Origin: Candidatus Bathyarchaeota archaeon
GTDB lineage: Archaea > Thermoproteota > Bathyarchaeia > TCS64
DNA: 64,000 nt
Reading direction: 5' to 3'
Assembly (NCBI GenBank): GCA_043826455.1
Contig: JBDRQD010000055.1
Coordinates: 177-64,176, forward strand
In this document: positions 1 through 64,000 of the stretch, piece by piece
Layout: each line of letters begins with the position of its first letter
Position numbering within the stretch: the stretch's first letter is position 1
The notes under the pieces: model-generated
What the model saw: only the letters and a program-made list of their open reading frames with translations
Told to the model about the DNA's origin: nothing
Database searches by the model: none
Translations under genes and position numbers: made by a program

Positions 1-212
1 GCCCACAACTGCAGGAAATCACCATATATCCGCATGTGAAACCGTATAGACTACACACAATTGTCTCAGAATCCATGTTTACCTCAAAATGAGTGTTTTA
101 GTATAGCGCGATTGTTGAAACCGTATGACATAGTACATTTTCCTGATCTATTACTCCAATCTGGAACTCTTTTAATCCAAGCTACACCGAAGATACACGG
201 TGGACGGGTGTT

Positions 213-3200
213 TTGAATAGGCTCCAGAAGGCCGCTGTAGCAGTAGCCTGCATCCTCTGCTCGGTGCTCTTCCTAGCCCTGTCCATCGACGCTGTGGGAG
301 AGGTACCGACCCTCAAGGAACTGCAGATCCCAAACAAACCCAGTCTACCTGAGCCTAAACCAGACCCAGACACGACTCATCTTGATGATAGGCAGGAACA
401 AGGCGAGGAAAAGCCGCTGCTGCGCATCCACGGACCGACAGAGACCAGCTACCTTAGGCTCGTGCCCTACGACAGGTACCTGTCAGGGACTTGGGAGACA
501 TTGGAGAGTCCATCAACACTGTACGAAGGTGGAGCCGTTGATCTCCCTGTTGAGACGTACCTCGCGCTGGATGAGGTCACCTTCACCGTTGAGCCCTTCA
601 CTGATCTGGGCCGATACCTCCCCTCCGCCCCTAACACTGTGAGCATGAGCCTGACGGAGGCCGTGAGGTACTTAACCGAAAAGCAGGTCTTCACCACAGT
701 CATCGTCAAGCAAACCTACAACCTCACCTACATCCGGTTCACCTTCAGCGAGGAGCAGATGCGAGACGCGCAGACGGTTAACCTACCTGAGTACTTGGAG
801 GTCCCAGGCTACCTTAAGGAGGACCTGAGGGCCCTGGCAGAGGAGATCACCGCCGGGGACACGACGCCGTACGAGAAGCTTGTATCCCTCAGGGACTACC
901 TCATGGACCACTACCAGTACAACATGAGTTGCCCCCAGGCACCCCCCGGCACAGACCCCCTGGAGTACTTCCTCTTCGAGAGCGGCGAGGGCGTCTGCAT
1001 CCACTTCAACACGGCCCTCACCATGATGGCCCGAGTCCTCGGCATACCGGCCCGCCTCGTGGGAGGGTACCTAATTGACCCTGACGCCATTCTTCAGGAA
1101 GTCTACCCCATTCAGCAGCACGCGTTCACGGAGATTCCTTTCCAGGGCTTGGGGTGGATAATATTCGACGCGACGCCCGGCGCGGGCACCTCACCCACCT
1201 TTGATGTAGTGCCGGGAGACGGAGAACCGAATGATGGTTCTGGGCAGGAGCAACCCGTTGAAGCCCCGGAGAAGCCCCTTGAGCCTATACTTCCTCCGTC
1301 TGACGATGAGCTGTTCCGGTTATATGGTGTGACGGGGACCAGCTACCTTCGAGACGGGGTGGCGACCTACTATAACGGCTCATGGTACGTCCACGCTTCC
1401 TCCTCTGCAAGCTATCAGGGTCACTATATTGAAAGGGTCATAGAGGGGTATCAGGATGTTGAGGAGTACCACTTCTTCGTGGAGTTCACGGCGCCCACCG
1501 GTGGGTACCTGCCCGTCCCCCTCTACACGAGGCAGCTGAACACAGGTCACAGCGTGGTGTTCTACTCCGAGCTTGAGCTATTCTACACTGCCGGCGGCGG
1601 CGTCACAGGGTACGAGGTGGTCTCAGAGGTCTACAGTTTCACCGAATCCACCCTAGCCGACGCGGAGCCTTATCTCAACCCGGTCTACCTGCAGGTACCT
1701 GAGGCCCTGAACTCGTCACTATGGCCCCTGGCTAACCGCATAACAGAGAGCCCAGGGTCCACCTACGCCAAGGTGAAGGCCCTCGAACACTACTTGAAGA
1801 CCAGCTACACGTACAACCAATCTCAAGCCCCCGCCCCCCGCGGCGAAGACCCTGTGGCCTGGTTCCTGTTCGACTCAAGGCAGGGCGTGTGCACCGACTT
1901 CAACTCGGCTCTCGTTCTCTTGGCGCGGTCCATTGGGGTGCCGTCGAGGCTGGTCACAGGCTTCCTGGTTCGCTCTGACGCTGAGGCTCAGGTGGTGAGG
2001 GGCCGCCAGGCCCACGCCTACGCGGAGGTCCTCTTCGATGGACTTGGGTGGATCACCTTTGATGCCTCACCGAGCTCCGAAGGAGAGCCACTGGATGTCG
2101 ACAGCGTGATACAAACCTTCACCAACATCACCCAACAGGACGAGTACGTCCTCGTGGGCTCACGCTTTAACGTGGCAGGTACCGTCGTTGATGAGACGGG
2201 CTCACCCGTGTCCGGCTTATGTGTCCTGGTTTATCTGAAACAGAACAAGGCGGAGCCGGGTGCGCTGGCCGGAAAAACCGTGGTCGAGGACGGCTTCTTC
2301 AACGCCTCATGCCTTTTCCCGGTGGGCCTCGCCCCGGGGGAGTACATGGTGGACGCCCACACCATGGGCGACGAGACCTACCTCGGCTCGTGGAGCGATC
2401 CCCCCATAGTGAGCTACATGGAGACCGGCTTCGTGGTCCAGGCCCCAGACGAGGTGGTCACAGGCAGACGGTTCAACGTCACAGGGGTACTCATCGATAA
2501 GCCGGCCAACAGGACCATAACCGGGGCCGCGTGCGTTATAGAGATAGGCGGACGGAAAGTTCAGGCTGTCACGGACGCTGAGGGCCGGATAAGTTTAGAG
2601 GCTTCGCTGGATGAGGCTGGGACGCACACCTTACGACTCAGCTGGGATGGCTCAGGTTATCTCCTGGGTGCATCCACCGTTAAGACGGTTCAGTCTCATC
2701 CCCTCGGCTTCACATTGGTGGACTCGGAGCTGGTCAGAGGAGAGTCGTCCCCGTTCAGCGGGGTGATTCACGCCGGTGCGACGCCGGGGGCCTTTGAGGC
2801 GGTGACAGCGTCGGTGCTGGGGGGCGAGATCTCCACGGTGACGGACGAGTCCGGGGGCTTCAAGATAGTGTGCCGTGTGCCCGGAGACCATGAGCTAGGC
2901 CCCCTACCCATATCCCTCACACTCCACAGCAGCCAACTCAGCGTCAGCTCCAGCCTTACGGTGAGGGCCCGCCCACACATATCCTTCTCGGGCGGCGGCT
3001 CAGTCCGGGTGGGGCAGACCAGCGAGTTCCGTCTTGTCCTATATGATGATCATGAATCCTCTATACCCGGGGCGCCCATAAGCGTCAGCATTAGGCACGG
3101 CGACGAGTTGAAAGAGTGCGACTTGGTGACGGATCAGGAAGGCAGGGCCGCGTTCACGGTGGGGGCCTCGACTGAGACGCCTGAGAACCTGGTCTACGAG

Positions 3201-3944
3201 GCTAGGTACCCGGGAACTGGCGAGTTCTTACCGGCAATGGCCACGGGAAGCGTCTCCGTAATGCCAGCCCAGATGCCCCTATCCTCAGCTACTCTGATAG
3301 CCCTGCTTGCCGCCGCGGGAGCTGGAGGTCTGCTACTTCTCAAGAGGCGTTGGGATGAGAAAGGAGAAGATAACGTCGCTGAGCCCAGCGGAGATACCCT
3401 GATGAAGGGTCTCAGCATCAATTTCCCTGGCATCGAGGCGTCACTCCCCAACGTCTGGAGCTTCGACGAGGAACTGGAAATACATGTGAGGCTCACAGTA
3501 CCTGACGGGGCTCCAATCCCCGGAGGATCAATTGAGCTCGCTCTCCCCGGCACAGTCGAGCATCTATCAACCGATGACAGAGGTGAGGCGACCACCAAGG
3601 CCCTCATCAAAGAGAAGGGGAGTTACCAAGTATCGGCCAAGTATCTTGAGGGAGGCATGAAGACGTCCCAGTCACTTAGGGTCGTGGATTACCGTGAAGA
3701 GGTCGTGGCGCTCTTCAACCACAAGTTTAGGGAGGCCAGGGAGAGGTTCAAGAGCGTGCGAGACAACCACACAGCCCGCGAGCTCATGGGCTACCTGAAG
3801 AAAGAGACCCCGGAGGCCGCCCACCCAGCCCTGGAGAACATGGTGTTCCTCTTCGAGGAGGCCAGCTACAGCCTCCACCCGGTCCAGCGCGGTGTCTATA
3901 TGCGGTTCTACGAGGCCAAGACCAGGTTCGAGGAGGCTATCTGA
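213..3944 (+). CDS. Large membrane-anchored transglutaminase-like protein with two catalytic cores, Ig-like beta-rich repeats, one C-proximal TM helix and a cytoplasmic tail
   Basis: N-terminal signal/anchor AAVAVACILCSVLFLALSI. There are two Cys-His-Asp transglutaminase cores: GVCIHFNTA..QQHAFTEI..IFDATP and GVCTDFNSA..AHAYAEV..TFDASP. TM helix LIALLAAAGAGGLLLL lies near aa 1030. It is the first gene of a tightly packed operon with MoxR and DUF58. Confidence 0.85.
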   Translation: MNRLQKAAVAVACILCSVLFLALSIDAVGEVPTLKELQIPNKPSLPEPKPDPDTTHLDDRQEQGEEKPLLRIHGPTETSYLRLVPYDRYLSGTWETLESPSTLYEGGAVDLPVETYLALDEVTFTVEPFTDLGRYLPSAPNTVSMSLTEAVRYLTEKQVFTTVIVKQTYNLTYIRFTFSEEQMRDAQTVNLPEYLEVPGYLKEDLRALAEEITAGDTTPYEKLVSLRDYLMDHYQYNMSCPQAPPGTDPLEYFLFESGEGVCIHFNTALTMMARVLGIPARLVGGYLIDPDAILQEVYPIQQHAFTEIPFQGLGWIIFDATPGAGTSPTFDVVPGDGEPNDGSGQEQPVEAPEKPLEPILPPSDDELFRLYGVTGTSYLRDGVATYYNGSWYVHASSSASYQGHYIERVIEGYQDVEEYHFFVEFTAPTGGYLPVPLYTRQLNTGHSVVFYSELELFYTAGGGVTGYEVVSEVYSFTESTLADAEPYLNPVYLQVPEALNSSLWPLANRITESPGSTYAKVKALEHYLKTSYTYNQSQAPAPRGEDPVAWFLFDSRQGVCTDFNSALVLLARSIGVPSRLVTGFLVRSDAEAQVVRGRQAHAYAEVLFDGLGWITFDASPSSEGEPLDVDSVIQTFTNITQQDEYVLVGSRFNVAGTVVDETGSPVSGLCVLVYLKQNKAEPGALAGKTVVEDGFFNASCLFPVGLAPGEYMVDAHTMGDETYLGSWSDPPIVSYMETGFVVQAPDEVVTGRRFNVTGVLIDKPANRTITGAACVIEIGGRKVQAVTDAEGRISLEASLDEAGTHTLRLSWDGSGYLLGASTVKTVQSHPLGFTLVDSELVRGESSPFSGVIHAGATPGAFEAVTASVLGGEISTVTDESGGFKIVCRVPGDHELGPLPISLTLHSSQLSVSSSLTVRARPHISFSGGGSVRVGQTSEFRLVLYDDHESSIPGAPISVSIRHGDELKECDLVTDQEGRAAFTVGASTETPENLVYEARYPGTGEFLPAMATGSVSVMPAQMPLSSATLIALLAAAGAGGLLLLKRRWDEKGEDNVAEPSGDTLMKGLSINFPGIEASLPNVWSFDEELEIHVRLTVPDGAPIPGGSIELALPGTVEHLSTDDRGEATTKALIKEKGSYQVSAKYLEGGMKTSQSLRVVDYREEVVALFNHKFREARERFKSVRDNHTARELMGYLKKETPEAAHPALENMVFLFEEASYSLHPVQRGVYMRFYEAKTRFEEAI

Positions 3945-3981
3945 GTTGGATAAGCAGGTTAAGGAGATCATCGTCCCCACT

Positions 3982-5193
3982 ATGGCGTACGCGTGCGCCT
4001 CGATGGTGACGCTGTGGCTGTTCATATTTAACGAGACTACGATGCCGTTTAGCCTCCTCGGAAGACAGTACACCTTGGCCCTGTCTTTCTTGGGGGCACC
4101 GCTACTGGCGTCCTTAACAGCGTTCTATGCTTCCATTGTCACCGAGAAGCTGTTAGTGGGGGAGGCAGCTGAGCCTCTGTCCGAGGGACTCAGACGCCTG
4201 GCCCTCACCTCTTTCCTCTACTATGCCTCAGACTGGGCTCTTCTACCTGCCTGGGTTAAACCCATCTCGGCCTTCATCTTCTACGCTTCCATCCTGTCTA
4301 TGGCCCATAAGGCCCTGAGCTCAGTGCTGGAGCCCATAAACCAGTTGTTTGAATCCATCCTGTCCAGCGTGTACATCCTCTTCATAGGGTACCTGGGCAG
4401 CGTGACCTGGCTCAGCCTGTACCCCCACCTGGAAGACATGCTGCTGAACTCCGGCTTCGCCCCCGTGCTTCTGCCCTACCTTCAGCAAGGCGTTGCTGGG
4501 CCCATCAACAACGTGATAGTGGCCAGCTCCGCCCTGGTCTCCGTCCTGGCGTTGACTGGCGTCCTGAGGAACCACCCCAACGTCTACCTCAGGTACATCA
4601 GCGGCGTCACCTCGGGCAGGCTGGAGCAGATCACCGTCCTCTCCTTCCTGGTCCTATACTACTTCTTCTTCGTCAGGGTGTTCCTGCTACAGGGCTCCGG
4701 GTTGAACCCTCAGTACGTGGTGGTGGGCGAGTGGGCCGCCCTCTGTATAGGCTTCTACGCGGCGTACAGAGCCGTCAAGAGGTACGCATCGGAGTCCCTG
4801 GTCCGGGAGGACTACACGGGCACCTGGAGGAGGCACGTCCAGCAGGTCAGCCTCAGCAGCGAGCCCGAGCTGGAGCTGTTTGAGACTCTCCTAGACGGCT
4901 TCGTGAATAGGGGTGAGAGGGCTGCCCTCGTCGTCCACCTAGCCCTCCTCCTGAGGTCTTCGGGGCTGAGCCCCAACGCCCTGACCAGGGCTCTTTCTCC
5001 GCTGATAAACTACTCGGATGCCCCGCTCCCTAAGATAGGGCTCTCCTGGCAGGTGGAGAACACAAAGAGGCATAATATGCAGAGGAGAAGAGAGATCATT
5101 AACACAGTACTCGGCTCCATACAGTTAAAACCCCATGAACAGGAAACTCAAGAAAAGCAGAGCCCTCACGAAGAGGTTAAGGAGGCTGGATAG
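3982..5193 (+). CDS. Polytopic membrane protein of unknown function (operon partner of transglutaminase/MoxR)
   Basis: The ORF 3892..5193 overlaps the upstream stop. The first post-stop starts are TTG 3946 and ATG 3982 (MAYACASMVTLWLFIF). It has many hydrophobic segments and a hydrophilic tail. Its stop at 5193 abuts the MoxR ATG at 5194. The start is uncertain. Confidence 0.6.
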   Translation: MAYACASMVTLWLFIFNETTMPFSLLGRQYTLALSFLGAPLLASLTAFYASIVTEKLLVGEAAEPLSEGLRRLALTSFLYYASDWALLPAWVKPISAFIFYASILSMAHKALSSVLEPINQLFESILSSVYILFIGYLGSVTWLSLYPHLEDMLLNSGFAPVLLPYLQQGVAGPINNVIVASSALVSVLALTGVLRNHPNVYLRYISGVTSGRLEQITVLSFLVLYYFFFVRVFLLQGSGLNPQYVVVGEWAALCIGFYAAYRAVKRYASESLVREDYTGTWRRHVQQVSLSSEPELELFETLLDGFVNRGERAALVVHLALLLRSSGLSPNALTRALSPLINYSDAPLPKIGLSWQVENTKRHNMQRRREIINTVLGSIQLKPHEQETQEKQSPHEEVKEAG

Positions 5194-6168
5194 ATGCAGC
5201 TTGAAGAAGTAACGAACTATTGTGACGAGATACTGGACACCGTTCAGACCTACTTCGTGGGCAACCGCCTGCTCCTTCAGAAGGTGCTGGCGGCGTCCCT
5301 GGCCAACGGCCACGTGCTCTTTGAGGACAATCCCGGCCTCGGTAAGACGCTCCTGGCCAAGGTCTTCGCCAGGGCCACCGGCTGCGACTGGGGCCGGATA
5401 CAGTTCACACCCGATCTGATGCCCGCGGACATCATCGGCACCAAGGTTTGGAGGGCCAACACCAGCGAGTTCACCCTGGAGAAGGGCCCCGTATTCACCA
5501 ACATCCTGCTGGCCGACGAGATCAACAGGTCCCCACCCAAGGTCCAGTCCGCCCTCCTGGAGTGCATGGAGGAGAGGCAGGTCACCATCGAGGGGGAGAC
5601 CCACAGGCTCGAGCGCCCCTTCTTCGTGCTGGCCACCCAGAACCCCATAGAGCTGGAGGGCACTTACCCTCTCCCCGAGGCCCAGATGGACAGGTTCCTG
5701 CTTAAGCTGTCCACCGGGTACGTGGAGAACGTGGACCAGGAGGTAGACATCCTGAGGCGCAGGGCCTCGTGGCAGAAGGATGACCCCACCGACCTCATAG
5801 AGGGCATCACATCCACCAAGGTGTTCAGAGAGCTACAGGACCTGGTGGAGACAGGCATCTACGTGGACGAGCAGATATACTACTACATATCCAACCTAGT
5901 AAGGGCAACCAGGGGGAATCCCTACGTCGAGGTGGGAGCCAGCCCCAGGGGAGGCCTAAGCCTCTTCAAGGTGTCCAGGGCCCACGCGGCCATCTGCGGC
6001 CGAGACTACGTGATACCGGACGACGTCAAGGCCTTCACGGTGGACGCCCTGGCCCACAGGATGATAATGAAGCTGGAGTACGCCCTGGAGGACAGGATAT
6101 CTCCATCCAGGATAGTCTCCGAGATCCTGGAGAAGGTGGAGGCCCCAAAGGATGTCGCCCGCAGGTAG
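5194..6168 (+). CDS. MoxR-family AAA+ ATPase
   Basis: Walker A GHVLFEDNPGLGKTLLAK, Walker B ILLADEINRSPPKVQSALLECMEERQVT, and the MoxR-typical RIQFTPDLMPADIIG. Length is 324 aa. Confidence 0.9.
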   Translation: MQLEEVTNYCDEILDTVQTYFVGNRLLLQKVLAASLANGHVLFEDNPGLGKTLLAKVFARATGCDWGRIQFTPDLMPADIIGTKVWRANTSEFTLEKGPVFTNILLADEINRSPPKVQSALLECMEERQVTIEGETHRLERPFFVLATQNPIELEGTYPLPEAQMDRFLLKLSTGYVENVDQEVDILRRRASWQKDDPTDLIEGITSTKVFRELQDLVETGIYVDEQIYYYISNLVRATRGNPYVEVGASPRGGLSLFKVSRAHAAICGRDYVIPDDVKAFTVDALAHRMIMKLEYALEDRISPSRIVSEILEKVEAPKDVARR

Positions 6169-7542
6169 ATGACGATGATCACCGGCGTCTCGCTGCGGCT
6201 GACCCTCAGCGCCTTCGGCTTCATGCTGGCGGGCATGGTCACAGGCAACATCTACATGATCCAGCTAGGCCTTGTGCCCCTTCTCTTCGTTTTACTGGGC
6301 TTCGTTCTCAGGCAGCCGACCACAGTATCCATTGAGCCCCCGCCCCCCTCGCTAAGCGTCGAGCTGGGCGACGAGCTGACCATAACCCGGAAGGTGGCCG
6401 TAGAGGACGGCGTGGGGCTGGTTACTGTGGGGGAAGAGCTGCCCCCCAACTTCGAGCTGCTGAAAGGCAGCAACATCCAGGCCTTCTGGAAGCGGCCGGG
6501 CCGGGCAGAGTTCGATCTCAAGTACAGGGTCAAGTGCACCCGTAGGGGCACCTACCAGTTCACCCACCTCTTCTGGGAGGCCCGTCACCCCCTAGGCTTG
6601 GTTCCGACTCGGCTGGGCTCCGTTGAGCTGAACCAGGAGCTCATCGTCAAGCCCAGGACCCTCCGGGTGAAGAGGATCAGGCAGCAGAAGGTGTTCACGA
6701 AGATCCCCATGCCAGCCGAGTCCAGGATACAGATGGGGGTCCCCACCACCGACTTCAAGGAGCTCAGGGACTACAGCTTCGGTGACTCCTACAAGCAGAT
6801 CAACTGGAAGGCGACGGCCCGGAAGCAGAGGTCGAGCCTGCCCACCGTGAACGAGTACGAGAAGGAGGGCAGGCAGGTCGTCTACGTGTTCCTCGACACA
6901 TCGAGGCAGATGGGTATAGGAACAACCCTCAGCAACAGCTTCGAGTATGCAGTCCAGGCTACGCTGGGCTTGACGGAGTTCTACCTCGCCCGCCAGTGCA
7001 TGGTGGGGCTGAGCCTCTTCAACAGCGAGGCCGGTTCACCGGGCTACCAGGGCGTAGGCAGCACAGATGGCTTGGAGAGGAACTTGGGGAGGTCCGTGTA
7101 CACGAATGTGTTCCCTGAGAGCGGTAAGGTTCAGCAGTACCGCATCCAGAGGATGCTCCTAGAGGTCGAGCTCCAGTCCTCGCGCAGGACCCTGAAGGAG
7201 GCTCTGGTCCACGTGAGGGGCCACGTCCTGGGCACCAACCCGCTGTTTGTCGTGGTTACCCGCGTCAGGGAGGAGAACACTGCTCAGCTCATCGAGGGCG
7301 CCAGGGAGCTGTCCAAGTACATTAAGAACCGCAGGCAGAGGCCTAACATCCTGGTGGTCAACGTCTCAGGGTACGAGCTGGCATCCGAGGGAGACGACAC
7401 AAGCCCCGCCGTGCAGTTGATGGAGTTCAAGGAGAGCCACATGGTTGCCCGGCTGAGGGCCCTGGGCATCACGGCCGTCAACTGGCACCCGGAGGAGCAG
7501 AGCATAACGGAGGTCCTGTTGACCCAGGTGAGGGGTGGGTGA
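6169..7542 (+). CDS. DUF58-family protein (MoxR partner) with N-terminal TM helices
   Basis: DUF58 signature DFKELRDYSFGDSYKQINWKATARK. The start abuts the MoxR stop (6168/6169). Two N-terminal hydrophobic helices are present. Confidence 0.8.
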   Translation: MTMITGVSLRLTLSAFGFMLAGMVTGNIYMIQLGLVPLLFVLLGFVLRQPTTVSIEPPPPSLSVELGDELTITRKVAVEDGVGLVTVGEELPPNFELLKGSNIQAFWKRPGRAEFDLKYRVKCTRRGTYQFTHLFWEARHPLGLVPTRLGSVELNQELIVKPRTLRVKRIRQQKVFTKIPMPAESRIQMGVPTTDFKELRDYSFGDSYKQINWKATARKQRSSLPTVNEYEKEGRQVVYVFLDTSRQMGIGTTLSNSFEYAVQATLGLTEFYLARQCMVGLSLFNSEAGSPGYQGVGSTDGLERNLGRSVYTNVFPESGKVQQYRIQRMLLEVELQSSRRTLKEALVHVRGHVLGTNPLFVVVTRVREENTAQLIEGARELSKYIKNRRQRPNILVVNVSGYELASEGDDTSPAVQLMEFKESHMVARLRALGITAVNWHPEEQSITEVLLTQVRGG

Positions 7543-7543
7543 G

Positions 7544-8275
7544 ATGAGCCGAGCGTACGTCCGGGTCTACGAGGCCGTGATAACTGTGTTGAGCAGCTTC
7601 CTGGCTGTGAGCTCCTTCTTCTCCACGTCCCTCTACCGGGTTATAAGCGAGGGCATCGTTGACGCCCTGAGGAGCCTCAATGTGCTGACCACGTCCACTC
7701 AGAGCATCACCCAGTACGCCCCCATCATGCTGAGCACCCTGGTATTCCTGGTGGTCGTATACGACTACGCCGTGGGGAAGCCTGAGAGCATGATAGACAT
7801 ATACGAGATCAACCTGGTGCTGATCACGCCTGAGCTGCTCAGCCACTCCAAGCTGAACTGGTTTAACCTCATCCAGAAGGCCCAGATCATAGAGCCCACG
7901 AGGAGCCCCATCTACGTGTTCTTCACAGGGGTGGTTGTCCTGGTTGGATACATTTCGCTTCTGTTCACCGCCCGAGCCAGAGAGACCTACAGCGAGCTTG
8001 AGTCCAGGGGAATCAGCCCTGTCCAGCTGAACAAGATATTCCTTCAGCAGAACCAGGTGTCCATCGCCTTCGCCTTAGCGTCCGCCCTAGTGTCCTCCAT
8101 CCTCTTCCTGGCGTTACCGGGCGTTAAAACGGCGCTCTACCCCTTTATCATGAGCGTCGACTATAGTTACCTTGTCCTGGGCGTGGCCGCCGCGGTCATC
8201 ATATCCGTCGGTGTCGCCGTGTACTTCACGGAGCAGGGTGAAAAGACAACAGATAACGCAGCTACTTTAGAGTAA
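7544..8275 (+). CDS. Membrane protein of unknown function (last gene of the MoxR/DUF58/TGase operon)
   Basis: ATG 7544 lies 2 nt after the DUF58 stop; the track start at 7535 is a GTG overlapping that stop. It has about 5 hydrophobic segments and no recognisable motif. Confidence 0.55.
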   Translation: MSRAYVRVYEAVITVLSSFLAVSSFFSTSLYRVISEGIVDALRSLNVLTTSTQSITQYAPIMLSTLVFLVVVYDYAVGKPESMIDIYEINLVLITPELLSHSKLNWFNLIQKAQIIEPTRSPIYVFFTGVVVLVGYISLLFTARARETYSELESRGISPVQLNKIFLQQNQVSIAFALASALVSSILFLALPGVKTALYPFIMSVDYSYLVLGVAAAVIISVGVAVYFTEQGEKTTDNAATLE

Positions 8276-8296
8276 ACTGGGGCGCCTAGAGAAGAG

Positions 8297-9556
8297 TTAG
8301 GCTTGGAGGCTGCTCAGGGCCTCTGATAGGGTCTCCTTCATCTTGGCGATGGTGTCCTGCGATACGTCCTCAATGGCGTCGAGCCCACTGTACTCTGTCT
8401 CGGCCATCCCCTCCAGCTCGGCTATCTCCTCCTCGGGTACAAGCTTCTTCAGGTTGACCACGTAGACTATACCGCCCTTCCTGTTCTTGATCTCTTTCTC
8501 CAGGTGCTCTATGTCCCACTTGTAGGCGGGGGCCTTGACCGTGTACTCCTCCTCGGCGGCGTCTCCGATGCTCTTCCTGATCTCCAGGAGCTCGTGGTCC
8601 TTCCTGGCCGTCACTAGGGCGTTCTCCATGCGATCGATGTCTGCCTTGAAGCGTTTTATGATCTCGTCTCTTCGGCTGACCCATATCTTTCCCTGCTCCA
8701 CGTAGCTGTCGAAGAGCTTCTTGAAGGTCTCCTCCTTCACCCTGTTGTCTCTTAGAAGCTTAACAAGCCTGATCTTCAGGGTTATGTTCTTGGCTAGGTT
8801 GTCCATGACCTCCTTGGTGAGGGGGTCTGGTGCGAACTCGACTCTTATCTCTTCCATTTCATCTGGCTCCATTGTGATTGTAAATGGCTCGGGTGCGGGC
8901 TCCGGGGCTGGTTCCTCGATTGGCTCCGGCATAGGCTCCTCCGGCTCGGGGACCGCCTCCTCTTCGGGCTCAAGGATGATCTCCTCCTCTGGCTCAGGAA
9001 GTATCTCTTCCTCTAGCTCAGGAATGGGCTCCTCCTCTAGTTCAAGGATAGGCTCCTCCTCCGGCTCAGGGATTAACTCCTCCTCCGGCTCCTCGAAGAC
9101 CGTCTCCTCAGCTGGCTCCTCCGGTTCTTCAACCATGTCCGCCTGAGTCTCCTCGTCAAACACGTACTCAGTCTCCTCCACCGGCTCGGCAGTGATCGGC
9201 TCCTCCATGGCCTCCGGCTCCTCAACCACGTCTTCCTCGGCTTCCTCCACTTCAATGGTGACCTCCTCCATGGTTTCCTCGGCCACCGGCGCAGGCTCCT
9301 CCTCCACGACGACAGGCTCACCGGGCTGCTCGATCTCCACACCCATGTCGACCTCCTCCTCGGGGGCCACCACTTCAAGGGTCTCGGGCTCCGGCTCCAC
9401 CATGTCCGCCTTCTTTTGCTCGATCTTGTATAAGGGGTACCCGCAGTTCAGGCAGTAAAGAGTCTTAGGGACGTCCTCTTTGCAGTTGGGGCAGTGGACG
9501 ACTTCAGATGACAGGTCTCCGACCATCAGAAACTCCCCTACGATTATCCTCGACAT
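8297..9556 (-). CDS. Zinc-ribbon protein with a ~185-aa hyper-acidic Glu/Pro repeat region and a C-terminal coiled-coil domain
   Basis: CPNCKEDVPKTLYCLNCG (CxxC-x10-CxxC) at the N-terminus. Residues ~50-236 are almost entirely E/P/V/I. The C-terminal ~170 aa is helical and charged (RDEIIKRFKADIDRMENALVTARKDHELLEIRK). Confidence 0.7.
   Translation of the reverse strand: MSRIIVGEFLMVGDLSSEVVHCPNCKEDVPKTLYCLNCGYPLYKIEQKKADMVEPEPETLEVVAPEEEVDMGVEIEQPGEPVVVEEEPAPVAEETMEEVTIEVEEAEEDVVEEPEAMEEPITAEPVEETEYVFDEETQADMVEEPEEPAEETVFEEPEEELIPEPEEEPILELEEEPIPELEEEILPEPEEEIILEPEEEAVPEPEEPMPEPIEEPAPEPAPEPFTITMEPDEMEEIRVEFAPDPLTKEVMDNLAKNITLKIRLVKLLRDNRVKEETFKKLFDSYVEQGKIWVSRRDEIIKRFKADIDRMENALVTARKDHELLEIRKSIGDAAEEEYTVKAPAYKWDIEHLEKEIKNRKGGIVYVVNLKKLVPEEEIAELEGMAETEYSGLDAIEDVSQDTIAKMKETLSEALSSLQA
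8885..9094 (-). repeat. In-frame 24-nt tandem repeats encoding octapeptide units (EPEEExIL-like)
   Basis: Protein segment EEPEEELIPEPEEEPILELEEEPIPELEEEILPEPEEEIILEPEEEAVPEPEEPMPEPIEEPAPEPAPEP. The plus-strand DNA shows recurring ggctcctcctc..ggctcagg units every ~24 nt. Confidence 0.8.
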
Positions 9557-9715
9557 ATGAGAACAATGAAGACATAATTAAATACATACATCACAGTCTT
9601 ACCCACATACAAGGGTAAAATTGGTTACAAACCCGTAGAAACTCGTAAATGGTGACTAATAGCAGGTAGAAGGCAGCAGGACGGGACACACCTGAACAGA
9701 GAACTAGCGAAAATA

Positions 9716-11254
9716 ATGAAGCAGTCCGCTCAGGGGAGCCTCATACTTGTAATAGGCCAGGTAATCTCGACGGTCGTCTCGGCCCTGGGCATGATCTATG
9801 TGTCTCGTGTCCTAGGTTCAACCAGCTTCGGGGTTGTCAACATCGCCCAGATCCCCATAGGTTTCGCCTACATCCTCATGAACCTGGGCACAGACCAGGC
9901 TCTAATCAAGTACATCGCCCAGTACAAGTACGAGGGTAAGACGGAGAACCTGCGCCTCCTGGTGGAGTCAGGCCTGTTCATAAGCCTGGCCGTCGGCATC
10001 TTCTACACTGCCCTGCTGTACGTGTTCGCGGGGTATCTGGCGAACACAGTTTTCGGTCAGCCCGAGTTGGAGGTCCTGATTAAGCTGCTTTCGCTGGGGG
10101 TTATCGGCCAGTCCGTTATCACGACGGCCTGGGCAGTGATACTGGGGTACGAGAGGATGACCCTGAAGAGCTTCAACATCATCGCCCTGTCGGTTCTGAA
10201 GAGCGTGGTGGGGCCTGTGCTGGTTTATCTAGGTTATGGCCCGGTTGGAGCGGTGCTGGGGGAGACCGCGCCTCTCGTCTTCTCAAGTCTCCTCGGCCTG
10301 GTTTTCGTGTACATCCTCTGGAAGAACGAGGCCCACGGCGAAGCCACCATTAGCCATGTGGAGGGCGTAAAGATGCTCCTAAGTTACGGTTTCCCTCTGT
10401 TCCTGGCGAGCCTCGTGACGGGGCCGAGGTCTCACATCAACTCCTACCTGTTGTCCGTCTACGTGGCGGCTGACTTCATAGGCAACTACAGTGTGGCGAC
10501 GCGGTTCTCCGCGCTGGTTGGTCTCATCGTCACCCCCATATCTCAGGTCATCTTGCCCCTCTTCTCTAAGCTGGAGAGCAACCTGGAGGACTTGAAGTTC
10601 GTCTACCAGGCCTCAGTGAAGTACACGTCTCTCCTAGTGTTTCCCATCGTCGCCGCCATCATGGCCCTGTCGCCTCAGATAATTCAGATACTGTACGACC
10701 AGGACTACGCCCAGGCGCCCCTGTACATGAGGCTCTACCTCAGCCTCTTCTTCTTCATCGGGTTGGGGACCTTGAGTAACCAGCGGCTCCTGAACAGTAG
10801 GAACCTGACTCGCATCACCTTCAACTCCACCTTCATCCAGACGGTGGTGACCCTGCCCATCACCTTCCTCCTGGTGCAGAGGTACGGGGTTGTGGGGATG
10901 CTGGTCTCGGAGCTTGTCGGGCCTAGGGTGGGTATGATCTACGGCATCTGGGAGATCAAGAGGAACTTTGGGTTCACCTTTGACCTCGGCTCGTCTATGA
11001 AGCTCTTCGTCTCCGCGTTCTCGGGTTTTATTGTGGCGTCTTTCCTGTTCTCGGCTCTGGACCTGAACCTGTGGGTGGAGCTTGTCCTCGGCTGCGTCGT
11101 CACTCTGCTGGTCTATGTCGCCGGGATCGTCTTGCTGAGGGCGTTGACCAAGGCCGACGTCCATGACATCGCCAGCCTTTCAGATGCCTTCGGCCCCCTG
11201 GCGGGTGCGTTCCGGATGTTCCTCGGCGTCCTCGGGCGCTTCGTAGGCGAGTAG
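9716..11254 (+). CDS. MOP/Wzx-type polysaccharide (oligosaccharide) flippase family membrane protein
   Basis: 512 aa with ~12-14 hydrophobic helices. The N-terminal layout (GSLILVIGQVISTVVSALGMIYVSRVLG..FGVV) is typical of polysaccharide biosynthesis/flippase proteins. Confidence 0.65.
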   Translation: MKQSAQGSLILVIGQVISTVVSALGMIYVSRVLGSTSFGVVNIAQIPIGFAYILMNLGTDQALIKYIAQYKYEGKTENLRLLVESGLFISLAVGIFYTALLYVFAGYLANTVFGQPELEVLIKLLSLGVIGQSVITTAWAVILGYERMTLKSFNIIALSVLKSVVGPVLVYLGYGPVGAVLGETAPLVFSSLLGLVFVYILWKNEAHGEATISHVEGVKMLLSYGFPLFLASLVTGPRSHINSYLLSVYVAADFIGNYSVATRFSALVGLIVTPISQVILPLFSKLESNLEDLKFVYQASVKYTSLLVFPIVAAIMALSPQIIQILYDQDYAQAPLYMRLYLSLFFFIGLGTLSNQRLLNSRNLTRITFNSTFIQTVVTLPITFLLVQRYGVVGMLVSELVGPRVGMIYGIWEIKRNFGFTFDLGSSMKLFVSAFSGFIVASFLFSALDLNLWVELVLGCVVTLLVYVAGIVLLRALTKADVHDIASLSDAFGPLAGAFRMFLGVLGRFVGE

Positions 11255-11438
11255 CTCGGCTCGAATAGCGATAACAGGTTTGTTCCTAGTGGCTGGGAAT
11301 TGTGTTGGGGGGGGGTCTCTGGGGCTCCGTGGTTTGTTACAGGTAGCTTGTAATTTGGGGAATTAGGGGGTTGGTGACCGCTGCGTGGAAGAATGTGATA
11401 ATTTTTCGAGTTGCATTTAGCTAAGTTTTATGGGTTGT

Positions 11439-11459
11439 CAGCGGCTCACAGAGCCGCTG
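11439..11459 (+). promoter_or_regulatory. Perfect 9-bp stem / 3-nt loop hairpin in the leader region of the hdr/mvh operon
   Basis: CAGCGGCTC-ACA-GAGCCGCTG, read directly. It lies ~100 nt upstream of the hdrC ATG (11558), just downstream of an AT-rich TATA-like stretch (aagttttatg, ~11424). Confidence 0.4.
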
Positions 11460-11557
11460 TCTATTAAGATGTAATTGTGACTGTGTTACAAGCTACGCTT
11501 CTCGACTTTTTGTACGCATGGATACTATTCTTATATTACCTTACCACGGGGTACTCT

Positions 11558-12037
11558 ATGGGACCCGCGAAAAGGCTTCTGGATCAACTGCTCGACGAGG
11601 AAAAGCTGGGCTACTGCCAGAACTGTGGCATGTGCACCGCCAGCTGCCCCATGGCCCGAGTGATCCCGGACACCTACAACCCACGTCTCCTGCTCCAGAA
11701 GGCTCACCTGGACCTGGAGAACCTGACTGAGGGTGAGGAGCTGTGGCTCTGCTCGTGGTGCTACAGGTGCACCGAGAGGTGCCCCCAGAACATTCAGCCT
11801 ACAGAGATATTTCTTCTGACCCGGAACTTCGCCTCGGAGAAGGGGAACATACCCCCCAATCCCAGGATGATCATCAGGAACATCATGAGGACGGGTCGAA
11901 GCATGCCCGTGGACGAGTTCACCAACGAGCTGAGAGAGGACTACGGCCTGCCCCCGGTCACAGGCGTCTCCGAGAAGGCTCTTGAGGAGCAGAGGAAGAT
12001 CATGGGGGACGAGTTCGTGAGGAGGATAGAGAAGTGA
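11558..12037 (+). CDS. hdrC: Heterodisulfide reductase subunit C-like, 2x[4Fe-4S] (copy 1)
   Basis: CQNCGMCTASCP and CSWCYRCTERCP motifs. I prefer ATG 11558 (MGPAKRLL) to the track's GTG 11477, whose first 27 residues look non-coding. GTGA overlap with hdrB. Confidence 0.8.
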   Translation: MGPAKRLLDQLLDEEKLGYCQNCGMCTASCPMARVIPDTYNPRLLLQKAHLDLENLTEGEELWLCSWCYRCTERCPQNIQPTEIFLLTRNFASEKGNIPPNPRMIIRNIMRTGRSMPVDEFTNELREDYGLPPVTGVSEKALEEQRKIMGDEFVRRIEK

Positions 12038-12924
12038 GTCTGGAGTATGTCCTCTACCCCGGCTGCGTGGCCTCGGTCCGCGAGATAGGCTACGAGCTGT
12101 CCGTCAGGAAGGTATTCGACAAGCTGGGCGTCAAGCTCCGACAGTCTAACGACTTCAACTGCTGCATGCCCGCGTGCCTAGTGCACAGCGTCGACTACGT
12201 CAGGGGCCTGGCGTTGACGACCCGCAACCTGGCTGTGGCTGAGAAGATGGGCTTGCCCATGCTCACCCTGTGCTCAAGCTGCTTCGGTAACCTGTCACGG
12301 GCGAAGTACATGCTGGACGAGGACCCCAAGCTGCGGAAGGACGTGAACAAGATCCTGGCCTCGGCAGGCAGAGAGTACAGGGGGGAGGCCCGGGTCGAGC
12401 ACGTGCTGACAATACTTCACAAGGACATCACCGTGGACAAGCTGAAGGAGCGCGTCTCCAACCCGCTGAGGAACATTGTGGCGGCGCCCTTCCACGGCTG
12501 CCACATCTTCATGCCGGCCAAGTACAGCGGCTTCGACGACCCCGAGTTCCCCAGCAAACTGGATACCATCATGGCCGCCACGGGGGTGCAGGTCGCCGAC
12601 TACAACGAGAAGACCAGCTGCTGCATCGGCTGCGGCTCCTTCTTCGGCGACGTGTCCCAGACGGCGTCCCTTCTACTGGTCGACAAGATACTTAAGAGCG
12701 CCAAGGACACGGGGGCCGACTGCATTGTGACCACCTGCCCCTTCTGCATCATGCAGCTGGAGATAGGCCAGATCAAGCTCAGGGACGAGGGGAAGGACTA
12801 CGGGCTCCCGGTTCTCCACTTCGTGGACCTCCTGGGCCTTTCCATGGGCATGGACCCCGGTGAGCTGGGCTTTGAGCTCAGAAGGGTCAGTGTCAAGCCG
12901 CTTCTAGCCAAGATCAGTGGGTGA
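12034..12924 (+). CDS. hdrB: Heterodisulfide reductase subunit B-like, two CCG domains (copy 1, divergent CC motifs)
   Basis: NCCMPACL, CCIGCGSF and TTCPFCIMQLE. Two Cys-rich CCG-type domains, but with CCM/CCI instead of canonical CCG. Confidence 0.8.
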   Translation: MSLEYVLYPGCVASVREIGYELSVRKVFDKLGVKLRQSNDFNCCMPACLVHSVDYVRGLALTTRNLAVAEKMGLPMLTLCSSCFGNLSRAKYMLDEDPKLRKDVNKILASAGREYRGEARVEHVLTILHKDITVDKLKERVSNPLRNIVAAPFHGCHIFMPAKYSGFDDPEFPSKLDTIMAATGVQVADYNEKTSCCIGCGSFFGDVSQTASLLLVDKILKSAKDTGADCIVTTCPFCIMQLEIGQIKLRDEGKDYGLPVLHFVDLLGLSMGMDPGELGFELRRVSVKPLLAKISG

Positions 12925-12968
12925 GCCTTATTTCCCACTCAATTTAATAGTGACAGAAGATACGTAAG

Positions 12969-13496
12969 GTGATACGTTTGGCTGCCGGAATCGATGAAAG
13001 AGAAGTCAAGTTCATCTCCCTGATGCTCAGCAGGGCCGTGGGGGAGATGAACGCCGAGGTGTGTGAGCAGTGCGGAAAGTGCTCCTCCGCGTGCCCAGTG
13101 TCCAAGGAGATCGAGGGCTTCAACCCGAGGCAGATGATCGGGAAGGTGGCCCTGGGTAAGAACGATGAGCTCCTGAGGGGTGAGGCCATCTGGACCTGCA
13201 CCACGTGCCTCAAGTGCAGGGAGAGGTGCCCCGAGGAGATATCCCCCTACGACGTGATCCTCATCCTCAGGAACCTTGCTTACCGGGCGGGGTACAACTA
13301 CCCTGGGGGCTACGACAACTTCATCGAGGGCGTGAAGGAGTCAGGGTATATCTCATCGCCCCAGACAGTGAGGACCAGGGACGGCGGCAAGGTGAGCAGA
13401 GAGGACCTCGGCCTACTGGAGGTCCATGGGCCTGAGGACATGGAGCGGTTCAGAGGAATAGTAGAAGGAATCATAAAGGCAGGTAAGAGTAGATGA
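12969..13496 (+). CDS. hdrC: Heterodisulfide reductase subunit C-like (copy 2)
   Basis: CEQCGKCSSACP and CTTCLKCRERCP. The start is either GTG 12969 or ATG 13023. Confidence 0.8.
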   Translation: MIRLAAGIDEREVKFISLMLSRAVGEMNAEVCEQCGKCSSACPVSKEIEGFNPRQMIGKVALGKNDELLRGEAIWTCTTCLKCRERCPEEISPYDVILILRNLAYRAGYNYPGGYDNFIEGVKESGYISSPQTVRTRDGGKVSREDLGLLEVHGPEDMERFRGIVEGIIKAGKSR

Positions 13497-14371
13497 AGTA
13501 CGCCTTATACCCCGGGTGCACCATCCAGTCCGACCAGTTCGGATACGAGGCCTCGGTGAGGGAAACCCTGCCCAAGCTGGGCGTCGAACTCGTGGACATG
13601 AAGGGGGCCAGCTGCTGCGGGTTCCCCGCCCTGAGCAGCGTCTCCAAGATGGGGTGGCACTATCTCTCAGCCAGGAACCTGGCCATCGCCGAGGAGATGG
13701 GTCTCGACATGCTGCCCCTCTGTAACGGGTGCCATCTCTCGTTCATCGAGACCATGCACTTCCTGGAGGAGGACCCCGAGCTCAGTAACATTATCAACGG
13801 CAACCTGGAGACGGAGGGCCTCAGGTACGAGGGGAAGGTTAAGGTGGTCCACCTGCTGGAAGTCCTCCACGACAAAGTGGGGGCGGACAAGATCAGCAGC
13901 AAGGTCGTGAAACCCCTCGGAGGTCTGAAGCTGGCTTCTCATCCCGGCTGCCACGCCATCAGGCCCAGCGACCTGCAGAAGGTGGACGACCCTGAGGACC
14001 CCAGGAAGCTGGACACGCTCATTAAGGCTCTGGGGGCCGAGACCTTCGACTACCCAGAGAAGATCGACTGCTGCGGCTCACAGCTTGCCGTAACCTCGGG
14101 CAGGACGACCCTGAAGATCGCGGGGGACAAGCTCAAGGCGGTCAAGTCCTACGGCTTCGACGGTCTGGTGACCACCTGCCCCTTCTGCTTCAAGATGTAC
14201 GACGGGAGGCAGAGGGCCATCAAGGGCGCCCTCAAGGACAACACATTGGACGTCCCCGTCTTTTATTATACTCAGCTTCTGGGGCTGGCGTTGGGCTCCA
14301 GCTCCAATAGACTCGGGCTACAGATGAACATGAGCCCGGTTGACAGCCTCGTGGAGAGGATAACGGAGTAA
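13493..14371 (+). CDS. hdrB: Heterodisulfide reductase subunit B-like (copy 2, canonical CCG motifs)
   Basis: SCCGFPAL, DCCGSQLA and TTCPFCFKMYD. ATGA overlap with hdrC copy 2. Confidence 0.85.
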   Translation: MKYALYPGCTIQSDQFGYEASVRETLPKLGVELVDMKGASCCGFPALSSVSKMGWHYLSARNLAIAEEMGLDMLPLCNGCHLSFIETMHFLEEDPELSNIINGNLETEGLRYEGKVKVVHLLEVLHDKVGADKISSKVVKPLGGLKLASHPGCHAIRPSDLQKVDDPEDPRKLDTLIKALGAETFDYPEKIDCCGSQLAVTSGRTTLKIAGDKLKAVKSYGFDGLVTTCPFCFKMYDGRQRAIKGALKDNTLDVPVFYYTQLLGLALGSSSNRLGLQMNMSPVDSLVERITE

Positions 14372-14374
14372 ATT

Positions 14375-15676
14375 ATGATGAAGCCAGTAATGGTTATCGG
14401 CGGCGGGGTAGCGGGAATCCAGGCGGCTCTGGACCTGGCCGACAGGGGCCTCAAGGTCCACCTTGTGGAGAAGACACCCAGCATAGGCGGCGTCATGGCC
14501 CAGCTTGACAAGACGTTGCCCACCATGGACTGCAGCATATGCATCCTGGCCCCCAAGATGATCGAGTGCTTCAGGCACCCCAACATAACCATCCATACCC
14601 AGAGCCAGGTGAAGGAGGTGAGTGGTGGAGCCGGAGACTTCGGCGTCAAGGTGCTCAAGGAGCCCCGGTCGGTGGACGAGGCCAAGTGCACCGGCTGCGG
14701 AATATGTAGCCAGAAGTGCCCCACCAAGGTGAAGGACGAGTGGCAGGAGGGCCTCACGACCCGGAAGGCCGTGTACATAATGTTCCCCCAGGCCGTGCCC
14801 CTCACCGCCACCATCGACAGGGACAACTGCCTCTACTTCCAGAAGGGGATATGCCAGGTCTGCAGTAAGGTCTGCTCCGCGGGGGCCATCGACTACACGC
14901 AGGAGGCCGAGGAGATCGATCTCAATGTTTCATCCATAGTCGTCGCCACCGGGTTCCAGGAGTACGACCCGGCGGAGCTGAAGGAGTACGGGTACGGCAG
15001 GTTCAAGGACGTCCTCACGGCCATGGAGTTCGAGAGGCTGGTCTGCGCGTCCGGGCCCACGGGCGGCCACCTCAACCGCCCCTCTGACGGCAAGCTGGCC
15101 CACAGGGTCGCCTTCGTCCAGTGCGTGGGCTCCAGGAGCCACAAGAAGGGCTACCCCTACTGCAGCAGCGTCTGCTGCATGTACGCCACCAAGGAGGCGG
15201 TGCTCATAAAGGAGCACGACCCAGGCTCGGAGGTGAACGTCTTCTACATGGACCTCAAGGTCTTCGGCAAGGGCTTCCAGCAGTTCGTGGACAGGGCCAA
15301 GAGCCACTACGGCGTGAACTATATCCGCGGTAGGCCCGGGGAGATCAGGATGAACCCCCTCACCAAGGACCTGACCATATGGTACGAGGACACCAACACA
15401 GGCGACGTATCCAGCATGGAGGCCGACATGGTGGTGCTATGCACAACCATGATTGCTAGACCCGAGAACAAGGAGCTGGCCCGGGTCCTGGGGCTGGAGC
15501 TGGACGAGTGGGGCTTCTTCAAATCCCTTAACCCTTTAACGAACCCCGTCGAGACGGGGATGCCGGGGGTTTTCCTGTGCGGGTGCAGCCACGGCCCCAG
15601 GGACATCCCGGAGTCGGTGGCTGAGGCCAGCGGCGCGGCTGCTTGCGCCGCCGAGGTCGCCAGGAGGTTCATGTGA
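14375..15676 (+). CDS. hdrA: HdrA-like FAD module with inserted ferredoxin domain (lacks the HdrA N-terminal Cys domain and C-terminal ferredoxin domain)
   Basis: VIGGGVAGIQAALDLADRG (FAD fold), GGVMAQLDKTLPTMDCSICILAPKM, CTGCGICSQKCP, and VQCVGSRSHKKGYPYCSSVCCMYATKEA. Confidence 0.85.
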   Translation: MMKPVMVIGGGVAGIQAALDLADRGLKVHLVEKTPSIGGVMAQLDKTLPTMDCSICILAPKMIECFRHPNITIHTQSQVKEVSGGAGDFGVKVLKEPRSVDEAKCTGCGICSQKCPTKVKDEWQEGLTTRKAVYIMFPQAVPLTATIDRDNCLYFQKGICQVCSKVCSAGAIDYTQEAEEIDLNVSSIVVATGFQEYDPAELKEYGYGRFKDVLTAMEFERLVCASGPTGGHLNRPSDGKLAHRVAFVQCVGSRSHKKGYPYCSSVCCMYATKEAVLIKEHDPGSEVNVFYMDLKVFGKGFQQFVDRAKSHYGVNYIRGRPGEIRMNPLTKDLTIWYEDTNTGDVSSMEADMVVLCTTMIARPENKELARVLGLELDEWGFFKSLNPLTNPVETGMPGVFLCGCSHGPRDIPESVAEASGAAACAAEVARRFM

Positions 15677-17358
15677 TGAGCGAGAAGCCAAGGGTAGGCG
15701 TCTTCGTGTGCCACTGCGGGATAAACATAGGTGGCTACCTGGACGTACCGGACGTGGTGAAGTACGCTGAGACCCTGCCTGACGTGGCCTACGCGGAGGC
15801 AAACCTGTACACGTGTTCAAGTGACGGCCTCCAGAAGATCAAGGAGGCTATAAAGAAGTACGACCTGAACCGGGTCGTCGTCGCGTCCTGCACCCCCAGG
15901 ACCCACGAGCCCCTGTTCCAGGGTGCCTGCGAGGAGGCCGGCCTCAACAAGTACGTCTTCGAGATGGCTAACATCAGGGACCAGTGCAGCTGGGTCCACA
16001 TGCACGAGCGCGATAAGGCTACGCAGAAGGCAAAGGACCTTGTACGCATGGCCGTGGCCAAGGCGCGGCTGCTCACCCCTGAGGAGGAACCCGAGATCGA
16101 TATCCAGCCCATCGGCATGGTGATAGGTGGCGGAGTCTCGGGGCTAACGGTGGCCCTATCCCTGGCCGACCAGGGCTTCAAGGTTCATTTGGTGGAGAAG
16201 GAGGGCAGGCTGGGCGGGTACCTCAACAAGCTGGACAAGCTGTTCCCCAGCAACATGAAGGCCGAGGACGTCATCAAGCCCCTCATCCAGCGTGTTAAGA
16301 GCTCGCCGGACATCACAGTCCACCTCAAATCCACGGTGACCGACGTGAAGGGCTTCATCGGCAACTTCGACACCGAGATCACCACGGGAGAAGAGTCCCA
16401 GCTCCTCAACGTGGGCACCATCGTCGTCGCCACCGGAGCCGACTACCTAGACCCCAAGGGGCTGTACGGGTACGGCGAGGTGGAGGGAGTCGTGACCCAG
16501 TTGGAGCTAGAGGAGCTCATGAAGGAGGGCAAGCTGGGCAAAGCCAAGACCACGGTCATGATCCAGTGCGTCGGGGCCCGCATCGAGGAGAGGCCCTACT
16601 GCTCCAGGGTATGCTGCTCCGAGGCCATGAAGAACGCGACGCTGCTGGTGGAGGAGAACCCCAGGCGCGACGTGTACATCCTTTACAGGGACCTCCAGAC
16701 CTACGGCCTGGAGTACACGGCGCTGGAGTGGGACGCCAAGAAGAAGGGCGTCAAGCTGATCAAGTACGACGTAGAGATGCCCCCCGAAGTGACGAAGGGT
16801 GAGAAGGGGCCCGTGGTGAAGGTATTCAGCCCCCTGCTGGGCGAGGAGCTGACCATCGAGGCCGACACGGTGGTGCTATCCGCGCCCCTCATACCCAACG
16901 AGGAGAACAAGAGGCTGTCCCAGCTGCTGAAGGTGCCCCTCAACTCCGACGGCTTCTTCTTGGAGGCCCACGTGAAGCTGAGGCCCCTGGACTTCGCCAC
17001 CGACGGAGTCTACGTATGCGGGACCGCCCACAGCCCCAAGGAGGTGGCCGAGAGCCTGGCCCAGGCAAGAGGCGCAGCATCCAGGGCCGGGATACCCATG
17101 GCCAAGGGCAGGCTCAAGACCGCGGCCATCACCAGCGTCGTGGACGAGTCCAAGTGCAGCGGCTGCGGCACCTGCATAGAGCTCTGCGCCTACAACGCCA
17201 TCACCAAGAACGAGAAGAAGCTGGCCCAGGTCACCTCCGCCGTCTGCAAGGGCTGCGGCGTATGCGGGGCCAGCTGCCCGGAGAGGGCCATAACCATGAG
17301 GCACTTCACCAACGAGGAGCTGGAGGCCCAGGGCCTCGCGGCCCTCAAGGAGGCATAA
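15676..17358 (+). CDS. hdrA: HdrA-like protein: HdrA N-terminal Cys domain + second FAD/NAD-fold module + C-terminal 2x[4Fe-4S] ferredoxin domain
   Basis: RVGVFVCHCGINIGG, VASCTPRTHEPLF, NIRDQCSWVH, VIGGGVSGLTVALSLADQG, CSGCGTCIELC and CKGCGVCGASCP. ATG 15676 overlaps the upstream stop (TGATG). Confidence 0.85.
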   Translation: MSEKPRVGVFVCHCGINIGGYLDVPDVVKYAETLPDVAYAEANLYTCSSDGLQKIKEAIKKYDLNRVVVASCTPRTHEPLFQGACEEAGLNKYVFEMANIRDQCSWVHMHERDKATQKAKDLVRMAVAKARLLTPEEEPEIDIQPIGMVIGGGVSGLTVALSLADQGFKVHLVEKEGRLGGYLNKLDKLFPSNMKAEDVIKPLIQRVKSSPDITVHLKSTVTDVKGFIGNFDTEITTGEESQLLNVGTIVVATGADYLDPKGLYGYGEVEGVVTQLELEELMKEGKLGKAKTTVMIQCVGARIEERPYCSRVCCSEAMKNATLLVEENPRRDVYILYRDLQTYGLEYTALEWDAKKKGVKLIKYDVEMPPEVTKGEKGPVVKVFSPLLGEELTIEADTVVLSAPLIPNEENKRLSQLLKVPLNSDGFFLEAHVKLRPLDFATDGVYVCGTAHSPKEVAESLAQARGAASRAGIPMAKGRLKTAAITSVVDESKCSGCGTCIELCAYNAITKNEKKLAQVTSAVCKGCGVCGASCPERAITMRHFTNEELEAQGLAALKEA

Positions 17359-17361
17359 CGT

Positions 17362-18126
17362 ATGAGCGATTTCGAACCCAAGATCATAGGCTTCCTGTGT
17401 AACTGGTGCAGCTACGCGGGCGCCGACCTCACAGGGGTCAGCAGGATACAGTACCCCACAAACCTACGCGTCATCAGAGTCATGTGCAGCGGCCGGATCG
17501 ACCCACCCCTGCCCCTCAGCTTCCTGGCCGAAGGCGCCGACGGCGTCATGATCACGGGCTGCCACATAGGCGACTGCCACTACATAGACGGCAACCTGTA
17601 CGCCAAACGCAAGTTCAGCCTCCTGGAAAGGCTTGTAGAGAAGGCCGGCCTGGATAAGGGCCGCGTCATGCTGGAGTGGGTCTCGGCCAGCGAGGGCCAG
17701 AAGTTCGCGGACGTGGTCACCGGATTCATCGGTAAGATCAAGGAGATAGGCCCAACGCCAGCAACCACCGACCCCGATATCAAGCTCAACATCAAGGCGG
17801 CCCAGGCCGCCGCAGAGGCGTACCGCCTCAGGGCCCTCGTGGGCAAGGAGGAGCAACTGGAGAAGAAGGGCAACGTCTACGGCGACAAACTATCCCAGGA
17901 GGAGCTGGACAGGATCATGGGCGAGGCCGTTGAGCTGGAGTACACCCGAAACAAGATCAAGCTCCTGCTGAAGGAGCCCATGTCGGTGAAGGAGCTCGCC
18001 CAGAAGCTTGGAATCGACTCAAAGACCGTGCTGGAACACATCGTGGCCCTGCGGCAGAGAGGCTGGGTGGACCTCCACGAGGTGAGGGACCATTCACCCC
18101 TCTACAAGACCATGGAGGTGGCCTGA
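17362..18126 (+). CDS. mvhD: MvhD-like [2Fe-2S] protein fused to a C-terminal coiled-coil + winged-helix domain
   Basis: The N-terminal 135 aa are MvhD (IIGFLCNWCSYAGADL, RVMCSGRIDP, ITGCHIGDCHY). The C-terminal ~110 aa end in an HTH-like MSVKELAQKLGIDSKTVLEHIVALRQRGWV. Confidence 0.8.
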   Translation: MSDFEPKIIGFLCNWCSYAGADLTGVSRIQYPTNLRVIRVMCSGRIDPPLPLSFLAEGADGVMITGCHIGDCHYIDGNLYAKRKFSLLERLVEKAGLDKGRVMLEWVSASEGQKFADVVTGFIGKIKEIGPTPATTDPDIKLNIKAAQAAAEAYRLRALVGKEEQLEKKGNVYGDKLSQEELDRIMGEAVELEYTRNKIKLLLKEPMSVKELAQKLGIDSKTVLEHIVALRQRGWVDLHEVRDHSPLYKTMEVA

Positions 18127-18127
18127 G

Positions 18128-21100
18128 ATGAGCAAAGTAGGAGCCGTGCTGGTGGTCGGCGGAGGCATCACGGGAATCCAGGCCAGCCTTGACCTGGCCG
18201 ACGCCGGGTTCAAGGTCTACCTCATGGACCGGGAGCCCACCATCGGCGGCGTCATGACCCAGCTGGACAAGACTTTCCCCACCAACGACTGCGCCATGTG
18301 CATCCTGGCGCCCAAGCTCGTCGGGGCGGGCAGGCACCCCAACATAGAGCTCCTCATCTACACGGAGCTGGTGGACCTGAAGGGCGATGAAGGAGACTTC
18401 ACAGCCGTCCTCCGCAGAAAGGCCAGAAGCGTCGACCCGGAGAAGTGCACGGGCTGCGGCGACTGCGCCAAGAAGTGCCCCGTGGAGGCCATCGACGAGT
18501 ACAACGAGGGAATGGCTAAACGCAGCGCCTCATACATAAAGTACCCGCAGGCCGTGCCCCTGGTCGCCACCATCGACAAGTCAAAGTGCATAGGCTGCGG
18601 CATCTGCTCCGAGGTCTGCAAGGCCGAGGCCATCTTCTACGACGACAGCGACGTCACAGCCGAACTCAAGGTAGGCTCAGTCATCCTGAGCCCAGGCTTC
18701 CAAGCCTTCGACCCCAGCATCCTCACCGAGTACGGGTACGGCAGGTACCCCAACGTGGTCACCAGCATGGAGTTCGAGCGCATCCTCAGCGCCACAGGCC
18801 CCTACAGGGGCGTGGTCATGAGGCCAAGCGACGGCGACCTCCCCAGGCGGGTGGCGTTCCTCCAGTGCATTGGTTCGCGGGACGAGCGCATCGGCAACCC
18901 CTACTGCAGCGGCGTATGCTGCATGTACGCCATGAAAGAGGCCGTCATAGCCCAGGAGCACAACCCTGGCCTGGAGGCCACCATATTCTTCATGGATCTC
19001 CGCGCCTTCGGCAAGGAGTTCGACGACTACTACATACGGGCGGAGAAGGAGCACGAGATCAGGTTCATCAGGAGCAGGGTCGCCTCCACCCGGCAGGTGC
19101 CGGGCAGCCGCGACGTCCTCCTCAGCTACGAGCTGGACGGCGAGGTAAAGGAGGAGAGTTTCGACATGGTGGTCCTCAGCGTCGGCCTGAACCCGCCCGA
19201 GGACTCGGGGGACCTCGCCGACGCGGCGGGCATCGAGCTGAACCGCTACGGGTTCGCCAAGACCAGCCTATTCAAGCCCCTGGAGACCACGAGGCCCGGC
19301 GTCTACGTGGCCGGGGCCTTCCATGGCCCCAAGGACATCCCGGACAGCGTGGCCCAGGCAAGCGGTGCGGCCGCCAAGGCCGCCAGGCTCATCGCGCCGG
19401 AGCGGGGCAAGCTCATCACCAAGGTGGAGTACCCCGCCGAGAAGCCTGTGGTGGGGGAGGAGCCCCGCGTCGGCGTCTTCGTGTGCCACTGCGGTATCAA
19501 CATCGGCGGCGTCGTGGGTGTCAACGAGGTGGTGGAGTACGCCAGGACGCTGCCCAACGTTGTCTACGCGGAGCAGAACCTGTACACGTGCAGCCAGGAC
19601 ACCCAGGACAAGATCAGGGAGACCATCAAGGAGCACAACCTCAACCGCGTGATAGTCGCCAGTTGCACCCCTCGAACCCACGAACCACTGTTCAGGGCGA
19701 CCCTGAAGGAAGCTGGGCTGAACGAGTACCTCTTCGAGATGGCTAACATCAGGGACCAGTGCAGCTGGGTCCACATGCACGAGCATGACAAGGCTACTCA
19801 GAAGAGCAAGGACCTTGTGCGCATGGCTGTGGCCAAGGCGCGGCTCCTGGAGCCCCTGGAGAAGCCGGTCATCAAGACCACGCCCGTGGCCCTCGTCATA
19901 GGTGGCGGCCTCACCGGCATGACCAGCGCCTTGGAGATAGCGGATCAGGGCTACCAGGTGCACCTCGTGGAGAAAACCGGCGAGCTGGGAGGCAACCTAC
20001 GGAATATAAAGTTCGTGCCCACCGGCGAGGACCCCGAGAAGGAACTAAAAGCGCTGATCAAGAGGGTCAGCAAGCACAAGAAGATCAGTGTCCACCTGAA
20101 CACTCAGGTGGCCGACGCCCACGGCTACATAGGCAACTTCGAGTCCACCCTGGTGAGCTCGGAGGCTGAGACCGTGGTGAACCACGGCGTGGCCATCTTG
20201 GCAACGGGCGGCGTCGAGTACAAGCCCAAGGAGTACATGTACGGGGCGCCGGGCGTCATGACCCAGTTTGAGCTGGAGTCTAGGCTCCACGAGGGCTACA
20301 GGCCGGGCTCCGTGGTCATGATCCAGTGCGTGGGCTCCAGGTGCGAGGAACGCACCTACTGCTCAAGGGTGTGCTGCACGGGCGCCGTGACCAACGCGTT
20401 AAAGATCAAGGAAGTAAACCCGGACGCCGATGTTTACGTGCTCTACAAGGACATGAGGACCTACGGGTTCAAGGAGGACTACTATCGGGCGGCGGCGGAT
20501 AAGGGCGTCGTCTTCATCAGGTACACGGACGAGGACAAACCGGTTGTCGAGGCCAAGGGCGGCCTCACCGTCACGGTTACCGACCCTGTGCTGAATGAGA
20601 AGGTGGAGCTGCCCGCGGACGCCGTGGTGCTGGCTGCAGCCGTGCTGCCTCAGGAGGACAACGGTAAGCTAGCGGGTATCTACAAGGTGCCCCTCAGCAA
20701 GGATGGGTTCTTCCTGGAGGCCCACATGAAGCTGAGGCCCCTGGACTTCGCCACGGACGGCGTCTTCCTGGCCGGCCTGGCCCACGGACCCAAAACCGTG
20801 GACGAGTGCATCAGCCAGGCGTCCGGTGCGGCCGCCAGGGCGTTAACCATCCTCAGCCAGCCCACCATCGAGGTGGAGGGCGCCATCGCCAATGTGGACG
20901 AGGACAGGTGCAGCGGCTGCAGGATGTGCGAGAACGTCTGCGAGTTCAAGGCCATTGAGATGGTGGAAGAAGAGGACGGCAAGGTCCACAGCCACGTCAT
21001 ACCCGAGGTCTGCAAGGGCTGCGGCGTATGCGTGGCCACGTGCCCGTCGGGCGCCATCACGGCCGGCCACTTCACGGACCCGGAGATACTTAGCCAGGTC

Positions 21101-21130
21101 CGAGCCGCCCTGCAGGAGGTGAAGGCATGA
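18128..21130 (+). CDS. hdrA: Fused two-module HdrA (collinear with 14375..15676 plus 15676..17358)
   Basis: 1000 aa. The N-half has GGGITGIQASLDLADAG, GGVMTQLDKTFPTNDCAMCILAPK, CTGCGDCAKKCP and CIGCGICSEVC. The C-half has RVGVFVCHCGINIGG, NIRDQCSWVH, GGGLTGMTSALEIADQG, CSGCRMCENVC and CKGCGVCVATCP. Confidence 0.9.
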   Translation: MSKVGAVLVVGGGITGIQASLDLADAGFKVYLMDREPTIGGVMTQLDKTFPTNDCAMCILAPKLVGAGRHPNIELLIYTELVDLKGDEGDFTAVLRRKARSVDPEKCTGCGDCAKKCPVEAIDEYNEGMAKRSASYIKYPQAVPLVATIDKSKCIGCGICSEVCKAEAIFYDDSDVTAELKVGSVILSPGFQAFDPSILTEYGYGRYPNVVTSMEFERILSATGPYRGVVMRPSDGDLPRRVAFLQCIGSRDERIGNPYCSGVCCMYAMKEAVIAQEHNPGLEATIFFMDLRAFGKEFDDYYIRAEKEHEIRFIRSRVASTRQVPGSRDVLLSYELDGEVKEESFDMVVLSVGLNPPEDSGDLADAAGIELNRYGFAKTSLFKPLETTRPGVYVAGAFHGPKDIPDSVAQASGAAAKAARLIAPERGKLITKVEYPAEKPVVGEEPRVGVFVCHCGINIGGVVGVNEVVEYARTLPNVVYAEQNLYTCSQDTQDKIRETIKEHNLNRVIVASCTPRTHEPLFRATLKEAGLNEYLFEMANIRDQCSWVHMHEHDKATQKSKDLVRMAVAKARLLEPLEKPVIKTTPVALVIGGGLTGMTSALEIADQGYQVHLVEKTGELGGNLRNIKFVPTGEDPEKELKALIKRVSKHKKISVHLNTQVADAHGYIGNFESTLVSSEAETVVNHGVAILATGGVEYKPKEYMYGAPGVMTQFELESRLHEGYRPGSVVMIQCVGSRCEERTYCSRVCCTGAVTNALKIKEVNPDADVYVLYKDMRTYGFKEDYYRAAADKGVVFIRYTDEDKPVVEAKGGLTVTVTDPVLNEKVELPADAVVLAAAVLPQEDNGKLAGIYKVPLSKDGFFLEAHMKLRPLDFATDGVFLAGLAHGPKTVDECISQASGAAARALTILSQPTIEVEGAIANVDEDRCSGCRMCENVCEFKAIEMVEEEDGKVHSHVIPEVCKGCGVCVATCPSGAITAGHFTDPEILSQVRAALQEVKA

Positions 21131-21558
21131 GCTACGAGCCCAAGATAGTCGGATTTCTATGTAACTGGTGCAGCTACGCCGGCGCTGATCTTGCCGGCGT
21201 TAGCAGGTTCCAGTACCCCACAAACCTGAGGGTCATCAGGGTCATGTGCAGCGGCAGGGTTCACCCCGCCCACATCCTGGAAGCGTTCAAGAATGGAGCA
21301 GATGGCGTGCTGGTTGCCGGGTGCCACCCGCCCAACGACTGCCACTACATCTCAGGAAACCTGAAGGCCAAGAGACGCGTCGCCATGCTGAAGAAGCTCA
21401 TGGACCAAATGGGCATGGACCCGGAGCGGCTCCGGCTGGAGTGGGTGAGCGCCGCCGAGGGCGAAAAGTTCGCCAGGCTGGTCACCGAGTTCACCAACAT
21501 GCTGAAGGATAAGGGGCCATGCCAGTTGAAGGCTGTACTCGCACAGGAGGCCGACTAG
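21127..21558 (+). CDS. mvhD: MvhD (methyl-viologen-reducing hydrogenase delta subunit), stand-alone
   Basis: IVGFLCNWCSYAGADL, RVMCSGRVHP and VAGCHPPNDCHY. 143 aa. ATGA overlap with the upstream hdrA. Confidence 0.9.
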   Translation: MSYEPKIVGFLCNWCSYAGADLAGVSRFQYPTNLRVIRVMCSGRVHPAHILEAFKNGADGVLVAGCHPPNDCHYISGNLKAKRRVAMLKKLMDQMGMDPERLRLEWVSAAEGEKFARLVTEFTNMLKDKGPCQLKAVLAQEAD

Positions 21559-21559
21559 G

Positions 21560-22066
21560 ATGACCATCAAGGTAACAGAGGAAGCCAAGGAGTTCAGGAA
21601 ACGGGTTCTGGAGACCCCCGGCGCTGAGAAGATCATGCACTGCTACCAGTGCGGAACCTGCACAGCCGACTGCCCCATAGCCAAACGAGTGAAGGAGTTC
21701 AGGCCCAGGCAGATAGCCCGGCTGGTCATGTACGGCCAGAAGGAGAGGCTCATGGAGGGCGACCTCCTGTACCTGTGCGCGGGCTGCTACACGTGCTACG
21801 AGCACTGCCCCCAGGAGGTCCACGTAAGCGAGATCGTCTCAGCCCTGCGCAAGATGAGCCTCAACGAGGGCCACCTGCTGCCCGGGTTCAAGGCATTGAT
21901 GGAGGGCGTCGCCGAGATGGGGTACATCTACGAGATCGACGAGTTCGCCAACGAGATGAGGGAGGACGATGATCTGCCCCCGGCCCCCGAGCCCGACACG
22001 GACGGCATAGAGGCCGTCATGAGGGCTACAGGGTTCCTAGGCAAAGTGGAGGCGAGCACACGATGA
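21560..22066 (+). CDS. hdrC: Heterodisulfide reductase subunit C-like (copy 3)
   Basis: CYQCGTCTADCP and CAGCYTCYEHCP. Confidence 0.85.
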   Translation: MTIKVTEEAKEFRKRVLETPGAEKIMHCYQCGTCTADCPIAKRVKEFRPRQIARLVMYGQKERLMEGDLLYLCAGCYTCYEHCPQEVHVSEIVSALRKMSLNEGHLLPGFKALMEGVAEMGYIYEIDEFANEMREDDDLPPAPEPDTDGIEAVMRATGFLGKVEASTR

Positions 22067-22923
22067 AGTACGCTTTCTTCGTGGGCTGCACGGTGCTCAG
22101 CAGGCTGCCCGGCTACGAGAAGTCGGCCCGGAAGTTGGCCGAGAAGCTGGGCGTCGAGCTGCTGGACATGCCCGGGTCAGGGTGCTGCGGCACCACATAC
22201 CTGGAGACCCTGGACCACAAGACCGGCCTGGCCGTCGCGGCCCGCAACATCGCCATAGCCGAGGAGATGGGCCACGACATAGTCACAGTGTGCAACGGGT
22301 GCACCGAGGTGCTCACCAAGGCCAACAAGGAGCTCAAGGAGAACCCCGAGCTGAGGGCCGAGGTGAACGAGGTTCTAGCTGAGGCGGGGAAGGAGTTCAA
22401 GGGCACCGTGGAGGTCAAACACTACGTCAGGATGTTGAAAGAGGACGTGGGCCTGGACGCCATCAAGGAGAAGGTGGAGCACAGCTTCAAGGGCTTCAAG
22501 GTGGCCAGCCACTACGGGTGCCACATGCTGAAGCCGGCCGAGATACTGATGAGCGACGACCCCGAGAACCCGACGGTGATGGATGAGCTGGTGGCCGCCA
22601 CAGGTGCCGAGCCCGTGGAGTACCCCAGCAAGCTGGAGTGCTGCGCCGGCCCTGTCATGGGGGTCCGGGAGGCGGTCACCTGGAGCGTCGGCATGGACAA
22701 GGTCAAGGAGGTCCAGCAGTACGGCGACGCCCTGGTTACCGCGTGCCCCTTCTGCTACCTCACCTTCGAGCGGTGCCAGCTCATGCAGGAGAACAACCCC
22801 AACCTGCCGGTGCTGCACATTCCCCAGCTCCTGGGCCTGGCCATGGGCCTGGACCCGGACGAGGTGGGGCTCAGCCACAACAAGGTGGGAGCTAAGGCGG
22901 TGGCCGGGAGGCTGGAGGGATAA
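22063..22923 (+). CDS. hdrB: Heterodisulfide reductase subunit B-like (copy 3)
   Basis: GCCGTTYL, ECCAGPVM and TACPFCYLTFE. ATGA overlap with hdrC copy 3. Confidence 0.85.
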   Translation: MKYAFFVGCTVLSRLPGYEKSARKLAEKLGVELLDMPGSGCCGTTYLETLDHKTGLAVAARNIAIAEEMGHDIVTVCNGCTEVLTKANKELKENPELRAEVNEVLAEAGKEFKGTVEVKHYVRMLKEDVGLDAIKEKVEHSFKGFKVASHYGCHMLKPAEILMSDDPENPTVMDELVAATGAEPVEYPSKLECCAGPVMGVREAVTWSVGMDKVKEVQQYGDALVTACPFCYLTFERCQLMQENNPNLPVLHIPQLLGLAMGLDPDEVGLSHNKVGAKAVAGRLEG

Positions 22924-22925
22924 CC

Positions 22926-23894
22926 ATGGGTAAGCTGAAGTTCGGGTTCTACTGGGCGGCCAGCTGCGGAGGCTGCGAGATCGCGGTCCTGGATGTGGAC
23001 GAGGCCATACTGGAGGTGCTGGACGTGGCCGAGGTGCTGTTCTGGCCCGTGGCCATGGACATCAAGTACAAGGACGTCGAGGCCATGCCGGACGGCCACA
23101 TGGATGTCGTCTTCTTCAACGGAGCCATAAGGAACAGCGAGCAGGAGCACCTGGCCAAGCTGCTCAGGAGGAAAGCCAAGTTCGTGGTGGCCTTCGGCTC
23201 CTGCGCCTACACGGGCGGGGTCCCCGGCCTGGCTAATGTGGCTGACAGGGAAGAGGTCTTCGACAGAGCCTACCTCTCGTCACCCTCCACAGTCAACCCG
23301 GAGAACCATGTGCCCCAGACGGAGTACCAGGTGCCCGAAGGCAAGGTGCATCTCCCGGTATTCTACGACACCGTGGTGCCCCTGGACAGGGTGGTGGACG
23401 TAGACTACTACCTGCCTGGGTGCCCACCCCCGTCGAGCCTTGTACTCAACGCGGTGAGGGCCATAGCCTCCGGTAACCTGCCCCCCAAGGGCTCCATACT
23501 GGCCCCGGAGCTGGCAGTGTGCGACGAGTGCCCACGGAAGAAGGAGGACAAACAGATCACGGAGATCAAGCGCATCGTGGACCACGTCCCGGAGCCCGAG
23601 AAGTGCCTGCTGGAGCAGGGATTCATCTGCATGGGCCCGGCCACCAGAGGCGGCTGCGAGGCCCAGTGCATCAACGCCAACATGCCTTGCACCGGCTGCG
23701 GCGGCGCGCTGCCCGGAGCAATAGAGCAGGGCTCGGCCATGATCTCTGCCCTCTCGACCATACTCGGGCTGGCGGCGGAGAAGGAGGAAGGCTTCGACTT
23801 CGAGGAGCTCCTCGCCCAGCTGAAGGACCCTGTGGGCACCTTCTACAAGTACTCGCTGGCTGACAGCATCATCAGCAGGAGGATCAAACGATGA
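22926..23894 (+). CDS. mvhG: [NiFe] hydrogenase small subunit, F420-non-reducing (Mvh, group 3c-like)
   Basis: [15 protein letters not shown] near the N-terminus, plus multiple distal Cys clusters ([27 protein letters not shown]). It sits directly upstream of the large subunit. Confidence 0.85.
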
Positions 23895-25348
23895 AGACCA
23901 TAACCATAGACCCCATCACTAGGCTGGAGGGCCACGGCAAGATAGAGATATTCCTCAACGACAGGGGAGACGTGGAGAACGCGTACCTCCAGATACCGGA
24001 GCTCCGAGGCTTCGAGCGGTTCTGCGAGGGACGCAGAGCCGAGGACATGCCCATCATCACGCCCCGCATCTGCGGCGTCTGCCCGGTGGCCCACCACTTC
24101 GCAGCCACCAAGGCCCTGGACGCCTGCTACGGCGTGGAGCCCACGGAGACGGCTAAGAAACTAAGGGAGCTAATGAACTGCGGATACTACGTATACGACC
24201 ACACCCTCCACTTCTACTTCCTCGGCGGACCCGACTTCGTGGTGGGCCCAGATGCGCCGGCTGCGGAGCGCAACATCTTCGGCGTCCTCAAGAAGGTGGG
24301 CCTGGACGTGGGCAAGGAGGTCATCAAGCACCGAGCCTACGGCCAAAGGATCACAGAGATACTAGGAGGCAAGGCCACCCACCCAACGTGTGGAGTGCCC
24401 GGCGGCATCAGCAAGGGGCTGAACGAGGAGGAGCGCCAGAGCATCGAGGACATGGCCAGGAGCAGCATCAAGTTCGCCAAGTTCACCCTCGGCGTCTTCA
24501 ACGACATAGTGCTCGCCAACCAGAACTACGTGGACCTCATCCTCAGCGACCCCTTCCAACTGGACACCTACAACATGGGCACCGTGGACAAGAACAACCA
24601 CGTCAACTTCATCGACGGAGACATAAGGGTCACCGACCAGAAAGGCAGGGAGTACGTCAAGTTCGGGGACCAGGAGTACCTGGACCACATATGCGAGCAC
24701 GTGGAGCCCTGGACCTACAGCAAGTTCACCTACCTCAAGAACGTGGGCTGGAACGGCTTCACGGACGGCCCCGAGAGCGGCATCTACAGGGTAGGCCCCC
24801 TGGGCAGGCTCAACGCAGCCGACGGCATGGCCACGCCCCAGGCAAACGAGGAGTACAAACGCATGTTCAAGACCCTGGGCGGGAGGCCGGTGCAATCTAC
24901 TCTGGCCTTCCACTGGGCGCGCCTCGTGGAGCTCCTCTACGCAGCGGAGCGCGCACTGGAGCTAGCCAAGGACCCGGGGATCACTGACACGGACCTAAGG
25001 AACCCGGTGGGCGAGCCCGGCGAAGGCGTAGGCATAGTCGAAGCAGCCAGAGGCACCCTGATCCACCACTACAAGCTCGACGAGGAGGGCCTCGTGAAGA
25101 AGGCCAACCTCATCGTGGCCACCACCAACAACTACGCCGACATCTGCATGAGCATCAGGGACGCAGCCAAGGGCCTGATAAAGGGCGGAAACGTCAACGA
25201 CGGCCTCCTCAACATGGTGGAGATGAGCTTCAGAGCCTACGACCCCTGCTTCGGCTGCAGCACCCACGCCCTCCCCGGGCAGATGCCCCTCAGAGTCAAC
25301 ATATACGACAGCGACAAGCAGCACCTAAAAACCGTGCAGAGAGGCTAA
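23891..25348 (+). CDS. mvhA: [NiFe] hydrogenase large subunit, F420-non-reducing (Mvh, group 3c-like)
   Basis: RLEGHGKI, N-terminal ligand motif [12 protein letters not shown], and C-terminal ligand motif DPCFGCSTH followed by a 25-aa tail. Confidence 0.9.
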
Positions 25349-25354
25349 CCAGGC

Positions 25355-25801
25355 TTGAGGACCCTCGTCATCGGCGTGGGCAACCTCCTCAGGTGCGACG
25401 ACGGGGCCGGCGTCCACGTCGTCAACCGCCTGAAAAGTGAGGCGCCCCACATCGACGCCGAGGACGTTGCCATGGGGAGCATAGAGATCCTTGAAGCCAT
25501 GAAGGGCTACGACAGAGTCATCATAGTGGACTCTGTGAAGACGGGCGCAGAGCCCGGCACAGTTTTCCTCGTCAACATAACAGGGGGCGATGAGCCCCCC
25601 GTCATCGGGTCCAGCCACGGGGTGGACCTGGTGACCACTCTGCGCCTGGGGGCCACCCTCTTCCCCGAGGAGATGCCCGGGGAGCAGATCATCATCGGCG
25701 TCGAGGCGGGGGACATCACCACCCTGAGCGAGGAGTGCACGCCGCCCGTGGAAGCCGCTATAAATAGGGTCGTAGAAGAGATCATCTCACTCGTGGGTTA
25801 G
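25355..25801 (+). CDS. Hydrogenase maturation endopeptidase (HycI/FrhD/HoxM family)
   Basis: LVIGVGNLLRCDDGAGVHV and SSHG motifs. 148 aa, TTG start, immediately after mvhA. Confidence 0.8.
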   Translation: MRTLVIGVGNLLRCDDGAGVHVVNRLKSEAPHIDAEDVAMGSIEILEAMKGYDRVIIVDSVKTGAEPGTVFLVNITGGDEPPVIGSSHGVDLVTTLRLGATLFPEEMPGEQIIIGVEAGDITTLSEECTPPVEAAINRVVEEIISLVG

Positions 25802-25804
25802 CAG

Positions 25805-26419
25805 ATGCGGTCGGCGGTGATCCTCGCGGGGGGCTCCTCCAGGCGCCTCGGATACGATAAAGGACTCAGGGCTCTGGCTGGTAAACCTCTCGTATCCTAC
25901 GCCGTTGACGCCTTGAGGCCGCTTGTGGACGAGGTGATACTTGTGGTGGCCTCAGACGCCCAGCGCGGATCATACCGTGCAAGCCTCCCCGCCTCAGTCA
26001 AGATATCGGTTGACATGTACCCGGGCGGCTCACCCCTCGTGGGCCTCATCACCGGCCTCACAGAGGCCCGCGGAGACTACGCCCTCGTCACGGGGTGCGA
26101 CATGCCCTTCATCAGCCCGGGCCCCGTGGAGCTCCTATTCAGCAGAGGTGAGGGTAGGGACGGCGCCGTCTTCCTGAAGCCCAACGGCTGGATCGAGCCG
26201 CTGCTAGCCGTCTACAGGGCGGACACGTGTCTGCCCGAGGCGCTGCGTCTCCTCAGGGCGGAGGACCTTCGCATCAGGATGGTGTTAAGAAACCTCAGGG
26301 ATGTGGCGTATGTTCCCGCATCGAGCCTCGGCGTTGACCCTGAGCTGCTTTTCTTCGACGCGGACACGGAGGAGAGGCTGGCGGAGGCTGAGCGCCTAAT
26401 CGTGAGCCGTAGGACTTGA
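25805..26419 (+). CDS. mobA: Molybdenum cofactor guanylyltransferase
   Basis: AVILAGGSSRRLGYDKG nucleotide-binding motif. ~200 aa. TGCDMPF motif. Confidence 0.8.
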   Translation: MRSAVILAGGSSRRLGYDKGLRALAGKPLVSYAVDALRPLVDEVILVVASDAQRGSYRASLPASVKISVDMYPGGSPLVGLITGLTEARGDYALVTGCDMPFISPGPVELLFSRGEGRDGAVFLKPNGWIEPLLAVYRADTCLPEALRLLRAEDLRIRMVLRNLRDVAYVPASSLGVDPELLFFDADTEERLAEAERLIVSRRT

Positions 26420-26433
26420 TGGAGAAGTGTACA

Positions 26434-26488
26434 GGTTAATGGGTGATGTTGTGAAAACATTAACCGGGCTTTTGTAATTATAGTTTTT
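26434..26488 (+). terminator. Candidate terminator of the hdr/mvh/mobA transcription unit (hairpin plus T-tracts)
   Basis: GGTTAATG (26434..26441) pairs with CATTAACC (26458..26465), followed by gggcttttgtaattatagttttta. Archaeal termination typically uses oligo-T tracts. Confidence 0.35.
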
Positions 26489-26592
26489 ACTGGTATATAT
26501 TTATTGGCCGAGCCTCTAGTATTACACGTATATATAATATTACTGCAATATTTATCGAGAGGGCCCCCGTTCATACGTGCCGGTGATTAAAA

Positions 26593-26919
26593 GTGAACGC
26601 ACCATGGCACAATGTGGTCCAAAAGGTCCTTGATAAGGACGACTCGCCTGTGAAGAACTTCCCAGGAAACTCGGACAAAAAGTACGGATACTTGGTCCTC
26701 ACGAAAAAGAAGCTGGTATTCGTTCAGGAGAAGGGGTTATTCTCTAAGAGCTATGAGGTGGTCTGGGACCTACCTTACAACGGCTTGAAGGAGTTCAAGC
26801 AGTCGGACAAGTACAAGATCGAGTTAAACGGCGGAGACAAGAAGTACATCGTCGAAACAGGCGAGCTCAACCCGAAGATAGTGCTAAACGCCATACAGGA
26901 CGCGAATGGAAGCCATTAA
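26593..26919 (+). CDS. Small hypothetical protein, possibly PH/GRAM-like fold
   Basis: 108 aa with lower GC than its neighbours. GYLVLTKKKLVFVQEKG resembles bacterial PH-domain strands. GTG start is uncertain. Confidence 0.4.
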   Translation: MNAPWHNVVQKVLDKDDSPVKNFPGNSDKKYGYLVLTKKKLVFVQEKGLFSKSYEVVWDLPYNGLKEFKQSDKYKIELNGGDKKYIVETGELNPKIVLNAIQDANGSH

Positions 26920-26969
26920 CCTGTAACCACCTTACGGCGTCTAGATCAGCTCATCTTTTTCTCATCTGC

Positions 26970-28031
26970 TTAAAGCAAACCGGTTGCATGCTCTCTGAGA
27001 CGTGTGGCCTCCGCCTCGTCGTCGAGGCCCTCGATGATGGTGACGCCCGACGCCAGTACGCTGCCCTTCACCCTGCCCCGAGTGAATGTGGTGCCCATCC
27101 TGGCCCTCACAGTCAGCTCGCAGCCGTTCTCCTCCAGGCGCCTGTTCACCTCCTCCAGGTCCAGTCCCTGGTCCTCTTCGGGGGAGAAGACGAACACCCT
27201 TCTGCCCTCCCTGCCACATATCTCCTCAGGAGAGACGTGGCCTATCGGGGCCGGCTCGCCTCTGGGAGAGGAACCGCAGACCGGACACGACTCAACCTTG
27301 GCCAGGGTGATCTTCTCCAGGGACAGGTCGCTAAGGTCGGCGAAGAGGAGCCTGTTGGCCAGGACTGGTTTCTCGCCCAGGAGCAGCTTGATGGTCTCGC
27401 TTACCTGGACGCTGGCTATGAGGCCGATGACCGATGGGTGGACCCCCATGACGGCGCAGCTGGGGAGGCCCGCGTCGTCTATGCCTCCTTGGAAGCACTC
27501 CAGGCACGCCGTCTCCCCTGGGATGATGGTGGTGGCGTTTCCCACCTGCATTATGACGGCCCCGTGGACGAAAGGAATGCCCAGCCTCTGGGTGGCCCTG
27601 TTCAAGGCGTACCTGGCCCTCATGGAGTCCAAGGCGTCCACCACCACATCCGCCCCAGCTATGATCCTCTCGGCGTTCCCCGGGGTCACCGACAGGGGCA
27701 CAGGCTCCACGTCTATGAATGGGTTGAGTTCCCTCAGCCTCCTCTCCGCGGCCTCCACCTTGGGAACCCCGATGACGTGGACCCCGTAGAGGTGCTGCCT
27801 CTGGAGGTTGGACAACTCCACTATGTCCCTGTCCACAACCCTCAGGGTGCCCACCCCCATGCTGGCCAGCTGGGTGAGGATGGGGCTTCCCAAGCCCCCC
27901 GCACCCACGACGCACACCTTGCTCTCCCTGAGCCTCCTCTGGCCCTCAAGGCCAATTTCCTTCAATACCATCTGCCTCGAGTAGTAGTCCATCTCATTCT
28001 CGGTGAAGTCTCTGGGCGTGGGACGAGTCAT
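26970..28031 (-). CDS. moeB: ThiF/MoeB/UbaA-type E1-like adenylyltransferase with an uncharacterised ~100-aa C-terminal extension
   Basis: YSRQMVL, VCVVGAGGLGSPILTQLASMGVG, DRDIVELSNLQRQ, and Zn-site CxxC pairs (ACLEC, CPVC). I prefer ATG 28031 (MTRPTPRDFTENEMDYYSRQ) to the track's TTG 28109. Confidence 0.85.
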   Translation of the reverse strand: MTRPTPRDFTENEMDYYSRQMVLKEIGLEGQRRLRESKVCVVGAGGLGSPILTQLASMGVGTLRVVDRDIVELSNLQRQHLYGVHVIGVPKVEAAERRLRELNPFIDVEPVPLSVTPGNAERIIAGADVVVDALDSMRARYALNRATQRLGIPFVHGAVIMQVGNATTIIPGETACLECFQGGIDDAGLPSCAVMGVHPSVIGLIASVQVSETIKLLLGEKPVLANRLLFADLSDLSLEKITLAKVESCPVCGSSPRGEPAPIGHVSPEEICGREGRRVFVFSPEEDQGLDLEEVNRRLEENGCELTVRARMGTTFTRGRVKGSVLASGVTIIEGLDDEAEATRLREHATGLL

Positions 28032-28110
28032 GGGATATGAGTGGTGTCCCAGGGTTTTTATCTTAACGCCCTTTATCGAGGGTCTTTTATCGCGCTTAAC
28101 GTAGCTCAAG

Positions 28111-28866
28111 GTGATCGCGTTGAGTGTTCAGGGCGTCAAAATCAGGCGAGTCTACAGCGATGGCCGGGAGGAGCACCACGACGACGTGGTGGCCAAGGAT
28201 GTGCCTGTCTGTCTGTTCGTGAACGGTGAGCCGTATCGAACCCTCATCGTGTCCCCCGGTATGGTGGAGGAGCTAGCCGTGGGCCACCTCTACATTGAGG
28301 GTGTCATCTCCTCCCTGGAGGACGTGGTTGAGTTGGCTGTCAAGCCTAACCGTGTTGACGTTACCCTGGACAAGGAAATCGATCCCTTGGAGACCCAGAT
28401 GGCCACCTACAGGCTGCTGACCACAGCTTGCGGCGATGCCTCTTCCGGCGGCTCCAGCCTTCAGAGGATTTCACCTGGAGTTGGCTTCGATCCCTCTCTC
28501 ATCAGGACACTTGTTAAGGCCCTCAACGACCGGAGCTCAGTGTTCAAGGCGACGGGAGGCACCCATTCAGCCCTCCTACACTCTGAGTCTACGAATTTCT
28601 TCGCTGAGGACGTGGGCAGACACAACGCCCTGGACAAGGTCATAGGCGCGGGCCTCATGAAGGGCGTCGACTTCAGCGGATGCGTCCTGGGTTCAAGTGG
28701 GCGCCTGGCCGGGGAGATGGTGCTCAAGGCTGCGAGGGCGGGCATACCGGTGATCTTCAGCGTGTCGGCTCCGCTGCTGTCGGGAATAAGGGTGGCCGAG
28801 GAGGCCGGTATCACGCTCATTGGCTTCGTCAGAGGGAACCGGATGAACCTCTACACCCGGCCATAA
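28111..28866 (+). CDS. fdhD: FdhD-family sulfurtransferase (formate dehydrogenase accessory protein)
   Basis: GGTHSALL, VGRHNALDKVIG and PVIFSVSAP motifs. 251 aa, GTG start. Confidence 0.85.
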   Translation: MIALSVQGVKIRRVYSDGREEHHDDVVAKDVPVCLFVNGEPYRTLIVSPGMVEELAVGHLYIEGVISSLEDVVELAVKPNRVDVTLDKEIDPLETQMATYRLLTTACGDASSGGSSLQRISPGVGFDPSLIRTLVKALNDRSSVFKATGGTHSALLHSESTNFFAEDVGRHNALDKVIGAGLMKGVDFSGCVLGSSGRLAGEMVLKAARAGIPVIFSVSAPLLSGIRVAEEAGITLIGFVRGNRMNLYTRP

Positions 28867-29114
28867 TGCCAATGGAAATGTTAGGAACACGGGTTTCAGT
28901 TGGTTCCTCCGCGTTCCTCTAATACAAACCAAGGGCAGCATAAGCTGAGCCTGGATGAGTCAAAAGAAAAGCAAACCAAAGAATCAACAAGATAAGTCAC
29001 GTAAAAGGCTCATACTCTCCGAGAAGGACTGCCTCAAGGAGTTTTACAGGAAGATATCCTGAGCCCGCAGGCTGATTGAGATGGTTTAATAACGATAACC
29101 TTCTGCATACGAGT

Positions 29115-30056
29115 ATGCAGTTCGGAGTCTACATCCGGTCAGTCGTGACCTACGAGAATATGCTTGAGCTAGCCAGGGCCGCCGAGAGCCTCGGCTACTA
29201 CGGCGTCTTCCTCAACGACCACGTCGAGGGGCTCTCAGGGGACAGGAAGGAGCCCTACCTGGAGGCCTGGACCGCCATGGCCGGCCTGGGTGTGCAGACT
29301 AGGAGGATACGCCTCGGCCACATAACCCTCTTCAACAGCCTCAGGAACCCGGCCTACCTGGCCAAGTCTGTGGCCACCCTGGACAACATGACGGGGGGCA
29401 GGTACGAGCTCATCTTGGGTGCCGGCTGGAACGTGCCCGAGTACGAGGGCTACGACCTCATGGAGAGGGGCAGGGGCATGCCCTCGGCTGGTGAGCGGGT
29501 GGAGCGCCTGAGGGAGTCCGTGGAGATACTGGAGGGCATGCTCCACCACGAGGTCTTCAGCTACGAGGGCAAGTACTGGAGGCTCAAGGAGGCTGTCAAT
29601 GTCCCTCAGCCGGTTCAGAGGTCTTTCAGGGTCAGCGTGGGGGCAAGGCAGCCCAGGTTAATCAGGATCACAGCCAAGTACGCTGACGGCATCAACGCCT
29701 CAGGCAACCTGAAGAACATACGAGAAATCCTGGGTCACTACTATCCAGCCCTTGAGGAGTACGGCAAGACCGTTGACGACGTGTTCATCAGCGGCTTCGC
29801 CCCCAGCGTCCAACTCATGAAAGACGACGCGGAGTACGAGGACACGTTGAGAAAGTGGGCTGAGAGGGGCACCGACCCGGAGGAGGCGCGGGCCAACGAC
29901 TTCATAGGCACCCCGGAGGTGCTCGTGGGGAAGTGGAGAAAGGCTATGGACATGGGCATGAAGATGAGCATCATCAACGTGCGCCCGGGGCAGACCCTTC
30001 AGGACAACATAGAGATGCTGGCCCGGTTCAGGGACTCGGTAGCGACCCAGCTATAA
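29115..30056 (+). CDS. LLM-class (luciferase-like) flavin/F420-dependent oxidoreductase
   Basis: MQFGVYI start, AESLGYYGVFLNDH, and LDNMTGGRYELILGAGW, all typical of the luciferase-like monooxygenase fold. The cofactor cannot be assigned from sequence. Confidence 0.7.
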   Translation: MQFGVYIRSVVTYENMLELARAAESLGYYGVFLNDHVEGLSGDRKEPYLEAWTAMAGLGVQTRRIRLGHITLFNSLRNPAYLAKSVATLDNMTGGRYELILGAGWNVPEYEGYDLMERGRGMPSAGERVERLRESVEILEGMLHHEVFSYEGKYWRLKEAVNVPQPVQRSFRVSVGARQPRLIRITAKYADGINASGNLKNIREILGHYYPALEEYGKTVDDVFISGFAPSVQLMKDDAEYEDTLRKWAERGTDPEEARANDFIGTPEVLVGKWRKAMDMGMKMSIINVRPGQTLQDNIEMLARFRDSVATQL

Positions 30057-30202
30057 AATCCACAATTTTACCTTTATAATGCTAACAGCGCCTAAAAAGA
30101 GTCGCCGGAACCTCTTTCACACCATTTAGTATAGCCCAACTAAGTGAAATCCTGTTCAGAGCTAGTATCATTTTTTAGGCAGGCACCTCTACATGTGCTG
30201 AG

Positions 30203-30682
30203 ATGGACTTAGAGTCACAGCTCCGAGAGTTCTTCGGAGAAGCCGAGAAACGGGTAGCACTGGTGGGTGTCGGCAACCCTCTCAGGGGAGACGATGGCGT
30301 CGGGGTGAAGATTATTGAGCTCCTCGAGGAGGCCGCCCTAGAGAACGTCATGCTGCTGAACACTGAGACTGTGCCAGAGGCTTTCACGGGGAAGGTGGCG
30401 GAGCACAAGCCCACCCACGTGCTGCTTCTGGACGCAGCAAACTTCCGTGGAGAGTTAGGCGACGTGAAGCTTATAGAGTCGTCGAAGATAGGTGGTCAGG
30501 CCATATCCACCCACAGCCTGCCTCTTACCATATTCATAAGCTACATCGAGAAAATGATGGGCGCCAAGGTGCTGCTGCTTGGCGTACAGCCGAGGAACAT
30601 CGAGTTCTTCACCGAGATGAGCCCAGAGGTAGAGAAGACGGCTGAGGATATAGCCGTCTTACTGACAAGAATACTTGGTTAA
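30203..30682 (+). CDS. Hydrogenase maturation endopeptidase (HycI-like), second copy
   Basis: VALVGVGNPLRGDDGVGV and ISTHSLP motifs. 159 aa. It is tail-to-tail with the group-4 hydrogenase operon. Confidence 0.8.
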   Translation: MDLESQLREFFGEAEKRVALVGVGNPLRGDDGVGVKIIELLEEAALENVMLLNTETVPEAFTGKVAEHKPTHVLLLDAANFRGELGDVKLIESSKIGGQAISTHSLPLTIFISYIEKMMGAKVLLLGVQPRNIEFFTEMSPEVEKTAEDIAVLLTRILG

Positions 30683-30693
30683 AGAAAGAGGGT

Positions 30694-31077
30694 TTAATCT
30701 TCCTTCTTGGCCGGCGCTGGGGGTGGGGGCGGCGTCCTGTCAAAGTTGAGGATGCCGTCCTCCTTCTTCAGGACCGCCAGCTCGTACGCTGTTGTGAGCC
30801 ACAAGGCGTCCCTGGGACATATCTCCTCGCACTGCTGGCAGAAAAGGCACTTACCCAGGTCGACGGTGAGGCCCGTGCACTTGGGGCCGGGGCCCCCCTT
30901 CAGGGTTATGGCGAAGCTGGGGCATATCCTCACGCAGAGGGCGCAGCCTATGCACTTGTCTCCGTCGTACTCGTGCTTGCCACGTAGACCTTTCGGTGGC
31001 TCCAGCTTCTCGAAGGGGTATATGAGGGTCGCCGGCTTCTTGAACAGGCTTCTCAGTAGCTCTCTTTCCATGGCCAT
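30694..31077 (-). CDS. NuoI/HycF-like 2x[4Fe-4S] ferredoxin subunit of the membrane hydrogenase
   Basis: CIGCALCVRICP and CLFCQQCEEICP. 127 aa. Confidence 0.85.
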   Translation of the reverse strand: MAMERELLRSLFKKPATLIYPFEKLEPPKGLRGKHEYDGDKCIGCALCVRICPSFAITLKGGPGPKCTGLTVDLGKCLFCQQCEEICPRDALWLTTAYELAVLKKEDGILNFDRTPPPPPAPAKKED

Positions 31078-31078
31078 C

Positions 31079-32101
31079 TTAGATCACTCCCGATATGGCC
31101 ACAACGGCCATCACCTGTAGCACCGCCAGGGGCACCAGGTACCTCCACGCCCCTTGGACAAGCTGGTCTATCCTGAGCCTGGCGAAGAGGACGCTCAGGT
31201 TACTGAGGATGAAGACGCAGAAGGTGGTTTTGAGAATGAACCAGACCACCGGGGGCAGTACTGGTCCCGCGGGTCCGCCCAGGAACAGGCTCGTCAGAAG
31301 GGCGGCCGCCAGCACCATCTTGATGTCACGCCCAGCGTTAAGGAGAGCCAGCTTCTTGCCGCTGTACTCCACCTGCCAGCCGTGGACGATCTCCGTCTCG
31401 GCCTCGCTCATGTCGAAAGGCTTCATCTCCAGTTCCGCTAGTAGGCAGACTGTGTAGATGACGAACCCTATGAAAAGGACCCCACCTGTAATTAGGCCCC
31501 AGACATCGGGCGCGGCCAGGAAGGCGCCGAAGCTGGCCACCTGCCAGTCCACGATCTTGCTTATGCTGAGGCTCCGGGCCAGTATGGCGGGGCCTATGGC
31601 TACCAATCCTAGGGGTATCTCGTATGCCAGCATCATGAAGGCCACCCTGGTGGCTCCCACGGCCCCGAAGAGGTTGCCGCTGCTCCACCCCGCCAGGAAT
31701 ATGGCGAGGACCGTGATGCTCATGAGGAACAGCACCATGATGAGGTCGCCCTCGAAGCTGGCCACAGCGTCCCAGGCCCAGAGGTTGGTGATGCTCTGGA
31801 TGGGTATTAGGAAGGTGGCCGCCAGGGGTATAGCGAAGATGAAGAGCGGCGCGGCGTTAAACACTGGCTTGTTGGCCGCTGCGGGCGTGATGTCCTCCTT
31901 GACCAGCAGCTTGATGAAGTCGGCCAGAGGCTGAAGAATGCCCTGCCACCCGGTGTGGAGGGGGCCCACCCGGTTCTGCAGTCGGGCAGCAACCTTTCTT
32001 TTCACCCACTGGGCGTAGAGACTGTAAGTCAGTATGAAGGATAGTCCCGGGAACACCAGGACCGCTATCAGGGTTGTTATGAGGCTCATTTCTTGTACCA
32101 C
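31079..32101 (-). CDS. NuoH/HycD-like integral membrane subunit
   Basis: RVGPLHTGWQGILQPLADFIKLLVKED (NuoH signature). ~8 TM helices. Confidence 0.85.
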   Translation of the reverse strand: MVQEMSLITTLIAVLVFPGLSFILTYSLYAQWVKRKVAARLQNRVGPLHTGWQGILQPLADFIKLLVKEDITPAAANKPVFNAAPLFIFAIPLAATFLIPIQSITNLWAWDAVASFEGDLIMVLFLMSITVLAIFLAGWSSGNLFGAVGATRVAFMMLAYEIPLGLVAIGPAILARSLSISKIVDWQVASFGAFLAAPDVWGLITGGVLFIGFVIYTVCLLAELEMKPFDMSEAETEIVHGWQVEYSGKKLALLNAGRDIKMVLAAALLTSLFLGGPAGPVLPPVVWFILKTTFCVFILSNLSVLFARLRIDQLVQGAWRYLVPLAVLQVMAVVAISGVI

Positions 32102-33267
32102 TCCAACCCGTATCTGCGGAGCTGCTCCTCGTCCCAGACCCAGGTTTTATCCTTGCCCTCGTCGTAGAATACCATCCTGTCGGTGCAGCTGAAGCAGGGA
32201 TCGATCCCCGCCAGCGTGATGGGTATATCCGCTATGTACCCACCCTTCAGGCGCTCGACGAGGCTGGGGATGTTACCCAGGGTCGGGGCCCTGATCTTGT
32301 GCCTGTAAGGCATGTTCCTGCCGTCGCTGATGGTGTAGTGGATGAGCTCGCCCCGCTGGGCCTCCACTATATAGACAGCCTCTCCCTCAGGCAGCTTCTG
32401 CATTGGGTTGAACTTGACGGCGATCTCTCCTTCCGGTATGTTGTCTAGGACCCACTTGCATATCTTCACAGCCTCCAGTGTCTCCAGGACCCTGACCAGG
32501 ACCTGGCCCAGGACGTCGCCGTTGTCCACGTAGATGTGCTCGAAGGGTATCTCGTCGTAGAGCAGATAGGGCGCCGTCTTCCTGGTGTCGCATGGGACGC
32601 CGCTGCTTCTGGCGTTGGGGCCGCAGCCGCTGAGCCTTATCATGTCCTCCTTGCCCAGGTACCCAACGCCCACCGCACGATCCAGTATCGTCTGCTCGGT
32701 GGATGCGACCTTGATGTAGTAGTTGGTTCTCTCAGCCAAGGCGTCTAGGACCTTGTGCCACCTGGGGAAGTTATCCTTGCTGATGTCACGTCGGACGCCG
32801 CCGACCGTGGGTATGGCGTAGTTGACCCTATTACCGCTGATCTCCTCCAGGAGATCCATGACAAGCTCGCGGTCACGCCACACGTAGTAGAACATGGTGT
32901 CGAATCCTATCTCGTGGGCGGCTACCCCCACCCACAGGAGGTGGCTGTGGATGCGCTCAAGCTCGTGGAAGAAAACGCGGATGTACTTGGCGCGCTCAGG
33001 TATCTCGATGCCTCCCACCTCCTCCACGGCCCCCGTGTAGGCGGTCTGGTGGGCGTTACTGCAGATACCGCAGACGCGCTCAGTTATGTAGAGGTTTTGG
33101 ATGTAGTTGCGGGCCTCCATGGCCTTCTCGATGCCCCTGTGGTTGTACCCGATGCGGGGCTCCACGTCCACCACGGTTTCGCCGTCCACGGTGAAGTAGA
33201 AGCTCTCAGGCTCCTTGAGGGCGGGGTGCTGTGGCCCTATAGGTATAACGAACTGTCTGTCACTCAA
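32086..33267 (-). CDS. Group-4 [NiFe] hydrogenase large subunit (NuoD homologue retaining the Ni-Fe ligands)
   Basis: RVCGICSNAH (N-terminal CxxC) and DPCFSCTDR (C-terminal CxxC), followed by a 29-aa tail. I prefer TTG 33267 (LSDRQFVIPIGPQHP), which overlaps the stop of the upstream NuoC-like gene; the track start at 33360 would add an unlikely 31 aa. Confidence 0.85.
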   Translation of the reverse strand: MSDRQFVIPIGPQHPALKEPESFYFTVDGETVVDVEPRIGYNHRGIEKAMEARNYIQNLYITERVCGICSNAHQTAYTGAVEEVGGIEIPERAKYIRVFFHELERIHSHLLWVGVAAHEIGFDTMFYYVWRDRELVMDLLEEISGNRVNYAIPTVGGVRRDISKDNFPRWHKVLDALAERTNYYIKVASTEQTILDRAVGVGYLGKEDMIRLSGCGPNARSSGVPCDTRKTAPYLLYDEIPFEHIYVDNGDVLGQVLVRVLETLEAVKICKWVLDNIPEGEIAVKFNPMQKLPEGEAVYIVEAQRGELIHYTISDGRNMPYRHKIRAPTLGNIPSLVERLKGGYIADIPITLAGIDPCFSCTDRMVFYDEGKDKTWVWDEEQLRRYGLEWYKK

Positions 33268-33760
33268 CGTCTTTCCCCCACTTTTTTCCGTCCACCTTCT
33301 CACGGAGTGTCTGGATGTCCCACTCCTTGCGCAGGGGGTGAACTCCCTCGGGCCAATCATAATCCAGTATCAACCTCTTTGGGTCTGGGTGCCCCTCGGG
33401 GAACACTCCCAGGAGGTCATTGACCTCCCTTTCGTAGAGGACAGCCCCGTTAAGTATGTCCGTTATGCTGGGGACCTTGGGGTCGTCCTTGGGCACCGAT
33501 ACCTTAAGGTTCATGTTGAAGCCCTCGCTACGCAGGTGGTACACCACCTCGTACCTGTCCTTCATGTCCACGCCCGATATGGTGACGACATGGACGAAGC
33601 CGTGCTTCTCCTTAAGATACTTGACCACGTCCCTGAACACCTCCCGTTTGACGGTGGCGAAGGCCCTGTACAGCCGCGGAACCTTGGTGTCGGATACGTT
33701 TTCCTCGCCGAACTTTTTCACCAGGTCCTGCACGACTTTTGATTGTTCTTTAATGCTCAT
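33260..33760 (-). CDS. NuoC/HycE-N-terminal-like 30-kDa-type subunit
   Basis: 166 aa. FVHVVTISGVDM..YEVVYHL and PDPKRLIL are typical of the NuoC family. It sits between the B- and D-like genes. Confidence 0.8.
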   Translation of the reverse strand: MSIKEQSKVVQDLVKKFGEENVSDTKVPRLYRAFATVKREVFRDVVKYLKEKHGFVHVVTISGVDMKDRYEVVYHLRSEGFNMNLKVSVPKDDPKVPSITDILNGAVLYEREVNDLLGVFPEGHPDPKRLILDYDWPEGVHPLRKEWDIQTLREKVDGKKWGKDVE

Positions 33761-33772
33761 TCACTTTTCACC

Positions 33773-34192
33773 TCAGTACCCCGCGCTCACCAGGAGCTTC
33801 ACGACGCCGTCCAGGATGGCCTCCGGCTTCGGCGGGCACCCTGGAACGAAGGCGTTCACCGGTATCACCTTGTCCACACCCTCCATGACGTTATAGCAGT
33901 CCTGGAAGACGCCGCCACTGATGGCACAGGATCCTACGGCTACCACGAACTTGGGCACGGGCATCTGCTCATAGATTCTTTTAAGCCTGTCCCTAACTTT
34001 CCTGGGGACTGAGCCGGACACCACCATCACATCCGCGTGCCGAGGTGTGCCCTTAAGAACGCCTCCGAACCTCTCCACGTCGAACCTGGGCATCAAGGCG
34101 GCCAACACCTCGATGTCGCAGGCGTTGCACGCGCCGGCGTTGAAGTGGATAAGCCAAGGTGAACGTGTTCTCGCCCATGCAAGTATGCTCAC
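33773..34192 (-). CDS. NuoB-like [NiFe] hydrogenase small subunit (single proximal [4Fe-4S])
   Basis: GACNACDIE, GSCAISGG and PGCPPKPE. Confidence 0.85.
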   Translation of the reverse strand: MSILAWARTRSPWLIHFNAGACNACDIEVLAALMPRFDVERFGGVLKGTPRHADVMVVSGSVPRKVRDRLKRIYEQMPVPKFVVAVGSCAISGGVFQDCYNVMEGVDKVIPVNAFVPGCPPKPEAILDGVVKLLVSAGY

Positions 34193-34193
34193 T

Positions 34194-34547
34194 TTACAGC
34201 CTCCACTTGGCGTTGAGTATCACTATGGAGATGAGGCTGGCACCGGCGTAGAATAGGGGCAGGAGAATGTTCACTGGGTTGGCGAAGGCGGTGACGAGCA
34301 CGAAACCCAACACGTCGAATATCATGAAGTACACCGCATAGATGAAAAAGTTCTCAGTGTTAACCCTAACCTTTGTCGGTTGCACAGGTTCTCCACAAGC
34401 ATATGGGGCCAGCTTTCCTTCGGTGTCGGGGCTCTTGGGCGCGTAGTCGTTACCAAGAGCGATTATGATCAGCGCGACTACTAAGGAAAGTCCCATAATT
34501 AAAGTAAATCCACTAAGACCTGCTAGCAAACTTTGGTCCCTCAACAT
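34194..34547 (-). CDS. NuoA (ND3)-like membrane subunit
   Basis: 117 aa with 3 TM helices. YACGEP matches the NuoA YECG loop, and FMIFDVLGFV matches the NuoA FDVE region. Confidence 0.65.
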   Translation of the reverse strand: MLRDQSLLAGLSGFTLIMGLSLVVALIIIALGNDYAPKSPDTEGKLAPYACGEPVQPTKVRVNTENFFIYAVYFMIFDVLGFVLVTAFANPVNILLPLFYAGASLISIVILNAKWRL

Positions 34548-34772
34548 AGCGTTTTATTGGTGCATATAAAGATTTACGACAGATAAGATTATTCCCCTAA
34601 TTTGGTACAGGTGGATATTCGGGGGTCCGTTTCATAGTATATTTTATTATTTTTGACCCTTTTAGTTGTCTTTCATTTATTAATGGAATCCCCGTTTTTA
34701 GGCGTATCAGCAGCGAAATTTTTATAGTGATAAAGATGATAGGTTAGCAATTCAAGATTAGGGGAGTTGTAA
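34548..34772. promoter_or_regulatory. AT-rich divergent promoter region shared by the two arms of the membrane hydrogenase gene cluster
   Basis: A 225-bp non-coding spacer between divergent starts (34547 minus, 34773 plus). TATA-like elements are gcgaaatttttatagtg (~34714..34730, plus strand) and catataaag (34563..34571, read on the minus strand as ctttatatg). An SD-like aggggag precedes GTG 34773. Confidence 0.5.
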
Positions 34773-35018
34773 GTGGCGTCAGAAGTAGTTCAAATTATAC
34801 TCATTGCCGCAACCCTAGTCTTCGCTTTCATGGCCGCTGGACTCAAGGACCTACTGTACGCCGCCCTTAGCCTGGGCGGGATGGCCATCTGCCTGGGGGG
34901 CCTCTTCTGGACCCTCAACGCGCCGTACGTAGCCTTGTTCCAGATGCTCATCTATGGCGGAGCTGTGGTTGTCCTCTTCGTCTCCGTGATAATGTTCGTG
35001 AGGAGTGGCGAAGGATGA
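34773..35018 (+). CDS. NuoJ N-terminal-like / MbhD-like small membrane subunit
   Basis: 81 aa with 3 TM helices, GTG start. FQMLIYGGAVVVLFVSVIMF resembles the ND6/NuoJ core. Confidence 0.6.
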   Translation: MASEVVQIILIAATLVFAFMAAGLKDLLYAALSLGGMAICLGGLFWTLNAPYVALFQMLIYGGAVVVLFVSVIMFVRSGEG

Positions 35019-35287
35019 GTGAGAGTAAGATCAGCCTCTACGCAGGCATCGTAGTAAGCGTACTCATCTTCGGGTCCCTCGTCCTGATCCTGGTCAACGA
35101 GCCGTTCCCCAGCTCCAAGCTGGTGCATAGCGAGATGATCCCGACTCAGCCAGGTTCACAGATCGGAGGCGCGATGAGTGGGTTCCTCTGGGACTTCAGA
35201 GGAATGGATCTGGTGTTCCAGACACTAATCCTATTCACGACAGCCATCTGCTGTCTAGCAATGCTGAGAGAGGAGATACGGAAATAA
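35015..35287 (+). CDS. MnhB/MbhE-like small membrane subunit
   Basis: 90 aa. DFRGMDLVFQTLILFTTAI resembles the MnhB-family RG-x-D..E..V.F motif. Overlaps the upstream gene by 4 nt. Confidence 0.55.
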   Translation: MSESKISLYAGIVVSVLIFGSLVLILVNEPFPSSKLVHSEMIPTQPGSQIGGAMSGFLWDFRGMDLVFQTLILFTTAICCLAMLREEIRK

Positions 35288-35288
35288 G

Positions 35289-35600
35289 ATGAATGCAGTG
35301 GTTTGGCTCGGCTCGGCTTTCGCGTTGTTCGCCATAGGACTCTATTGTGTGTCCAAGCGAAACATGATACGCATCCTTCTAGGAATAGAGATAATTCTCA
35401 ACTCCGGAAACCTGGCGTTCATATATTTCGCGTCAAATTATCCCGGCCTAGGCGTCGTGGACCCCCTCGGCCAGTCAGTGGTCTTCATGTCCATAGTGAT
35501 CGGTGGGGCAGTGATGGCCATCGGCTTAGTTCTCATAGTCAACGCCTACAAGCAGTTCAAGACAACCGACTCCCAAGAGCTTAGGAGGTTGAAGTGGTGA
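35289..35600 (+). CDS. NuoK (ND4L)/MnhC-like membrane subunit
   Basis: 103 aa with 3 TM helices. NMIRILLGIEIILNSGNLAFIYF (conserved Glu in TM2). Confidence 0.8.
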   Translation: MNAVVWLGSAFALFAIGLYCVSKRNMIRILLGIEIILNSGNLAFIYFASNYPGLGVVDPLGQSVVFMSIVIGGAVMAIGLVLIVNAYKQFKTTDSQELRRLKW

Positions 35601-37081
35601 TACCCACAGCCCTCTACTACCTTTTCGCGCCTCTGCTGGTCGTCCTTGTGGGCGTAATGGCGGAGAGAATGGGCTCCCCCAAGCTACGGGACGGCTTTTC
35701 CATACTTGCGAGTATCTGGGGGATTGTCTCCGTCTGGATGCTTTTCAACATGCTCCAGGCTTCCCCTGACAAGATCCTGGTAATCACCATCGGCGGGAAC
35801 CCGCCTCTGGCAGCGTGCCTGGAGATCGATGCACTAAGCATCTACGTGGCCTTCAGCGCCGCCCTTCTGGGGTTCTTCGCCAACGTATACAGTTATAGCT
35901 ACATGGACCACGATACGCGGCTGACTGAGTACTACACGCTGCTCCACGCTCTCGTAGTGGGAATCATTGGAGTGGCTCTCGCAGGCGACCTGTTTACAAT
36001 GTTCATCTTCTGGGAGACCATGGGGATATCAAGCTACGCTCTGGTCGCCTTCAGGAAGGACACCCCTGGGCCCATCGAGGCGGGCTTCAAGTACATGATA
36101 ATGGGCAGCGTCGGCAGCACGATCCTGTTCTTCGGGGCAGCCCTGCTCTACGGGATGACGGGTACACTGAACCTGGCTCAGATGAGCTCAGTGATCCGGG
36201 GGCAGGCTATAAACCCCTGGCTGTACCTGGTCTTCGCCATGCTGATCGTCGGGTTCGGCGTAAAATCCGCCATTGTACCCATGCACACATGGCTCCCCGA
36301 CGCCCACCCAGAGGCGCCCAGCCCCATCAGCGCCATGCTGTCAGGGATAGTCATCGAGACCGGCCTCTACGCCATGGTCAGGGTGCTCTTCCTGCTCTTC
36401 GAGCCAAGCTTCTTCACAATGCCCATGATGATCCTAGCCATCATAACCATGAGCCTGGGGAACATCATGGCCCTGCTTCAGACCGACCTTAAGCGTCTGC
36501 TGGCCTACTCCAGCATCGCCCAGATCGGGTACATGCTGATAGGCGTCTCAACGGGTCTGAGCTATGGCCTCCTCGGGACGTTCATGCACGTGTTTAACCA
36601 CTCCTTGATGAAGGGGATCGCTTTCCTCGCCGCGGGCAACATTGTGCATGAGACAGGGACCCGTGACATCAACGAGATGCAGGGCGTAGGAAGAATGATG
36701 CCATTAACCACCTTGGCCATCACCGTAGCTTTCCTGGGCCTAGGCGGCGTACCCGGAACCAGCGGCTTCATCAGCAAGTTCATACTGTTCAACGCCTCGC
36801 TGGGCGCCGGCCTCCCAATACTGGCGATTGTCGGCGTCCTCAACAGCACGCTGAGCATGGCATACTACCTGAGAGTAATCATGACCCTCCTCAGCGGCAA
36901 GATGCCGGAAGGTAAGGTAGTAAAAGAGGCCCCGCTCATGATGGTGGGAGTCACATTAGTCATGTCAATACTCGTTATCGCCTTCGGGCTTTACCCTAGC
37001 CCCATAATGGGCATCTCAACCGATGCCTCTGAGGCCCTGATTAAGGGCCTCGTCAACTACATAGGAGCTGTTCTAAGATGA
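35594..37081 (+). CDS. Antiporter-like subunit (NuoN/NuoM/MnhD family), extra copy between the K- and L-like genes
   Basis: 495 aa, ~14 TM helices. FKSAIVPMHTWLPDAHPEAPSPISAMLSG and LKRLLAYSSIAQIGYML are proton-pumping-subunit signatures. GTG start overlaps the nuoK-like stop. Confidence 0.85.
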   Translation: MVIPTALYYLFAPLLVVLVGVMAERMGSPKLRDGFSILASIWGIVSVWMLFNMLQASPDKILVITIGGNPPLAACLEIDALSIYVAFSAALLGFFANVYSYSYMDHDTRLTEYYTLLHALVVGIIGVALAGDLFTMFIFWETMGISSYALVAFRKDTPGPIEAGFKYMIMGSVGSTILFFGAALLYGMTGTLNLAQMSSVIRGQAINPWLYLVFAMLIVGFGVKSAIVPMHTWLPDAHPEAPSPISAMLSGIVIETGLYAMVRVLFLLFEPSFFTMPMMILAIITMSLGNIMALLQTDLKRLLAYSSIAQIGYMLIGVSTGLSYGLLGTFMHVFNHSLMKGIAFLAAGNIVHETGTRDINEMQGVGRMMPLTTLAITVAFLGLGGVPGTSGFISKFILFNASLGAGLPILAIVGVLNSTLSMAYYLRVIMTLLSGKMPEGKVVKEAPLMMVGVTLVMSILVIAFGLYPSPIMGISTDASEALIKGLVNYIGAVLR

Positions 37082-39261
37082 GTGCACTAGAGACATTCCT
37101 GGAGTACCCTGGGCCGTTCCTCACGTGGATGCTCCCGATCATTGGCGCCATAATGATGCCCATCCTTGGGAAGATAAACCACAAGCTGAGAGACTACGGA
37201 GCAGTCCTGTTCGCGTTCTCTGCTGTGCTAGCCGCGGGAACCATGATACCTTACCTGTTCAATGGTCACCCGCCCGGGGACATCAAGCTCTTAACCTGGT
37301 TAACTCTGCCCAACGGCACCCCACTGGAGTTCGGAGTACTAGTTGACCCCCTCAGCATAATTATATGTAACGTTGTGGCTCCCATCAGCTTCCTCATCGT
37401 GGTCTACTCCACGTCGTACATGCACGGGGACCCCGGCCTTGACAGGTACTGGTTCCTGTTCCTGTACTTCATCGGGAACATGCTGCTGCTGGTCCTAGCC
37501 AACAACCTCATAATGACCCTGATAGGCTGGGAGGGCGTAGGTATATGCAGCTACGGCCTCATCGGCTACTACTACAGGGACCCGGAGAAAAGATGGTTGG
37601 GCGGTCCGCCCCCCACCAAGATGTTCCCCCCCAGCCACGCCGGCATGAAGGCCTTCGTGGTCACAGGCGTCGGGGACGTGCTGCTCCTGGCAGGTATCTT
37701 CATAGTGTACCAGTACGCTGGAACCTTCAACTACGTGGAGCTCATCCACCACTCCCAGGAGTGGCTAGCGCACATGGCCCACGTTCCTGGGCTCGTGGCG
37801 TTGATGGGTGTTCTTCTACTGGGGGGCCCCATAGGCAAGTCTGCCCAGTTCCCACTGCACGAGTGGCTTCCTGAGGCGATGGCGGGCCCCACAAGCGTAT
37901 CGGCTCTCATCCACGCCGCCACCATGGTCAAGGCGGGCGTGTACCTGGTAGCCAGGCTGAGCCCCATCTTCTACATAGGAACATGGACCCTTCACCTTCC
38001 CGAGGCGCAGGTGTACTTCATCGCCATAGCCATAGTGGGCGCCTTCACCTGCTTCCTGGCGGCCAGTCAAGCCCTAGTGGCGTTAGAGCTCAAGAAGATA
38101 CTGGCCTACTCGACTGTAAGCCAGATCGGTTACATGATGATGGGCATAGGGCTGGGCGGGTTCTCCGAGGAGGCCTACATTGTCGGGCTGACCGCTGGGG
38201 TGTACCACCTGGCCAGCCACGCGTTGTTCAAGGCTGCGCTGTTCCTGGGCGCAGGGTCAGTGATCCACGCGGTCGAGAGCATCTACACCTTCGACATGGG
38301 TGGGCTGAAGAAGCACATGCCCAAGACCTACTGGCTCATGGTGTTAGCCACCTTAAGCCTATCAGGTATCCCGGTGTTCAGCGGGTTCTGGAGCAAGGAC
38401 GCCGTATTCATCTCCGCCCTGGTGGCGGGGACACCCCTGGCCTACGCGTTGCTGGCGGTGGGCGTCCTCTGCGCGGCCATGACCTTCGCTTACAGCATCA
38501 GGTTCATTAGCAGGGTCTTCAGGCACGATGAGAGCAAGTTCATCAAGGACCTGGAGCACCACGGACACCACGTCCACGAGGCCCCCACAGTCATGTGGGC
38601 GCCCATAGCGATACTGGTGGCCCTGTTCTGCACAGTAGGTCTGCTGGGCTTCGCGGGCCTGTTCAACCAGGGGTTGAACCCCGAGATATTCATCGAGGAG
38701 CAGATGCACCACATGGCCGAGTATATCCTGCCTCACGAAGTAGCGGCACACCTCCACGTGCCCCATATCAGTAGCTCAATCAAGCTCGTGGGCGTGGGGC
38801 TGAGCGCGGTCGCACTAGCCATCGGCGGGTACCTGGGCTACAACTTCTACTGGACCCGCAAATGGGACTCCTGGGCCTGGGTGCAGGCAAGCCGAATGCG
38901 AACCATCACCCACAGCTTCCTCTGGAACAGGTGGTACATGAACCCGGTATACTACAGGGTCTTCGTGGACGGCACACTCGCCCTGAAACAGGTACTATAC
39001 GACAGCTTCGAGGCAAAGGTACTCATCCCTCTCAGCGACTTCGTGGCCAAGACATCTCAGACAGTCAGCGACGTCATGTACGCCGTCGTAGAGGAGAGAA
39101 CCATCTTCGGGATCATAAACACCGGGGTGCCCTCAACCGTTGTCAAGGTGTACAACCGGGTCAAGAAGACGCAGACAGGTCTACTAGGCATAAACATAAT
39201 CTACGTGATGGCCCTGCTCCTGTTGCTAATAATAGGAATGATGATCATGGGAGGTCTGTAA
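37078..39261 (+). CDS. NuoL/MnhA-like antiporter subunit with long C-terminal extension
   Basis: 727 aa. GKSAQFPLHEWLPEAMAGPTSVSALIHAATMV and KKILAYSTVSQIGYMMMG. There are ~200 extra C-terminal residues with additional TM helices, as in the NuoL lateral-helix region. Confidence 0.85.
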   Translation: MSALETFLEYPGPFLTWMLPIIGAIMMPILGKINHKLRDYGAVLFAFSAVLAAGTMIPYLFNGHPPGDIKLLTWLTLPNGTPLEFGVLVDPLSIIICNVVAPISFLIVVYSTSYMHGDPGLDRYWFLFLYFIGNMLLLVLANNLIMTLIGWEGVGICSYGLIGYYYRDPEKRWLGGPPPTKMFPPSHAGMKAFVVTGVGDVLLLAGIFIVYQYAGTFNYVELIHHSQEWLAHMAHVPGLVALMGVLLLGGPIGKSAQFPLHEWLPEAMAGPTSVSALIHAATMVKAGVYLVARLSPIFYIGTWTLHLPEAQVYFIAIAIVGAFTCFLAASQALVALELKKILAYSTVSQIGYMMMGIGLGGFSEEAYIVGLTAGVYHLASHALFKAALFLGAGSVIHAVESIYTFDMGGLKKHMPKTYWLMVLATLSLSGIPVFSGFWSKDAVFISALVAGTPLAYALLAVGVLCAAMTFAYSIRFISRVFRHDESKFIKDLEHHGHHVHEAPTVMWAPIAILVALFCTVGLLGFAGLFNQGLNPEIFIEEQMHHMAEYILPHEVAAHLHVPHISSSIKLVGVGLSAVALAIGGYLGYNFYWTRKWDSWAWVQASRMRTITHSFLWNRWYMNPVYYRVFVDGTLALKQVLYDSFEAKVLIPLSDFVAKTSQTVSDVMYAVVEERTIFGIINTGVPSTVVKVYNRVKKTQTGLLGINIIYVMALLLLLIIGMMIMGGL

Positions 39262-40740
39262 ATGTACGGTTCACTTTGGCTAGCCATACTGGCTCCTGTT
39301 CTCTTCATACCCATAGTCTATTTCTTAGGTAGAAGAATGGGGAAACTTGTAAGCTGGGTAGCTCTGGTTCCCCTCCTCTACAGCACACTATTTTTCCTAA
39401 GCCTCCTAGGAACGGTGGCCGAGAGTCCGGTCAGCGAGTACTTCTACTGGCTCCCCGGGATAAGGTTCGGGCTATACGCAGACGGGCTGAGTTTACCCAT
39501 CGTCCTAACCGTCGCGGTCCTGTCAGCCATCATAGTGATCTACTCACAGCCTTATATGGTGCACAGCATCCACGAGCAGTACCACCACGAGAACAACAAG
39601 GCCCACGCCACATACTACGCGCTCTACCTCGCCTACGTGACGAGCATGATGGGCGTGGTACTCAGCACCAACCTGTTCGAGTTCTACCTGTTCTTCGAGT
39701 TGATGATAATCCCCTCATGGGCCCTCATCAACGCCTACGGCTCAGGTGAACGCGAGAAGATAGGCCTCATGTACCTTCTCTGGTCCATCGTGGGCGCAGT
39801 GGCCTTCGTCACAGGGGCGCTCTCAGCCTACGCACAGACAGGCTCCTTCGAGTTGGTAGGCCTGGTAAAGCTGATAGGCTCCCCGTGGGCAGGGTTTATC
39901 GTCGTATCCATGTTACTGGGCCTATGTGTGAAGATGGCCCTATTCGGTCTACACATATGGCTGCCTTTCGCCCACGCGGAGGCACCAACCCCCATAAGCG
40001 CCCTGCTGAGCCCGGCCATGATCGGCCTGGCGGCTTACGCCATTGTGAGGATGCTTCTACCCATCACGGGGGTGATGGACACCTACTTCACGTTGACCCT
40101 GATCTGGGGCCTGGCGACAATGATCTACGGAGGGATGATGGTGATGGCGCAGACGGACATCAAGCGTCTGCTGGCCTACTCCAGCATGAGCCAGATGGGG
40201 TACCTGTTCGTGGGCATCGCCAGCGCCACAACCCTAGGCGTGGGAGGAGCCATGATGCACTACATCAGCCACGGCCTGGGAAAGGCGGCTCTTTTCCTTA
40301 GCGTCGGGGCCATAATGCACCAGACAGGCAATAGAGACATCCGTCAACTCGGCGGCCTCGCGGCGAAGATGCCCATCACAGCGATGGCCTTCATAATAGG
40401 GGCCATGAACATCTCCGGCATCCCGCCCACCATGGGCTTCGTGTCCAAGTTGATGATATTCATGGGCGCCTTCGGCCCAGGGGTCCACGAGATCTCCACG
40501 GAGCTCGTGTTAGCCCTCGTAGCCATCCTGTCCACCGCTTTAACGATAGGGTACACCATGTGGGCGATGCGTCGCATCTTCTACGGTCCTATCCCTGAGC
40601 ATCTTGAGGACGTGAAAGAGGCGCCCCCCCTGATGACCATACCCATGGTTCTGCTGTGCGTCCTATCAATACTGATTGGCATCTATCCGAGGCCAATCAT
40701 CGACCCAATAATGGAGGTAGTAGCGGCGCTACTCATGTGA
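39262..40740 (+). CDS. NuoM/MnhD-like antiporter subunit
   Basis: 492 aa. VKMALFGLHIWLPFAHAEAPTPISALLS and IKRLLAYSSMSQMGYLFVG. Confidence 0.85.
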   Translation: MYGSLWLAILAPVLFIPIVYFLGRRMGKLVSWVALVPLLYSTLFFLSLLGTVAESPVSEYFYWLPGIRFGLYADGLSLPIVLTVAVLSAIIVIYSQPYMVHSIHEQYHHENNKAHATYYALYLAYVTSMMGVVLSTNLFEFYLFFELMIIPSWALINAYGSGEREKIGLMYLLWSIVGAVAFVTGALSAYAQTGSFELVGLVKLIGSPWAGFIVVSMLLGLCVKMALFGLHIWLPFAHAEAPTPISALLSPAMIGLAAYAIVRMLLPITGVMDTYFTLTLIWGLATMIYGGMMVMAQTDIKRLLAYSSMSQMGYLFVGIASATTLGVGGAMMHYISHGLGKAALFLSVGAIMHQTGNRDIRQLGGLAAKMPITAMAFIIGAMNISGIPPTMGFVSKLMIFMGAFGPGVHEISTELVLALVAILSTALTIGYTMWAMRRIFYGPIPEHLEDVKEAPPLMTIPMVLLCVLSILIGIYPRPIIDPIMEVVAALLM

Positions 40741-40741
40741 G

Positions 40742-42244
40742 GTGAATGATGTGGTAAACAACATGCTGTTCCTTATGATCCTGGTGGCGTTCCTGCCGGC
40801 ACCCCTCGTCTACTTGATAGGAAAAAGTGTGGGTAAAAAGGTGGGCTGGGTGGTCTTCGCCGTCCTCCTAGGGATCACCATCGTCCTCGGGGGGCTCATC
40901 TCCGTGGTCGAGCACGAGGTACTGTTCGAGGAGTACAGCTGGGTGGCCTCACCCGTTAAACTAACCTTTGGGTTGTTAGCTGACGGGCTCAGCGTGCCCA
41001 TGCTGTTCACGTACCTGTTCGTGTTCGCTGGGGCGACTCTATTCAGTGTGCCCTACATGGAGAGACGGCTCAAGCTCGGCGACATCGAGGAGAGCAACAC
41101 GCAGTACGCAAGGTTCTACACCTTCTTCCTGCTGTACGCGGCCAGCGTCGCTGGGTCCATGCTCGCCACCAACCTGATAGAGTTCTTCCTCTTCTTCGAG
41201 ATGGCTCTCGTCTTCTCGTGGCTGCTGGTGTTCCTCTACGGCTACGGGGACCGGAAGCGCACCTCCATGCTATACTTCATATGGACCCACATCGGAGGCG
41301 GCGCCCTCCTGGTGGGCATCCTCGGCGCATACTGGACGGTGGGCAGCTTCGAGATCGCTGACCTGGCGCACATCGCCTCGCACCCCAATGTCCTGTGGAT
41401 TGGGATCGCCATCACCCTCGGCCTCTTCGTCAAGATAGGTGCTCTCGGCTTCCACGGCTGGATGCCGGACACATACTCCGAGTCGCCAGCCCCCGTCAGC
41501 GCGGTTCTAGGAGCCACCTCGGTGATGCTGAGCACCTACGCCATGGCCAGGCTTCTCCCACCCTTCCAGGAGGTACTTCAGGGAATCAGCGGATGGTTCA
41601 TGCTCTGGGCCCTAGCCACGATCCTCTACGCCGGCATCATGGCGCTGGCTCAGAGGGACACAAAGCGCCTGGTGGCCTACCTGAGCATGAGCCAGATGAA
41701 CTACTGTGTTCTAGGAGTCTTCACATTCGTACCATACGGCGTCCTCGGCGCGGTATCCTACAGCATCAGCCACGGCTTAGCCATCGGGCTGCTGTTCCTC
41801 GTCTCAGGCGCCCTGCTATACGTGACTGGGACACGGGACATGACCAAGATGGGCGGGCTGTCAGAGAAGCTTCCCATCACTCTCTTGGCTACCCTAGCGG
41901 GTTTCCTAACCATAGGTGGAGTGCCCCCCGCGGTGGGCTTCAAGTCCAAGTTCATCCTCCTGAGCGGGGCCTTCGTAAGGGGCTTCGCGACGGGGTGGAT
42001 GGAGTTGCTTGTAGCCATCCTGGCGGGAAGCCTGGCCACATTGATCACCCTGGGATACGAGTTCCGGACAATATGGCGGGTATACTACGGCAAACTGCCT
42101 GATGCCATCAAGGAGGTGGCGCGTGTGCCTGACGTGATGGTCGTCGCGTTTGTGGCGCTCAGCGCGCTTTCAATAGTGTTCGGTATATGGCCTGCGCTGT
42201 TCACGAACGCCCTGGACGTGTTCATAGAGCATATATTCCACTAA
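40742..42244 (+). CDS. NuoN/NuoM-like antiporter subunit
   Basis: 500 aa. VKIGALGFHGWMPDTYSESPAPVSAVLG and TKRLVAYLSMSQMNYCVLG. The start is GTG 40742 or ATG 40763. Confidence 0.85.
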   Translation: MNDVVNNMLFLMILVAFLPAPLVYLIGKSVGKKVGWVVFAVLLGITIVLGGLISVVEHEVLFEEYSWVASPVKLTFGLLADGLSVPMLFTYLFVFAGATLFSVPYMERRLKLGDIEESNTQYARFYTFFLLYAASVAGSMLATNLIEFFLFFEMALVFSWLLVFLYGYGDRKRTSMLYFIWTHIGGGALLVGILGAYWTVGSFEIADLAHIASHPNVLWIGIAITLGLFVKIGALGFHGWMPDTYSESPAPVSAVLGATSVMLSTYAMARLLPPFQEVLQGISGWFMLWALATILYAGIMALAQRDTKRLVAYLSMSQMNYCVLGVFTFVPYGVLGAVSYSISHGLAIGLLFLVSGALLYVTGTRDMTKMGGLSEKLPITLLATLAGFLTIGGVPPAVGFKSKFILLSGAFVRGFATGWMELLVAILAGSLATLITLGYEFRTIWRVYYGKLPDAIKEVARVPDVMVVAFVALSALSIVFGIWPALFTNALDVFIEHIFH

Positions 42245-42260
42245 AAACACCTTTTTTTCA
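42245..42260 (+). terminator. Oligo-T tract after the last antiporter-like gene
   Basis: A T7 run at 42252..42258 lies 8 nt after the TAA stop. Archaeal RNA polymerase terminates at oligo-T tracts. Confidence 0.4.
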
Positions 42261-42380
42261 ACATTTTATATTACATCACACTGCAAGTACTTTTACACAC
42301 GAGCCGCCCAGGGAAGCCTCTTTCACGGTTTTTCGGGTGTGCATAAGTTTTTTTAGGCGAGAAAACGTTGCTGATAGGAA

Positions 42381-42698
42381 ATGAGCATAGCTGTCATTGG
42401 CCCCTCCTCTTTCGTCACATGCTTCGAACTCATCGGCGCCGCAGGCTACGAGGAGCACGAGGAGGGGACAGTGGTCGCGACCCTAACCCGCCTGGTCAAC
42501 GAGGGTGACTTCAAGCTCATCGTCATACCTGAACGATACGCTGGAGCCACCCGGCCCATAAGGGAGGAGGTCATGAAGAGGGGCAGGATCACCCCCATCT
42601 TCGCCCTCATCCCCGACCTGACCATGGAGACAGGTATGAGGATGGAGGAGCTCCAGGCGGTGGTCTCGCTCGCAATAGGGACAAGGTTGGAGTTATAG
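42381..42698 (+). CDS. atpF: A-type (V-type) ATP synthase subunit F
   Basis: 105 aa. MSIAVIGPSSFVTCFELIGA..LIVIPERYA is typical of subunit F. Confidence 0.8.
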   Translation: MSIAVIGPSSFVTCFELIGAAGYEEHEEGTVVATLTRLVNEGDFKLIVIPERYAGATRPIREEVMKRGRITPIFALIPDLTMETGMRMEELQAVVSLAIGTRLEL

Positions 42699-42702
42699 AA
42701 CA

Positions 42703-43035
42703 ATGGAAATGAAGAGCATCCTTTCATTGGGCGGAAGACTGAAGAGGCTCCTAGCCAAGGCCGAGGAGGAGGCCCAGGGGATGGTGTCCGAGGCCCAGGC
42801 CAAGGCGGACGAGATCGTCAACAACGCCAAGAAGGAGTCCGAGCAACGTTTAACAAAGGCTCAGTACCGCACAGATCTCGACGAGTTCCTGGTGGACGCC
42901 GAGAGGGAGGCCAAGGAGAAGGCCAAGCAAGTCGAGAAGGACTACGCCAAAAGAGCCGATGACATCAGAGTCGTCCCCGGCGACAAGGTCAAGGAGGCCG
43001 CGGGGATGGTGGTTAAGGAGGTGCTGCCGAAATGA
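42703..43035 (+). CDS. atpH: A-type ATP synthase peripheral-stalk subunit H (V-type G-like)
   Basis: 110 aa, a single long charged helix (LLAKAEEEAQGMVSEAQAKADEIVNNAKKESEQ). Assigned partly from its position in the atp operon. Confidence 0.65.
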   Translation: MEMKSILSLGGRLKRLLAKAEEEAQGMVSEAQAKADEIVNNAKKESEQRLTKAQYRTDLDEFLVDAEREAKEKAKQVEKDYAKRADDIRVVPGDKVKEAAGMVVKEVLPK

Positions 43036-43655
43036 GCCAGGACTTGGACACCAAGCTGATAGAGAAGATCGTGGAGCAGCGTAACCAGTTCCTGGTAGAG
43101 GCCAAGGAGAGGGCCCAGAGAATACTGGAGAAGGCCGAGGAGGATCGCGAGAGGATCATTGAGCAGACCGCTAAAAGCATCGAAAGTATAGTGGGATCAG
43201 AGCTCAGGGCCGTTCATGACAGGATCGTGGGCAGGGCCCAGTTGGAGGGCAGGAGGAAGCTCCTTGAGGCCAGGATTGAGGTCTTGGAGACTGTCAAGTC
43301 CGAGGCCATGGTGGAGCTCAGATCCCTGGCGGAGGGCAAACACCCCGAGTATGACTACTCGGAGATACTGGTCAAGCTCATAGTGGAGGCAGACGAGGCC
43401 ATAGTGGAAGACGAGTACGTCGTCTCCGCCAACAAGAGGGACCTGGCGTACCTGAAGAAGAACCTGAGCCAGGTGAGCAAGGCCCTCGGTGGCAAGAAGG
43501 TGGTGCTCAGCGAGACCCCCCGGGATATCCTTGGAGGGGTGATCGTGATGAACTCTGACGGCACCAAGACACTGGAGAACACCCTTGAGAGGAGGCTGGA
43601 AGCCGCCAACAGCAGGCTCCAGACAGAGATCGCCGTGAAGCTGGGGGTGATCTAG
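43032..43655 (+). CDS. atpE: A-type ATP synthase subunit E
   Basis: 207 aa with an N-terminal coiled coil and a C-terminal globular domain (GGVIVMNSDGTKTLENTLERRLE). Confidence 0.8.
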   Translation: MSQDLDTKLIEKIVEQRNQFLVEAKERAQRILEKAEEDRERIIEQTAKSIESIVGSELRAVHDRIVGRAQLEGRRKLLEARIEVLETVKSEAMVELRSLAEGKHPEYDYSEILVKLIVEADEAIVEDEYVVSANKRDLAYLKKNLSQVSKALGGKKVVLSETPRDILGGVIVMNSDGTKTLENTLERRLEAANSRLQTEIAVKLGVI

Positions 43656-45428
43656 ATGGCGCAGCGAATTGAAGGAACGATAGAGAGGATCAACGGTTCA
43701 CTGGTGGTGGCCAAGTTCACCGAGGAGCCCAAGATGGGCGACCTCGTAGAGGTGGGGAGCCTCAAGCTCATGGGGGAGATCGTCAGGCTCAGAGAGGAGA
43801 CCGCCTACATCCAGTGCTACGAGTCCACCTCCGGTCTGAAGCCCGGGGAGCCCGTCATAGACATCGGCACACCCCTGGTCGCCGAGCTGGGCCCCGGACT
43901 CATGGGTCAGATCGTGGACGGTGTGGAGCGCTCAGAGATAGAGCTCTGGAACATGACAGGCCCCTTCATCACCAGGGGCGCCAACATCGCCCCCCTCAAC
44001 AGGGAGAAGAAGTGGGAGCTCAAGCCCACCGTGAAGCCGGGGGCCGAGGTGACAGGCGGCGACGTCATAGGCACGGTTCAGGAGACCGAGACCTTCGTCC
44101 ACAGGATACTCGTGCCCCCGCAGCTCACCGGGACCATCAAGTCCCTCAAGGCGGGCACCTACACAGTCACCGACGCAATAGGCGTCCTCGAGACCGAGGC
44201 GGGCGAGGAGGTCCCCCTCAAGATGATGCAGACGTGGCCCGTCAGGCGGAGTAGGCCCATCAAGGAGAGGATGGCGCTGAACGCGCCCCTAATCACGGGG
44301 CAGAGGGTCATCGACACCTTCTTCCCGTGCGCCAAGGGGGGCGCCTCAGCTGTCCCCGGGGGCTTCGGCACCGGCAAGACGGTCACACTTCAACAGATCG
44401 CCAAGTGGAGCGACGCCGACATCATCGTCTATATCGGGTGCGGCGAACGCGGCAACGAGATGGCCGACGTAGTTGAGCAGTTCCCTGAGATCAAGGACCC
44501 GCGGAGCGGCAGGAACCTCATCGAGAGGACCATCATCGTGGCCAACGTATCCAACATGGCGGTCTCCGCCCGTGAGGCCAGCATCTACATGGGCCTCACC
44601 ATAGGCGAGTACTTCAGGGACATGGGCTACGACGTGGCCATCATGGCCGACTCCACCAGCAGGTGGGCCGAGGCCCTCCGTGACATCTCGGGACGCCTGG
44701 AGGAGATCCCCGCCGAGGCCGGGTTCCCAGCGTACCTGGCCGACAGGATCGCCGAGATCTACGAGCGGGCGGGCAGGGTCCAGCTCATAGGCACTGAGGA
44801 CAAGTACGGCAGCCTCACCCTTTTGGGGGCCGTGTCGCCGCCCGGCGGAGACTACTCGGAGCCTGTTACTACCACGACTCTCAGGTTCATCGGCACATTC
44901 TGGGCCTTGGACAGCCAGCTAGCCTACAGGCGCCACTTCCCGGCCATCAACTGGCTGAGAAGCTTCACCAGGTACCTGACGGTTGCGGCCAGGTGGTGGA
45001 GCCAGTACGAGTCCAGGTGGGAGGACACGAGGAGCCTGGCGCTGAGAGTGCTTGAGGAGGCCGCGGAGATCGAGGAAACGGCGCGCATCATAGGCGAGAA
45101 GGCGCTGCCCGACGACCAGAGGCTTGTGCTGCTGGTGGCCGAGATGCTCCGGGAGGGCTTCCTGGTCCAGAGCGCGTACCACGACGTGGACACGTTCTGC
45201 GCTCCCGAGAAGCAGGTGAAGCTACTATCCCTCTTCACGGACTTTTACACCATGTCCCGGCCCCTAGTCGAGCAGGGCATACCCATCGACAAGGTCCGTG
45301 AGCTGGACGTCATCAGGGAGATAATGAGGCTCAAGGAGCGGGAGGGCACCAAGCCCATCGACCAGGCCAGAGGCATGATGATGGACGAGATTAGGGATCT
45401 GAAGGCCCAGTACGAGGTGAACAAGTAG
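43656..45428 (+). CDS. atpA: A-type ATP synthase catalytic subunit A
   Basis: P-loop [10 protein letters not shown], plus [10 protein letters not shown] and [13 protein letters not shown]. 590 aa with no intein-sized insertion. Confidence 0.95.
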
Positions 45429-46822
45429 TGAGTATGCTAGCGCGTGTAGTGTATAAGACCACGACGGAGATCAAGGGCCCCATCCTCATGGTGGAGCGGA
45501 TCAGGGATGTGGCCTTCGACGAGATCGTCCTCATCGAGCGGCCCAGCGGCGAGATGGTGCAGGGCAGCGTCCTGGACGTGAGCAGGGACTGGGCCATGGT
45601 CCAGTGCTTCGGGGAGACCTCGGGCCTGGACATCAGCACAAAGATCAGCTTCACGGGGGACGTCCTCAGGATACCCGTCTCGGAGGACCTAATCGGTAGG
45701 GTCTTCAGCGGAAGCTTCCAGCCCCTGGACAAGATGCCCCAGATAATAGGCAAGGAACGGCGGGACGTCAACGGCGGCGTCATCAACCCCGCCGCCAGGG
45801 AGGTGCCCAGGGAGTTCATCCAGACAGGAATCAGCAACATCGACGGCATGAACAGCCTGGTCCGCGGACAGAAGCTCCCCATCTTCAGCGAGTCCGGCAT
45901 GCCCCACAATCAGCTCGCAGCCCAGATAGCTAGGCAGGCCACCATCCCGGGGGCCGAGAGCGAGTTCGCCATAGTCTTCGGCGCCATGGGCATCAAGAAC
46001 GAGGAGGCAGCCTACTTCAGGGAGGAGTTCGAGAAGACCGGGGCCCTCAACAAGAGCGTCATGATCCTCAACCTGGCCGACGACCCCCCCATCGAGAGGA
46101 TCGTCACGCCCCGCATCGCCCAGACCATCGCCGAGTACCTGGCCTTCGACCTGGGCCTGCATGTGCTGGTCATCCTCACGGACATGACCAACTACGCGGA
46201 GGCGCTTAGGGCCATCAGCATCGCCCGCGAGGAGATTCCCACAAGGAAGGGGTACCCCGGGTACCTATACAGCGACCTGGCCACCATATACGAGCGGGCG
46301 GGCCGCATCAAGGGGAGGCCCGGCAGCGTCACCCTGATGCCCATCCTGTCGATGCCGGCCGGCGACATCACCCACCCCATCCCGGACCTCACAGGATACA
46401 TCACCGAGGGCCAGCTACTCATCCAGCGTGAGCTCAGCCTCAGAGGCATCTATCCGCCCATGAACGTCCTACCCAGCCTCAGCAGGCTCATGAAGGACGG
46501 CATCGGAAGGGAGACCACCCGCGAGGACCACCAGGACGTAAGCAACCAGCTGTACATGGCCTACGCTGAGGGGACGAGAGCTCGCGGCCTGGTCCGTATC
46601 GTCGGAACCGTGGGCCTCTCGGAGCGTGAGCGCCAGTGGCTCAGCTTCGCGGACAGGTTCGAGAGAGAGTTCGTCCACCAGGGCATCTACGAGAACAGGA
46701 CCATAGTGCAGACCCTGGACCTGGCCTGGGACCTGCTGGCGGACCTCCCGGAGGAGGACCTCATCAGGGTGCGTGAGTCCTACATCAAGAAGTACCACCC
46801 CAAGCATAAGAGTGAAGCGTAA
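45428..46822 (+). CDS. atpB: A-type ATP synthase subunit B
   Basis: 464 aa. [13 protein letters not shown] and [18 protein letters not shown]. The start is GTG 45428 or ATG 45434. Confidence 0.95.
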
Positions 46823-46824
46823 GC

Positions 46825-47442
46825 ATGTCCGCTGCATCCGGCGTCAGGCCCACAAAGGGCTACCTCATGGAGACCAAGACTCGCATCCAGGTCGTGGAGC
46901 GCGGGACCGAGTTCCTGAAGCTCAAACGCGACCAGCTGGCCAAGCAGCTCACAGAATCCTTGGATGTGCTCCGGGGCCGACGCATCCTCCTGCTGAAGAA
47001 CCTGCAGGAGGCCTACAGCGCCTTGACGGCGGCGTACCTGAGCCTGGGGCCCACGGAGGTGAAGAGCCAGGTGCGGGCCATCAGGAAGCCCCTCACATTG
47101 GAGGTGCTGCCCCGCAGCGTCATGGGTGTGGTCTACCCGTCTGTACGCGTCAAGGATAAACCCGAGATAGCGGCCGAGCTGGACATAACCCTCGCCCACG
47201 CAGCAGAGCAGGTGTACGAGATCATCGAGGAGCTCATCCACCTGGCCGAGTTCGAGGAGCGGGTGGAGCGCATCGCCCAGGAGCTGGGCACAACGAACCG
47301 CAAGGTGAACGCCCTGGAGAACTTTGTAATACCGGACATGAAGGCCATCATCAAGTTCATAGAGGACAAGCTGGACGAGGAGAGCATGGAGGAGCTTGTA
47401 CGGACAAAGCTCATAGGAGGTGCTAAGACATCGAGAAGATGA
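46825..47442 (+). CDS. atpD: A-type ATP synthase central-stalk subunit D
   Basis: 205 aa. VRPTKGYLMETKTRIQVVERGTEFLKLKRDQL and RKVNALENFVIPDM. Confidence 0.85.
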   Translation: MSAASGVRPTKGYLMETKTRIQVVERGTEFLKLKRDQLAKQLTESLDVLRGRRILLLKNLQEAYSALTAAYLSLGPTEVKSQVRAIRKPLTLEVLPRSVMGVVYPSVRVKDKPEIAAELDITLAHAAEQVYEIIEELIHLAEFEERVERIAQELGTTNRKVNALENFVIPDMKAIIKFIEDKLDEESMEELVRTKLIGGAKTSRR

Positions 47443-48464
47443 AGCTGGGCACCACATACGCGGTGCTGAGGACCCACGCCAGGATCGCGGACCTCCTGGA
47501 CCAGGAGCACATGAGGCGGCTAGCTGAGGCCCCAGACATCCTGGAGTTCCTGCTCCGGCTCAAGGAGACCCCCTACGGGGAGGTGCAGGTCCAGATGGAC
47601 GACAAGCTGGCCATCAGCCTAGAGAAGGTGTTCATACAGAAGTTCACGGAGCGCATAGAGAGCATCGTCAAGATCACACCTACGAAGATGGGGGAGTTCC
47701 TCCGCGCATACTTCGACCTCCGCTTCGAGGTGGTGAACCTCAAACGCATCCTCAGAGGCAAGTTCACCGAGTCCCCCGAGGAGGAGATAAGGGACTCCCT
47801 CATACCCATCACCCCCTACCTGATAAACAGCTACGACGGACTCATCAGGGCGGATAGCCTGGAGGAGGCTTTGGTCCTCCTTGAGGGGACACCCTACGGG
47901 GAGCTTGTTGAGAAGCTGGAGATATACAAGGAACTGGACGCCCTGTGGCCCCTGGAGCTCACCCTCAACCACATATACGCCAAGAGGACCCTGAGCCTGG
48001 GGAAGGGGCTGCCTAAGAAAAACCAGCACATAGTGGACAGCCTGGCCAAGTTCGAGACCGACGTGGAGAACATCCTAGTGGCCCTCAAACGCCGCGGCAG
48101 GAAGGACGTGGACTTGGGGGAGATATTTCCCGTCACCTACAACGTGGATCAGGAGACCCTCCAGAACGTCATAGAGGCGGAGAGCCTGGGCCAGGCCATC
48201 GACGACCTCAAGGAGCCCTACAGGGGCGTCATGGAGCCCATCAAGACGGGGGACATCGCCCTGGTGCGCGCCATGGTCCGGAAAGGAAAGTACGAGACGG
48301 CCAGCAAGGCCAGATCAGGGGACGAGTTCGGGTTCAACGTGATACTGGCGTTCCTCGTCTACAGCGAAATCGAGAAGGACAACCTTGTCGGCCTAGCCTG
48401 GGGTAAGGTGCAGGGCCTGGGCAGCGAGGAGCTCATGAAGTACATAGTCATCCCCTGGGACTAG
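47439..48464 (+). CDS. atpC: A-type ATP synthase subunit C (V-type d-like)
   Basis: 341 aa, all-helical. YFDLRFEVVNLKRILRGK is typical of subunit C/d. ATGA overlap with atpD. Confidence 0.75.
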   Translation: MKLGTTYAVLRTHARIADLLDQEHMRRLAEAPDILEFLLRLKETPYGEVQVQMDDKLAISLEKVFIQKFTERIESIVKITPTKMGEFLRAYFDLRFEVVNLKRILRGKFTESPEEEIRDSLIPITPYLINSYDGLIRADSLEEALVLLEGTPYGELVEKLEIYKELDALWPLELTLNHIYAKRTLSLGKGLPKKNQHIVDSLAKFETDVENILVALKRRGRKDVDLGEIFPVTYNVDQETLQNVIEAESLGQAIDDLKEPYRGVMEPIKTGDIALVRAMVRKGKYETASKARSGDEFGFNVILAFLVYSEIEKDNLVGLAWGKVQGLGSEELMKYIVIPWD

Positions 48465-48503
48465 CCCCAACCATTTATCTCTCCAGAACCATTCTCTATA
48501 CCC

Positions 48504-49070
48504 ATGAACCAGAAGTGGGAGACAGTCTACTTCGATAAACCCGGCAAGGAGAACACCGAGGAGACGCTGAGGCTGGCGAAGATGCGAGCCGACCAGTTGG
48601 GCATCAGGAACATCGTGGTGGCCAGCTACACGGGCTATACGGGCGCCCAGGCCTCAGAGGTATTCAAGGGCTACAACCTGGTGGTCTCCGCGGGAATGAT
48701 GGGCTTCCAGGAGCCCAACCAGGCCAGGATGAGCCCGGAGCATCTGAGTAAGATGGAGGACAACGGGGCCAAGGTCTTCTACCACCTCCACGCCTTCGGT
48801 GGCCTGGGCCGAGCCGTGAAGAACAAGTTCGGGGCCATCCAGGTGGACGAGATCATAGCCCACACCCTGAGGCTCCTCAGCCAGGGTGTGAAGGTAGGCT
48901 GCGAGATAGCCTGCATGGCGGCGGACGCGGGCCTCATCAGGACAGACGAGGAGTGTGTGGCCGTTGGGGGAAGCGGCGGAGGGGCCGACTCGGCCGTGGT
49001 GCTGCTTCCGGCCAACACTCACAGGTTCTTCGATACGAGGATAAGGGAGATAGTCTGCAAGCCCAGGTGA
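48504..49070 (+). CDS. Pyruvate kinase C-terminal (alpha/beta) domain-like protein
   Basis: VYFDKPGKENTEETLRLAKMRADQLGIRNIVVASYTGYTG resembles stand-alone archaeal PK-C-like proteins. 188 aa. Confidence 0.55.
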   Translation: MNQKWETVYFDKPGKENTEETLRLAKMRADQLGIRNIVVASYTGYTGAQASEVFKGYNLVVSAGMMGFQEPNQARMSPEHLSKMEDNGAKVFYHLHAFGGLGRAVKNKFGAIQVDEIIAHTLRLLSQGVKVGCEIACMAADAGLIRTDEECVAVGGSGGGADSAVVLLPANTHRFFDTRIREIVCKPR

Positions 49071-49236
49071 GCTACCTCACCAGGACGTTCTTGGCCCACC
49101 ACTTTATTATGGGGGCCATCATCATGAGCCACGTCATGAGGAAGTTCAGCACTTTGATGGTTTCAAGGTCCATGGTTCGTCTGAGATATACTATACTGGT
49201 ATTCCATATTATTGTAACTGATTAATGATACGTATT

Positions 49237-49268
49237 CAGATGTAAAACACAGTGTAAACAGATGTATG
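49237..49268 (+). repeat. Three ~11-nt imperfect direct repeats (CAG(A)TGTA core) inside a 340-bp AT-rich non-coding region
   Basis: CAGATGTAAAA / CACAGTGTAAA / CAGATGTATG, read directly. Confidence 0.5.
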
Positions 49269-49413
49269 TTTGAGGTGAACAAAGAAAAAAATTGTAATTA
49301 AAACATAAAAAACGCCAGAAAAAAGAAAATAGATTAACATTAAAATATAAATTGATGGTGATAGATGAACGAGGGAAAGGTTAAACATCATTGACGTAAA
49401 TCAATCTGGCATC

Positions 49414-49650
49414 ATGGACATGCCAAAGGACACGATTAACAGGATCGTGTCGGAGAACCTGAGTAAACTCTACGGAGGCAACCTGCTCAGCCTGGAGGTT
49501 GTGGGGGCCATGCCCTACCCCCTGAAGAAGGACAAGTACGTGGCCATATACAACCTCCGCCTCAAGGAGCAGCCCCCCATCATGCTGGCCAAAATCGTGG
49601 TGAACCTAGCCTCGGGCGAGTTGGAGGCGTACGAGCCCGACCTCCTCTAG
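49414..49650 (+). CDS. Small hypothetical protein
   Basis: 78-aa ORF with GC and codon usage like its neighbours and no recognisable motif. Confidence 0.4.
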   Translation: MDMPKDTINRIVSENLSKLYGGNLLSLEVVGAMPYPLKKDKYVAIYNLRLKEQPPIMLAKIVVNLASGELEAYEPDLL

Positions 49651-50342
49651 TCTATTCTCCTGATGATTTTCACTGCTTCCTTCAGGTTACTAGTCTCGTA
49701 GTCCGGCTGCTGCTCGGGGCTCGACGGCTTCTCCTCCATGTCCCTGTTCACCCAGATGGTCCAGATGCCAACCAGCTTGGCCGGCCTTATGTCGCTGAGA
49801 GGCGTATCCCCCACGCTCACAGTCTCCCGGGGCTTCGACCCCAGAATACTCAGGGCCTTCCTGTAGTACCCTGGCTCCGTCTTGAGGAGCCCCAGCTTCG
49901 GCTCGCTGAAGGTCTCAGTGAAGTAGCTTTTCCCTGTCCGCTTCTCCAGGGTCTCGGCCTTCCTCTCGGCCCCGAAGCCTGTGCTCAGGCAGAGGGTGAC
50001 CCCCATCTCCTTGAGCGCATCCAGCGCGGGGATGACGTCAGGGTAGTATATGGGGTCAGCCTGGGCCTTCTCGTTGGCCTCCTCGAACTTTGTGCATATC
50101 TCCTCGGCCGCGGTCTTGTCGAAAGGGAGCCTGAGCTGGTCGAATAGGAGCCTGCAGTGGAATATGGCGTCGTCGTGGCGGTCCAGGTACCTGGTGTGGA
50201 TTAGGGCCCTGTGGACGTCGTACACCCAGATCCTGTACAGGTCCTCCCCGCTGTAGCCCAGGACGCCATCCAGGCTCCTCTCCATGACGCCGTCCATGTC
50301 GTGGATGGTGCTGTCGTAGTCCATGAGGACGGTCCTGATCAT
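49647..50342 (-). CDS. HAD-superfamily hydrolase
   Basis: Motif I VLMDYDSTIHD (DxDxT). Late motif VGDTPLSDI. 231 aa. Confidence 0.75.
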   Translation of the reverse strand: MIRTVLMDYDSTIHDMDGVMERSLDGVLGYSGEDLYRIWVYDVHRALIHTRYLDRHDDAIFHCRLLFDQLRLPFDKTAAEEICTKFEEANEKAQADPIYYPDVIPALDALKEMGVTLCLSTGFGAERKAETLEKRTGKSYFTETFSEPKLGLLKTEPGYYRKALSILGSKPRETVSVGDTPLSDIRPAKLVGIWTIWVNRDMEEKPSSPEQQPDYETSNLKEAVKIIRRID

Positions 50343-50386
50343 GGTTCAAGGGATGCCGCGGCTTTATTTAACACCCGGCCCATTCA

Positions 50387-50767
50387 ATGGGTATGAGGGT
50401 CAGGGTTCCCGAGGCGGTGCTGGGGGGGATTATGGAGCTGGCCGTGGGCGCCCACCCCCGGGAGATGATAATGCTCCTCAGGGGCGAGAGGGCCGGCGGA
50501 GATGTGAAGATCACGGAGACTCTTTTTCCGCCCATGGGCGTGGGGGGCAGGGGCTTCGCCAGCTTCCCCGTCCACATGCTGCCCATCGACCTGAGCATAG
50601 TGGGCACGGTTCACAGTCACCCCTCGGGCAACCTCAGCCCCTCACAGGGGGACTTTAACGGCTTCTACGGGCGCATCATGATGATCGTTGGGCCTCCCTT
50701 CGACAGGTCAGCCGTGGCCGTGTACGACAGGCGGGGCGAGAGGCTGGAGGTCGAGGTGGTCGGCTGA
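50387..50767 (+). CDS. JAMM/MPN+ metalloprotease (stand-alone, desampylase/Rpn11-like)
   Basis: JAMM motif HSHPSGNLSPSQGD with an upstream Glu (HPREMIMLL). 126 aa. Confidence 0.85.
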   Translation: MGMRVRVPEAVLGGIMELAVGAHPREMIMLLRGERAGGDVKITETLFPPMGVGGRGFASFPVHMLPIDLSIVGTVHSHPSGNLSPSQGDFNGFYGRIMMIVGPPFDRSAVAVYDRRGERLEVEVVG

Positions 50768-51364
50768 GTGGGCTCTAAGCGGCTGAGCACGGCCAAGGCC
50801 GTGTCCCTCGTCTTCAACGCCCCGTTCCTGGCGGTGTGCACGTTCCTCTACGTCTACCTGAGAGCAGAGCCTACTCCCGGCTATGGGCTGATGGTAGCCG
50901 CCGCGTTCTTCTCGGGTGTTCTGCCCATCCTCCTGATACTGTACATGAAGAGGAGCGGAATAGTGTCCGAGATGATGGTGGATAGCAGGGAGGACAGGAC
51001 CAGGCCCTTCCTGGGGGCCCTGGCCAGCTACCTTCTCGGCGCTGCGTTTCTACGTCTCCTGGGTGCTCCCCCAGGCATGGTCTACCTCATGGCCTGCTAC
51101 TTCGTGAACAGTCTCGCCATGATGCTCATCACCCTAAGGTACAAGATCAGCATCCACGCCGCCGGTGTGGCGGGCCCCTCCGTGTTCCTGGTCCGCCTGT
51201 ATGGTTTAGCCATCTGGCCCTTCCTGCTGGTGGCCGCTGTCGTCTCTTGGGCCCGGTACCAGCTTGAGGTGCACACCGTCTGGCAGCTCATACTGGGCCT
51301 CTTGGTCACCGGGCTGCTTACCTACGTCCAGTTGGAGGTCTACCCTTTCATCCTCCCACTATGA
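50768..51364 (+). CDS. Membrane protein, weak PAP2-like features
   Basis: 198 aa with ~6 TM helices, GTG start directly after the JAMM stop. SREDRTRPF / SIHAAG / RYQLEVHTV loosely resemble PAP2 motifs. Confidence 0.4.
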   Translation: MGSKRLSTAKAVSLVFNAPFLAVCTFLYVYLRAEPTPGYGLMVAAAFFSGVLPILLILYMKRSGIVSEMMVDSREDRTRPFLGALASYLLGAAFLRLLGAPPGMVYLMACYFVNSLAMMLITLRYKISIHAAGVAGPSVFLVRLYGLAIWPFLLVAAVVSWARYQLEVHTVWQLILGLLVTGLLTYVQLEVYPFILPL

Positions 51365-51548
51365 TGGGGAAGATGGCGACCTCGTCCCCCGGTGCAAGCC
51401 TGGCCGAGTCCCATAGCCGTTTGCCGTTGACGACGACACCCACGACTCTTCTGTCGTAGGCGTAGAGGGTCTCCTCCCCCAGCCCGGCTATGAACTCCCG
51501 GAGAGTGGATGCTTCCTCCACCGTCAGGGTCATGGGCTTGGGGTACAC
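51348..51548 (-). CDS. ThiS/MoaD/SAMP-like ubiquitin-fold protein ending in Gly-Gly
   Basis: 66 aa. The C-terminus is GDEVAIFPIIVGG-stop, and VVVNGKRL is typical of the ThiS/MoaD beta-grasp. Confidence 0.75.
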   Translation of the reverse strand: MYPKPMTLTVEEASTLREFIAGLGEETLYAYDRRVVGVVVNGKRLWDSARLAPGDEVAIFPIIVGG

Positions 51549-51573
51549 GGTTATGAACTGTGAATGGCTGCAG

Positions 51574-51972
51574 TTAATCCTTGTCTAGGCCCATATCCCT
51601 GCGCCGCTGCAGGTACCGGCGGTACCAGGTGTCAACGTTGTCCCTGGTGACGTGGCTCTTGTGGTGCCTGAAGCCGCCCTTGAAGCCCTGGGGGATGTGC
51701 ATGAGCTCGTGGATGAGGGTCCTGTTCTGGACCTCCACGGGGTAGAAGTCGAATAGCTCGTGGATGACCTCGATGATGTAGGTGGGCTCCATCCTCATGG
51801 CCTCCTGCCATATCTTGCCCAGGCCGTGGATGCGGGCGATGGTGCGCTTGGCCTCGCTGCCCCTGCTCCTGACGCAGTAGATCCTCGCCAGGTCCACGTG
51901 GTCGAACCTGAGGAGCTCAGTGATCTCCGTGATGCGTCTCTTGATGTCCGGGGCCTCGAAGTACTCGATCAC
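51574..51972 (-). CDS. Putative zinc metallopeptidase (HExxH; archaeal SprT/Wss1-like small family)
   Basis: HELMHIPQGFKGGFRHH. 132 aa. It lies directly upstream of, and co-directional with, the Gly-Gly protein. Confidence 0.65.
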   Translation of the reverse strand: MIEYFEAPDIKRRITEITELLRFDHVDLARIYCVRSRGSEAKRTIARIHGLGKIWQEAMRMEPTYIIEVIHELFDFYPVEVQNRTLIHELMHIPQGFKGGFRHHKSHVTRDNVDTWYRRYLQRRRDMGLDKD

Positions 51973-52015
51973 GGGTGTGCATGGGTGCCGGCGCGTAAAA
52001 ACTCAGCGGCAAAGC

Positions 52016-52042
52016 TTATTGGATGGATGATCCATCCAATAA
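52016..52042. promoter_or_regulatory. Perfect 27-bp palindrome (13-nt arms, 1-nt centre) centred on the start codon of the downstream membrane protein gene
   Basis: TTATTGGATGGAT-G-ATCCATCCAATAA. The centre G (52029) is the G of ATG 52027..52029. Confidence 0.8.
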
Positions 52043-52581
52043 CCGTGGACTTGGAGAGAGAGCTGACCCCCGCCAGGAAGGCGTCCCTGCTGGCCGTGTT
52101 CACGGCTGCGGCGGTGGCCACCAACTACCTGCTAATCGGGGTGGTTAACGTGAAGTTTATGGACCTCATTGTGTTCTCGGGGGGGTACCTGTATGGGGCC
52201 GGTTTCGGCGCCACCCTTGGGGCCATGGTCTGGCTTGTGTACGGCACGGTCAACCCCTACGGGTTTAACCTGCCGACGCTGGCGGCGACCATGCTGGGGG
52301 AAACTTTGTACGGGGTGGCCGGTGGGGTCATCAGGAGGAGCATGGGTGTGAGGCCGGGGTGGAGCCCTGATGCTCGTCTGGGGGTGGTGGGTTTTCTGCT
52401 TACCTTCGTGTACGACCTCTTCACCAACGTGGTCTCCGCCTACGTGGCGGGGGTGCCTGTGGCCGTGGCCCTCATTGGGGGCGTTCCCTTCGCCCTGCTG
52501 CACGAGGTGAGTAACGCCGTCTTCTTCTCGGTAGGTGTCCCGCCTCTCCTCCAGGCCGTGAAAAGAGTTGAAACATCATGA
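52027..52581 (+). CDS. Polytopic membrane protein, ECF-transporter S-component-like
   Basis: I prefer ATG 52027 (MIHPITVDLER). The upstream 89 codons of track ORF 51760..52581 overlap the metallopeptidase gene antisense. ~6 TM helices. Followed by a DUF4430-like gene with ATGA overlap. Confidence 0.55.
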   Translation: MIHPITVDLERELTPARKASLLAVFTAAAVATNYLLIGVVNVKFMDLIVFSGGYLYGAGFGATLGAMVWLVYGTVNPYGFNLPTLAATMLGETLYGVAGGVIRRSMGVRPGWSPDARLGVVGFLLTFVYDLFTNVVSAYVAGVPVAVALIGGVPFALLHEVSNAVFFSVGVPPLLQAVKRVETS

Positions 52582-53024
52582 TCAGTGATTCGAGCTACAA
52601 GTGGGTGGCCGCGGCTCTCCTGTGCACTACCTTCGTCTCGGGGGCCGCCGCCCTATACCTGAACAACAGGGTGAACACCCTGGAGGCGGACTACATGAAG
52701 GCCCTCAATGAGCTGGAGGAGTTTACAGTGACAGTGGACATCATGATAGACTACGGCAACGGCACAGTGGCCTGGTACAATGAGACCCGGGTCGCTGCCG
52801 GCGAGTCCCTCCTGGAAGCTTCCGGGCGGGTGGCTGAGCTGGACTACTCGGTTACCGAGTACGGGGCCTTCGTCAACGCGGTGAACGGGGTCAGCGGTGA
52901 GCCCAACAAGTACTGGATGTGGAGCTACTACGACGGGGGCTGGCAGTATGGACCCGTGGGGGCCGACCAGTGGAGGCTCCACAGCGGTGACAGGGTTGCC
53001 TGGGTCTACACGGGATTCTCATAA
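52578..53024 (+). CDS. DUF4430-like secreted/anchored protein
   Basis: N-terminal TM helix, then YGNGTVAWYNE..SLLEA..GAFVNAVNGV..YWMWSYYDGGWQYGPVGADQWRLHSGDRVAWVY, the pattern of DUF4430 domains. Confidence 0.6.
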   Translation: MISDSSYKWVAAALLCTTFVSGAAALYLNNRVNTLEADYMKALNELEEFTVTVDIMIDYGNGTVAWYNETRVAAGESLLEASGRVAELDYSVTEYGAFVNAVNGVSGEPNKYWMWSYYDGGWQYGPVGADQWRLHSGDRVAWVYTGFS

Positions 53025-53055
53025 AACTTAACCGGGGCAGGGTGAATCAGAGACC

Positions 53056-53658
53056 GTGAACCCCGTCGAGACCCTCTACGCCTTGTCTGGGAAGGAGGCA
53101 CCCGGCCGCTCACCGGAGTTCACTGCAGCCCACGTGCTCATGGCTCTGCGGATAATAGGGGAGCGGGGCCCGGGCAGGCAGCAGCTCTCCGCTGAGCTCC
53201 GGCTGGGGGAGGGCACCGTCAGGAACCTGCTGAGGAGGCTAACGGAGGAGGGACTTGTGTCATCCACAAGGCGGGGCGTAGCGCTGACGGCAGAGGGGGA
53301 GGGGCTGATGGACGAGCTGGGGGCGGTCATCAGGGGCAGGCCTGTTCCCAGGAGCCGGCTCACTGTGGGGGAGCACAACCACGCTGTGCTGGTGAAGGGG
53401 GGCGCCGCCGGGGTCCGTTTCGGCGTGGAGCAGAGAGACAGAGCCCTCATGTCTGGTGCGTTGGGCGCCACGACCCTGGTGGTGGAGGGTGGGGGCCTCA
53501 AGGCGCCGGCCCTTGCGGATGTGGTCGAGGAGGCTCTGAGGGACGGCATCACGGAGCTCTCTCCTGAGGACGGAGACGCCGTGATAATTGGCACGGGCGA
53601 CTCCCCCTTCTGGGCGGAGATCGGAGCCCTCTCCGCTGGCCTGGAGATGCTTCGTTAG
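53056..53658 (+). CDS. Winged-helix DNA-binding protein (DUF4443-like archaeal regulator)
   Basis: AHVLMALRIIGERGPGRQQLSAELRLGEGTVRNLLRRLTEEGLV followed by a ~120-aa C-terminal domain. GTG start. Confidence 0.6.
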   Translation: MNPVETLYALSGKEAPGRSPEFTAAHVLMALRIIGERGPGRQQLSAELRLGEGTVRNLLRRLTEEGLVSSTRRGVALTAEGEGLMDELGAVIRGRPVPRSRLTVGEHNHAVLVKGGAAGVRFGVEQRDRALMSGALGATTLVVEGGGLKAPALADVVEEALRDGITELSPEDGDAVIIGTGDSPFWAEIGALSAGLEMLR

Positions 53659-53668
53659 GCTGATTGGT

Positions 53669-53700
53669 CTCAATATTTTAACCCCCAAACCCAAACCCAA
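53669..53700 (+). repeat. Left copy of a ~30-nt direct repeat flanking the QueG-like gene
   Basis: CTCAATATTTTAAC (53669..53682) + CCCCAAACCCAAACCCAA. Compare with 54664..54691. Confidence 0.8.
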
Positions 53701-53830
53701 TTTCTTTCAATTTTTTTTCTGTATTCTTTTTATTTCTCTCTTTCCATACCACTTATCATGTATATCATGTATTTCACAAAAAGTCGCGCGCAAAATAGAG
53801 TTAAATAAACCTTTTAACTATTTTTAGATC

Positions 53831-54649
53831 ATGACTTCTGAAAAAGGGAAAACCGCGGATGAGGTCATCAAATTAACTCAAGAGTTGAAGGAATACGCTA
53901 AGTCATACAGCTCCTGGCAGACACGCGCAGACCTCGTGGGGATAATCCCAGCGGAGAGGCTTGATGAGATACCCAGCTACCGGCAAGATTGGATGAATAC
54001 ATCCACCATGAAAACAACGGAGCAGATGAAGGACGCCAAATCAATCATTCTCCTCGGATACCATGCTTCAGATGACATCTATGAGGTCGTTGTGAGAAAG
54101 GGAGACTCAGCACAATTCCTCGGATACCTCCCATTAGGAATAAATCAACGAGAATTAATCCGTCAACTTCAGGCCAAGGGATTCGAGGCGAAGGTGGCTG
54201 ACGATAGGCTGCCGAAGAAGCAGATGGCTAGGCTGGCGGGATTCGGCAACTATGGTAAAAACGCTCTTATAATCACCCCAAAATATGGTCCTTGGATCAG
54301 GCTAGCTGCGATTATCACCAACGCCGAGTTCGTTTACGATGAGCCGTTCGATAAGGATCTCTGCGGAGACTGCGATAAATGTGTCAAAGCCTGCCCGACT
54401 GGGGCATTGACCCCTTACAGGATTGATTATACGAAATGTCTCGTTAACCCATATGATTATGATGACTGGGCTAAACTGATCTCAGGCGAGTTAAAATTTA
54501 GTGAAAAGTTCAGCAAAACGCCAGATGTTGACACAATCTTTAGCAAGCACAGCCCGAGACTCACCGACAATTCGGTATTGATGTGCATGACCTGTCAGAG
54601 GGCTTGCCCATATGGGAGAAAAGAGCGAGGGTTAGAGAAGAAAAGTTAG
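53831..54649 (+). CDS. QueG/reductive-dehalogenase-superfamily 4Fe-4S protein (epoxyqueuosine reductase-like)
   Basis: ARLAGFGNYGKNALIITPKYGPWIRLAAIITNAEF, CGDCDKCVKACPTGAL and CMTCQRACPYG. Visibly lower GC than the surrounding genes. Confidence 0.6.
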   Translation: MTSEKGKTADEVIKLTQELKEYAKSYSSWQTRADLVGIIPAERLDEIPSYRQDWMNTSTMKTTEQMKDAKSIILLGYHASDDIYEVVVRKGDSAQFLGYLPLGINQRELIRQLQAKGFEAKVADDRLPKKQMARLAGFGNYGKNALIITPKYGPWIRLAAIITNAEFVYDEPFDKDLCGDCDKCVKACPTGALTPYRIDYTKCLVNPYDYDDWAKLISGELKFSEKFSKTPDVDTIFSKHSPRLTDNSVLMCMTCQRACPYGRKERGLEKKS

Positions 54650-54663
54650 GTTTGGGTTTGGGG

Positions 54664-54691
54664 CTCAATATTTTAACGCCAACCCAAATCC
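54664..54691 (+). repeat. Right copy of the direct repeat, preceded by an inverted G-rich arm
   Basis: CTCAATATTTTAAC (54664..54677) + GCCAACCCAAATCC. It is preceded by GGTTTGGGTTTGGGG (54649..54663), which is the reverse complement of the C/A-rich tail. Confidence 0.8.
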
Positions 54692-54790
54692 ACATGCTCC
54701 CTCTCACACATTCACACACAAGCACATGTTAGAATTGAGCGCGTACGCTCGCTCTATTCTTAAGGGCCTCAAAAAAAGGGAAGTGGTTGT

Positions 54791-55051
54791 TTACTGGCTG
54801 AAGTAATCCATTTCTAAATGCGAAACTTTGCTATAGTCTCTTGATAGTTTCCTGCCCATCTCCATCCATTTCTCGAATGTCTCCGCCTCGAAGAAGTATG
54901 CCCAGTGATACTTCTTGTTGTGGGGGCCCCATCGTCCCATGTATTTTACTCCTGTCTCTTTACAGGCTTTCTCGACCTCTTTGTCCCACTTCTTCAGTTC
55001 TTCCATTGTTCCATCCCAGTCGATGTACTCGATAATCCTCATCTTTTTCAT
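54791..55051 (-). CDS. Small hypothetical protein (low-GC)
   Basis: 86-aa ORF rich in K/E/W/Y. A T7 tract (A7 on the plus strand, 54771..54777) follows its stop. No motif recognised. Confidence 0.45.
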   Translation of the reverse strand: MKKMRIIEYIDWDGTMEELKKWDKEVEKACKETGVKYMGRWGPHNKKYHWAYFFEAETFEKWMEMGRKLSRDYSKVSHLEMDYFSQ

Positions 55052-55262
55052 CCTCTCTTCTTTTTTTTATTTAAAAGAACAAATAAAAAACAATTAATTA
55101 ACTATTTAAATTTTTTTTGCGGGAGATTTAGCTATCCATCCCTCAACCCCGTGCAGAGCCTTTCGTACCCATCAAATTCCTTTTGGTTGGGCCTTAATTA
55201 ATAGGGCAATCATGTGCGTAGCCGTTGGTTAATGCTAAATGGGCTGAAGTCATGTCTCATCT

Positions 55263-55712
55263 ATGTACCACTTCGGCTACGGCTCCAACCTCAACCAGGG
55301 GTTCCTGCGCCAGTACTGCCCCAGCGCAGAGTTCGTCATGAAGGCTTACCTGCCCAACTACGAGGTCCAGTTCCGGTTCTGGAGCAAGAGGCGTCAGGGG
55401 GGCATCAGCACAATCATCGAGAAGCCGGGGAGCTTGGTCCACGGCGTCGTCTACGAGGTGCCTGAGGCGGAGCTGCTGGTTTTGGATGAGCTGGAGAGCG
55501 TCCCCCAGGGGCTCTACAGACGCGAAAAGTTCCTGGTCCTGGATGAGTGGGGCAAGTGGCAGGAGGCCGACCTGTACCGCGTCGCCGCCCCCCAGGGCCC
55601 CTTCACGCCCTCCAGGAGCTACGTGGAGCTCATGCTCACGGGGGCCCGGGAGCATGGTCTGGACCCCGGATACGTGAAGAAGATAGAGGAAATACTCGCC
55701 AGGTCAGTGTGA
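55263..55712 (+). CDS. Gamma-glutamylcyclotransferase (AIG2/GGACT-like) family protein
   Basis: YHFGYGSNL N-terminal motif and VHGVVYEV. 149 aa. Confidence 0.75.
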   Translation: MYHFGYGSNLNQGFLRQYCPSAEFVMKAYLPNYEVQFRFWSKRRQGGISTIIEKPGSLVHGVVYEVPEAELLVLDELESVPQGLYRREKFLVLDEWGKWQEADLYRVAAPQGPFTPSRSYVELMLTGAREHGLDPGYVKKIEEILARSV

Positions 55713-57377
55713 GGCCTCGTAGACCACCTCGCCGCCAACGATGGTCATGAGGACCCTGGCTTTCACTATCTCCTCGGGGTTCACCCTGGTGATGTCCCTG
55801 TCCAGGGCCACGAAGTCGGCCAGCTTCCCCGGCTCCACGCTGCCTTTGGTTGCCTCGCTTCCCTCTAGATAGGCGGCGTTCAAAGTGTAGGCCCTTATGG
55901 CGTCCATGATGCTGATGGCCTCACCCTTGCAGAGGACTTGCCCTGTCCTGGACTTCCGGGTGACGCACCCGTAGATGCCTGTCAGCGCCCAGCTGGAGCC
56001 GAAGCCGTCGCTGTTGCCTGCTGCCACGATGCCGTGGTCCTTGAAGCTTTTCATGGGGTAGTACCCGCAGAGGCGGCTCTGCCCCAGGGCCGCGATGTGG
56101 CTGTCCCCTATGGGGTAGCAGAAGCCTATGGAGGCTGAGACGTTGACGCCCAGCTCCTTCATCTTCTTCAGCTGCCTGGGGAGCACGTAGCCGGCGTGCT
56201 CTATCCTGTGGCGGTGGCCCGGCCAGCGCCTGGACTTTACGGCTGCCTCGATGGCCTCCAGGGCCATGTCTATGGCGCGGTCTCCTATGGCGTGGGTGCA
56301 GGTGCGGAGCCCTGCCCTGTGGCAGCGGACCACCTCGTCCGTTAGGTCCTCCTGGGTGCAGCGGACGATGCCCTTGTTGCCCGGGTCGTTGCTGTAGTCC
56401 TCGTGGAGGGCCGCCGTCAGGCTGCCCATGGCCCCGTCCACCCCCACCTTGACGCCCACAACGTAGAGCCTGTCGCTCCAATAGAATGGGGTCGTTATTC
56501 CCTGCCGTGTGAGGTCGTCTGCGGCGTACCCCTTATAGGGGGTCATCCCGTCCAGCATGAGGCCCACCCTCATCCTCAGCCTGCCCTCACGCTCCAGCTT
56601 CTGGTAGGCGAGGGCCTGGGGCGCCTTTATGTGGGCCTCGTGTACGGTGGTGATGCCCCAGCTGAGGAGCTCCTCCTCTATGGTGGGCCAGTTCCTGGAC
56701 AGCAGCTCCACCTCCTCCTCAGGCCCCGGCTGAGGTATCCTGTCCCTGACCATGTCCATGGCGGCGATCTCGTCCAGCCGTCCCGTGGGCTCACCGTTCT
56801 CATCCCTCTCGATGTTGCCTCCGTGGGGCTGGGGCGTGTCCTTGGTGATGCCCGCCAGCTCTAGGGCCAGGCTGTTGGCCACGGCGTTGTGGCCCCCTGC
56901 CCTGCCCAGGTAGATGGGGTGGACGGTTGATGCCTTGTCTAGGTCGTACCTGTTGGGGAACCGTTTGTCCTTCCACTGGCTCTCGTCGAACCAGCTTCCC
57001 ACAACCCACTCGCCCTCCGTCTTGGACCCGGCCTTGGCCTTGAGGGCCTCCACCGCCTCACCCAGGGCGCCCATGGCCTTACAGTTCACCCAGTCCAGCT
57101 GGAGGCCCCGCCTGATGCAGTGCTCGTGGGTGTCGATGAACCCCGGGAAGAGGGCCCGCCCCTTCAGGTCGATGATCTTGGTCTTCCTGCCGGCCAGCTT
57201 CTTGACGTCCACGGTTGACCCCACCCTGAGCACCCTGCCGTCCTTCACTGCCACGGCCTCAGCCACGGAGTCGAAGGGGTTGACGGTTATGACCCGCCCG
57301 TTCACCAGAACCAGGTCAGCTAAAAGCTCCTCGGGGAGAACGCCTGACAAAATTTCACCTGGTTTAGATTGGGGCAT
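55704..57377 (-). CDS. Amidohydrolase-family metal-dependent hydrolase (Amidohydro_3-like)
   Basis: FPGFIDTHEH metal-binding motif, HAIGDRAID, and NSDGFG. 557 aa. Confidence 0.8.
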   Translation of the reverse strand: MPQSKPGEILSGVLPEELLADLVLVNGRVITVNPFDSVAEAVAVKDGRVLRVGSTVDVKKLAGRKTKIIDLKGRALFPGFIDTHEHCIRRGLQLDWVNCKAMGALGEAVEALKAKAGSKTEGEWVVGSWFDESQWKDKRFPNRYDLDKASTVHPIYLGRAGGHNAVANSLALELAGITKDTPQPHGGNIERDENGEPTGRLDEIAAMDMVRDRIPQPGPEEEVELLSRNWPTIEEELLSWGITTVHEAHIKAPQALAYQKLEREGRLRMRVGLMLDGMTPYKGYAADDLTRQGITTPFYWSDRLYVVGVKVGVDGAMGSLTAALHEDYSNDPGNKGIVRCTQEDLTDEVVRCHRAGLRTCTHAIGDRAIDMALEAIEAAVKSRRWPGHRHRIEHAGYVLPRQLKKMKELGVNVSASIGFCYPIGDSHIAALGQSRLCGYYPMKSFKDHGIVAAGNSDGFGSSWALTGIYGCVTRKSRTGQVLCKGEAISIMDAIRAYTLNAAYLEGSEATKGSVEPGKLADFVALDRDITRVNPEEIVKARVLMTIVGGEVVYEASH

Positions 57378-57409
57378 ACCTATTTAACATCGCACCTCTT
57401 TGAACCACC

Positions 57410-58045
57410 ATGCCTATCGACGGCTGGGTGACCTTTGTGGCTCTAGGCGACAGCATGACCGCAGGCTTCATGTCGCCCCACGGCTACTTTGGGCCCCGGT
57501 ACTACCCCTACACGGCGGTCCTGGAGGTCCTCATGAGGGGCGGCCTAGGCAGGGGCTGCGGCTTCAACGTAGTGGTAGTGAACAAGGGGGTCAACGGGGA
57601 CAGCACCGACGGCATGCTTGAACGGTTCGACCGCAGCGTCGCCCGGGAGGAGCCGGACTACGTCATTCTGTGGGCGGGGATAAACGACCTCTACGCGGGT
57701 GCTAGCCCGGAGCAGGTCGCCGACAACATAGCCGAGATCACGGAGAGAGCCCGTCTGATGGAGGCGGCGCCCATCGTCTGCGCCTTGACCCCCGTGGAGG
57801 GCTCACCCCACTTCAACGAACGGATAAGGGCCCTCAACGCGTTGATACGTGAACACTGCGAAGCCGAGGAGCTCCCCTACGTGGACCTCTACTCAGCGAC
57901 GGCCAACCCTGAGCAAAGGCTGGACCCCAGGTACAGCGACGACGGCGTCCACCTCAGCCAGGAGGGTTACACCGTCGTAGCCTACACAATATACCGTGAA
58001 GCGGTGAAGGGGATACTGGAGAAACTGGCCACACAGGATTCCTAG
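57410..58045 (+). CDS. SGNH/GDSL hydrolase
   Basis: Block I VALGDSMTAG, block III WAGINDL, and block V DDGVHLS. Confidence 0.8.
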   Translation: MPIDGWVTFVALGDSMTAGFMSPHGYFGPRYYPYTAVLEVLMRGGLGRGCGFNVVVVNKGVNGDSTDGMLERFDRSVAREEPDYVILWAGINDLYAGASPEQVADNIAEITERARLMEAAPIVCALTPVEGSPHFNERIRALNALIREHCEAEELPYVDLYSATANPEQRLDPRYSDDGVHLSQEGYTVVAYTIYREAVKGILEKLATQDS

Positions 58046-58070
58046 GCGCATAACGGCATTTCTCGCCACA

Positions 58071-58077
58071 TTTATAA
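58071..58077 (+). promoter_or_regulatory. TATA-box-like element upstream of the eS26 gene
   Basis: TTTATAA lies 35-41 nt upstream of ATG 58112, with a purine-rich stretch (ggtgagg) near the start. Confidence 0.4.
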
Positions 58078-58111
58078 CGAACCTCAGTGGATACGTGGTG
58101 AGGCTTGGGAG

Positions 58112-58420
58112 ATGCCAAAGAAAAGAAGTAGCGGAGGACGCAGCAAAGGAGGGAAAGGGCGGTCCGGCATGGTTCAGTGCAGCTACTGCGGCGCCCAAGT
58201 ACCACGAGACAAGGCCAAGAGGACCACAAGGTACACGAGCCTGGTGGACTCGAGGATCATGAAGGAGCTCAAGGACCAGGGTGCGAGCATAAACCGCACC
58301 AAGACCACCAAATACCTTTGCATCAGCTGCGCCGTCCACCGCGGAGTGGTTAACATCCGCGCAAAGGAGGACAGACGCTTCGTCCCCCGGCGCAGGAGAC
58401 CCAGAGGGCCCTCAGACTAG
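58112..58420 (+). CDS. rps26e: 30S ribosomal protein eS26
   Basis: MPKKRSSGGRSKGGKGRSGMVQCSYCG..CISCAVHRGVV, the zinc-binding eS26 pattern. 102 aa. Confidence 0.9.
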   Translation: MPKKRSSGGRSKGGKGRSGMVQCSYCGAQVPRDKAKRTTRYTSLVDSRIMKELKDQGASINRTKTTKYLCISCAVHRGVVNIRAKEDRRFVPRRRRPRGPSD

Positions 58421-59079
58421 GGGCTCTCAACCCTTTTTCTGAAGTATAGTGTTCTCTGGGCCACCGTCAGGTGAGCCAGCGCAGCCAAGACAGCTACTCC
58501 AACGTTCAATGCGGGCAGCCACCAGTAGGAGGCCAGGCTCAACGCGGCTAGAAGCAGCATCCGTTCAGCCCTCTCGGCGAGCCCCACTCCCGCCATCTTG
58601 ACGCCCTCAGCCTCCGCCCTGCTCCTGCAGTAGCTCACCATGAGGGAGCCCACCAGAGCAGCGAGGCCCACCCAGGCGTCGCAGAGGCCGCCCAGGACCA
58701 GGCCCGAGAAGGCCAGGGCGTCGCTGTACCTGTCGGCAACGGAGTCGAGGAAGCCCCCGAACCTTGACGCGTTTCCGGTGGACCGCGCCAGCACCCCGTC
58801 CACGGCGTCCAGCAGCCCCGAGAGGAGGAGGGTGGCCGCTGCGGCCACCAGCCGGAGCCTGTCTCCGTCCCAGGTCCAGTAGATCCAGGCCGTGAGGCAC
58901 GCCACAAGGACTCCCAGGGCGGTGACGTGGTTAGGGGTAACCCCTATGCCCGCCAGTGGCTTTACAATGGACTGGGCGATTTCCTCGAACCTTTTCTTAA
59001 GGGCGCTGGATACCAAAGCCGAACAGTATACCGCTGGTTGTGGTTTAAGATTATCCCCGGAGCTGACAAGCGCCTGCAT
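58417..59079 (-). CDS. CDP-alcohol phosphatidyltransferase (archaeal polar-lipid headgroup synthase family)
   Basis: DAVDGVLARSTGNASRFGGFLDSVADRYSD (D-G-x2-A-R-x8-G-x3-D-x3-D). I prefer ATG 59079 or TTG 59016 as the start; the first 56 codons of the track ORF are Q/N/T-rich and look non-coding. Confidence 0.8.
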   Translation of the reverse strand: MQALVSSGDNLKPQPAVYCSALVSSALKKRFEEIAQSIVKPLAGIGVTPNHVTALGVLVACLTAWIYWTWDGDRLRLVAAAATLLLSGLLDAVDGVLARSTGNASRFGGFLDSVADRYSDALAFSGLVLGGLCDAWVGLAALVGSLMVSYCRSRAEAEGVKMAGVGLAERAERMLLLAALSLASYWWLPALNVGVAVLAALAHLTVAQRTLYFRKRVESP

Positions 59080-59249
59080 GGGTTGAAGCGTTGGACCTTG
59101 AGTTTCTGATGAGGCTTGCGTCGTCTTCTTCCAATCGCCGTGCGACATGTTCCCTTGCTGCGTATGGTGCTGGTGCGCTCCATAGTCGCCTCGGTTCTGG
59201 GAAAACCTTGTATTCTGGTTGACTTCATCAGTGTTTGGAGTGCACACAC

Positions 59250-59387
59250 ATGAGCTGCCACATCTGCGGTGAACCCGAGGAGATACTGGTGAAGTGCAAG
59301 GAATGCGGCAAGAACTTCTGCGAGTACTGCGGCGACATGGAGAAGAAGACCTGCTCCAGGTGCCTGAAGAAGCAGAGGAAGCAGTAG
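59250..59387 (+). CDS. 45-aa eight-cysteine zinc-finger mini-protein (absent from the supplied ORF track)
   Basis: Hand translation gives MSCHICGEPEEILVKCKECGKNFCEYCGDMEKKTCSRCLKKQRKQ-stop: four CxxC pairs and a basic tail. Confidence 0.5.
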   Translation: MSCHICGEPEEILVKCKECGKNFCEYCGDMEKKTCSRCLKKQRKQ

Positions 59388-59397
59388 CTCCAATTTT

Positions 59398-60084
59398 TCA
59401 TTTATTCCCGGTCTTTCTTAGCAGGTTACGGTGGTCATTGAGTTCCATGCCGGCCATGAAGGTGCCCGGTAGGACCACCACGAAGAAGTAGGTGGCCACC
59501 AGGTCAGGGTTCAGGTCGAGGCCGAGGACGACGATGGCTACGGACACCAGCATGAAGGCCGCGTACAGGTTTAGGGTTCTACGGATCACCCGGTGGACCC
59601 ACTGGGTCGGGTACAGTTGAGTGAGGGTGTAGGGGTCCAGGGGCACGCCCAGCTCCCGGTAGAGCTGCTCCAGTCGGTCGCCCCAGTAGAGGAACCCGGC
59701 CTCGCCCATTCTGGGTATCTCCTGGGTGAAGGTTATGTTCATGACCGCGCTGTTACCGAAGGTGCTGATGTTGACCTCAACGTTCTTGGGGTTCATGTCT
59801 CTGAGGCCGAGTTGTAGCATGGTGCTATTAGCAGGAAAGTAGGCCTTGATGCTCTTGGGCGGGGTGGACTCCCGTATGGTGCAGGAGCTGTAGCGTAGCC
59901 AGGTCTCCACGGTCACGTGGAGCTCCTCCGGGGTCATCCCTCTTACCACGGCTCTCTGCTGGTATGTGGTCCCTCTAGGCAGCAACCTGTGCTTCATGTA
60001 GTTTATCCAGAATATAAAAGGGTCTCCGGGGTAGGTTTTGCGCCCCCCGCAGCAATATTGCACGTAACTGTTAAAACAAACCAT
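59398..60084 (-). CDS. Hypothetical protein with two C-terminal TM helices
   Basis: 228-aa ORF with no recognisable motif. An alternative start is ATG 59997 (MKHRLLP). Confidence 0.45.
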   Translation of the reverse strand: MVCFNSYVQYCCGGRKTYPGDPFIFWINYMKHRLLPRGTTYQQRAVVRGMTPEELHVTVETWLRYSSCTIRESTPPKSIKAYFPANSTMLQLGLRDMNPKNVEVNISTFGNSAVMNITFTQEIPRMGEAGFLYWGDRLEQLYRELGVPLDPYTLTQLYPTQWVHRVIRRTLNLYAAFMLVSVAIVVLGLDLNPDLVATYFFVVVLPGTFMAGMELNDHRNLLRKTGNK

Positions 60085-60137
60085 AAATACGGCTGGTTAT
60101 GCATTATGCGTGTAAGCCGGTTTCGTGTTGACCCACC

Positions 60138-61091
60138 ATGAAGGAAGCCATTGTTGTTGATGACCCCCTAGGCGGGGGCAAGGTAGAGGTACTCAGGTAC
60201 AGCGACATGTTCAGCGGTAAGCCCGCGCCGAGGCGCGGCAAGGTCCGGGACGTCTACGATCTGGGGGACCACCTGGTCATCGTCACAAGTGACAGGATAT
60301 CCGCCTTCGACGTCGTCTACCCGACCCTCATCCCCCACAAGGGGCCCAGCCTCCACGCCCTCAGCGAGTATTGGTTCAGGGAGACCCGGGACGTGATACC
60401 CAACCACTACGTGGAGACCCTGGGGCCCAGGGCCATGAGGGTCCGGAAGGCCGTGCGGGTGGACGTGGAGTGGGTGTGTCGCGCTTATCTTTACGGTTCC
60501 GCGTGGAGGGCCTACAGCAAGGGGGCCAGGACCATCAGCGGCGTGGAGCTGCCCGGCGGCCTGGTGATGGCGGAGGAGCTGCCCGAGGTCATCCTGACGC
60601 CCACCACCAAGGAGGACGCGGGCCACGACAAGGAGATCAGCAGGGCCGAGGCCATAGCTGCAGGCCTGACCACCGGGGACGAGTGGAACGAGCTGGAGGA
60701 GGCCACCTTCAGGCTCTTCAAGCGTTACAGGGAGGTGGCGAAGAAGGCCGGCTTGATCATCCCCGACTTCAAGCTGGAGTTCGGCAGGGTCGGCGGAGAG
60801 CTCATACAGATAGATGAGCCGCCTACCCATGACAGCGCCCGGTACTGGGCCGAGAAGTTTTACAGGGTGGGGGAGGAGCAGGAGGCTCACTGCCTGGACA
60901 AGGAGTTCCTCCGAAGCTACCTGAAGAACACCGGGTATATGGGGGACGGGCCGCCGCCGGAGATACCTGGGCCCGTGGTCCGTGAGGTGTCCAAGCGGTG
61001 CATAGCGTCCTATAAGGTGATTAGCGGCCAGGCCAGGCTGGGGGACTTCGACCTGAGGACCGTTGGCCAGGTGATGGAGGAGCTGGGGTGA
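60138..61091 (+). CDS. purC: Phosphoribosylaminoimidazole-succinocarboxamide (SAICAR) synthase
   Basis: GKVRDVYDLGDHLVIVTSDRISAFD and LIIPDFKLEFG. Confidence 0.9.
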   Translation: MKEAIVVDDPLGGGKVEVLRYSDMFSGKPAPRRGKVRDVYDLGDHLVIVTSDRISAFDVVYPTLIPHKGPSLHALSEYWFRETRDVIPNHYVETLGPRAMRVRKAVRVDVEWVCRAYLYGSAWRAYSKGARTISGVELPGGLVMAEELPEVILTPTTKEDAGHDKEISRAEAIAAGLTTGDEWNELEEATFRLFKRYREVAKKAGLIIPDFKLEFGRVGGELIQIDEPPTHDSARYWAEKFYRVGEEQEAHCLDKEFLRSYLKNTGYMGDGPPPEIPGPVVREVSKRCIASYKVISGQARLGDFDLRTVGQVMEELG

Positions 61092-62542
61092 GCCCCAGGG
61101 AGAAGTGCGGCGTATTCGGAGCATACTCACCTGACAAGGATGTGTTTCCCCTCCTGTACTGGGGGATGCTGGCCCAGAACCACAGGGGCCACCACAGCCA
61201 CGGTTTCGCCACCTGCGGTGACGGCGTCGAGTCCTACACTAGCCTGGGGCTGATACCCACTGAGAAGGCGCCTGGGGGGGAGAGCCCCGTCCGGGTGCTT
61301 GGGGGCAGGGTGGGGGTAGCCAACGTGAGGTACGCCACCTCCGGGTCCAGCGGCGTGGAGTCCCTGGTTTGTGACGCCATGCCCCTTGTTCTGAGGGGGG
61401 AGAGGCGCTGCGTGGCCATCAGCTTCAACGGCAACATAGTGAACGTGAGGGACCTCCAGGAGAGGGTGGGGGCGGACCGGGGCAGCTCGGACACCCACGC
61501 TCTGGGCATGCTCATGCTTCAGACCCTGGAGCAGGGAGGAGGTATAGGGGACGCGGCCAGGGCATGCATGGAGGGAGTGGACGGTAGCTACAGTATTGTG
61601 GGGGTGACCGAGGACGGGACCCTGTTCGCCTTCAAGGACCCTGTGGGCGTCAAACCTCTGTGCTACGGTGCTAAGGACGGGGTTCACGCCTTCAGCAGCG
61701 AGAGCGTGGGCCTGGACATCAACGGCCTGGAGCATGATCACGAGCTGATCCCGGGGGAGCTTATGACTGTGAAGGATGGGGACGTCACCCGGGAGCAGGT
61801 GCTGCCCTGGAGGAGGCAGGCCTTCTGCGCCTTCGAGTTCGCCTACTTCGCCCGGCCGGACTCCCGGTTCAACGGCAAGTACGTGTACCAGGCCCGGGTG
61901 GACTTCGGCAAAGCATTGGCCAGGGGCTTCCCAGACAGGGTGAACAGGTGTGATGTCTGTGTGGGTATCCCGGAGACGGCCAACGACGCGGCGTATGGGT
62001 TTCACTTGGAGTCGGGGCTGCCGTGGGAGCAGGCCGCCAGGAGGCACAGGTTCGTCACCCAGAGAGCCTTCATCTCGGCTGCTGATGAGCGGGCGGATGT
62101 GATAAGGCGTAAGGTGAACCTGCTAGGGGACATGGTCCGGGGCAAGTACCTGGCCGTGGTGGATGACAGCATTGTGAGGGGGGACACCACCAGGGGTACT
62201 GTGAAGAGGTTCAGAGACGCGGGGGCCAACGAGGTGCACCTGTTCATCACGTATCCCCGGATCACGGGGCCCTGCTTCTATGGTATCGACATGGCCTCCT
62301 ACTCGGAGCTCATAGGCGCCCGCATGGGGCCTGAGGAGATTGCGGCTGAGGTGGGGGCAGATAGTGTCAGCTACCTGAGCGTGGAGGATTATGTCAGGAA
62401 GACGGGGATGCCTAGGAACAAGCTGTGCCTGGGCTGCGTCACGGGGGAGTACCCGACGCCCCTGGCTAACAGGCTGTCCAGGGAGATGAGGGACAGGCTC
62501 AGGAGGGGTAAGTCTGAGAGGGGCCGAATATACGAGTCCTAG
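61088..62542 (+). CDS. purF: Amidophosphoribosyltransferase
   Basis: CGVFGAY (Ntn catalytic Cys after a short propeptide), the PRPP loop VVDDSIVRGDT, and C-terminal Cys ligands (CLGC). Confidence 0.9.
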   Translation: MSPREKCGVFGAYSPDKDVFPLLYWGMLAQNHRGHHSHGFATCGDGVESYTSLGLIPTEKAPGGESPVRVLGGRVGVANVRYATSGSSGVESLVCDAMPLVLRGERRCVAISFNGNIVNVRDLQERVGADRGSSDTHALGMLMLQTLEQGGGIGDAARACMEGVDGSYSIVGVTEDGTLFAFKDPVGVKPLCYGAKDGVHAFSSESVGLDINGLEHDHELIPGELMTVKDGDVTREQVLPWRRQAFCAFEFAYFARPDSRFNGKYVYQARVDFGKALARGFPDRVNRCDVCVGIPETANDAAYGFHLESGLPWEQAARRHRFVTQRAFISAADERADVIRRKVNLLGDMVRGKYLAVVDDSIVRGDTTRGTVKRFRDAGANEVHLFITYPRITGPCFYGIDMASYSELIGARMGPEEIAAEVGADSVSYLSVEDYVRKTGMPRNKLCLGCVTGEYPTPLANRLSREMRDRLRRGKSERGRIYES

Positions 62543-62693
62543 CGGCCCTGAGTCCTTCAGGTCTCTAGCTTGAGTGCTCCAACTCTTTTACTAAGCTAAT
62601 CTTATTTGGTGCAACATTATGGGCAGCTTCAGTTGTCCACTTGGCTTTTATTGGGTTATCGAGGTGTGTATACGTTAACATCTGTGAACGAGA

Positions 62694-64000
62694 ATGACCA
62701 AGAAGATCAATTCGGACATACTGGTTATCGGAGGCGGGCTCAGTGGCTGCATGGCTGCAATAAACGCCTCGATTCATGGAGCCAGAGTAGCGGTTATGGA
62801 GAAGAGCCACATAGAACGAAGTGGGGCAGCAGGAACAGGTAACGATCACTTCTGGTTCTACGACCCCGAGATACATGAGCCCAGAGGCTGGACCGTCCCA
62901 GACATGGTCCGGGACATCAGCACCGACGGCGAATATGGCAAGACCAAGGGAGGCCTCATGGACCAGGAACTCCTTGAGATAGTCGCAAAGGGCACCAAGG
63001 AGGCTGTGGACCGCCTTGAAGGCTGGGGGGTCCAGTTCCGGTACGACAAGGTCTACCCATGGAACCTCAGGTATGATGCTCCTGAGGGCGAGAAGATGTA
63101 TAGGATCGTACCCCAGTTTCAGAGCGAGTGGGACACCCTCAACTACGATGGCAGGGACATCAAGAAGCGCCTCGCAGAGCAGTGTCTCAAGCACGGTGTT
63201 GAGGTATACAACAGGGTTGCCGGCACAGGGCTGCTCACCAATAAAGGCAAGGTCGTGGGGGCCACGGGCGTTCACATGAGGACCGGTAAGTTCCACGTCT
63301 TCCAAGCTAAAGCCGTCATAATGGCCACGGGCATGGACCAGTGGAGGCTCTTCAAGCCCAACAGCGGCCACTGGTTCAACAGCCAGAGCCCACCCTACAT
63401 CACGGGCGACGGAGAAGCCATGGCCATTAGGGCAGGGGCGGAGGTGTTTATTTTGCAGGCAGGTAAGTCCCAGCACCATGGGTTCCAGTATTGGAGAAAC
63501 ATCTGTAGAAGCAGCCCCGCTGCCACTACTTGTTACCCGGCGGGCAGGCTCGTCAACTCTGAACGTGAGGTTATGATTAGGCACCCGGCGGTGCGTGAGC
63601 CCATGCGCAAGTACAGGCAGAAAGTCGAGGATAGTGTGGCTGAGGGTAAGACTCCTTTCTATCTGGACTGGACGGAGGCCTCCGAGGAGGAAGTAGAGTA
63701 CGCTCTCTGGTCCTACGGGAATGAGGGGCTTTGTTGGGGACTCCTAGAGATAATGAAAGACTTAGGCATCGATTTCAGGACTCACATGATCGAGCTTGAG
63801 CTTGAGGAGCCCGGTAGAAACTCGGGCGGGTTCCTTGCTCCCTTCATCGATATCGACTGTAAGACCAGCCTGGAAGGACTCTTCGTTTGTAGTCCTGTCC
63901 AGTTCACGGGTGAGGTGGCGGCTCCAACGTACACTGTTCTTGGTTGGAGGGCGGGCGAGAAAGCGGCGGAGTACATTAAGGCTTGGCTTGAACCAGTCTT
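62694..64000 (+). CDS. FAD-dependent oxidoreductase (succinate dehydrogenase/fumarate reductase/AprA-like flavoprotein family), 3' end outside the window
   Basis: Hand translation from ATG 62694 runs without a stop to the window end: MTKKINSDILVIGGGLSGCMAAINASIHGARVAVMEK.. (GxGxxG FAD fold) ..ITGDGEAMAIRAGAE. It is not in the supplied track because it lacks a stop in the window. Confidence 0.7.
   Translation, partial: MTKKINSDILVIGGGLSGCMAAINASIHGARVAVMEKSHIERSGAAGTGNDHFWFYDPEIHEPRGWTVPDMVRDISTDGEYGKTKGGLMDQELLEIVAKGTKEAVDRLEGWGVQFRYDKVYPWNLRYDAPEGEKMYRIVPQFQSEWDTLNYDGRDIKKRLAEQCLKHGVEVYNRVAGTGLLTNKGKVVGATGVHMRTGKFHVFQAKAVIMATGMDQWRLFKPNSGHWFNSQSPPYITGDGEAMAIRAGAEVFILQAGKSQHHGFQYWRNICRSSPAATTCYPAGRLVNSEREVMIRHPAVREPMRKYRQKVEDSVAEGKTPFYLDWTEASEEEVEYALWSYGNEGLCWGLLEIMKDLGIDFRTHMIELELEEPGRNSGGFLAPFIDIDCKTSLEGLFVCSPVQFTGEVAAPTYTVLGWRAGEKAAEYIKAWLEPV

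What the first reader, a model, noticed from the sequence alone, without database searches (positions are those of the whole stretch)
11558..26419. 15-kb hdr/mvh super-operon with three HdrCB pairs, two HdrA systems and two MvhD
Sixteen co-directional genes run in the order hdrC-hdrB, hdrC-hdrB, hdrA(core), hdrA(N+C domains), mvhD-wHTH, fused hdrA, mvhD, hdrC-hdrB, mvhG, mvhA, endopeptidase, mobA.

Many junctions are 4-nt or 5-nt overlaps, indicating translational coupling: GTGA at 12034, ATGA at 13493, 21127, 22063 and 23891, and TGATG at 15674.

Canonical Mvh-Hdr is a single HdrABC plus MvhAGD. Here one hydrogenase module is encoded alongside three different disulfide-reductase modules. One of these (HdrB copy 1) has non-canonical CCM/CCI motifs in place of CCG. 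This suggests one flavin-based bifurcating core serving several terminal acceptors. No mcr, fwd or hdrD gene lies in the window, so the physiological acceptor (CoM-S-S-CoB or another disulfide) is open.
Basis: partly seen in the sequence, partly recalled or inferred. Interest (0 to 1): 0.7.

Follow-up and report, generated by a model that had tools for sequence, protein, structure and literature searches.

The report
Modular hydrogenase–heterodisulfide reductase cluster, Bathyarchaeia
This is an intact, conserved gene cluster from an uncultured Bathyarchaeia archaeon that pairs one hydrogen-splitting enzyme with two versions of an electron-splitting flavoprotein and three disulfide-reducing modules; it is a richer variant of a known system, and its true substrate is still unknown.

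Summary
All cofactor ligands are intact and all genes tested are under purifying selection.

The window comes from a Candidatus Bathyarchaeota MAG. The same order recurs in at least seven other species-level genomes. Related clusters occur in the published genome BA1 and in Loki-/Freyarchaeota.

The locus does not encode one bifurcating core. It encodes two complete, internally asymmetric HdrA units, one fused and one split, each followed by its own MvhD adaptor. Both HdrA forms are already described for ANME and methanogens.

The invariant core is mvhD-wHTH, fused hdrA, mvhD, hdrCB, mvhGA. The upstream part is lineage-variable. Sister lineages carry a GltD-like NAD(P)H flavoprotein there instead.

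The MvhD-wHTH and the fused HdrA match, by architecture, BamF and BamE of class II benzoyl-CoA reductase.

The CCM/CCI motif of HdrB1 is real and clade-conserved, but all ten cluster cysteines are present.

The disulfide acceptor remains unknown. Verdict: new variant of a known kind, moderate interest.

The parts
11558..12037 (+). hdrC1: HdrC-type di-[4Fe-4S] protein. The ATG at 11558 is the likely start; the longest ORF begins at GTG 11477.
   Evidence: Pfam Fer4_8 and TIGR03290 E=3e-32, below the equivalog cutoff. Two CX2CX2CX3CP motifs are visible in the translation. Orthologue alignments begin at residues 26-31 of the long ORF.
12034..12924 (+). hdrB1: HdrB-type protein with two CCG domains that read CCM and CCI.
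   Evidence: Pfam CCG x2; TIGR03288 253 bits against a 345 cutoff. All 10 noncubane-cluster Cys align with 5ODC_B. The CCM/CCI signature is also present in the Lokiarchaeota orthologue at 53% identity. GTGA overlap with hdrC1.
12925..12968 (+). The only sizeable intergenic gap (44 nt). It contains TTTAATAG about 20 nt before the hdrC2 start, a possible internal archaeal promoter (inference).
   Evidence: Sequence. In L008 and L009 hdrC1B1 lies on the opposite strand from hdrC2B2 and the rest, so hdrC2 must have its own promoter there.
12969..13496 (+). hdrC2: second HdrC-type protein.
   Evidence: Two CX2CX2CX3CP motifs.
13493..14371 (+). hdrB2: second HdrB-type protein (CCG/CCG).
   Evidence: ATGA overlap with hdrC2.
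14375..15676 (+). hdrA-core (class A6-like): thioredoxin-reductase domain plus inserted ferredoxin domain. It has the Cys194/Cys197 equivalents, the HA3 cluster Cys, and E356/K409. [quoted passage not shown]
   Evidence: NCBIfam HdrA2 model positions 140-559. Alignment to 5ODC_A. 48% identical to the N-half of the fused HdrA.
15676..17358 (+). hdrA N+C (class A12-like): N-terminal FeS domain, thioredoxin-reductase domain without the inserted ferredoxin and without Cys197, and a C-terminal ferredoxin domain.
   Evidence: NCBIfam HdrA2 model positions 1-230 and about 321-646. Alignment to 5ODC_A. 54% identical to the C-half of the fused HdrA. TGATG junction.
17362..18126 (+). mvhD-wHTH: MvhD [2Fe-2S] adaptor domain (residues 1-133), a helical linker, and an ArsR-like winged helix-turn-helix (about residues 195-250).
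   Evidence: Pfam FlpD E=1e-48 plus HTH families. AF2 model pLDDT 82.6, pTM 0.83. Foldseek: the N-terminal part matches 5ODC_D with TMt 0.83-0.84, and the C-terminal part weakly matches ArsR/SmtB regulators. The wHTH is conserved in 26 homologues.
18128..21130 (+). Fused hdrA (type II, 1000 aa). The N-half resembles hdrA-core and the C-half resembles hdrA N+C.
   Evidence: P0001 is 100% identical and comes from an NCBI Candidatus Bathyarchaeota MAG. K270 (K409 equivalent) is invariant in 119/119 sequences; the C-half equivalent T755 is variable.
21127..21558 (+). mvhD: plain MvhD adaptor, 143 aa.
   Evidence: Pfam FlpD E=1e-55. 62% identical to the MvhD domain of mvhD-wHTH. ATGA overlap.
21560..22066 (+). 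hdrC3.
   Evidence: Best PDB hits are methanogen HdrC chains.
22063..22923 (+). hdrB3 (CCG/CCA), the HdrB copy closest to methanogen HdrB.
   Evidence: TIGR03288 298 bits against a 345 cutoff. All ten Cys conserved. 46% identical to 5ODC_B.
22926..23894 (+). mvhG: small subunit of a group 3c-type [NiFe] hydrogenase.
   Evidence: Pfam Oxidored_q6; VhuG model E=8e-65.
23891..25348 (+). mvhA: [NiFe] hydrogenase large subunit, with the N-terminal RICGVC and C-terminal DPCFGCSTH motifs.
   Evidence: VhuA model E=6e-122, below the cutoff. Sequence.
25355..25801 (+). Hydrogenase maturation endopeptidase.
   Evidence: TIGR00072 103 bits, above its 47.45 cutoff.
25805..26419 (+). mobA-like molybdenum cofactor guanylyltransferase. 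It is the last gene of the co-directional run and is not a part of Hdr/Mvh itself.
   Evidence: Pfam NTP_transf_3; MobA models below cutoff. The position after the protease is conserved in L001.

Best explanation
The region is a conserved, modular Mvh-Hdr-type electron-bifurcation cluster of a Bathyarchaeia archaeon. It encodes two HdrA units rather than one.

Core unit. This unit is shown to be invariant across relatives. H2 is oxidised at MvhA. Electrons pass through MvhG and the plain MvhD into the C-terminal ferredoxin domain of the fused, pseudo-dimeric HdrA. They reach a bifurcating FAD, most likely the one in the N-terminal half, which keeps the invariant Lys. From there one electron goes through the adjacent [4Fe-4S] cluster to HdrC3 and then HdrB3, where a still unidentified disulfide is reduced. 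The other electron goes through the N-domain cluster, completed by the Cys197-type ligand of the other half, and the single inserted ferredoxin domain to ferredoxin or a polyferredoxin.

Accessory unit. This unit is lineage-variable. HdrA-core plus HdrA-N+C form the same pseudo-dimer from two polypeptides. It is served by the MvhD-wHTH adaptor and by HdrC1B1 and HdrC2B2, plausibly one pair on each thioredoxin-reductase domain. It either shares the MvhGA hydrogenase or is wired to the core through the wHTH adaptor.

What is shown: gene content, domain complementarity, ligand conservation, synteny and selection. What is inferred: the electron path, the subunit stoichiometry and the partner of MvhD-wHTH.
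For: - Gene identities.
- Exact complementarity of domains and ligands in both the split and the fused HdrA against 5ODC_A. The N-domain Cys occur only in the N+C parts. Cys194/197 and the eight inserted-ferredoxin Cys occur only in the core parts. The eight C-terminal ferredoxin Cys occur only in the N+C parts. The HA3 Cys and E356 occur in all four.
- All ten noncubane-cluster Cys are present in HdrB1, HdrB2 and HdrB3.
- dN/dS is 0.08-0.18 for all 11 genes tested.
- The same order occurs in L004-L010, with hdrC1B1 divergent in L008 and L009.
- The core mvhD-wHTH / fused hdrA / mvhD / hdrCB / mvhGA is present in all but one of the relatives sampled (L001, L003, BA1, L015, L017; L016 lacks mvhD-wHTH). 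The upstream flavoprotein varies: GltD-like with an HdrA-type C-terminal ferredoxin domain, or an HdrC-GltD fusion.
- In Loki-/Freyarchaeota each HdrA pair is likewise followed by an MvhD, and hdrC1B1-like genes sit next to a split hdrA pair.
- K270 is invariant, while the C-half equivalent is variable.
- Literature: heterodimeric tandem and fused HdrA (PMC9012536; PMC12054007). BamE is a fused HdrA dimer with one bifurcating FAD, and BamF is an extended MvhD whose wHTH docks an input module (bioRxiv 10.64898/2026.04.10.717634). The sHdr core set shdrC1B1AHC2B2 encodes two different HdrCB pairs alongside one hdrA gene (bioRxiv 10.1101/2023.12.18.572138).
Against: - No protein-protein or expression data exist for this organism.
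- In BCRII only one HdrBC-like BamD is bound per fused BamE, so 'one HdrCB per thioredoxin-reductase domain' may be wrong.
- The wHTH could instead be a DNA-binding regulator. Its nearest folds are ArsR/SmtB repressors, though only weakly at E about 0.01-0.08.
- MvhD-wHTH is always immediately upstream of the fused hdrA, so it could belong to the fused unit rather than to the split one.
- No homology between MvhD-wHTH and BamF was tested.
- The acceptor is unknown. BA1, which carries mcr according to the literature, has the same core, so CoM-S-S-CoB cannot be excluded for the whole family.
Confidence: 0.55

Rival explanations
1. All fifteen products work as one machine. A single hydrogenase feeds one functional bifurcation centre, or two coupled in series through MvhD-wHTH, and this serves three different disulfide reductase arms.
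For: - The genes are tightly coupled, with only one 44-nt gap.
- There is only one hydrogenase for two HdrA units.
- mvhD-wHTH sits exactly between the two HdrA units, as bamF sits between bamE and bamGHI by gene name. BamF physically bridges two bifurcation modules in BCRII.
- Lyu et al. propose serial bifurcation where type II and type I HdrA co-occur.
Against: - hdrC1B1 is divergently transcribed in L008 and L009.
- The upstream module is dispensable or replaceable in sister lineages.
- Each HdrA unit has a complete set of entry and exit domains of its own.
Confidence: 0.25
2. It is an ordinary methanogen-type CoM-S-S-CoB heterodisulfide reductase / Mvh hydrogenase with extra paralogues, in an organism that makes or oxidises methane or alkanes.
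For: - The best PDB and NCBIfam matches are methanogen HdrA/B/C, MvhD and VhuA/G.
- BA1, reported as mcr-bearing (PMC7886697), carries the same core cluster.
Against: - None of HdrA, HdrB or HdrC reaches the NCBIfam equivalog cutoffs.
- The HdrB copies are only 38-46% identical to 5ODC_B.
- No mcr, fwd, mtr or hdrD lies in the 64 kb.
- BA1 uses a different HdrB type, only 41% identical to HdrB3.
- Published analyses say the disulfide of non-methanogenic Bathyarchaeia and Asgard Hdr is unidentified (PMC7886697).
Confidence: 0.12
3. The extra copies are redundant or decaying duplicates with no separate role.
For: There is internal paralogy: the HdrB copies are 37-40% identical, the HdrC copies 31-36%, and the split HdrA is 48-54% identical to the fused one.
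Against: - All ORFs are intact and all ligands are conserved.
- Each paralogue has its own orthologues at 62-87% identity in other genomes, and in Asgard archaea at about 50%.
- dN/dS is 0.08-0.18.
Confidence: 0.03
4. MvhD-wHTH is a redox-sensing one-component transcription factor that regulates the cluster, not an electron-transfer subunit.
For: - The C-terminal domain hits ArsR/HTH_5/HTH_20/MarR/TrmB families.
- It hits ArsR/SmtB folds.
- The 2p4w heat-shock regulator is the only non-MvhD PDB sequence hit.
Against: - All five Cys shared with the plain MvhD are conserved, and the gene sits translationally coupled inside the operon between hdrA genes in Bathyarchaeia and Asgard archaea.
- There is a structural precedent: BamF uses a wHTH to dock a partner subunit.
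Confidence: 0.15

Closest known systems
MvhAGD-HdrABC of Methanothermococcus thermolithotrophicus (PDB 5ODC and related entries)
   Same: All subunit types are present. The ten HdrB cysteines, the HdrC motifs, the five Cys shared by both MvhD copies, the HdrA HA3 cluster, E356/K409 and the hydrogenase CxxC motifs are conserved.
   Different: - HdrA is not a four-domain homodimer. It is a pseudo-dimer built from two complementary halves, present twice (fused and split).
- There are three HdrCB pairs and two MvhD, one of them with a wHTH.
- Scores fall below the equivalog cutoffs.
- No methanogenesis genes are nearby.
Tandem and fused HdrA of ANME and methanogens (Chadwick et al. 2022, PMC9012536; type II = A6+A12 of Lyu et al. 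2025, PMC12054007)
   Same: The N-domain / Cys197 complementarity and the single copy of each ferredoxin domain are the same. The A12-like part lies at the C-terminus, as Lyu et al. describe. Type II and type I HdrA co-occur in one cluster.
   Different: - Here the partner is a real MvhGA hydrogenase, not FdhB/Molybdop.
- The host is a Bathyarchaeia archaeon; no mcr lies in the 64-kb window and the rest of the MAG was not seen.
- Both the split and the fused form sit side by side with three HdrCB pairs.
- Chadwick et al. describe the opposite domain order for ANME HdrA3/4.
BamDEF(GHI) module of class II benzoyl-CoA reductase (bioRxiv 10.64898/2026.04.10.717634)
   Same: BamE is a fused HdrA dimer in which only the N-terminal thioredoxin-reductase domain keeps the bifurcation Lys. 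BamF is an MvhD homologue more than 100 aa longer, with a wHTH that docks another module. This parallels K270 versus T755 and the MvhD-wHTH here.
   Different: - No BamB/C tungsten enzyme and no BamGHI are present.
- HdrBC are separate proteins, not an HdrD-like BamD.
- Sequence homology to BamE and BamF was not tested.
Hdr / group 3c / group 4 hydrogenase / ATP synthase syntenic block of Atabey- and Freyarchaeia (bioRxiv 10.1101/2023.11.21.568159)
   Same: The window has the same block: hdr/mvh at 11.5-26.4 kb, a complex-I-like hydrogenase with HycI at 30.2-42.2 kb, and an A-type ATPase at 43-48.5 kb. Loki/Freya loci carry hdrC1B1-like genes, split hdrA, mvhD-wHTH and fused hdrA at 45-65% identity. 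In those organisms the acceptor is also called an 'unidentified heterodisulfide'.
   Different: The phylum differs. The Asgard clusters have three HdrA units and one upstream HdrCB pair. The hdrC2B2 pair was seen only in the Bathyarchaeia clade.
Candidatus Bathyarchaeota BA1 locus (LIHK01000054.1)
   Same: It carries split hdrA, mvhD-wHTH, fused hdrA, mvhD, hdrCB and mvhGA in the same order at 58-75% identity.
   Different: - An HdrC-GltD-like fusion of 490 aa replaces hdrC1B1 and hdrC2B2.
- The HdrB at the core slot is a different type, 41% identical to HdrB3.
Type I sHdr of sulfur oxidisers (shdrC1B1AHC2B2)
   Same: Two non-identical HdrCB pairs are encoded with one hdrA gene. The fused HdrA matches the solved HdrA-like chain 6tjr_A (deposited as a fumarate reductase/succinate dehydrogenase flavoprotein domain protein) at E=1e-50.
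   Different: - The gene order differs.
- No 'H' gene, LbpA, TusA or DsrE is present in the window.
- The HdrA here carries ferredoxin domains and pairs with MvhD and a hydrogenase.

Membership tests
Methanogen-type MvhAGD-HdrABC (H2:CoM-S-S-CoB, ferredoxin oxidoreductase) | HdrB with two CCG domains that supply ten Cys for two noncubane [4Fe-4S] clusters | tested here: met
   C9, 41, 42, 78, 81, 153, 193, 194, 231 and 234 of 5ODC_B are conserved in HdrB1, HdrB2 and HdrB3.
Methanogen-type MvhAGD-HdrABC (H2:CoM-S-S-CoB, ferredoxin oxidoreductase) | A single four-domain HdrA of about 650 aa that forms a symmetric homodimer | tested here: not met
   The domains are split over two complementary halves, once as two genes and once as a 1000-aa fusion.
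Methanogen-type MvhAGD-HdrABC (H2:CoM-S-S-CoB, ferredoxin oxidoreductase) | Curated equivalog scores for HdrA, HdrB and HdrC | tested here: not met
   TIGR03288: 253, 260 and 298 bits against a 345 cutoff. TIGR03290: 89-112 bits against 160. HdrA2 model: 1024 bits against 1100.
Methanogen-type MvhAGD-HdrABC (H2:CoM-S-S-CoB, ferredoxin oxidoreductase) | MvhD [2Fe-2S] adaptor and a group 3c [NiFe] hydrogenase MvhAG with a maturation protease | tested here: met
   FlpD E=1e-55 and 1e-48. VhuA E=6e-122 and VhuG E=8e-65, both below the equivalog cutoffs. Protease above its cutoff. CxxC motifs present.
Methanogen-type MvhAGD-HdrABC (H2:CoM-S-S-CoB, ferredoxin oxidoreductase) | CoM-S-S-CoB as substrate (mcr and CoM/CoB biosynthesis genes in the genome) | not testable with these tools
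   Only 64 kb of the MAG is available. No mcr, fwd or hdrD lies in it.
Heterodimeric / type II HdrA (Chadwick 2022; Lyu 2025) | Two thioredoxin-reductase domains. The N-terminal FeS domain and the Cys197 ligand lie on different halves. | tested here: met
   Cys194/197 are invariant in 119/119 fused homologues.
Heterodimeric / type II HdrA (Chadwick 2022; Lyu 2025) | One inserted and one C-terminal ferredoxin domain per pair (A6-like plus A12-like) | tested here: met
   together with the class descriptions.
Heterodimeric / type II HdrA (Chadwick 2022; Lyu 2025) | Physical pairing of the two halves through the shared cluster | not testable with these tools
   No multimer prediction or coordinates were available.
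BamF-like extended MvhD adaptor (class II benzoyl-CoA reductase) | An MvhD domain plus an extension of more than 100 aa that contains a winged helix-turn-helix | tested here: met
   254 aa against 143 aa for the plain MvhD. Pfam HTH hits, AF2 model and Foldseek.
BamF-like extended MvhD adaptor (class II benzoyl-CoA reductase) | Sequence homology to BamF, and docking to a BamI/HydA-like module | not tested
   No BamF sequence or BCRII structure was in the libraries on hand. No BamGHI homologue lies in the window.
Type I sHdr (sulfur-oxidising Hdr-like system) | A syntenic shdrC1B1AHC2B2 set with LbpA lipoate-binding proteins and sulfur transferases | tested here: not met
   The order differs and no GcvH/LbpA-like gene lies in the window. 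The GcvH-like genes of L003 and L017 lack the lipoyl lysine.

The most novel reading that the evidence does not exclude
In Bathyarchaeia (and, in related form, Asgard archaea; no mcr lies in this window) a BamF-like MvhD-wHTH adaptor physically couples two HdrA-type bifurcation modules into one H2-driven supercomplex. These are a split HdrA carrying two different HdrBC arms and a fused HdrA carrying a third arm plus the hydrogenase. The complex would perform serial or branched bifurcation onto two or three distinct, still unknown thiol/disulfide couples that replace CoM-S-S-CoB.
Probability: 0.2. Interest if true: 0.75.

Novelty: new variant of a known kind. Interest (0 to 1): 0.42.

Why it matters
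Bathyarchaeia are among the most abundant archaea in anoxic sediments, and Asgard archaea are of wide evolutionary interest. Both carry Mvh-Hdr genes, yet in lineages without methane metabolism the disulfide that Hdr reduces has been an open question for years.

This locus shows that one clade keeps three ancient HdrB types, all under selection, next to two HdrA units. It also shows that the upstream module is swapped for NAD(P)H-type flavoproteins in sister lineages. This gives a concrete, modular map of which subunits to co-express or pull down when looking for the acceptors. It extends the 'asymmetric HdrA' and 'extended MvhD adaptor' ideas beyond ANME and benzoyl-CoA reductase.

It does not by itself identify the substrate, and its parts are already described. 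The value is therefore incremental.

Tried and rejected
1. Lipoyl-protein as the disulfide substrate. L003 and L017 have two GcvH-like genes directly upstream of the core cluster. However, they are ribbon-helix-helix fusions in which the lipoyl lysine is replaced by Trp, and the window has no homologue. Rejected.
2. HdrB1 as a defective or non-cluster-binding copy because of CCM/CCI. Rejected and by the CCP motif in 5ODC_B.
3. Decaying duplicates. Rejected.
4. Conserved flanking genes as a clue to the acceptor. Flanks differ between lineages, apart from L001/L005 synteny with the window and the near-identical L007/L010. Uninformative.
5. Exact look-up of the window's fused HdrA in the contig index found nothing, so the rest of the source contig could not be fetched.
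6. The bacterial-type promoter and terminator scan was at background level and is not applicable to an archaeon. No tRNA or Rfam hits were found.
7. The proton-path residue E87 of HdrB is kept only in HdrB2, while H154 is kept in all three. This is too little to infer substrate.
8. The BCRII structure is not in the PDB copy, so the BamE/BamF comparison rests on the preprint text only.

Full report
**Observation**

The ORF list and the Pfam and NCBIfam scans confirm a run of 15 co-directional + strand genes from 11558 to 26419.

Thirteen of the 14 junctions span -4 to +6 nt. The one exception is a 44-nt gap between hdrB1 and hdrC2. The likely start of hdrC1 is the ATG at 11558, because orthologue alignments begin there. 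The likely start of the N+C hdrA is the ATG at 15676. The rest of the window has no mcr, fwd or hdrD among its larger ORFs.

**Source and recurrence**

The fused HdrA is 100% identical to a protein from an NCBI 'Candidatus Bathyarchaeota' MAG. It has more than 120 clusters of about 1000-aa relatives at 64% identity or more, many of them named Bathyarchaeia.

A scan of one genome per species with HdrB1 found seven loci. Where the contigs reach far enough, they repeat the order hdrC1B1-hdrC2B2-hdrAcore-hdrANC-mvhDwHTH-hdrAfus-mvhD-hdrC3B3 at 62-87% identity. In two of them (L008, L009) hdrC1B1 is on the opposite strand, divergent from the rest. So hdrC1B1 is a separable transcription unit that nevertheless stays adjacent.

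All 11 hdr/mvhD genes have dN/dS of 0.08-0.18 against L004 or L005. The arrangement is therefore real, selected and not unique to this window.

**Anatomy of HdrA**

I aligned the four thioredoxin-reductase-type units with the crystallised HdrA (5ODC_A, rebuilt). The result is strict complementarity.

[quoted passage not shown] They keep Cys194/Cys197 and all eight Cys of the inserted ferredoxin domain.
- HdrA-N+C and the C-half of the fusion keep the N-domain Cys and all eight Cys of the C-terminal ferredoxin domain. They lack Cys194/197 and the inserted domain.
- All four keep the four-Cys cluster next to the FAD, and E356.
- K409 is kept in three of the four. It is Thr in the C-half of the fusion.

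Across 119 fused homologues the N-half Lys is invariant. The C-half position is Lys in 89 and N/T/S/G/A in 30.

This is the heterodimer or self-heterodimer pattern proposed for tandem and fused HdrA of ANME (PMC9012536). It has been formalised as type I classes A6 and A12 and type II HdrA (PMC12054007). It also matches the cryo-EM description of BamE, a fused HdrA dimer whose N-terminal FAD is the bifurcating one (Lys280) and whose second FAD (Gln768) is structural (bioRxiv 10.64898/2026.04.10.717634). The locus therefore holds two complete HdrA units, one in two pieces and one in one piece. They are 48-54% identical to each other.

**HdrB, HdrC and MvhD**

All ten cysteines that ligate the two noncubane clusters are present in each of the three HdrB copies. 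Each HdrC has two CX2CX2CX3CP motifs, and both MvhD copies keep the same five Cys.

The CCM/CCI signature of HdrB1 is genuine. It is also conserved in the Lokiarchaeota orthologue (53% identity), so it marks an old HdrB clade. But the crystallised methanogen HdrB reads CCP/CCG, so the third residue is not diagnostic.

The three HdrB copies are 37-40% identical to each other and 38-46% identical to 5ODC_B. None reaches the NCBIfam equivalog cutoff.

A fourth HdrB type occupies the same slot between mvhD and mvhG in BA1, L003 and L017. It is 41-46% identical to HdrB3, although the neighbouring MvhA, MvhG and fused HdrA are 64-75% identical. HdrCB modules have therefore been exchanged at a fixed position.

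**Modularity seen in relatives**

In L001/L002, L003, L015 and L017 the five upstream genes are absent. There, mvhD-wHTH is preceded by a 577-581-aa GltD/NfnB-like NAD(P)-binding flavoprotein. That protein ends in an HdrA-type C-terminal ferredoxin domain. L001 shares both flanks with the window, so the swap happened in place.

BA1 (LIHK01000054.1) has split hdrA, mvhD-wHTH, fused hdrA, mvhD, hdrCB and mvhGA. In place of the two HdrCB pairs it has an HdrC-GltD-like fusion. L016 has only the core, without mvhD-wHTH.

Loki- and Freyarchaeota have hdrC1B1-like genes, a split hdrA pair, mvhD, a second hdrA pair, mvhD-wHTH and then a 1003-aa fused hdrA.

Two rules emerge from this sample.

1. The core mvhD-wHTH / fused hdrA / mvhD / hdrCB / mvhGA is nearly invariant.
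2. Every flavoprotein that carries a C-terminal ferredoxin domain is followed by an MvhD-type gene.

**MvhD-wHTH**

The AlphaFold model (pLDDT 82.6, pTM 0.83) shows an MvhD fold (TMt 0.83-0.84 to 5ODC_D), a helical linker and an ArsR-like winged helix. The winged helix matches known folds only weakly, at E of 0.01-0.08. The wHTH is conserved in 26 diverse homologues, and the protein is widespread in Bathyarchaeia, including BA1.

A regulator role is possible. However, the BCRII preprint describes BamF as an MvhD homologue more than 100 aa longer, whose wHTH docks the BamI input module. That is a direct precedent for a structural adaptor role. Homology to BamF could not be tested, because no sequence or structure was on hand.

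**Mechanism (inferred)**

The core most likely works like Mvh-Hdr. Electrons flow from H2 through MvhA, MvhG and MvhD to the C-terminal ferredoxin domain of the fused HdrA and on to the FAD of the N-half. From there, one branch runs via the adjacent cluster to HdrC3 and HdrB3 and an unknown disulfide. The other branch runs via the N-domain cluster and the inserted ferredoxin domain to ferredoxin.

The split HdrA with MvhD-wHTH, HdrC1B1 and HdrC2B2 is a second, accessory unit. The sHdr core set shdrC1B1AHC2B2 shows that two different HdrCB pairs can be encoded with one hdrA gene. On the other hand, BCRII binds only one HdrBC-like subunit per fused HdrA, so the stoichiometry is open. The sequence cannot settle whether the two units are separate complexes that share the hydrogenase or one supercomplex bridged by MvhD-wHTH. 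I rate these at about 0.55 and 0.25.

**Comparison with what is known, and novelty**

The parts are known.

- Asymmetric tandem and fused HdrA.
- Multiple and fused HdrA in TACK and Asgard archaea (PMC11237513).
- Mvh-Hdr in Bathyarchaeia with an unidentified disulfide (PMC7886697).
- A syntenic Hdr / group 3c / group 4 hydrogenase / ATP synthase block, highly transcribed in Atabey- and Freyarchaeia.

The window shows the same block: HycI plus NuoH/D/C-like and four antiporter-like subunits at 30.2-42.2 kb, and an A-type ATPase at 43-48.5 kb.

I did not find three things described.

- The specific Bathyarchaeia arrangement with both HdrA forms, three HdrCB types and the wHTH adaptor.
- The in-place exchange of the upstream module.
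- The exchange of HdrCB types at the core slot.

It is best filed as a new variant of a known kind. It fails membership of the methanogen CoB-CoM reductase equivalogs, although it very probably works like them.

**Limits**

There are no expression, interaction or substrate data. Only 64 kb of the genome was available. The comparison with BamE and BamF rests on a preprint's text. The sample of relatives is small.

Noticed in passing
window 30203-48464: A HycI-type protease scores above its equivalog cutoff. Next to it lie NuoH-, NuoD- (with a NiFe-hydrogenase hit) and NuoC-like genes on the minus strand, four NuoL/M/N-Mrp antiporter-like genes, and an A-type ATP synthase. Together with hdr/mvh this reproduces the 'syntenic block' reported for Atabey- and Freyarchaeia.
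   Followed up: partly
L003 5935-7438; L017 912-2413: Two tandem genes encode a ribbon-helix-helix domain fused to a GcvH-like domain. Its lipoyl lysine is replaced by Trp. They sit directly upstream of the GltD-like / mvhD-wHTH / fused hdrA cluster in two independent contigs. They may be regulators and are not lipoate carriers.
   Followed up: partly
L001 7521-9266; L003 7498-9231; L015 7525-9270; L017 2472-4205: In sister Bathyarchaeia lineages a GltD/NfnB-like NAD(P)-binding flavoprotein precedes mvhD-wHTH. It carries an HdrA-type C-terminal ferredoxin domain and replaces the split HdrA and the two HdrCB pairs. This suggests an NAD(P)H-linked alternative module.
   Followed up: partly
L013 5486-6958 (BA1, LIHK01000054.1): A 490-aa fusion of an HdrC-like di-cluster domain and a GltD-like flavoprotein sits where the window has hdrC1B1 and hdrC2B2.
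   Followed up: partly
window 22063-22923 versus L013 14763-15638, L003 13991-14872, L017 8980-9846: The HdrB at the conserved slot between mvhD and mvhG comes in two types that are only 41-46% identical. The flanking MvhA, MvhG and fused HdrA are 64-75% identical. This points to an exchange of the HdrCB module.
   Followed up: partly
window 26970-30056: Downstream of mobA lie a MoeB/ThiF-like E1 enzyme (minus strand), FdhD and an F420-dependent luciferase-like oxidoreductase that is not a Mer equivalog. The same order occurs in L001. Together with mobA this hints at a link to molybdo- or tungstopterin enzymes such as Fwd or Fdh.
   Followed up: no
L005 (DATKWN010000035.1): This contig is labelled Candidatus Krumholzibacteriaceae bacterium. 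Yet it carries the Bathyarchaeia-type cluster at 66-84% amino-acid identity, plus the same upstream flippase. It is probably a mis-binned contig.
   Followed up: no
window 26593-26919: A 108-aa ORF between mobA and the ThiF-like gene has no family match.
   Followed up: no
window 53831-54649: A 272-aa protein with a di-cluster ferredoxin domain gives weak QueG / reductive-dehalogenase-family hits, below the cutoffs.
   Followed up: no

Follow-up and report, generated by a model that had tools for sequence, protein, structure and literature searches.

The closest described relatives of the locus analysed here are the "Hfo" enzymes, Fpo-like [NiFe] hydrogenases of 11 subunits reported from Bathyarchaeia by Loh, Herve and Brune in 2021 and assigned to subgroup 4g by HydDB (PMC7886697); complex-I-like hydrogenases have also been described in Asgard archaea (2024 preprint, doi 10.1101/2024.07.04.601786). 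No biochemical, expression or structural data for 4g/Hfo enzymes were found in the literature. The window, a 64,000-nucleotide stretch of DNA from a Bathyarchaeia archaeon, contains a 13-gene cluster which, with good confidence, encodes a membrane-bound, energy-converting [NiFe] hydrogenase of the Hfo kind that has become a mosaic by recombination. Judged by sequence, the cluster appears to belong to the complex-I/Fpo-like Hfo kind (subgroup 4g per HydDB) as a distinct variant; an earlier sequence-only reading had considered it not assignable to a subgroup, which is superseded by the existing description of Hfo in Bathyarchaeia (PMC7886697). The subgroup is thus a described one, but it is biochemically uncharacterised and its subunit set differs: published Hfo has three antiporter-like subunits while this cluster has four, C and D are separate genes here, and J is divided in two, its second half being MbhE-like.

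Gene content and layout of the cluster

The 13 genes and the adjoining hycI are intact ORFs within 30203-42244, and the Pfam and NCBIfam assignments agree with the sequence-only reading of a group-4-type membrane [NiFe] hydrogenase with the full complex-I-type set (A, B, C, D, H, I, J, K, L, M and N, plus an extra M). hycI is followed by a minus arm, A-B-C-D-H-I, and a divergent plus arm of J1-J2-K and four antiporter-like genes. The complex I gene order claimed earlier holds for A-B-C-D-H-I and for J-K; beyond K, in contrast to the J-K-L-M-N of complex I, N precedes L and a second M-like subunit is added, giving J1-J2-K-N-L-M-M' by family assignment and homologue comparison. Close homologues come from Bathyarchaeia MAGs in which the divergent layout and the ATPase synteny are also seen, and the same hydrogenase-plus-pump architecture is present in at least five independent assemblies. 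A neighbour-joining tree, built without model selection, places the large subunit as the sister group of Hfo-type clades from Bathyarchaeia and Asgard archaea in which C and D are fused. Family searches of the window found no NuoEFG or FpoF gene with the cluster, as had been read, and no ferredoxin gene linked to it was found.

The hydrogenase head

30203..30682, plus strand: HycI-type maturation endopeptidase for the large subunit (TIGR00142 137.5 bits, cut-off 119.1; PF01750 7.9e-18)
30694..31077, minus strand: NuoI/HycF-like ferredoxin-type subunit, 2x[4Fe-4S] (Fer4 families; TIGR01971 NuoI 1.6e-25)
32086..33267, minus strand: [NiFe] hydrogenase large subunit (NuoD homologue), 393 aa (PF00346 and PF00374)
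33260..33760, minus strand: NuoC-like subunit, unfused to D (PF00329 3.4e-34)
33773..34192, minus strand: hydrogenase small subunit, NuoB homologue (NF005012 169 bits, cut-off 116; above the TIGR01957 cut-off)

The large subunit is a 393 aa protein whose start at 33267 agrees with its homologues; the longest ORF, starting at 33360, does not fit them. It contains the L1 motif RVCGICSNAH and the L2 motif DPCFSCTDR, and its cysteines align column for column with Cys241, Cys244, Cys531 and Cys534 of HycE; the earlier claim that both pairs occupy the Ni-Fe ligand positions depended on this alignment and is upheld by it. An R/M site aligns with Arg537 of HycE, the HycI cleavage site, leaving a 29-aa C-terminal tail that is cleavable by alignment. 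The dedicated HycI, recognised beside the cluster by the sequence-only reading, scores above the TIGR00142 cut-off, and its gene adjoins that of I in all related hydrogenase-type loci; the four ligands, the cleavable tail and HycI are kept across the family at 69-98% identity. The L1 motif carries Gly in place of the quinone-site Tyr. Among solved structures the best matches of the large subunit are MbhL (7.9e-86) and HycE (1.1e-80), with Nqo4 behind, and its identity to relatives beyond its own family does not exceed 52%. Such proteins are often annotated publicly as "NADH-quinone oxidoreductase subunit D/L".

The small subunit has the motifs CNAC, GSCA and PGCPP of one proximal [4Fe-4S] cluster; CNAC is also seen in HycG, while NuoB has a CC motif instead. 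Both CxxCxxCxxxCP motifs are present in the I subunit, which by analogy with MBH and NDH-1 is the probable docking site for ferredoxin.

The membrane subunits

31079..32101, minus strand: NuoH-like membrane anchor (PF00146 6.7e-88)
34194..34547, minus strand: NuoA-like subunit (PF00507 3e-07)
34773..35018, plus strand: J1, N-terminal half of the NuoJ equivalent, TM1-3 (PF00499 5.1e-13; MbhD 2.4e-05)
35015..35287, plus strand: J2, second half of the J equivalent, 90 aa (MbhE/MrpA-C-terminus-like; motif LWDFRGMDLxFQT)
35289..35600, plus strand: NuoK-like subunit (PF00420 1.2e-25; NF004320 57.9 bits, cut-off 57)
35594..37081, plus strand: N-position antiporter-like subunit (MbhH/MrpD/NuoN-like), chimeric gene, 495 aa (best matches PRK08376, PRK08377 and NDH_I_N)
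37078..39261, plus strand: L, NuoL-type subunit, 727 aa (TIGR01974 475 bits, cut-off 407.5)
39262..40740, plus strand: M, NuoM-type subunit, 492 aa (TIGR01972 296 bits, cut-off 263.8)
40742..42244, plus strand: M', second, divergent M-like subunit, 500 aa (TIGR01972 239 bits, below the cut-off of 263.8)

The NCBIfam matches of H are solely to the NuoH and FpoH families. The PYACGEP loop and the FDV Asp of the A subunit align with E. coli NuoA, and the two subunits singled out by the sequence-only reading, one NuoA-like with YACGEP and one of NuoL length, are both recovered by their families. J1 shares the TM3 Tyr/GAxxVLF motif with E. coli NuoJ. The 90-aa J2 had been called MnhB-like, a reasonable approximation for a protein with no Pfam or NCBIfam match; it is better described as the second half of J, since the undivided J proteins of L015 (the canonical Hfo locus used for comparison) to L017 align with it over their C-terminal half, and a profile of six orthologues matches 6z16_A (1e-3) and 6cfw_E (2e-3) in the PDB. 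K keeps the TM2 Glu; the second Glu (E. coli E72) is missing.

N, L, M and M' are Proton_antipo_M proteins of 495, 727, 492 and 500 aa, and all four keep the TM5 Glu, TM7 Lys and TM12 Lys (E141, K224 and K395 are conserved in N). L retains the L-specific residues D200, H279, K385, K440 and D441; its lateral-helix region exceeds that of E. coli NuoL by ~30 aa and is modelled by AF2 (pLDDT 78.7) as a single helix over 623-723, and Foldseek searches with the model return NuoL/ND5/NdhF as the best matches (target-normalised TM-score ~0.8). The extended helix also occurs, or is even longer, in relatives with only three antiporter-like genes, so that the helix alone is no proof of an in-line four-module arm. 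These relatives have a single M, to which the M of this cluster is orthologous (48-52% identity); M' is 38% identical to M and 40-41% identical to the M of relatives, lacks the K342 equivalent, and is present in L002, L005, L021, L022, L028, L031 and L103.

Intergenic signals and neighbouring genes

34548..34772, no strand: predicted divergent promoter region (BRE/TATA and TATA/GGGGAG elements)
42245..42380, plus strand: oligo-T stretch, then a TTTTATATTA box (sequence, archaeal consensus)
42381..48464, plus strand: A-type ATPase genes F, H/G, E, A, B, D and C (Pfam assignments)

The two arms would be transcribed from back-to-back archaeal promoters. The region between them has, for A, a BRE/TATA element ~25 nt before the start codon (leaderless) and, on the J1 side, a TATA box and a GGGGAG ribosome-binding site; promoter function is predicted from the archaeal consensus, and across eight related loci both end blocks are kept and the AT-rich middle varies. 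The region 42245..42380 is probably the terminator of the pump operon and the promoter of the ATPase operon. The pump module and the A-type ATPase genes are syntenic in both hydrogenase-type and NiFe-less loci (L002, L005, L009, L021, L058, L071, L072 and L103), an arrangement carried independently by five hydrogenase-type and four NiFe-less assemblies. Directly upstream of the hydrogenase cluster, the window carries MvhAGD-HdrABC genes and a luciferase-like (Mer-like) gene; synteny of these with the hydrogenase head is also found in L001, L004 and L011.

A distal pump shared with a NiFe-less complex

35981..36313, plus strand: recombination junction inside the N gene (blastn HSP start and identity step; around the ultra-conserved TM7 segment)

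In a close relative the corresponding locus, L103, has a NiFe-less Nuo/Fpo-like head upstream of this junction. Amino-acid identity between the window and L103 is low across the head and proximal subunits (A 23, B 37, C 28, D 36, H 37, I 31, J 34 and K 45%) and high in L (86%), M (89%), M' (90%) and the ATPase subunits AtpF (99%), AtpA (92%), AtpB (98%) and AtpD (97%). A single blastn HSP joins window positions 35981-49157 to L103 positions 8904-22074 at 85.6% identity over 13.2 kb, and nucleotide identity steps from 40-65% to 80-94% at ~36.2-36.3 kb; genes further upstream in L103 have no counterpart in the window. The cysteine ligands are absent from the NiFe-less D family in 80 loci, and among sequences of solved structures this family matches Nqo4 and MbsL best.

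Bootstrapped trees of L, M and M' intermix hydrogenase-type and NiFe-less loci (89-100% support), while the tree of the whole N gene keeps them apart. When N is divided, residues 1-200 separate the two types with 100% bootstrap and place the window with the hydrogenase type; residues 226-495 group the window with L001 and L103, L021 with L059, and L009 with L049, at 100% each. The same switch is seen in three independent hydrogenase/NiFe-less pairs. L001 has the same chimeric N, 90% identical to that of the window along its full length, and L002 and L006 are 94% identical in H, 95% in K and 91% in N, with just 52% in M.

Proposed mechanism and direction of catalysis

The likely function, from the subunits encoded, is ferredoxin:H2 oxidoreduction coupled to ion translocation. 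Ferredoxin would dock on the NuoI-like subunit and exchange electrons with the Ni-Fe site of the NuoD-like subunit by way of the two [4Fe-4S] clusters in I and the one in the NuoB-like subunit; once nickel is in place, HycI would cut the 29-residue tail from D. Catalysis where D, B and H meet may be coupled to ion translocation through a complex-I-type arm arranged as H, A, J1+J2 and K, then N, M, M' and L, with L clamping the arm by its long lateral helix. A stoichiometry of one ion per antiporter-like subunit per 2 electrons should not hold on thermodynamic grounds: the redox span between ferredoxin and H2 is small, which makes four modules at that ratio hard to reconcile.

The enzyme class is reversible. 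We lean slightly towards H2 evolution from reduced ferredoxin, which would feed the neighbouring ATP synthase. The reverse, which concerns direction and not identity, falls somewhat short of an even prospect: H2 would be oxidised and ferredoxin reduced by the ion gradient, maintained by ATP hydrolysis at the ATPase, to supply low-potential electrons to the Wood-Ljungdahl pathway, a role likened to that of Eha/Ehb in methanogens. This mode was proposed for Hfo (PMC7886697), the upstream MvhAGD-HdrABC and Mer-like genes resemble the Mvh/Hdr plus Eha/Ehb pairing of hydrogenotrophs, and many antiporter modules would, thermodynamically, offer a large driving force for an uphill reaction; yet five ions per 2 electrons would be a big overshoot for ferredoxin reduction, and a pump and ATPase that serve a NiFe-less head in close relatives fit a primary pump feeding ATP synthesis.

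Origin of the mosaic

Most probably, a hydrogenase lineage supplied the head together with the proximal membrane subunits and N up to about residue 200, and homologous recombination at the conserved TM7 segment fused these to a chassis: the remainder of N, then L, M, M' and the A-type ATPase operon next to them. Very close relatives combine this chassis with a NiFe-less Nuo/Fpo-like head. As to mechanism only, replacement of the head at a single ATPase-adjacent locus has an alternative that we rate below even odds, namely gene conversion or reciprocal recombination between hydrogenase-type and NiFe-less paralogous clusters co-existing in the same genomes. For exchange to recur in three lineages, one cell must have housed both types each time; clusters of the NiFe-less type are not always beside ATPase genes (L022); and the window and L103 have different left flanks, as after intrachromosomal rearrangement between two N genes. 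However, both types are found ATPase-adjacent in different assemblies, none of the contigs fetched carries both, and there are no near-identical pairs, the best reaching 84-90% amino-acid identity.

The sequence-only reading took the cluster for an intermediate between Mbh/Ech-type hydrogenases and complex I. A vertically evolved intermediate outside the described subgroups is unlikely, although a hydrogenase active site is combined with a NuoA/H/J/K/L/M/N-type arm and an MbhE-like J2, and the large subunit is distant from relatives outside its family; the kind is published (Hfo, 4g; PMC7886697) and extends to Asgard archaea, and a distal arm 86-90% identical to that of the NiFe-less complex beside a head only 23-45% identical, with a breakpoint inside N, signals recent module exchange, not a preserved ancestral state or missing link. 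Two further readings are by far the least probable and, at the level of sequence, refuted. One is a respiratory complex of the ordinary Fpo/Nuo-like type, reducing a membrane carrier and retaining relic cysteines, as the public names might suggest; the conserved ligands, tail and HycI and the Tyr to Gly change in L1 speak against it. The other is a metagenome assembly chimera at a conserved segment prone to assembler misjoins; against it stand the same architecture in the independent assemblies, the full-length chimeric N of L001 and an identity of 80-94%, not 100%, right of the junction.

The cluster is thus likely, from sequence comparison, to be a recombinant in which a hydrogenase head is set on a pump shared with the NiFe-less complex of a close relative, and such exchanges appear to have occurred at least three times in this group; the kind of hydrogenase was already published, and its mosaic structure is the new result.

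Gene content and genomic setting

Annotation of the cluster by ORF listing together with Pfam and NCBIfam yields two divergent arms whose genes are those described in the sequence-only reading:

30203-30682, plus strand: HycI-type endopeptidase, above the TIGR00142 hycI cut-off, adjoining the I gene
30694-31077, minus strand: NuoI-like subunit (Pfam/NCBIfam)
31079-32101, minus strand: NuoH-like subunit (Pfam/NCBIfam)
32086-33267, minus strand: NuoD-like large subunit (Pfam/NCBIfam)
33260-33760, minus strand: NuoC-like subunit (Pfam/NCBIfam)
33773-34192, minus strand: NuoB-like subunit (Pfam/NCBIfam)
34194-34547, minus strand: NuoA-like subunit (Pfam/NCBIfam)
Plus arm, plus strand: N-terminal half of NuoJ (81 aa), a 90-aa protein, NuoK and four Proton_antipo_M proteins (495, 727, 492 and 500 aa)

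The minus arm has the order A-B-C-D-H-I that had been proposed for it, however the plus arm does not run J-K-L-M-N; because the family hits identify the four antiporter-like proteins as N, L, M and M' in gene order, the arm reads J1-J2-K-N-L-M-M', J1 and J2 being the halves of a split NuoJ equivalent and M' a second, divergent M-like subunit. The reported lack of an electron-input module of the NuoEFG or FpoF type holds for the cluster and for the window ORFs of about 100 aa or more covered by the Pfam scan, among which no FrhB domain was found either. Close homologues of the large subunit (D) and of L are almost all proteins of Bathyarchaeia/Bathyarchaeota MAGs; a ribosomal protein S26e gene and an A-type ATPase in the window are consistent with an archaeon. 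This cluster, typical of Bathyarchaeia, also occurs on contigs filed as bacterial MAGs (loci L002 and L007; proteins P0007, P0082, P0336 and P0350; Krumholzibacteriaceae, Desulfaltia, Patescibacteria), which are probably binning contaminants.

The 225-bp spacer between A and J1 has two conserved end blocks flanking a variable, AT-rich middle; the A-side block contains a putative BRE/TATA element ~25 nt before the A start codon, and the J1-side block a putative TATA box and GGGGAG before J1. The divergent arms are predicted to be co-regulated. Immediately after M' the sequence has an oligo-T stretch and then a TATA-like box, ahead of the genes for ATPase subunits F, H, E, A, B, D and C (42381-48464); the ATPase membrane subunits I (a) and K (c), sought as a clue to the coupling ion, are not in the window. 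At the related locus L011 a V_ATPase_I gene directly adjoins the pump module.

Upstream in the window are two Hdr-like gene sets and an HdrA-MvhD-HdrC-HdrB-MvhG-MvhA-protease cluster, followed by MobA, ThiF, FdhD and a luciferase-like (possibly Mer) gene. The genes of this dense heterodisulfide-reductase region (11477-25801) begin with HdrC-HdrB-HdrC-HdrB, an HdrA-like protein split in two and an MvhD-HTH fusion, and continue with a 1000-aa double HdrA, MvhD, HdrC, HdrB, MvhG, a group 3-type NiFe MvhA and another maturation protease; in L001 and L011 some of the region shows synteny with the hydrogenase head. A BatA/MoxR-style module with no relation to the hydrogenase cluster occupies 213-8275; it codes for a transglutaminase-like protein of 1243 aa that contains Ig-like domains, and then for a MoxR-type AAA ATPase and a DUF58 protein.

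The hydrogenase head

The large subunit was aligned with HycE, HyfG and NuoCD of E. coli (NC_000913). Its motifs RVCGICSNAH and DPCFSCTDR, which had been put forward as Ni-Fe ligands, align exactly with HycE C241, C244, C531 and C534; none of the four cysteines lies off a ligand position. RVCG stands where NuoD-type sequences have R[ILM][DE]Y, and the Tyr motif of the quinone/phenazine site (R-x-D/E-Y) is absent. A 29-residue C-terminal tail follows DPCFSCTDR and is homologous to the HycE tail in the alignment, with an Arg-Met bond at the HycI cleavage site R537|M538 of HycE; the tail is thus predicted to be removable by the adjoining HycI-type endopeptidase. Among solved structures, the best matches of D are MbhL (7.9e-86) and HycE (1.1e-80), then Nqo4 (7e-69). 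The small subunit (B) carries the HycG-type CxxC motif, not the CC of NuoB, and one [4Fe-4S] cluster, while the I subunit keeps both 4-Cys motifs (2x[4Fe-4S]). The features of group 4 energy-converting hydrogenases are therefore present, namely the L1/L2 motifs, a C-terminal extension with HycI, and NuoB-, NuoI- and NuoH-like subunits; the four ligand cysteines together with a full Nuo-type subunit set bear out the earlier view of a hydrogenase with a complex-I-like arm.

A related large subunit, P0100 (L010, 10001-11206), is 71% identical to that of the window and has both Cys motifs, but stands alone between radical-SAM genes, near a NikR-like gene, with the other complex subunits absent within 10 kb. 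Five further homologues (P0189, P0229, P0201, P0181 and P0226) are cysteine-less; their scatter among Cys-bearing hydrogenase clades in the large-subunit tree suggests that the Ni-Fe site was lost several times independently, giving Ehr-like forms.

The membrane arm

The membrane arm is of the complex I type: NuoA, H, J, K, N and M are all represented, and L carries a lateral helix; L, M and K exceed their NCBIfam cut-offs. L scores 475 bits on TIGR01974 (cut-off 407.5) and is a true NuoL, in keeping with the NuoL-length subunit recognized earlier; M scores 296 bits on TIGR01972 (cut-off 263.8) and is a NuoM, while M' reaches 239 bits on the same model and is a divergent M-like protein. The best families for the N-position subunit are PRK08376 (MbhH/MrpD type), PRK08377 and NDH_I_N. 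All four antiporter-like subunits keep the TM5 Glu, TM7 Lys and TM12 Lys, and L keeps equivalents of D178, H254, K342, K399 and D400. A recent tandem duplication of M is ruled out as the source of M', which is only 38% identical to M (40-41% to the single M of relatives) and is therefore an old paralogue. The NuoK-like subunit (35289-35600) retains the TM2 Glu, lacks an acidic residue where E. coli NuoK has Glu72, and carries a 5-residue loop insertion common to its family.

The 90-aa J2 protein has no Pfam or NCBIfam match and is present in all relatives. Its profile matches the MrpA C-terminus (6z16_A, 1e-3) and MbhE (6cfw_E, 2e-3) among PDB sequences via the motif dfRGxDxxxQ/E, and it aligns with the C-terminal half of unsplit J proteins in related clusters; J2 is on these grounds the second half of a split NuoJ equivalent of Mbh/Mrp flavour. 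The original description as "MnhB-like" is thus a reasonable approximation.

The structure of L was modeled with AlphaFold2 from 54 sequences (mean pLDDT 78.7); the model has one continuous helix at residues 623-723, and its best Foldseek matches are NuoL, ND5 and NdhF. By alignment, the TM15-TM16 region is ~30 residues longer than in E. coli NuoL. This long helix may point to an in-line fourth module but does not by itself establish one, since the same or a longer extension is found in relatives with three antiporter-like subunits. In three such relatives (L009, 3972-6245; L011, 3999-6209; L006, 1221-3323) L is as long or longer, with complete genes of 736-757 aa, and in L009 another 27 residues are inserted in the region of the lateral helix; judged by these genes, L lengths would run opposite to a rule of longer helices for more modules. 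The L gene also encodes, at 37570-37640 (residues ~167-190), an insertion of ~14 residues, KRWLGGPPPTKMFPPS, in the TM5-TM6 loop, which is invariant in the window family, absent from E. coli NuoL and from the canonical Hfo L, and modeled at pLDDT <50.

Relationship to known enzymes

The cluster had been read as an intermediate that could not be assigned to a characterised subgroup; enzymes of its kind have however been described, and it is better regarded as a mosaic than as an intermediate. Hfo, the Fpo-like [NiFe] hydrogenase of Bathyarchaeia (Bathy-6), is an 11-subunit enzyme (hfoA, B, CD, H, I, J, K, L, M, N) with Fpo genomic architecture, whose D subunit falls in HydDB subgroup 4g, clade 4g-6, with L1/L2 motifs kept; it was judged a closer link than Mbh between energy-converting hydrogenases and complex I (Loh, Herve and Brune 2021, PMC7886697). 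Subgroup 4g was still called uncharacterised in a 2025 paper. Complex-I-like hydrogenases of groups 4j-4q, with membrane arms shorter than that of complex I, are described in Heimdallarchaeia (preprint doi 10.1101/2024.07.04.601786), and in Bathyarchaeia "fpo-like" clusters were reported in which operons are rearranged and fpoM has an additional copy, without being treated as hydrogenases (Qi et al. 2021, PMC8407382). The central idea behind the finding is therefore already in print.

When 135 large-subunit sequences are joined in a neighbour-joining tree, the CD-fused clades of Bathyarchaeia and Asgard archaea come out as the sister group of the window family. From this tree and the published calls for Bathy-6 Hfo and Bathyarchaeota BA1, the window cluster is expected to belong to subgroup 4g; the HydDB-classified BA1 sequence KPV62298.1 was not found among the named cluster members. 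Within the window family large subunits are at least 69% identical, and the nearest outside it are at most 52% identical (48-52% between the window D and CD-fused Hfo-type relatives). Constant in the family are separate C and D, a split J, the order K-N-L-M(-M'), divergent arms and HycI beside I, with ATPase genes after the last pump gene wherever the fetched sequence extends that far; antiporter-like genes number four in the window, L002, L005 and L021, and three in L009 and L011. Layouts outside the family include two antiporter-like genes (L016-L018, L020) and, at the Asgard locus L019, the A-B-CD-H-I part only. The divergent two-operon split cannot serve as a unique trait, as related clades (L016-L020) show many rearrangements. 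One of these loci, L018 (1-13015; source label Methanoregula sp.), has two adjacent group 4 hydrogenase gene sets, the second with a 1094-aa antiporter-like fusion protein and a split J.

Hfo, from the same archaeal class, shares with the window enzyme a NuoD-like D with L1/L2 motifs, the full A, B, C, D, H, I, J, K, L, M, N set, and the lack of both NuoEFG/FpoFO and the Mrp-type MbhABCF module; the window cluster accordingly has the 11 Nuo/Fpo core subunit types with a Ni-Fe-binding D and without FpoFO/NuoEFG, however it lacks the Fpo/Nuo colinear order with fused CD. L015, a canonical Hfo locus, has the colinear order A-B-CD-H-I-J-K-L(649)-M-N and then an FrhB-like gene, whereas no such gene lies downstream of the window cluster; the two D subunits are only 48-49% identical. 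The window has separate C and D, a split J, K-N-L-M-M' with four antiporter-like subunits, an L of 727 aa, and two divergent operons beside ATPase genes, whereas Hfo has hfoCD, a single hfoJ, K-L-M-N with three antiporter-like subunits, an L of 649 aa, and one operon. Relative to the published Hfo, the second M, the split and divergent layout and the Mbh-like J2 thus appear to be new. The FrhB-like gene of L015 (17370-18896), directly after the CD-fused Hfo operon, encodes a 508-aa FrhB/FdhB-like protein with a CBS domain, which could be an F420- or other cofactor-linked input module; FrhB-like adjacency was also noted for other 4g clusters in the 2025 paper.

The Heimdallarchaeia enzymes resemble that of the window in having a NuoBCDI peripheral arm whose Ni-Fe site is apparently active, together with a membrane arm of the complex I type and no NuoEFG, and ferredoxin is their proposed donor (doi 10.1101/2024.07.04.601786); the Asgard CD-fused relative P0127 (L019) is in the clade neighbouring the window family. 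MBH of Pyrococcus furiosus (group 4d; PDB 6CFW) provides the closest solved large subunit, MbhL, and the window J is split in the manner of MbhD/MbhE, with N scoring best on the MbhH-type PRK08376; ferredoxin-to-H+ chemistry is established for MBH and would apply to the window enzyme by analogy. MBH differs from the window enzyme in its single antiporter-like subunit, in its MrpEFG/B-like Na+ module, formed by MbhA-C and MbhF, and in lacking NuoA and NuoL; the window cluster combines four antiporter-like subunits with no genes for an MrpE/F/G/B-like Na+ module (MbhA, B, C, F). Hyf (formate hydrogenlyase-2 of E. coli, group 4a) likewise has several antiporter-like subunits (HyfB, D and F) despite a small redox span, as well as HycI-type maturation and a homologous C-terminal tail, but it has no NuoA/NuoJ-type subunits, takes its input from formate dehydrogenase and differs in gene order.

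The "2M" complex I of Chadwick et al. 2018 reportedly has a second NuoM and an extended NuoL lateral helix. The window cluster is similar in its two M-type subunits and its enlarged lateral-helix region, however its head is a hydrogenase while the 2M head is a quinone reductase, and single-M relatives of the window have the same or a longer helix extension.

Probable exchange of heads on a shared pump

Close relatives of the window pump include complexes with a very different head (A-B-C-D-H-I and the proximal subunits). At locus L022 an L homologue 76% identical to that of the window lies in a colinear A-B-C-D-H-I-J-K-N-L-M-M' operon whose D has neither Ni-Fe cysteines nor a tail. A metagenome scan with this D gave 80 loci of a consistently cysteine-less family, several of which continue into ATPase genes; the motifs [DE]RM[AV]M[VA]DT and, at the C-terminus, SIDPWYLD[SA]DR are characteristic, and the best solved-structure matches are Nqo4 and MbsL, not MbhL. 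These NiFe-less D sequences (L022-L103, e.g. L103 4919-6037) are also without the Tyr of quinone-reducing NuoD, RM[AV]M replacing RxCG/RxDY. The NiFe-less complex corresponds to the "fpo-like complex" of Qi et al. 2021 (PMC8407382) and, like the window family, has the order K-N-L-M(-M') in three- and four-antiporter versions. At L103 its colinear cluster runs on into the ATPase operon and PK_C-like gene that the window also has; the distal pump (L, M and M' together with the C-terminal 55% of N) and ATPase neighbourhood have 86-99% amino-acid identity between the two loci, whereas identity falls to 23-45% for A, B, C, D, H, I, J and K, and the NiFe-less complex has no HycI.

Amino-acid identity (%) between loci with a hydrogenase head (H) and a NiFe-less head (F)
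L009 (H) and L049 (F): D 37, H 34, N 70, L 84, M 90
L009 and L021 (both H): D 81, L 63, M 52
L002 and L006 (both H): H 94, K 95, N 91, L 75, M 52
Window and L103 (F), head: A 23, B 37, C 28, D 36, H 37, I 31, J 34, K 45
Window and L103, N: 30-62 up to residue ~210, 82-94 after ~225
Window and L103, pump: L 86, M 89, M' 90
Window and L103, ATPase: AtpF 99, AtpA 92, AtpB 98, AtpD 97
Window and L103, PK_C-like gene: 90

At the nucleotide level, blastn of the window against L103 returns a single 13.2-kb HSP of 85.6% identity (window 35981-49157), and in 150-nt windows identity rises from 40-65% to 80-94% at about 36.2-36.3 kb. L103 upstream genes, sought in the window by blastn to set the left border of the exchanged block, gave no match. 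Scanned in sliding windows, H/F pairs switch at about residue 200-240 of N, and L002 and L006 do so in the C-terminal ~100 residues of L. In bootstrapped trees N separates H-type from F-type loci while L, M and M' mix both types (89-100% support). The trees of the two halves of N are flatly incongruent: residues 1-200 give the H/F split with 100% bootstrap, whereas residues 226-495 give {window, L001, L103}, {L021, L059} and {L009, L049} with 100% each and the all-H split with 0%. Because the junction falls on the most conserved antiporter stretch, the TM7 Lys and HxWLPDAH motif, this part of N has the appearance of a natural crossover site.

An assembly artefact is unlikely to account for the chimeric N, since the pump and ATPase arrangement occurs independently in five H-type and four F-type assemblies, L001 has the chimeric N at 90% identity over its whole length, and identity to the right of the junction is below 100%. 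The comparisons give clear and recurrent sequence evidence for exchange of hydrogenase and NiFe-less heads on one pump-plus-ATPase chassis. The reading considered probable, with a fair margin for error, is that in closely related Bathyarchaeia one distal proton-pump module (C-terminal N half, L, M, M') with its ATP synthase operon is driven by a [NiFe] head in some genomes and by a NiFe-less Nuo/Fpo-like head in others, and that homologous recombination within the nuoN-like gene has swapped the heads repeatedly, on three or more occasions. No report of such an exchange was found in the literature searched.

Direction and energetics

At the sequence level the gene products provide a maturable Ni-Fe site, a three-cluster electron wire and a complete complex-I-type membrane arm with intact channel residues. 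By analogy with MBH, FHL and photosynthetic NDH-1, ferredoxin would dock on the I subunit; H+/H2 chemistry at the D/B/H interface may then drive, or be driven by, ion translocation along H-A-J-K-N-M-M'-L. A primary pump, with ferredoxin oxidation and H2 evolution as in Pyrococcus, is suggested because the chassis is common to the NiFe-less head and adjoins ATP synthase genes. These two features speak against the opposite direction, in which H2 reduces ferredoxin at the expense of the ion gradient, however H2 uptake is itself suggested by the syntenic Mvh/Hdr cluster and by the model of Loh et al. The two directions are nearly balanced, with a slight lean to H2 evolution.

On thermodynamic grounds a ferredoxin/H2 span of about 0.1-0.2 V would cover the cost of no more than two to three ions against 120-150 mV, so four antiporter-like modules and a proximal channel cannot each move one ion per electron pair. 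Either coupling would be sub-stoichiometric, or some modules would exchange rather than pump; the stoichiometry puzzle is seen as a consequence of the head swap.

Implications

Two long-standing questions concern complex I: how it arose from the merger of a soluble hydrogenase with an Mrp-type antiporter, and how pumps as far as 200 Å from the head are driven by the redox chemistry there. The same L-M-M' pump is found on two very different heads in near relatives, with a splice point at TM6/TM7 of N that defines a natural module boundary; such matched pairs of complexes allow the ions pumped per electron pair to be compared. If the exchange is true, the plug-and-play evolution of the complex I superfamily is ongoing and not only ancient, and the number of pump modules is set independently of the redox span of the head, providing a natural experiment on coupling stoichiometry. 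Routine annotation as "NADH-quinone oxidoreductase" subunits conceals a hydrogenase here; Bathyarchaeia are among the most abundant sediment archaea, and models of carbon and hydrogen cycling in the subsurface depend in part on whether this enzyme produces H2 or takes it up.
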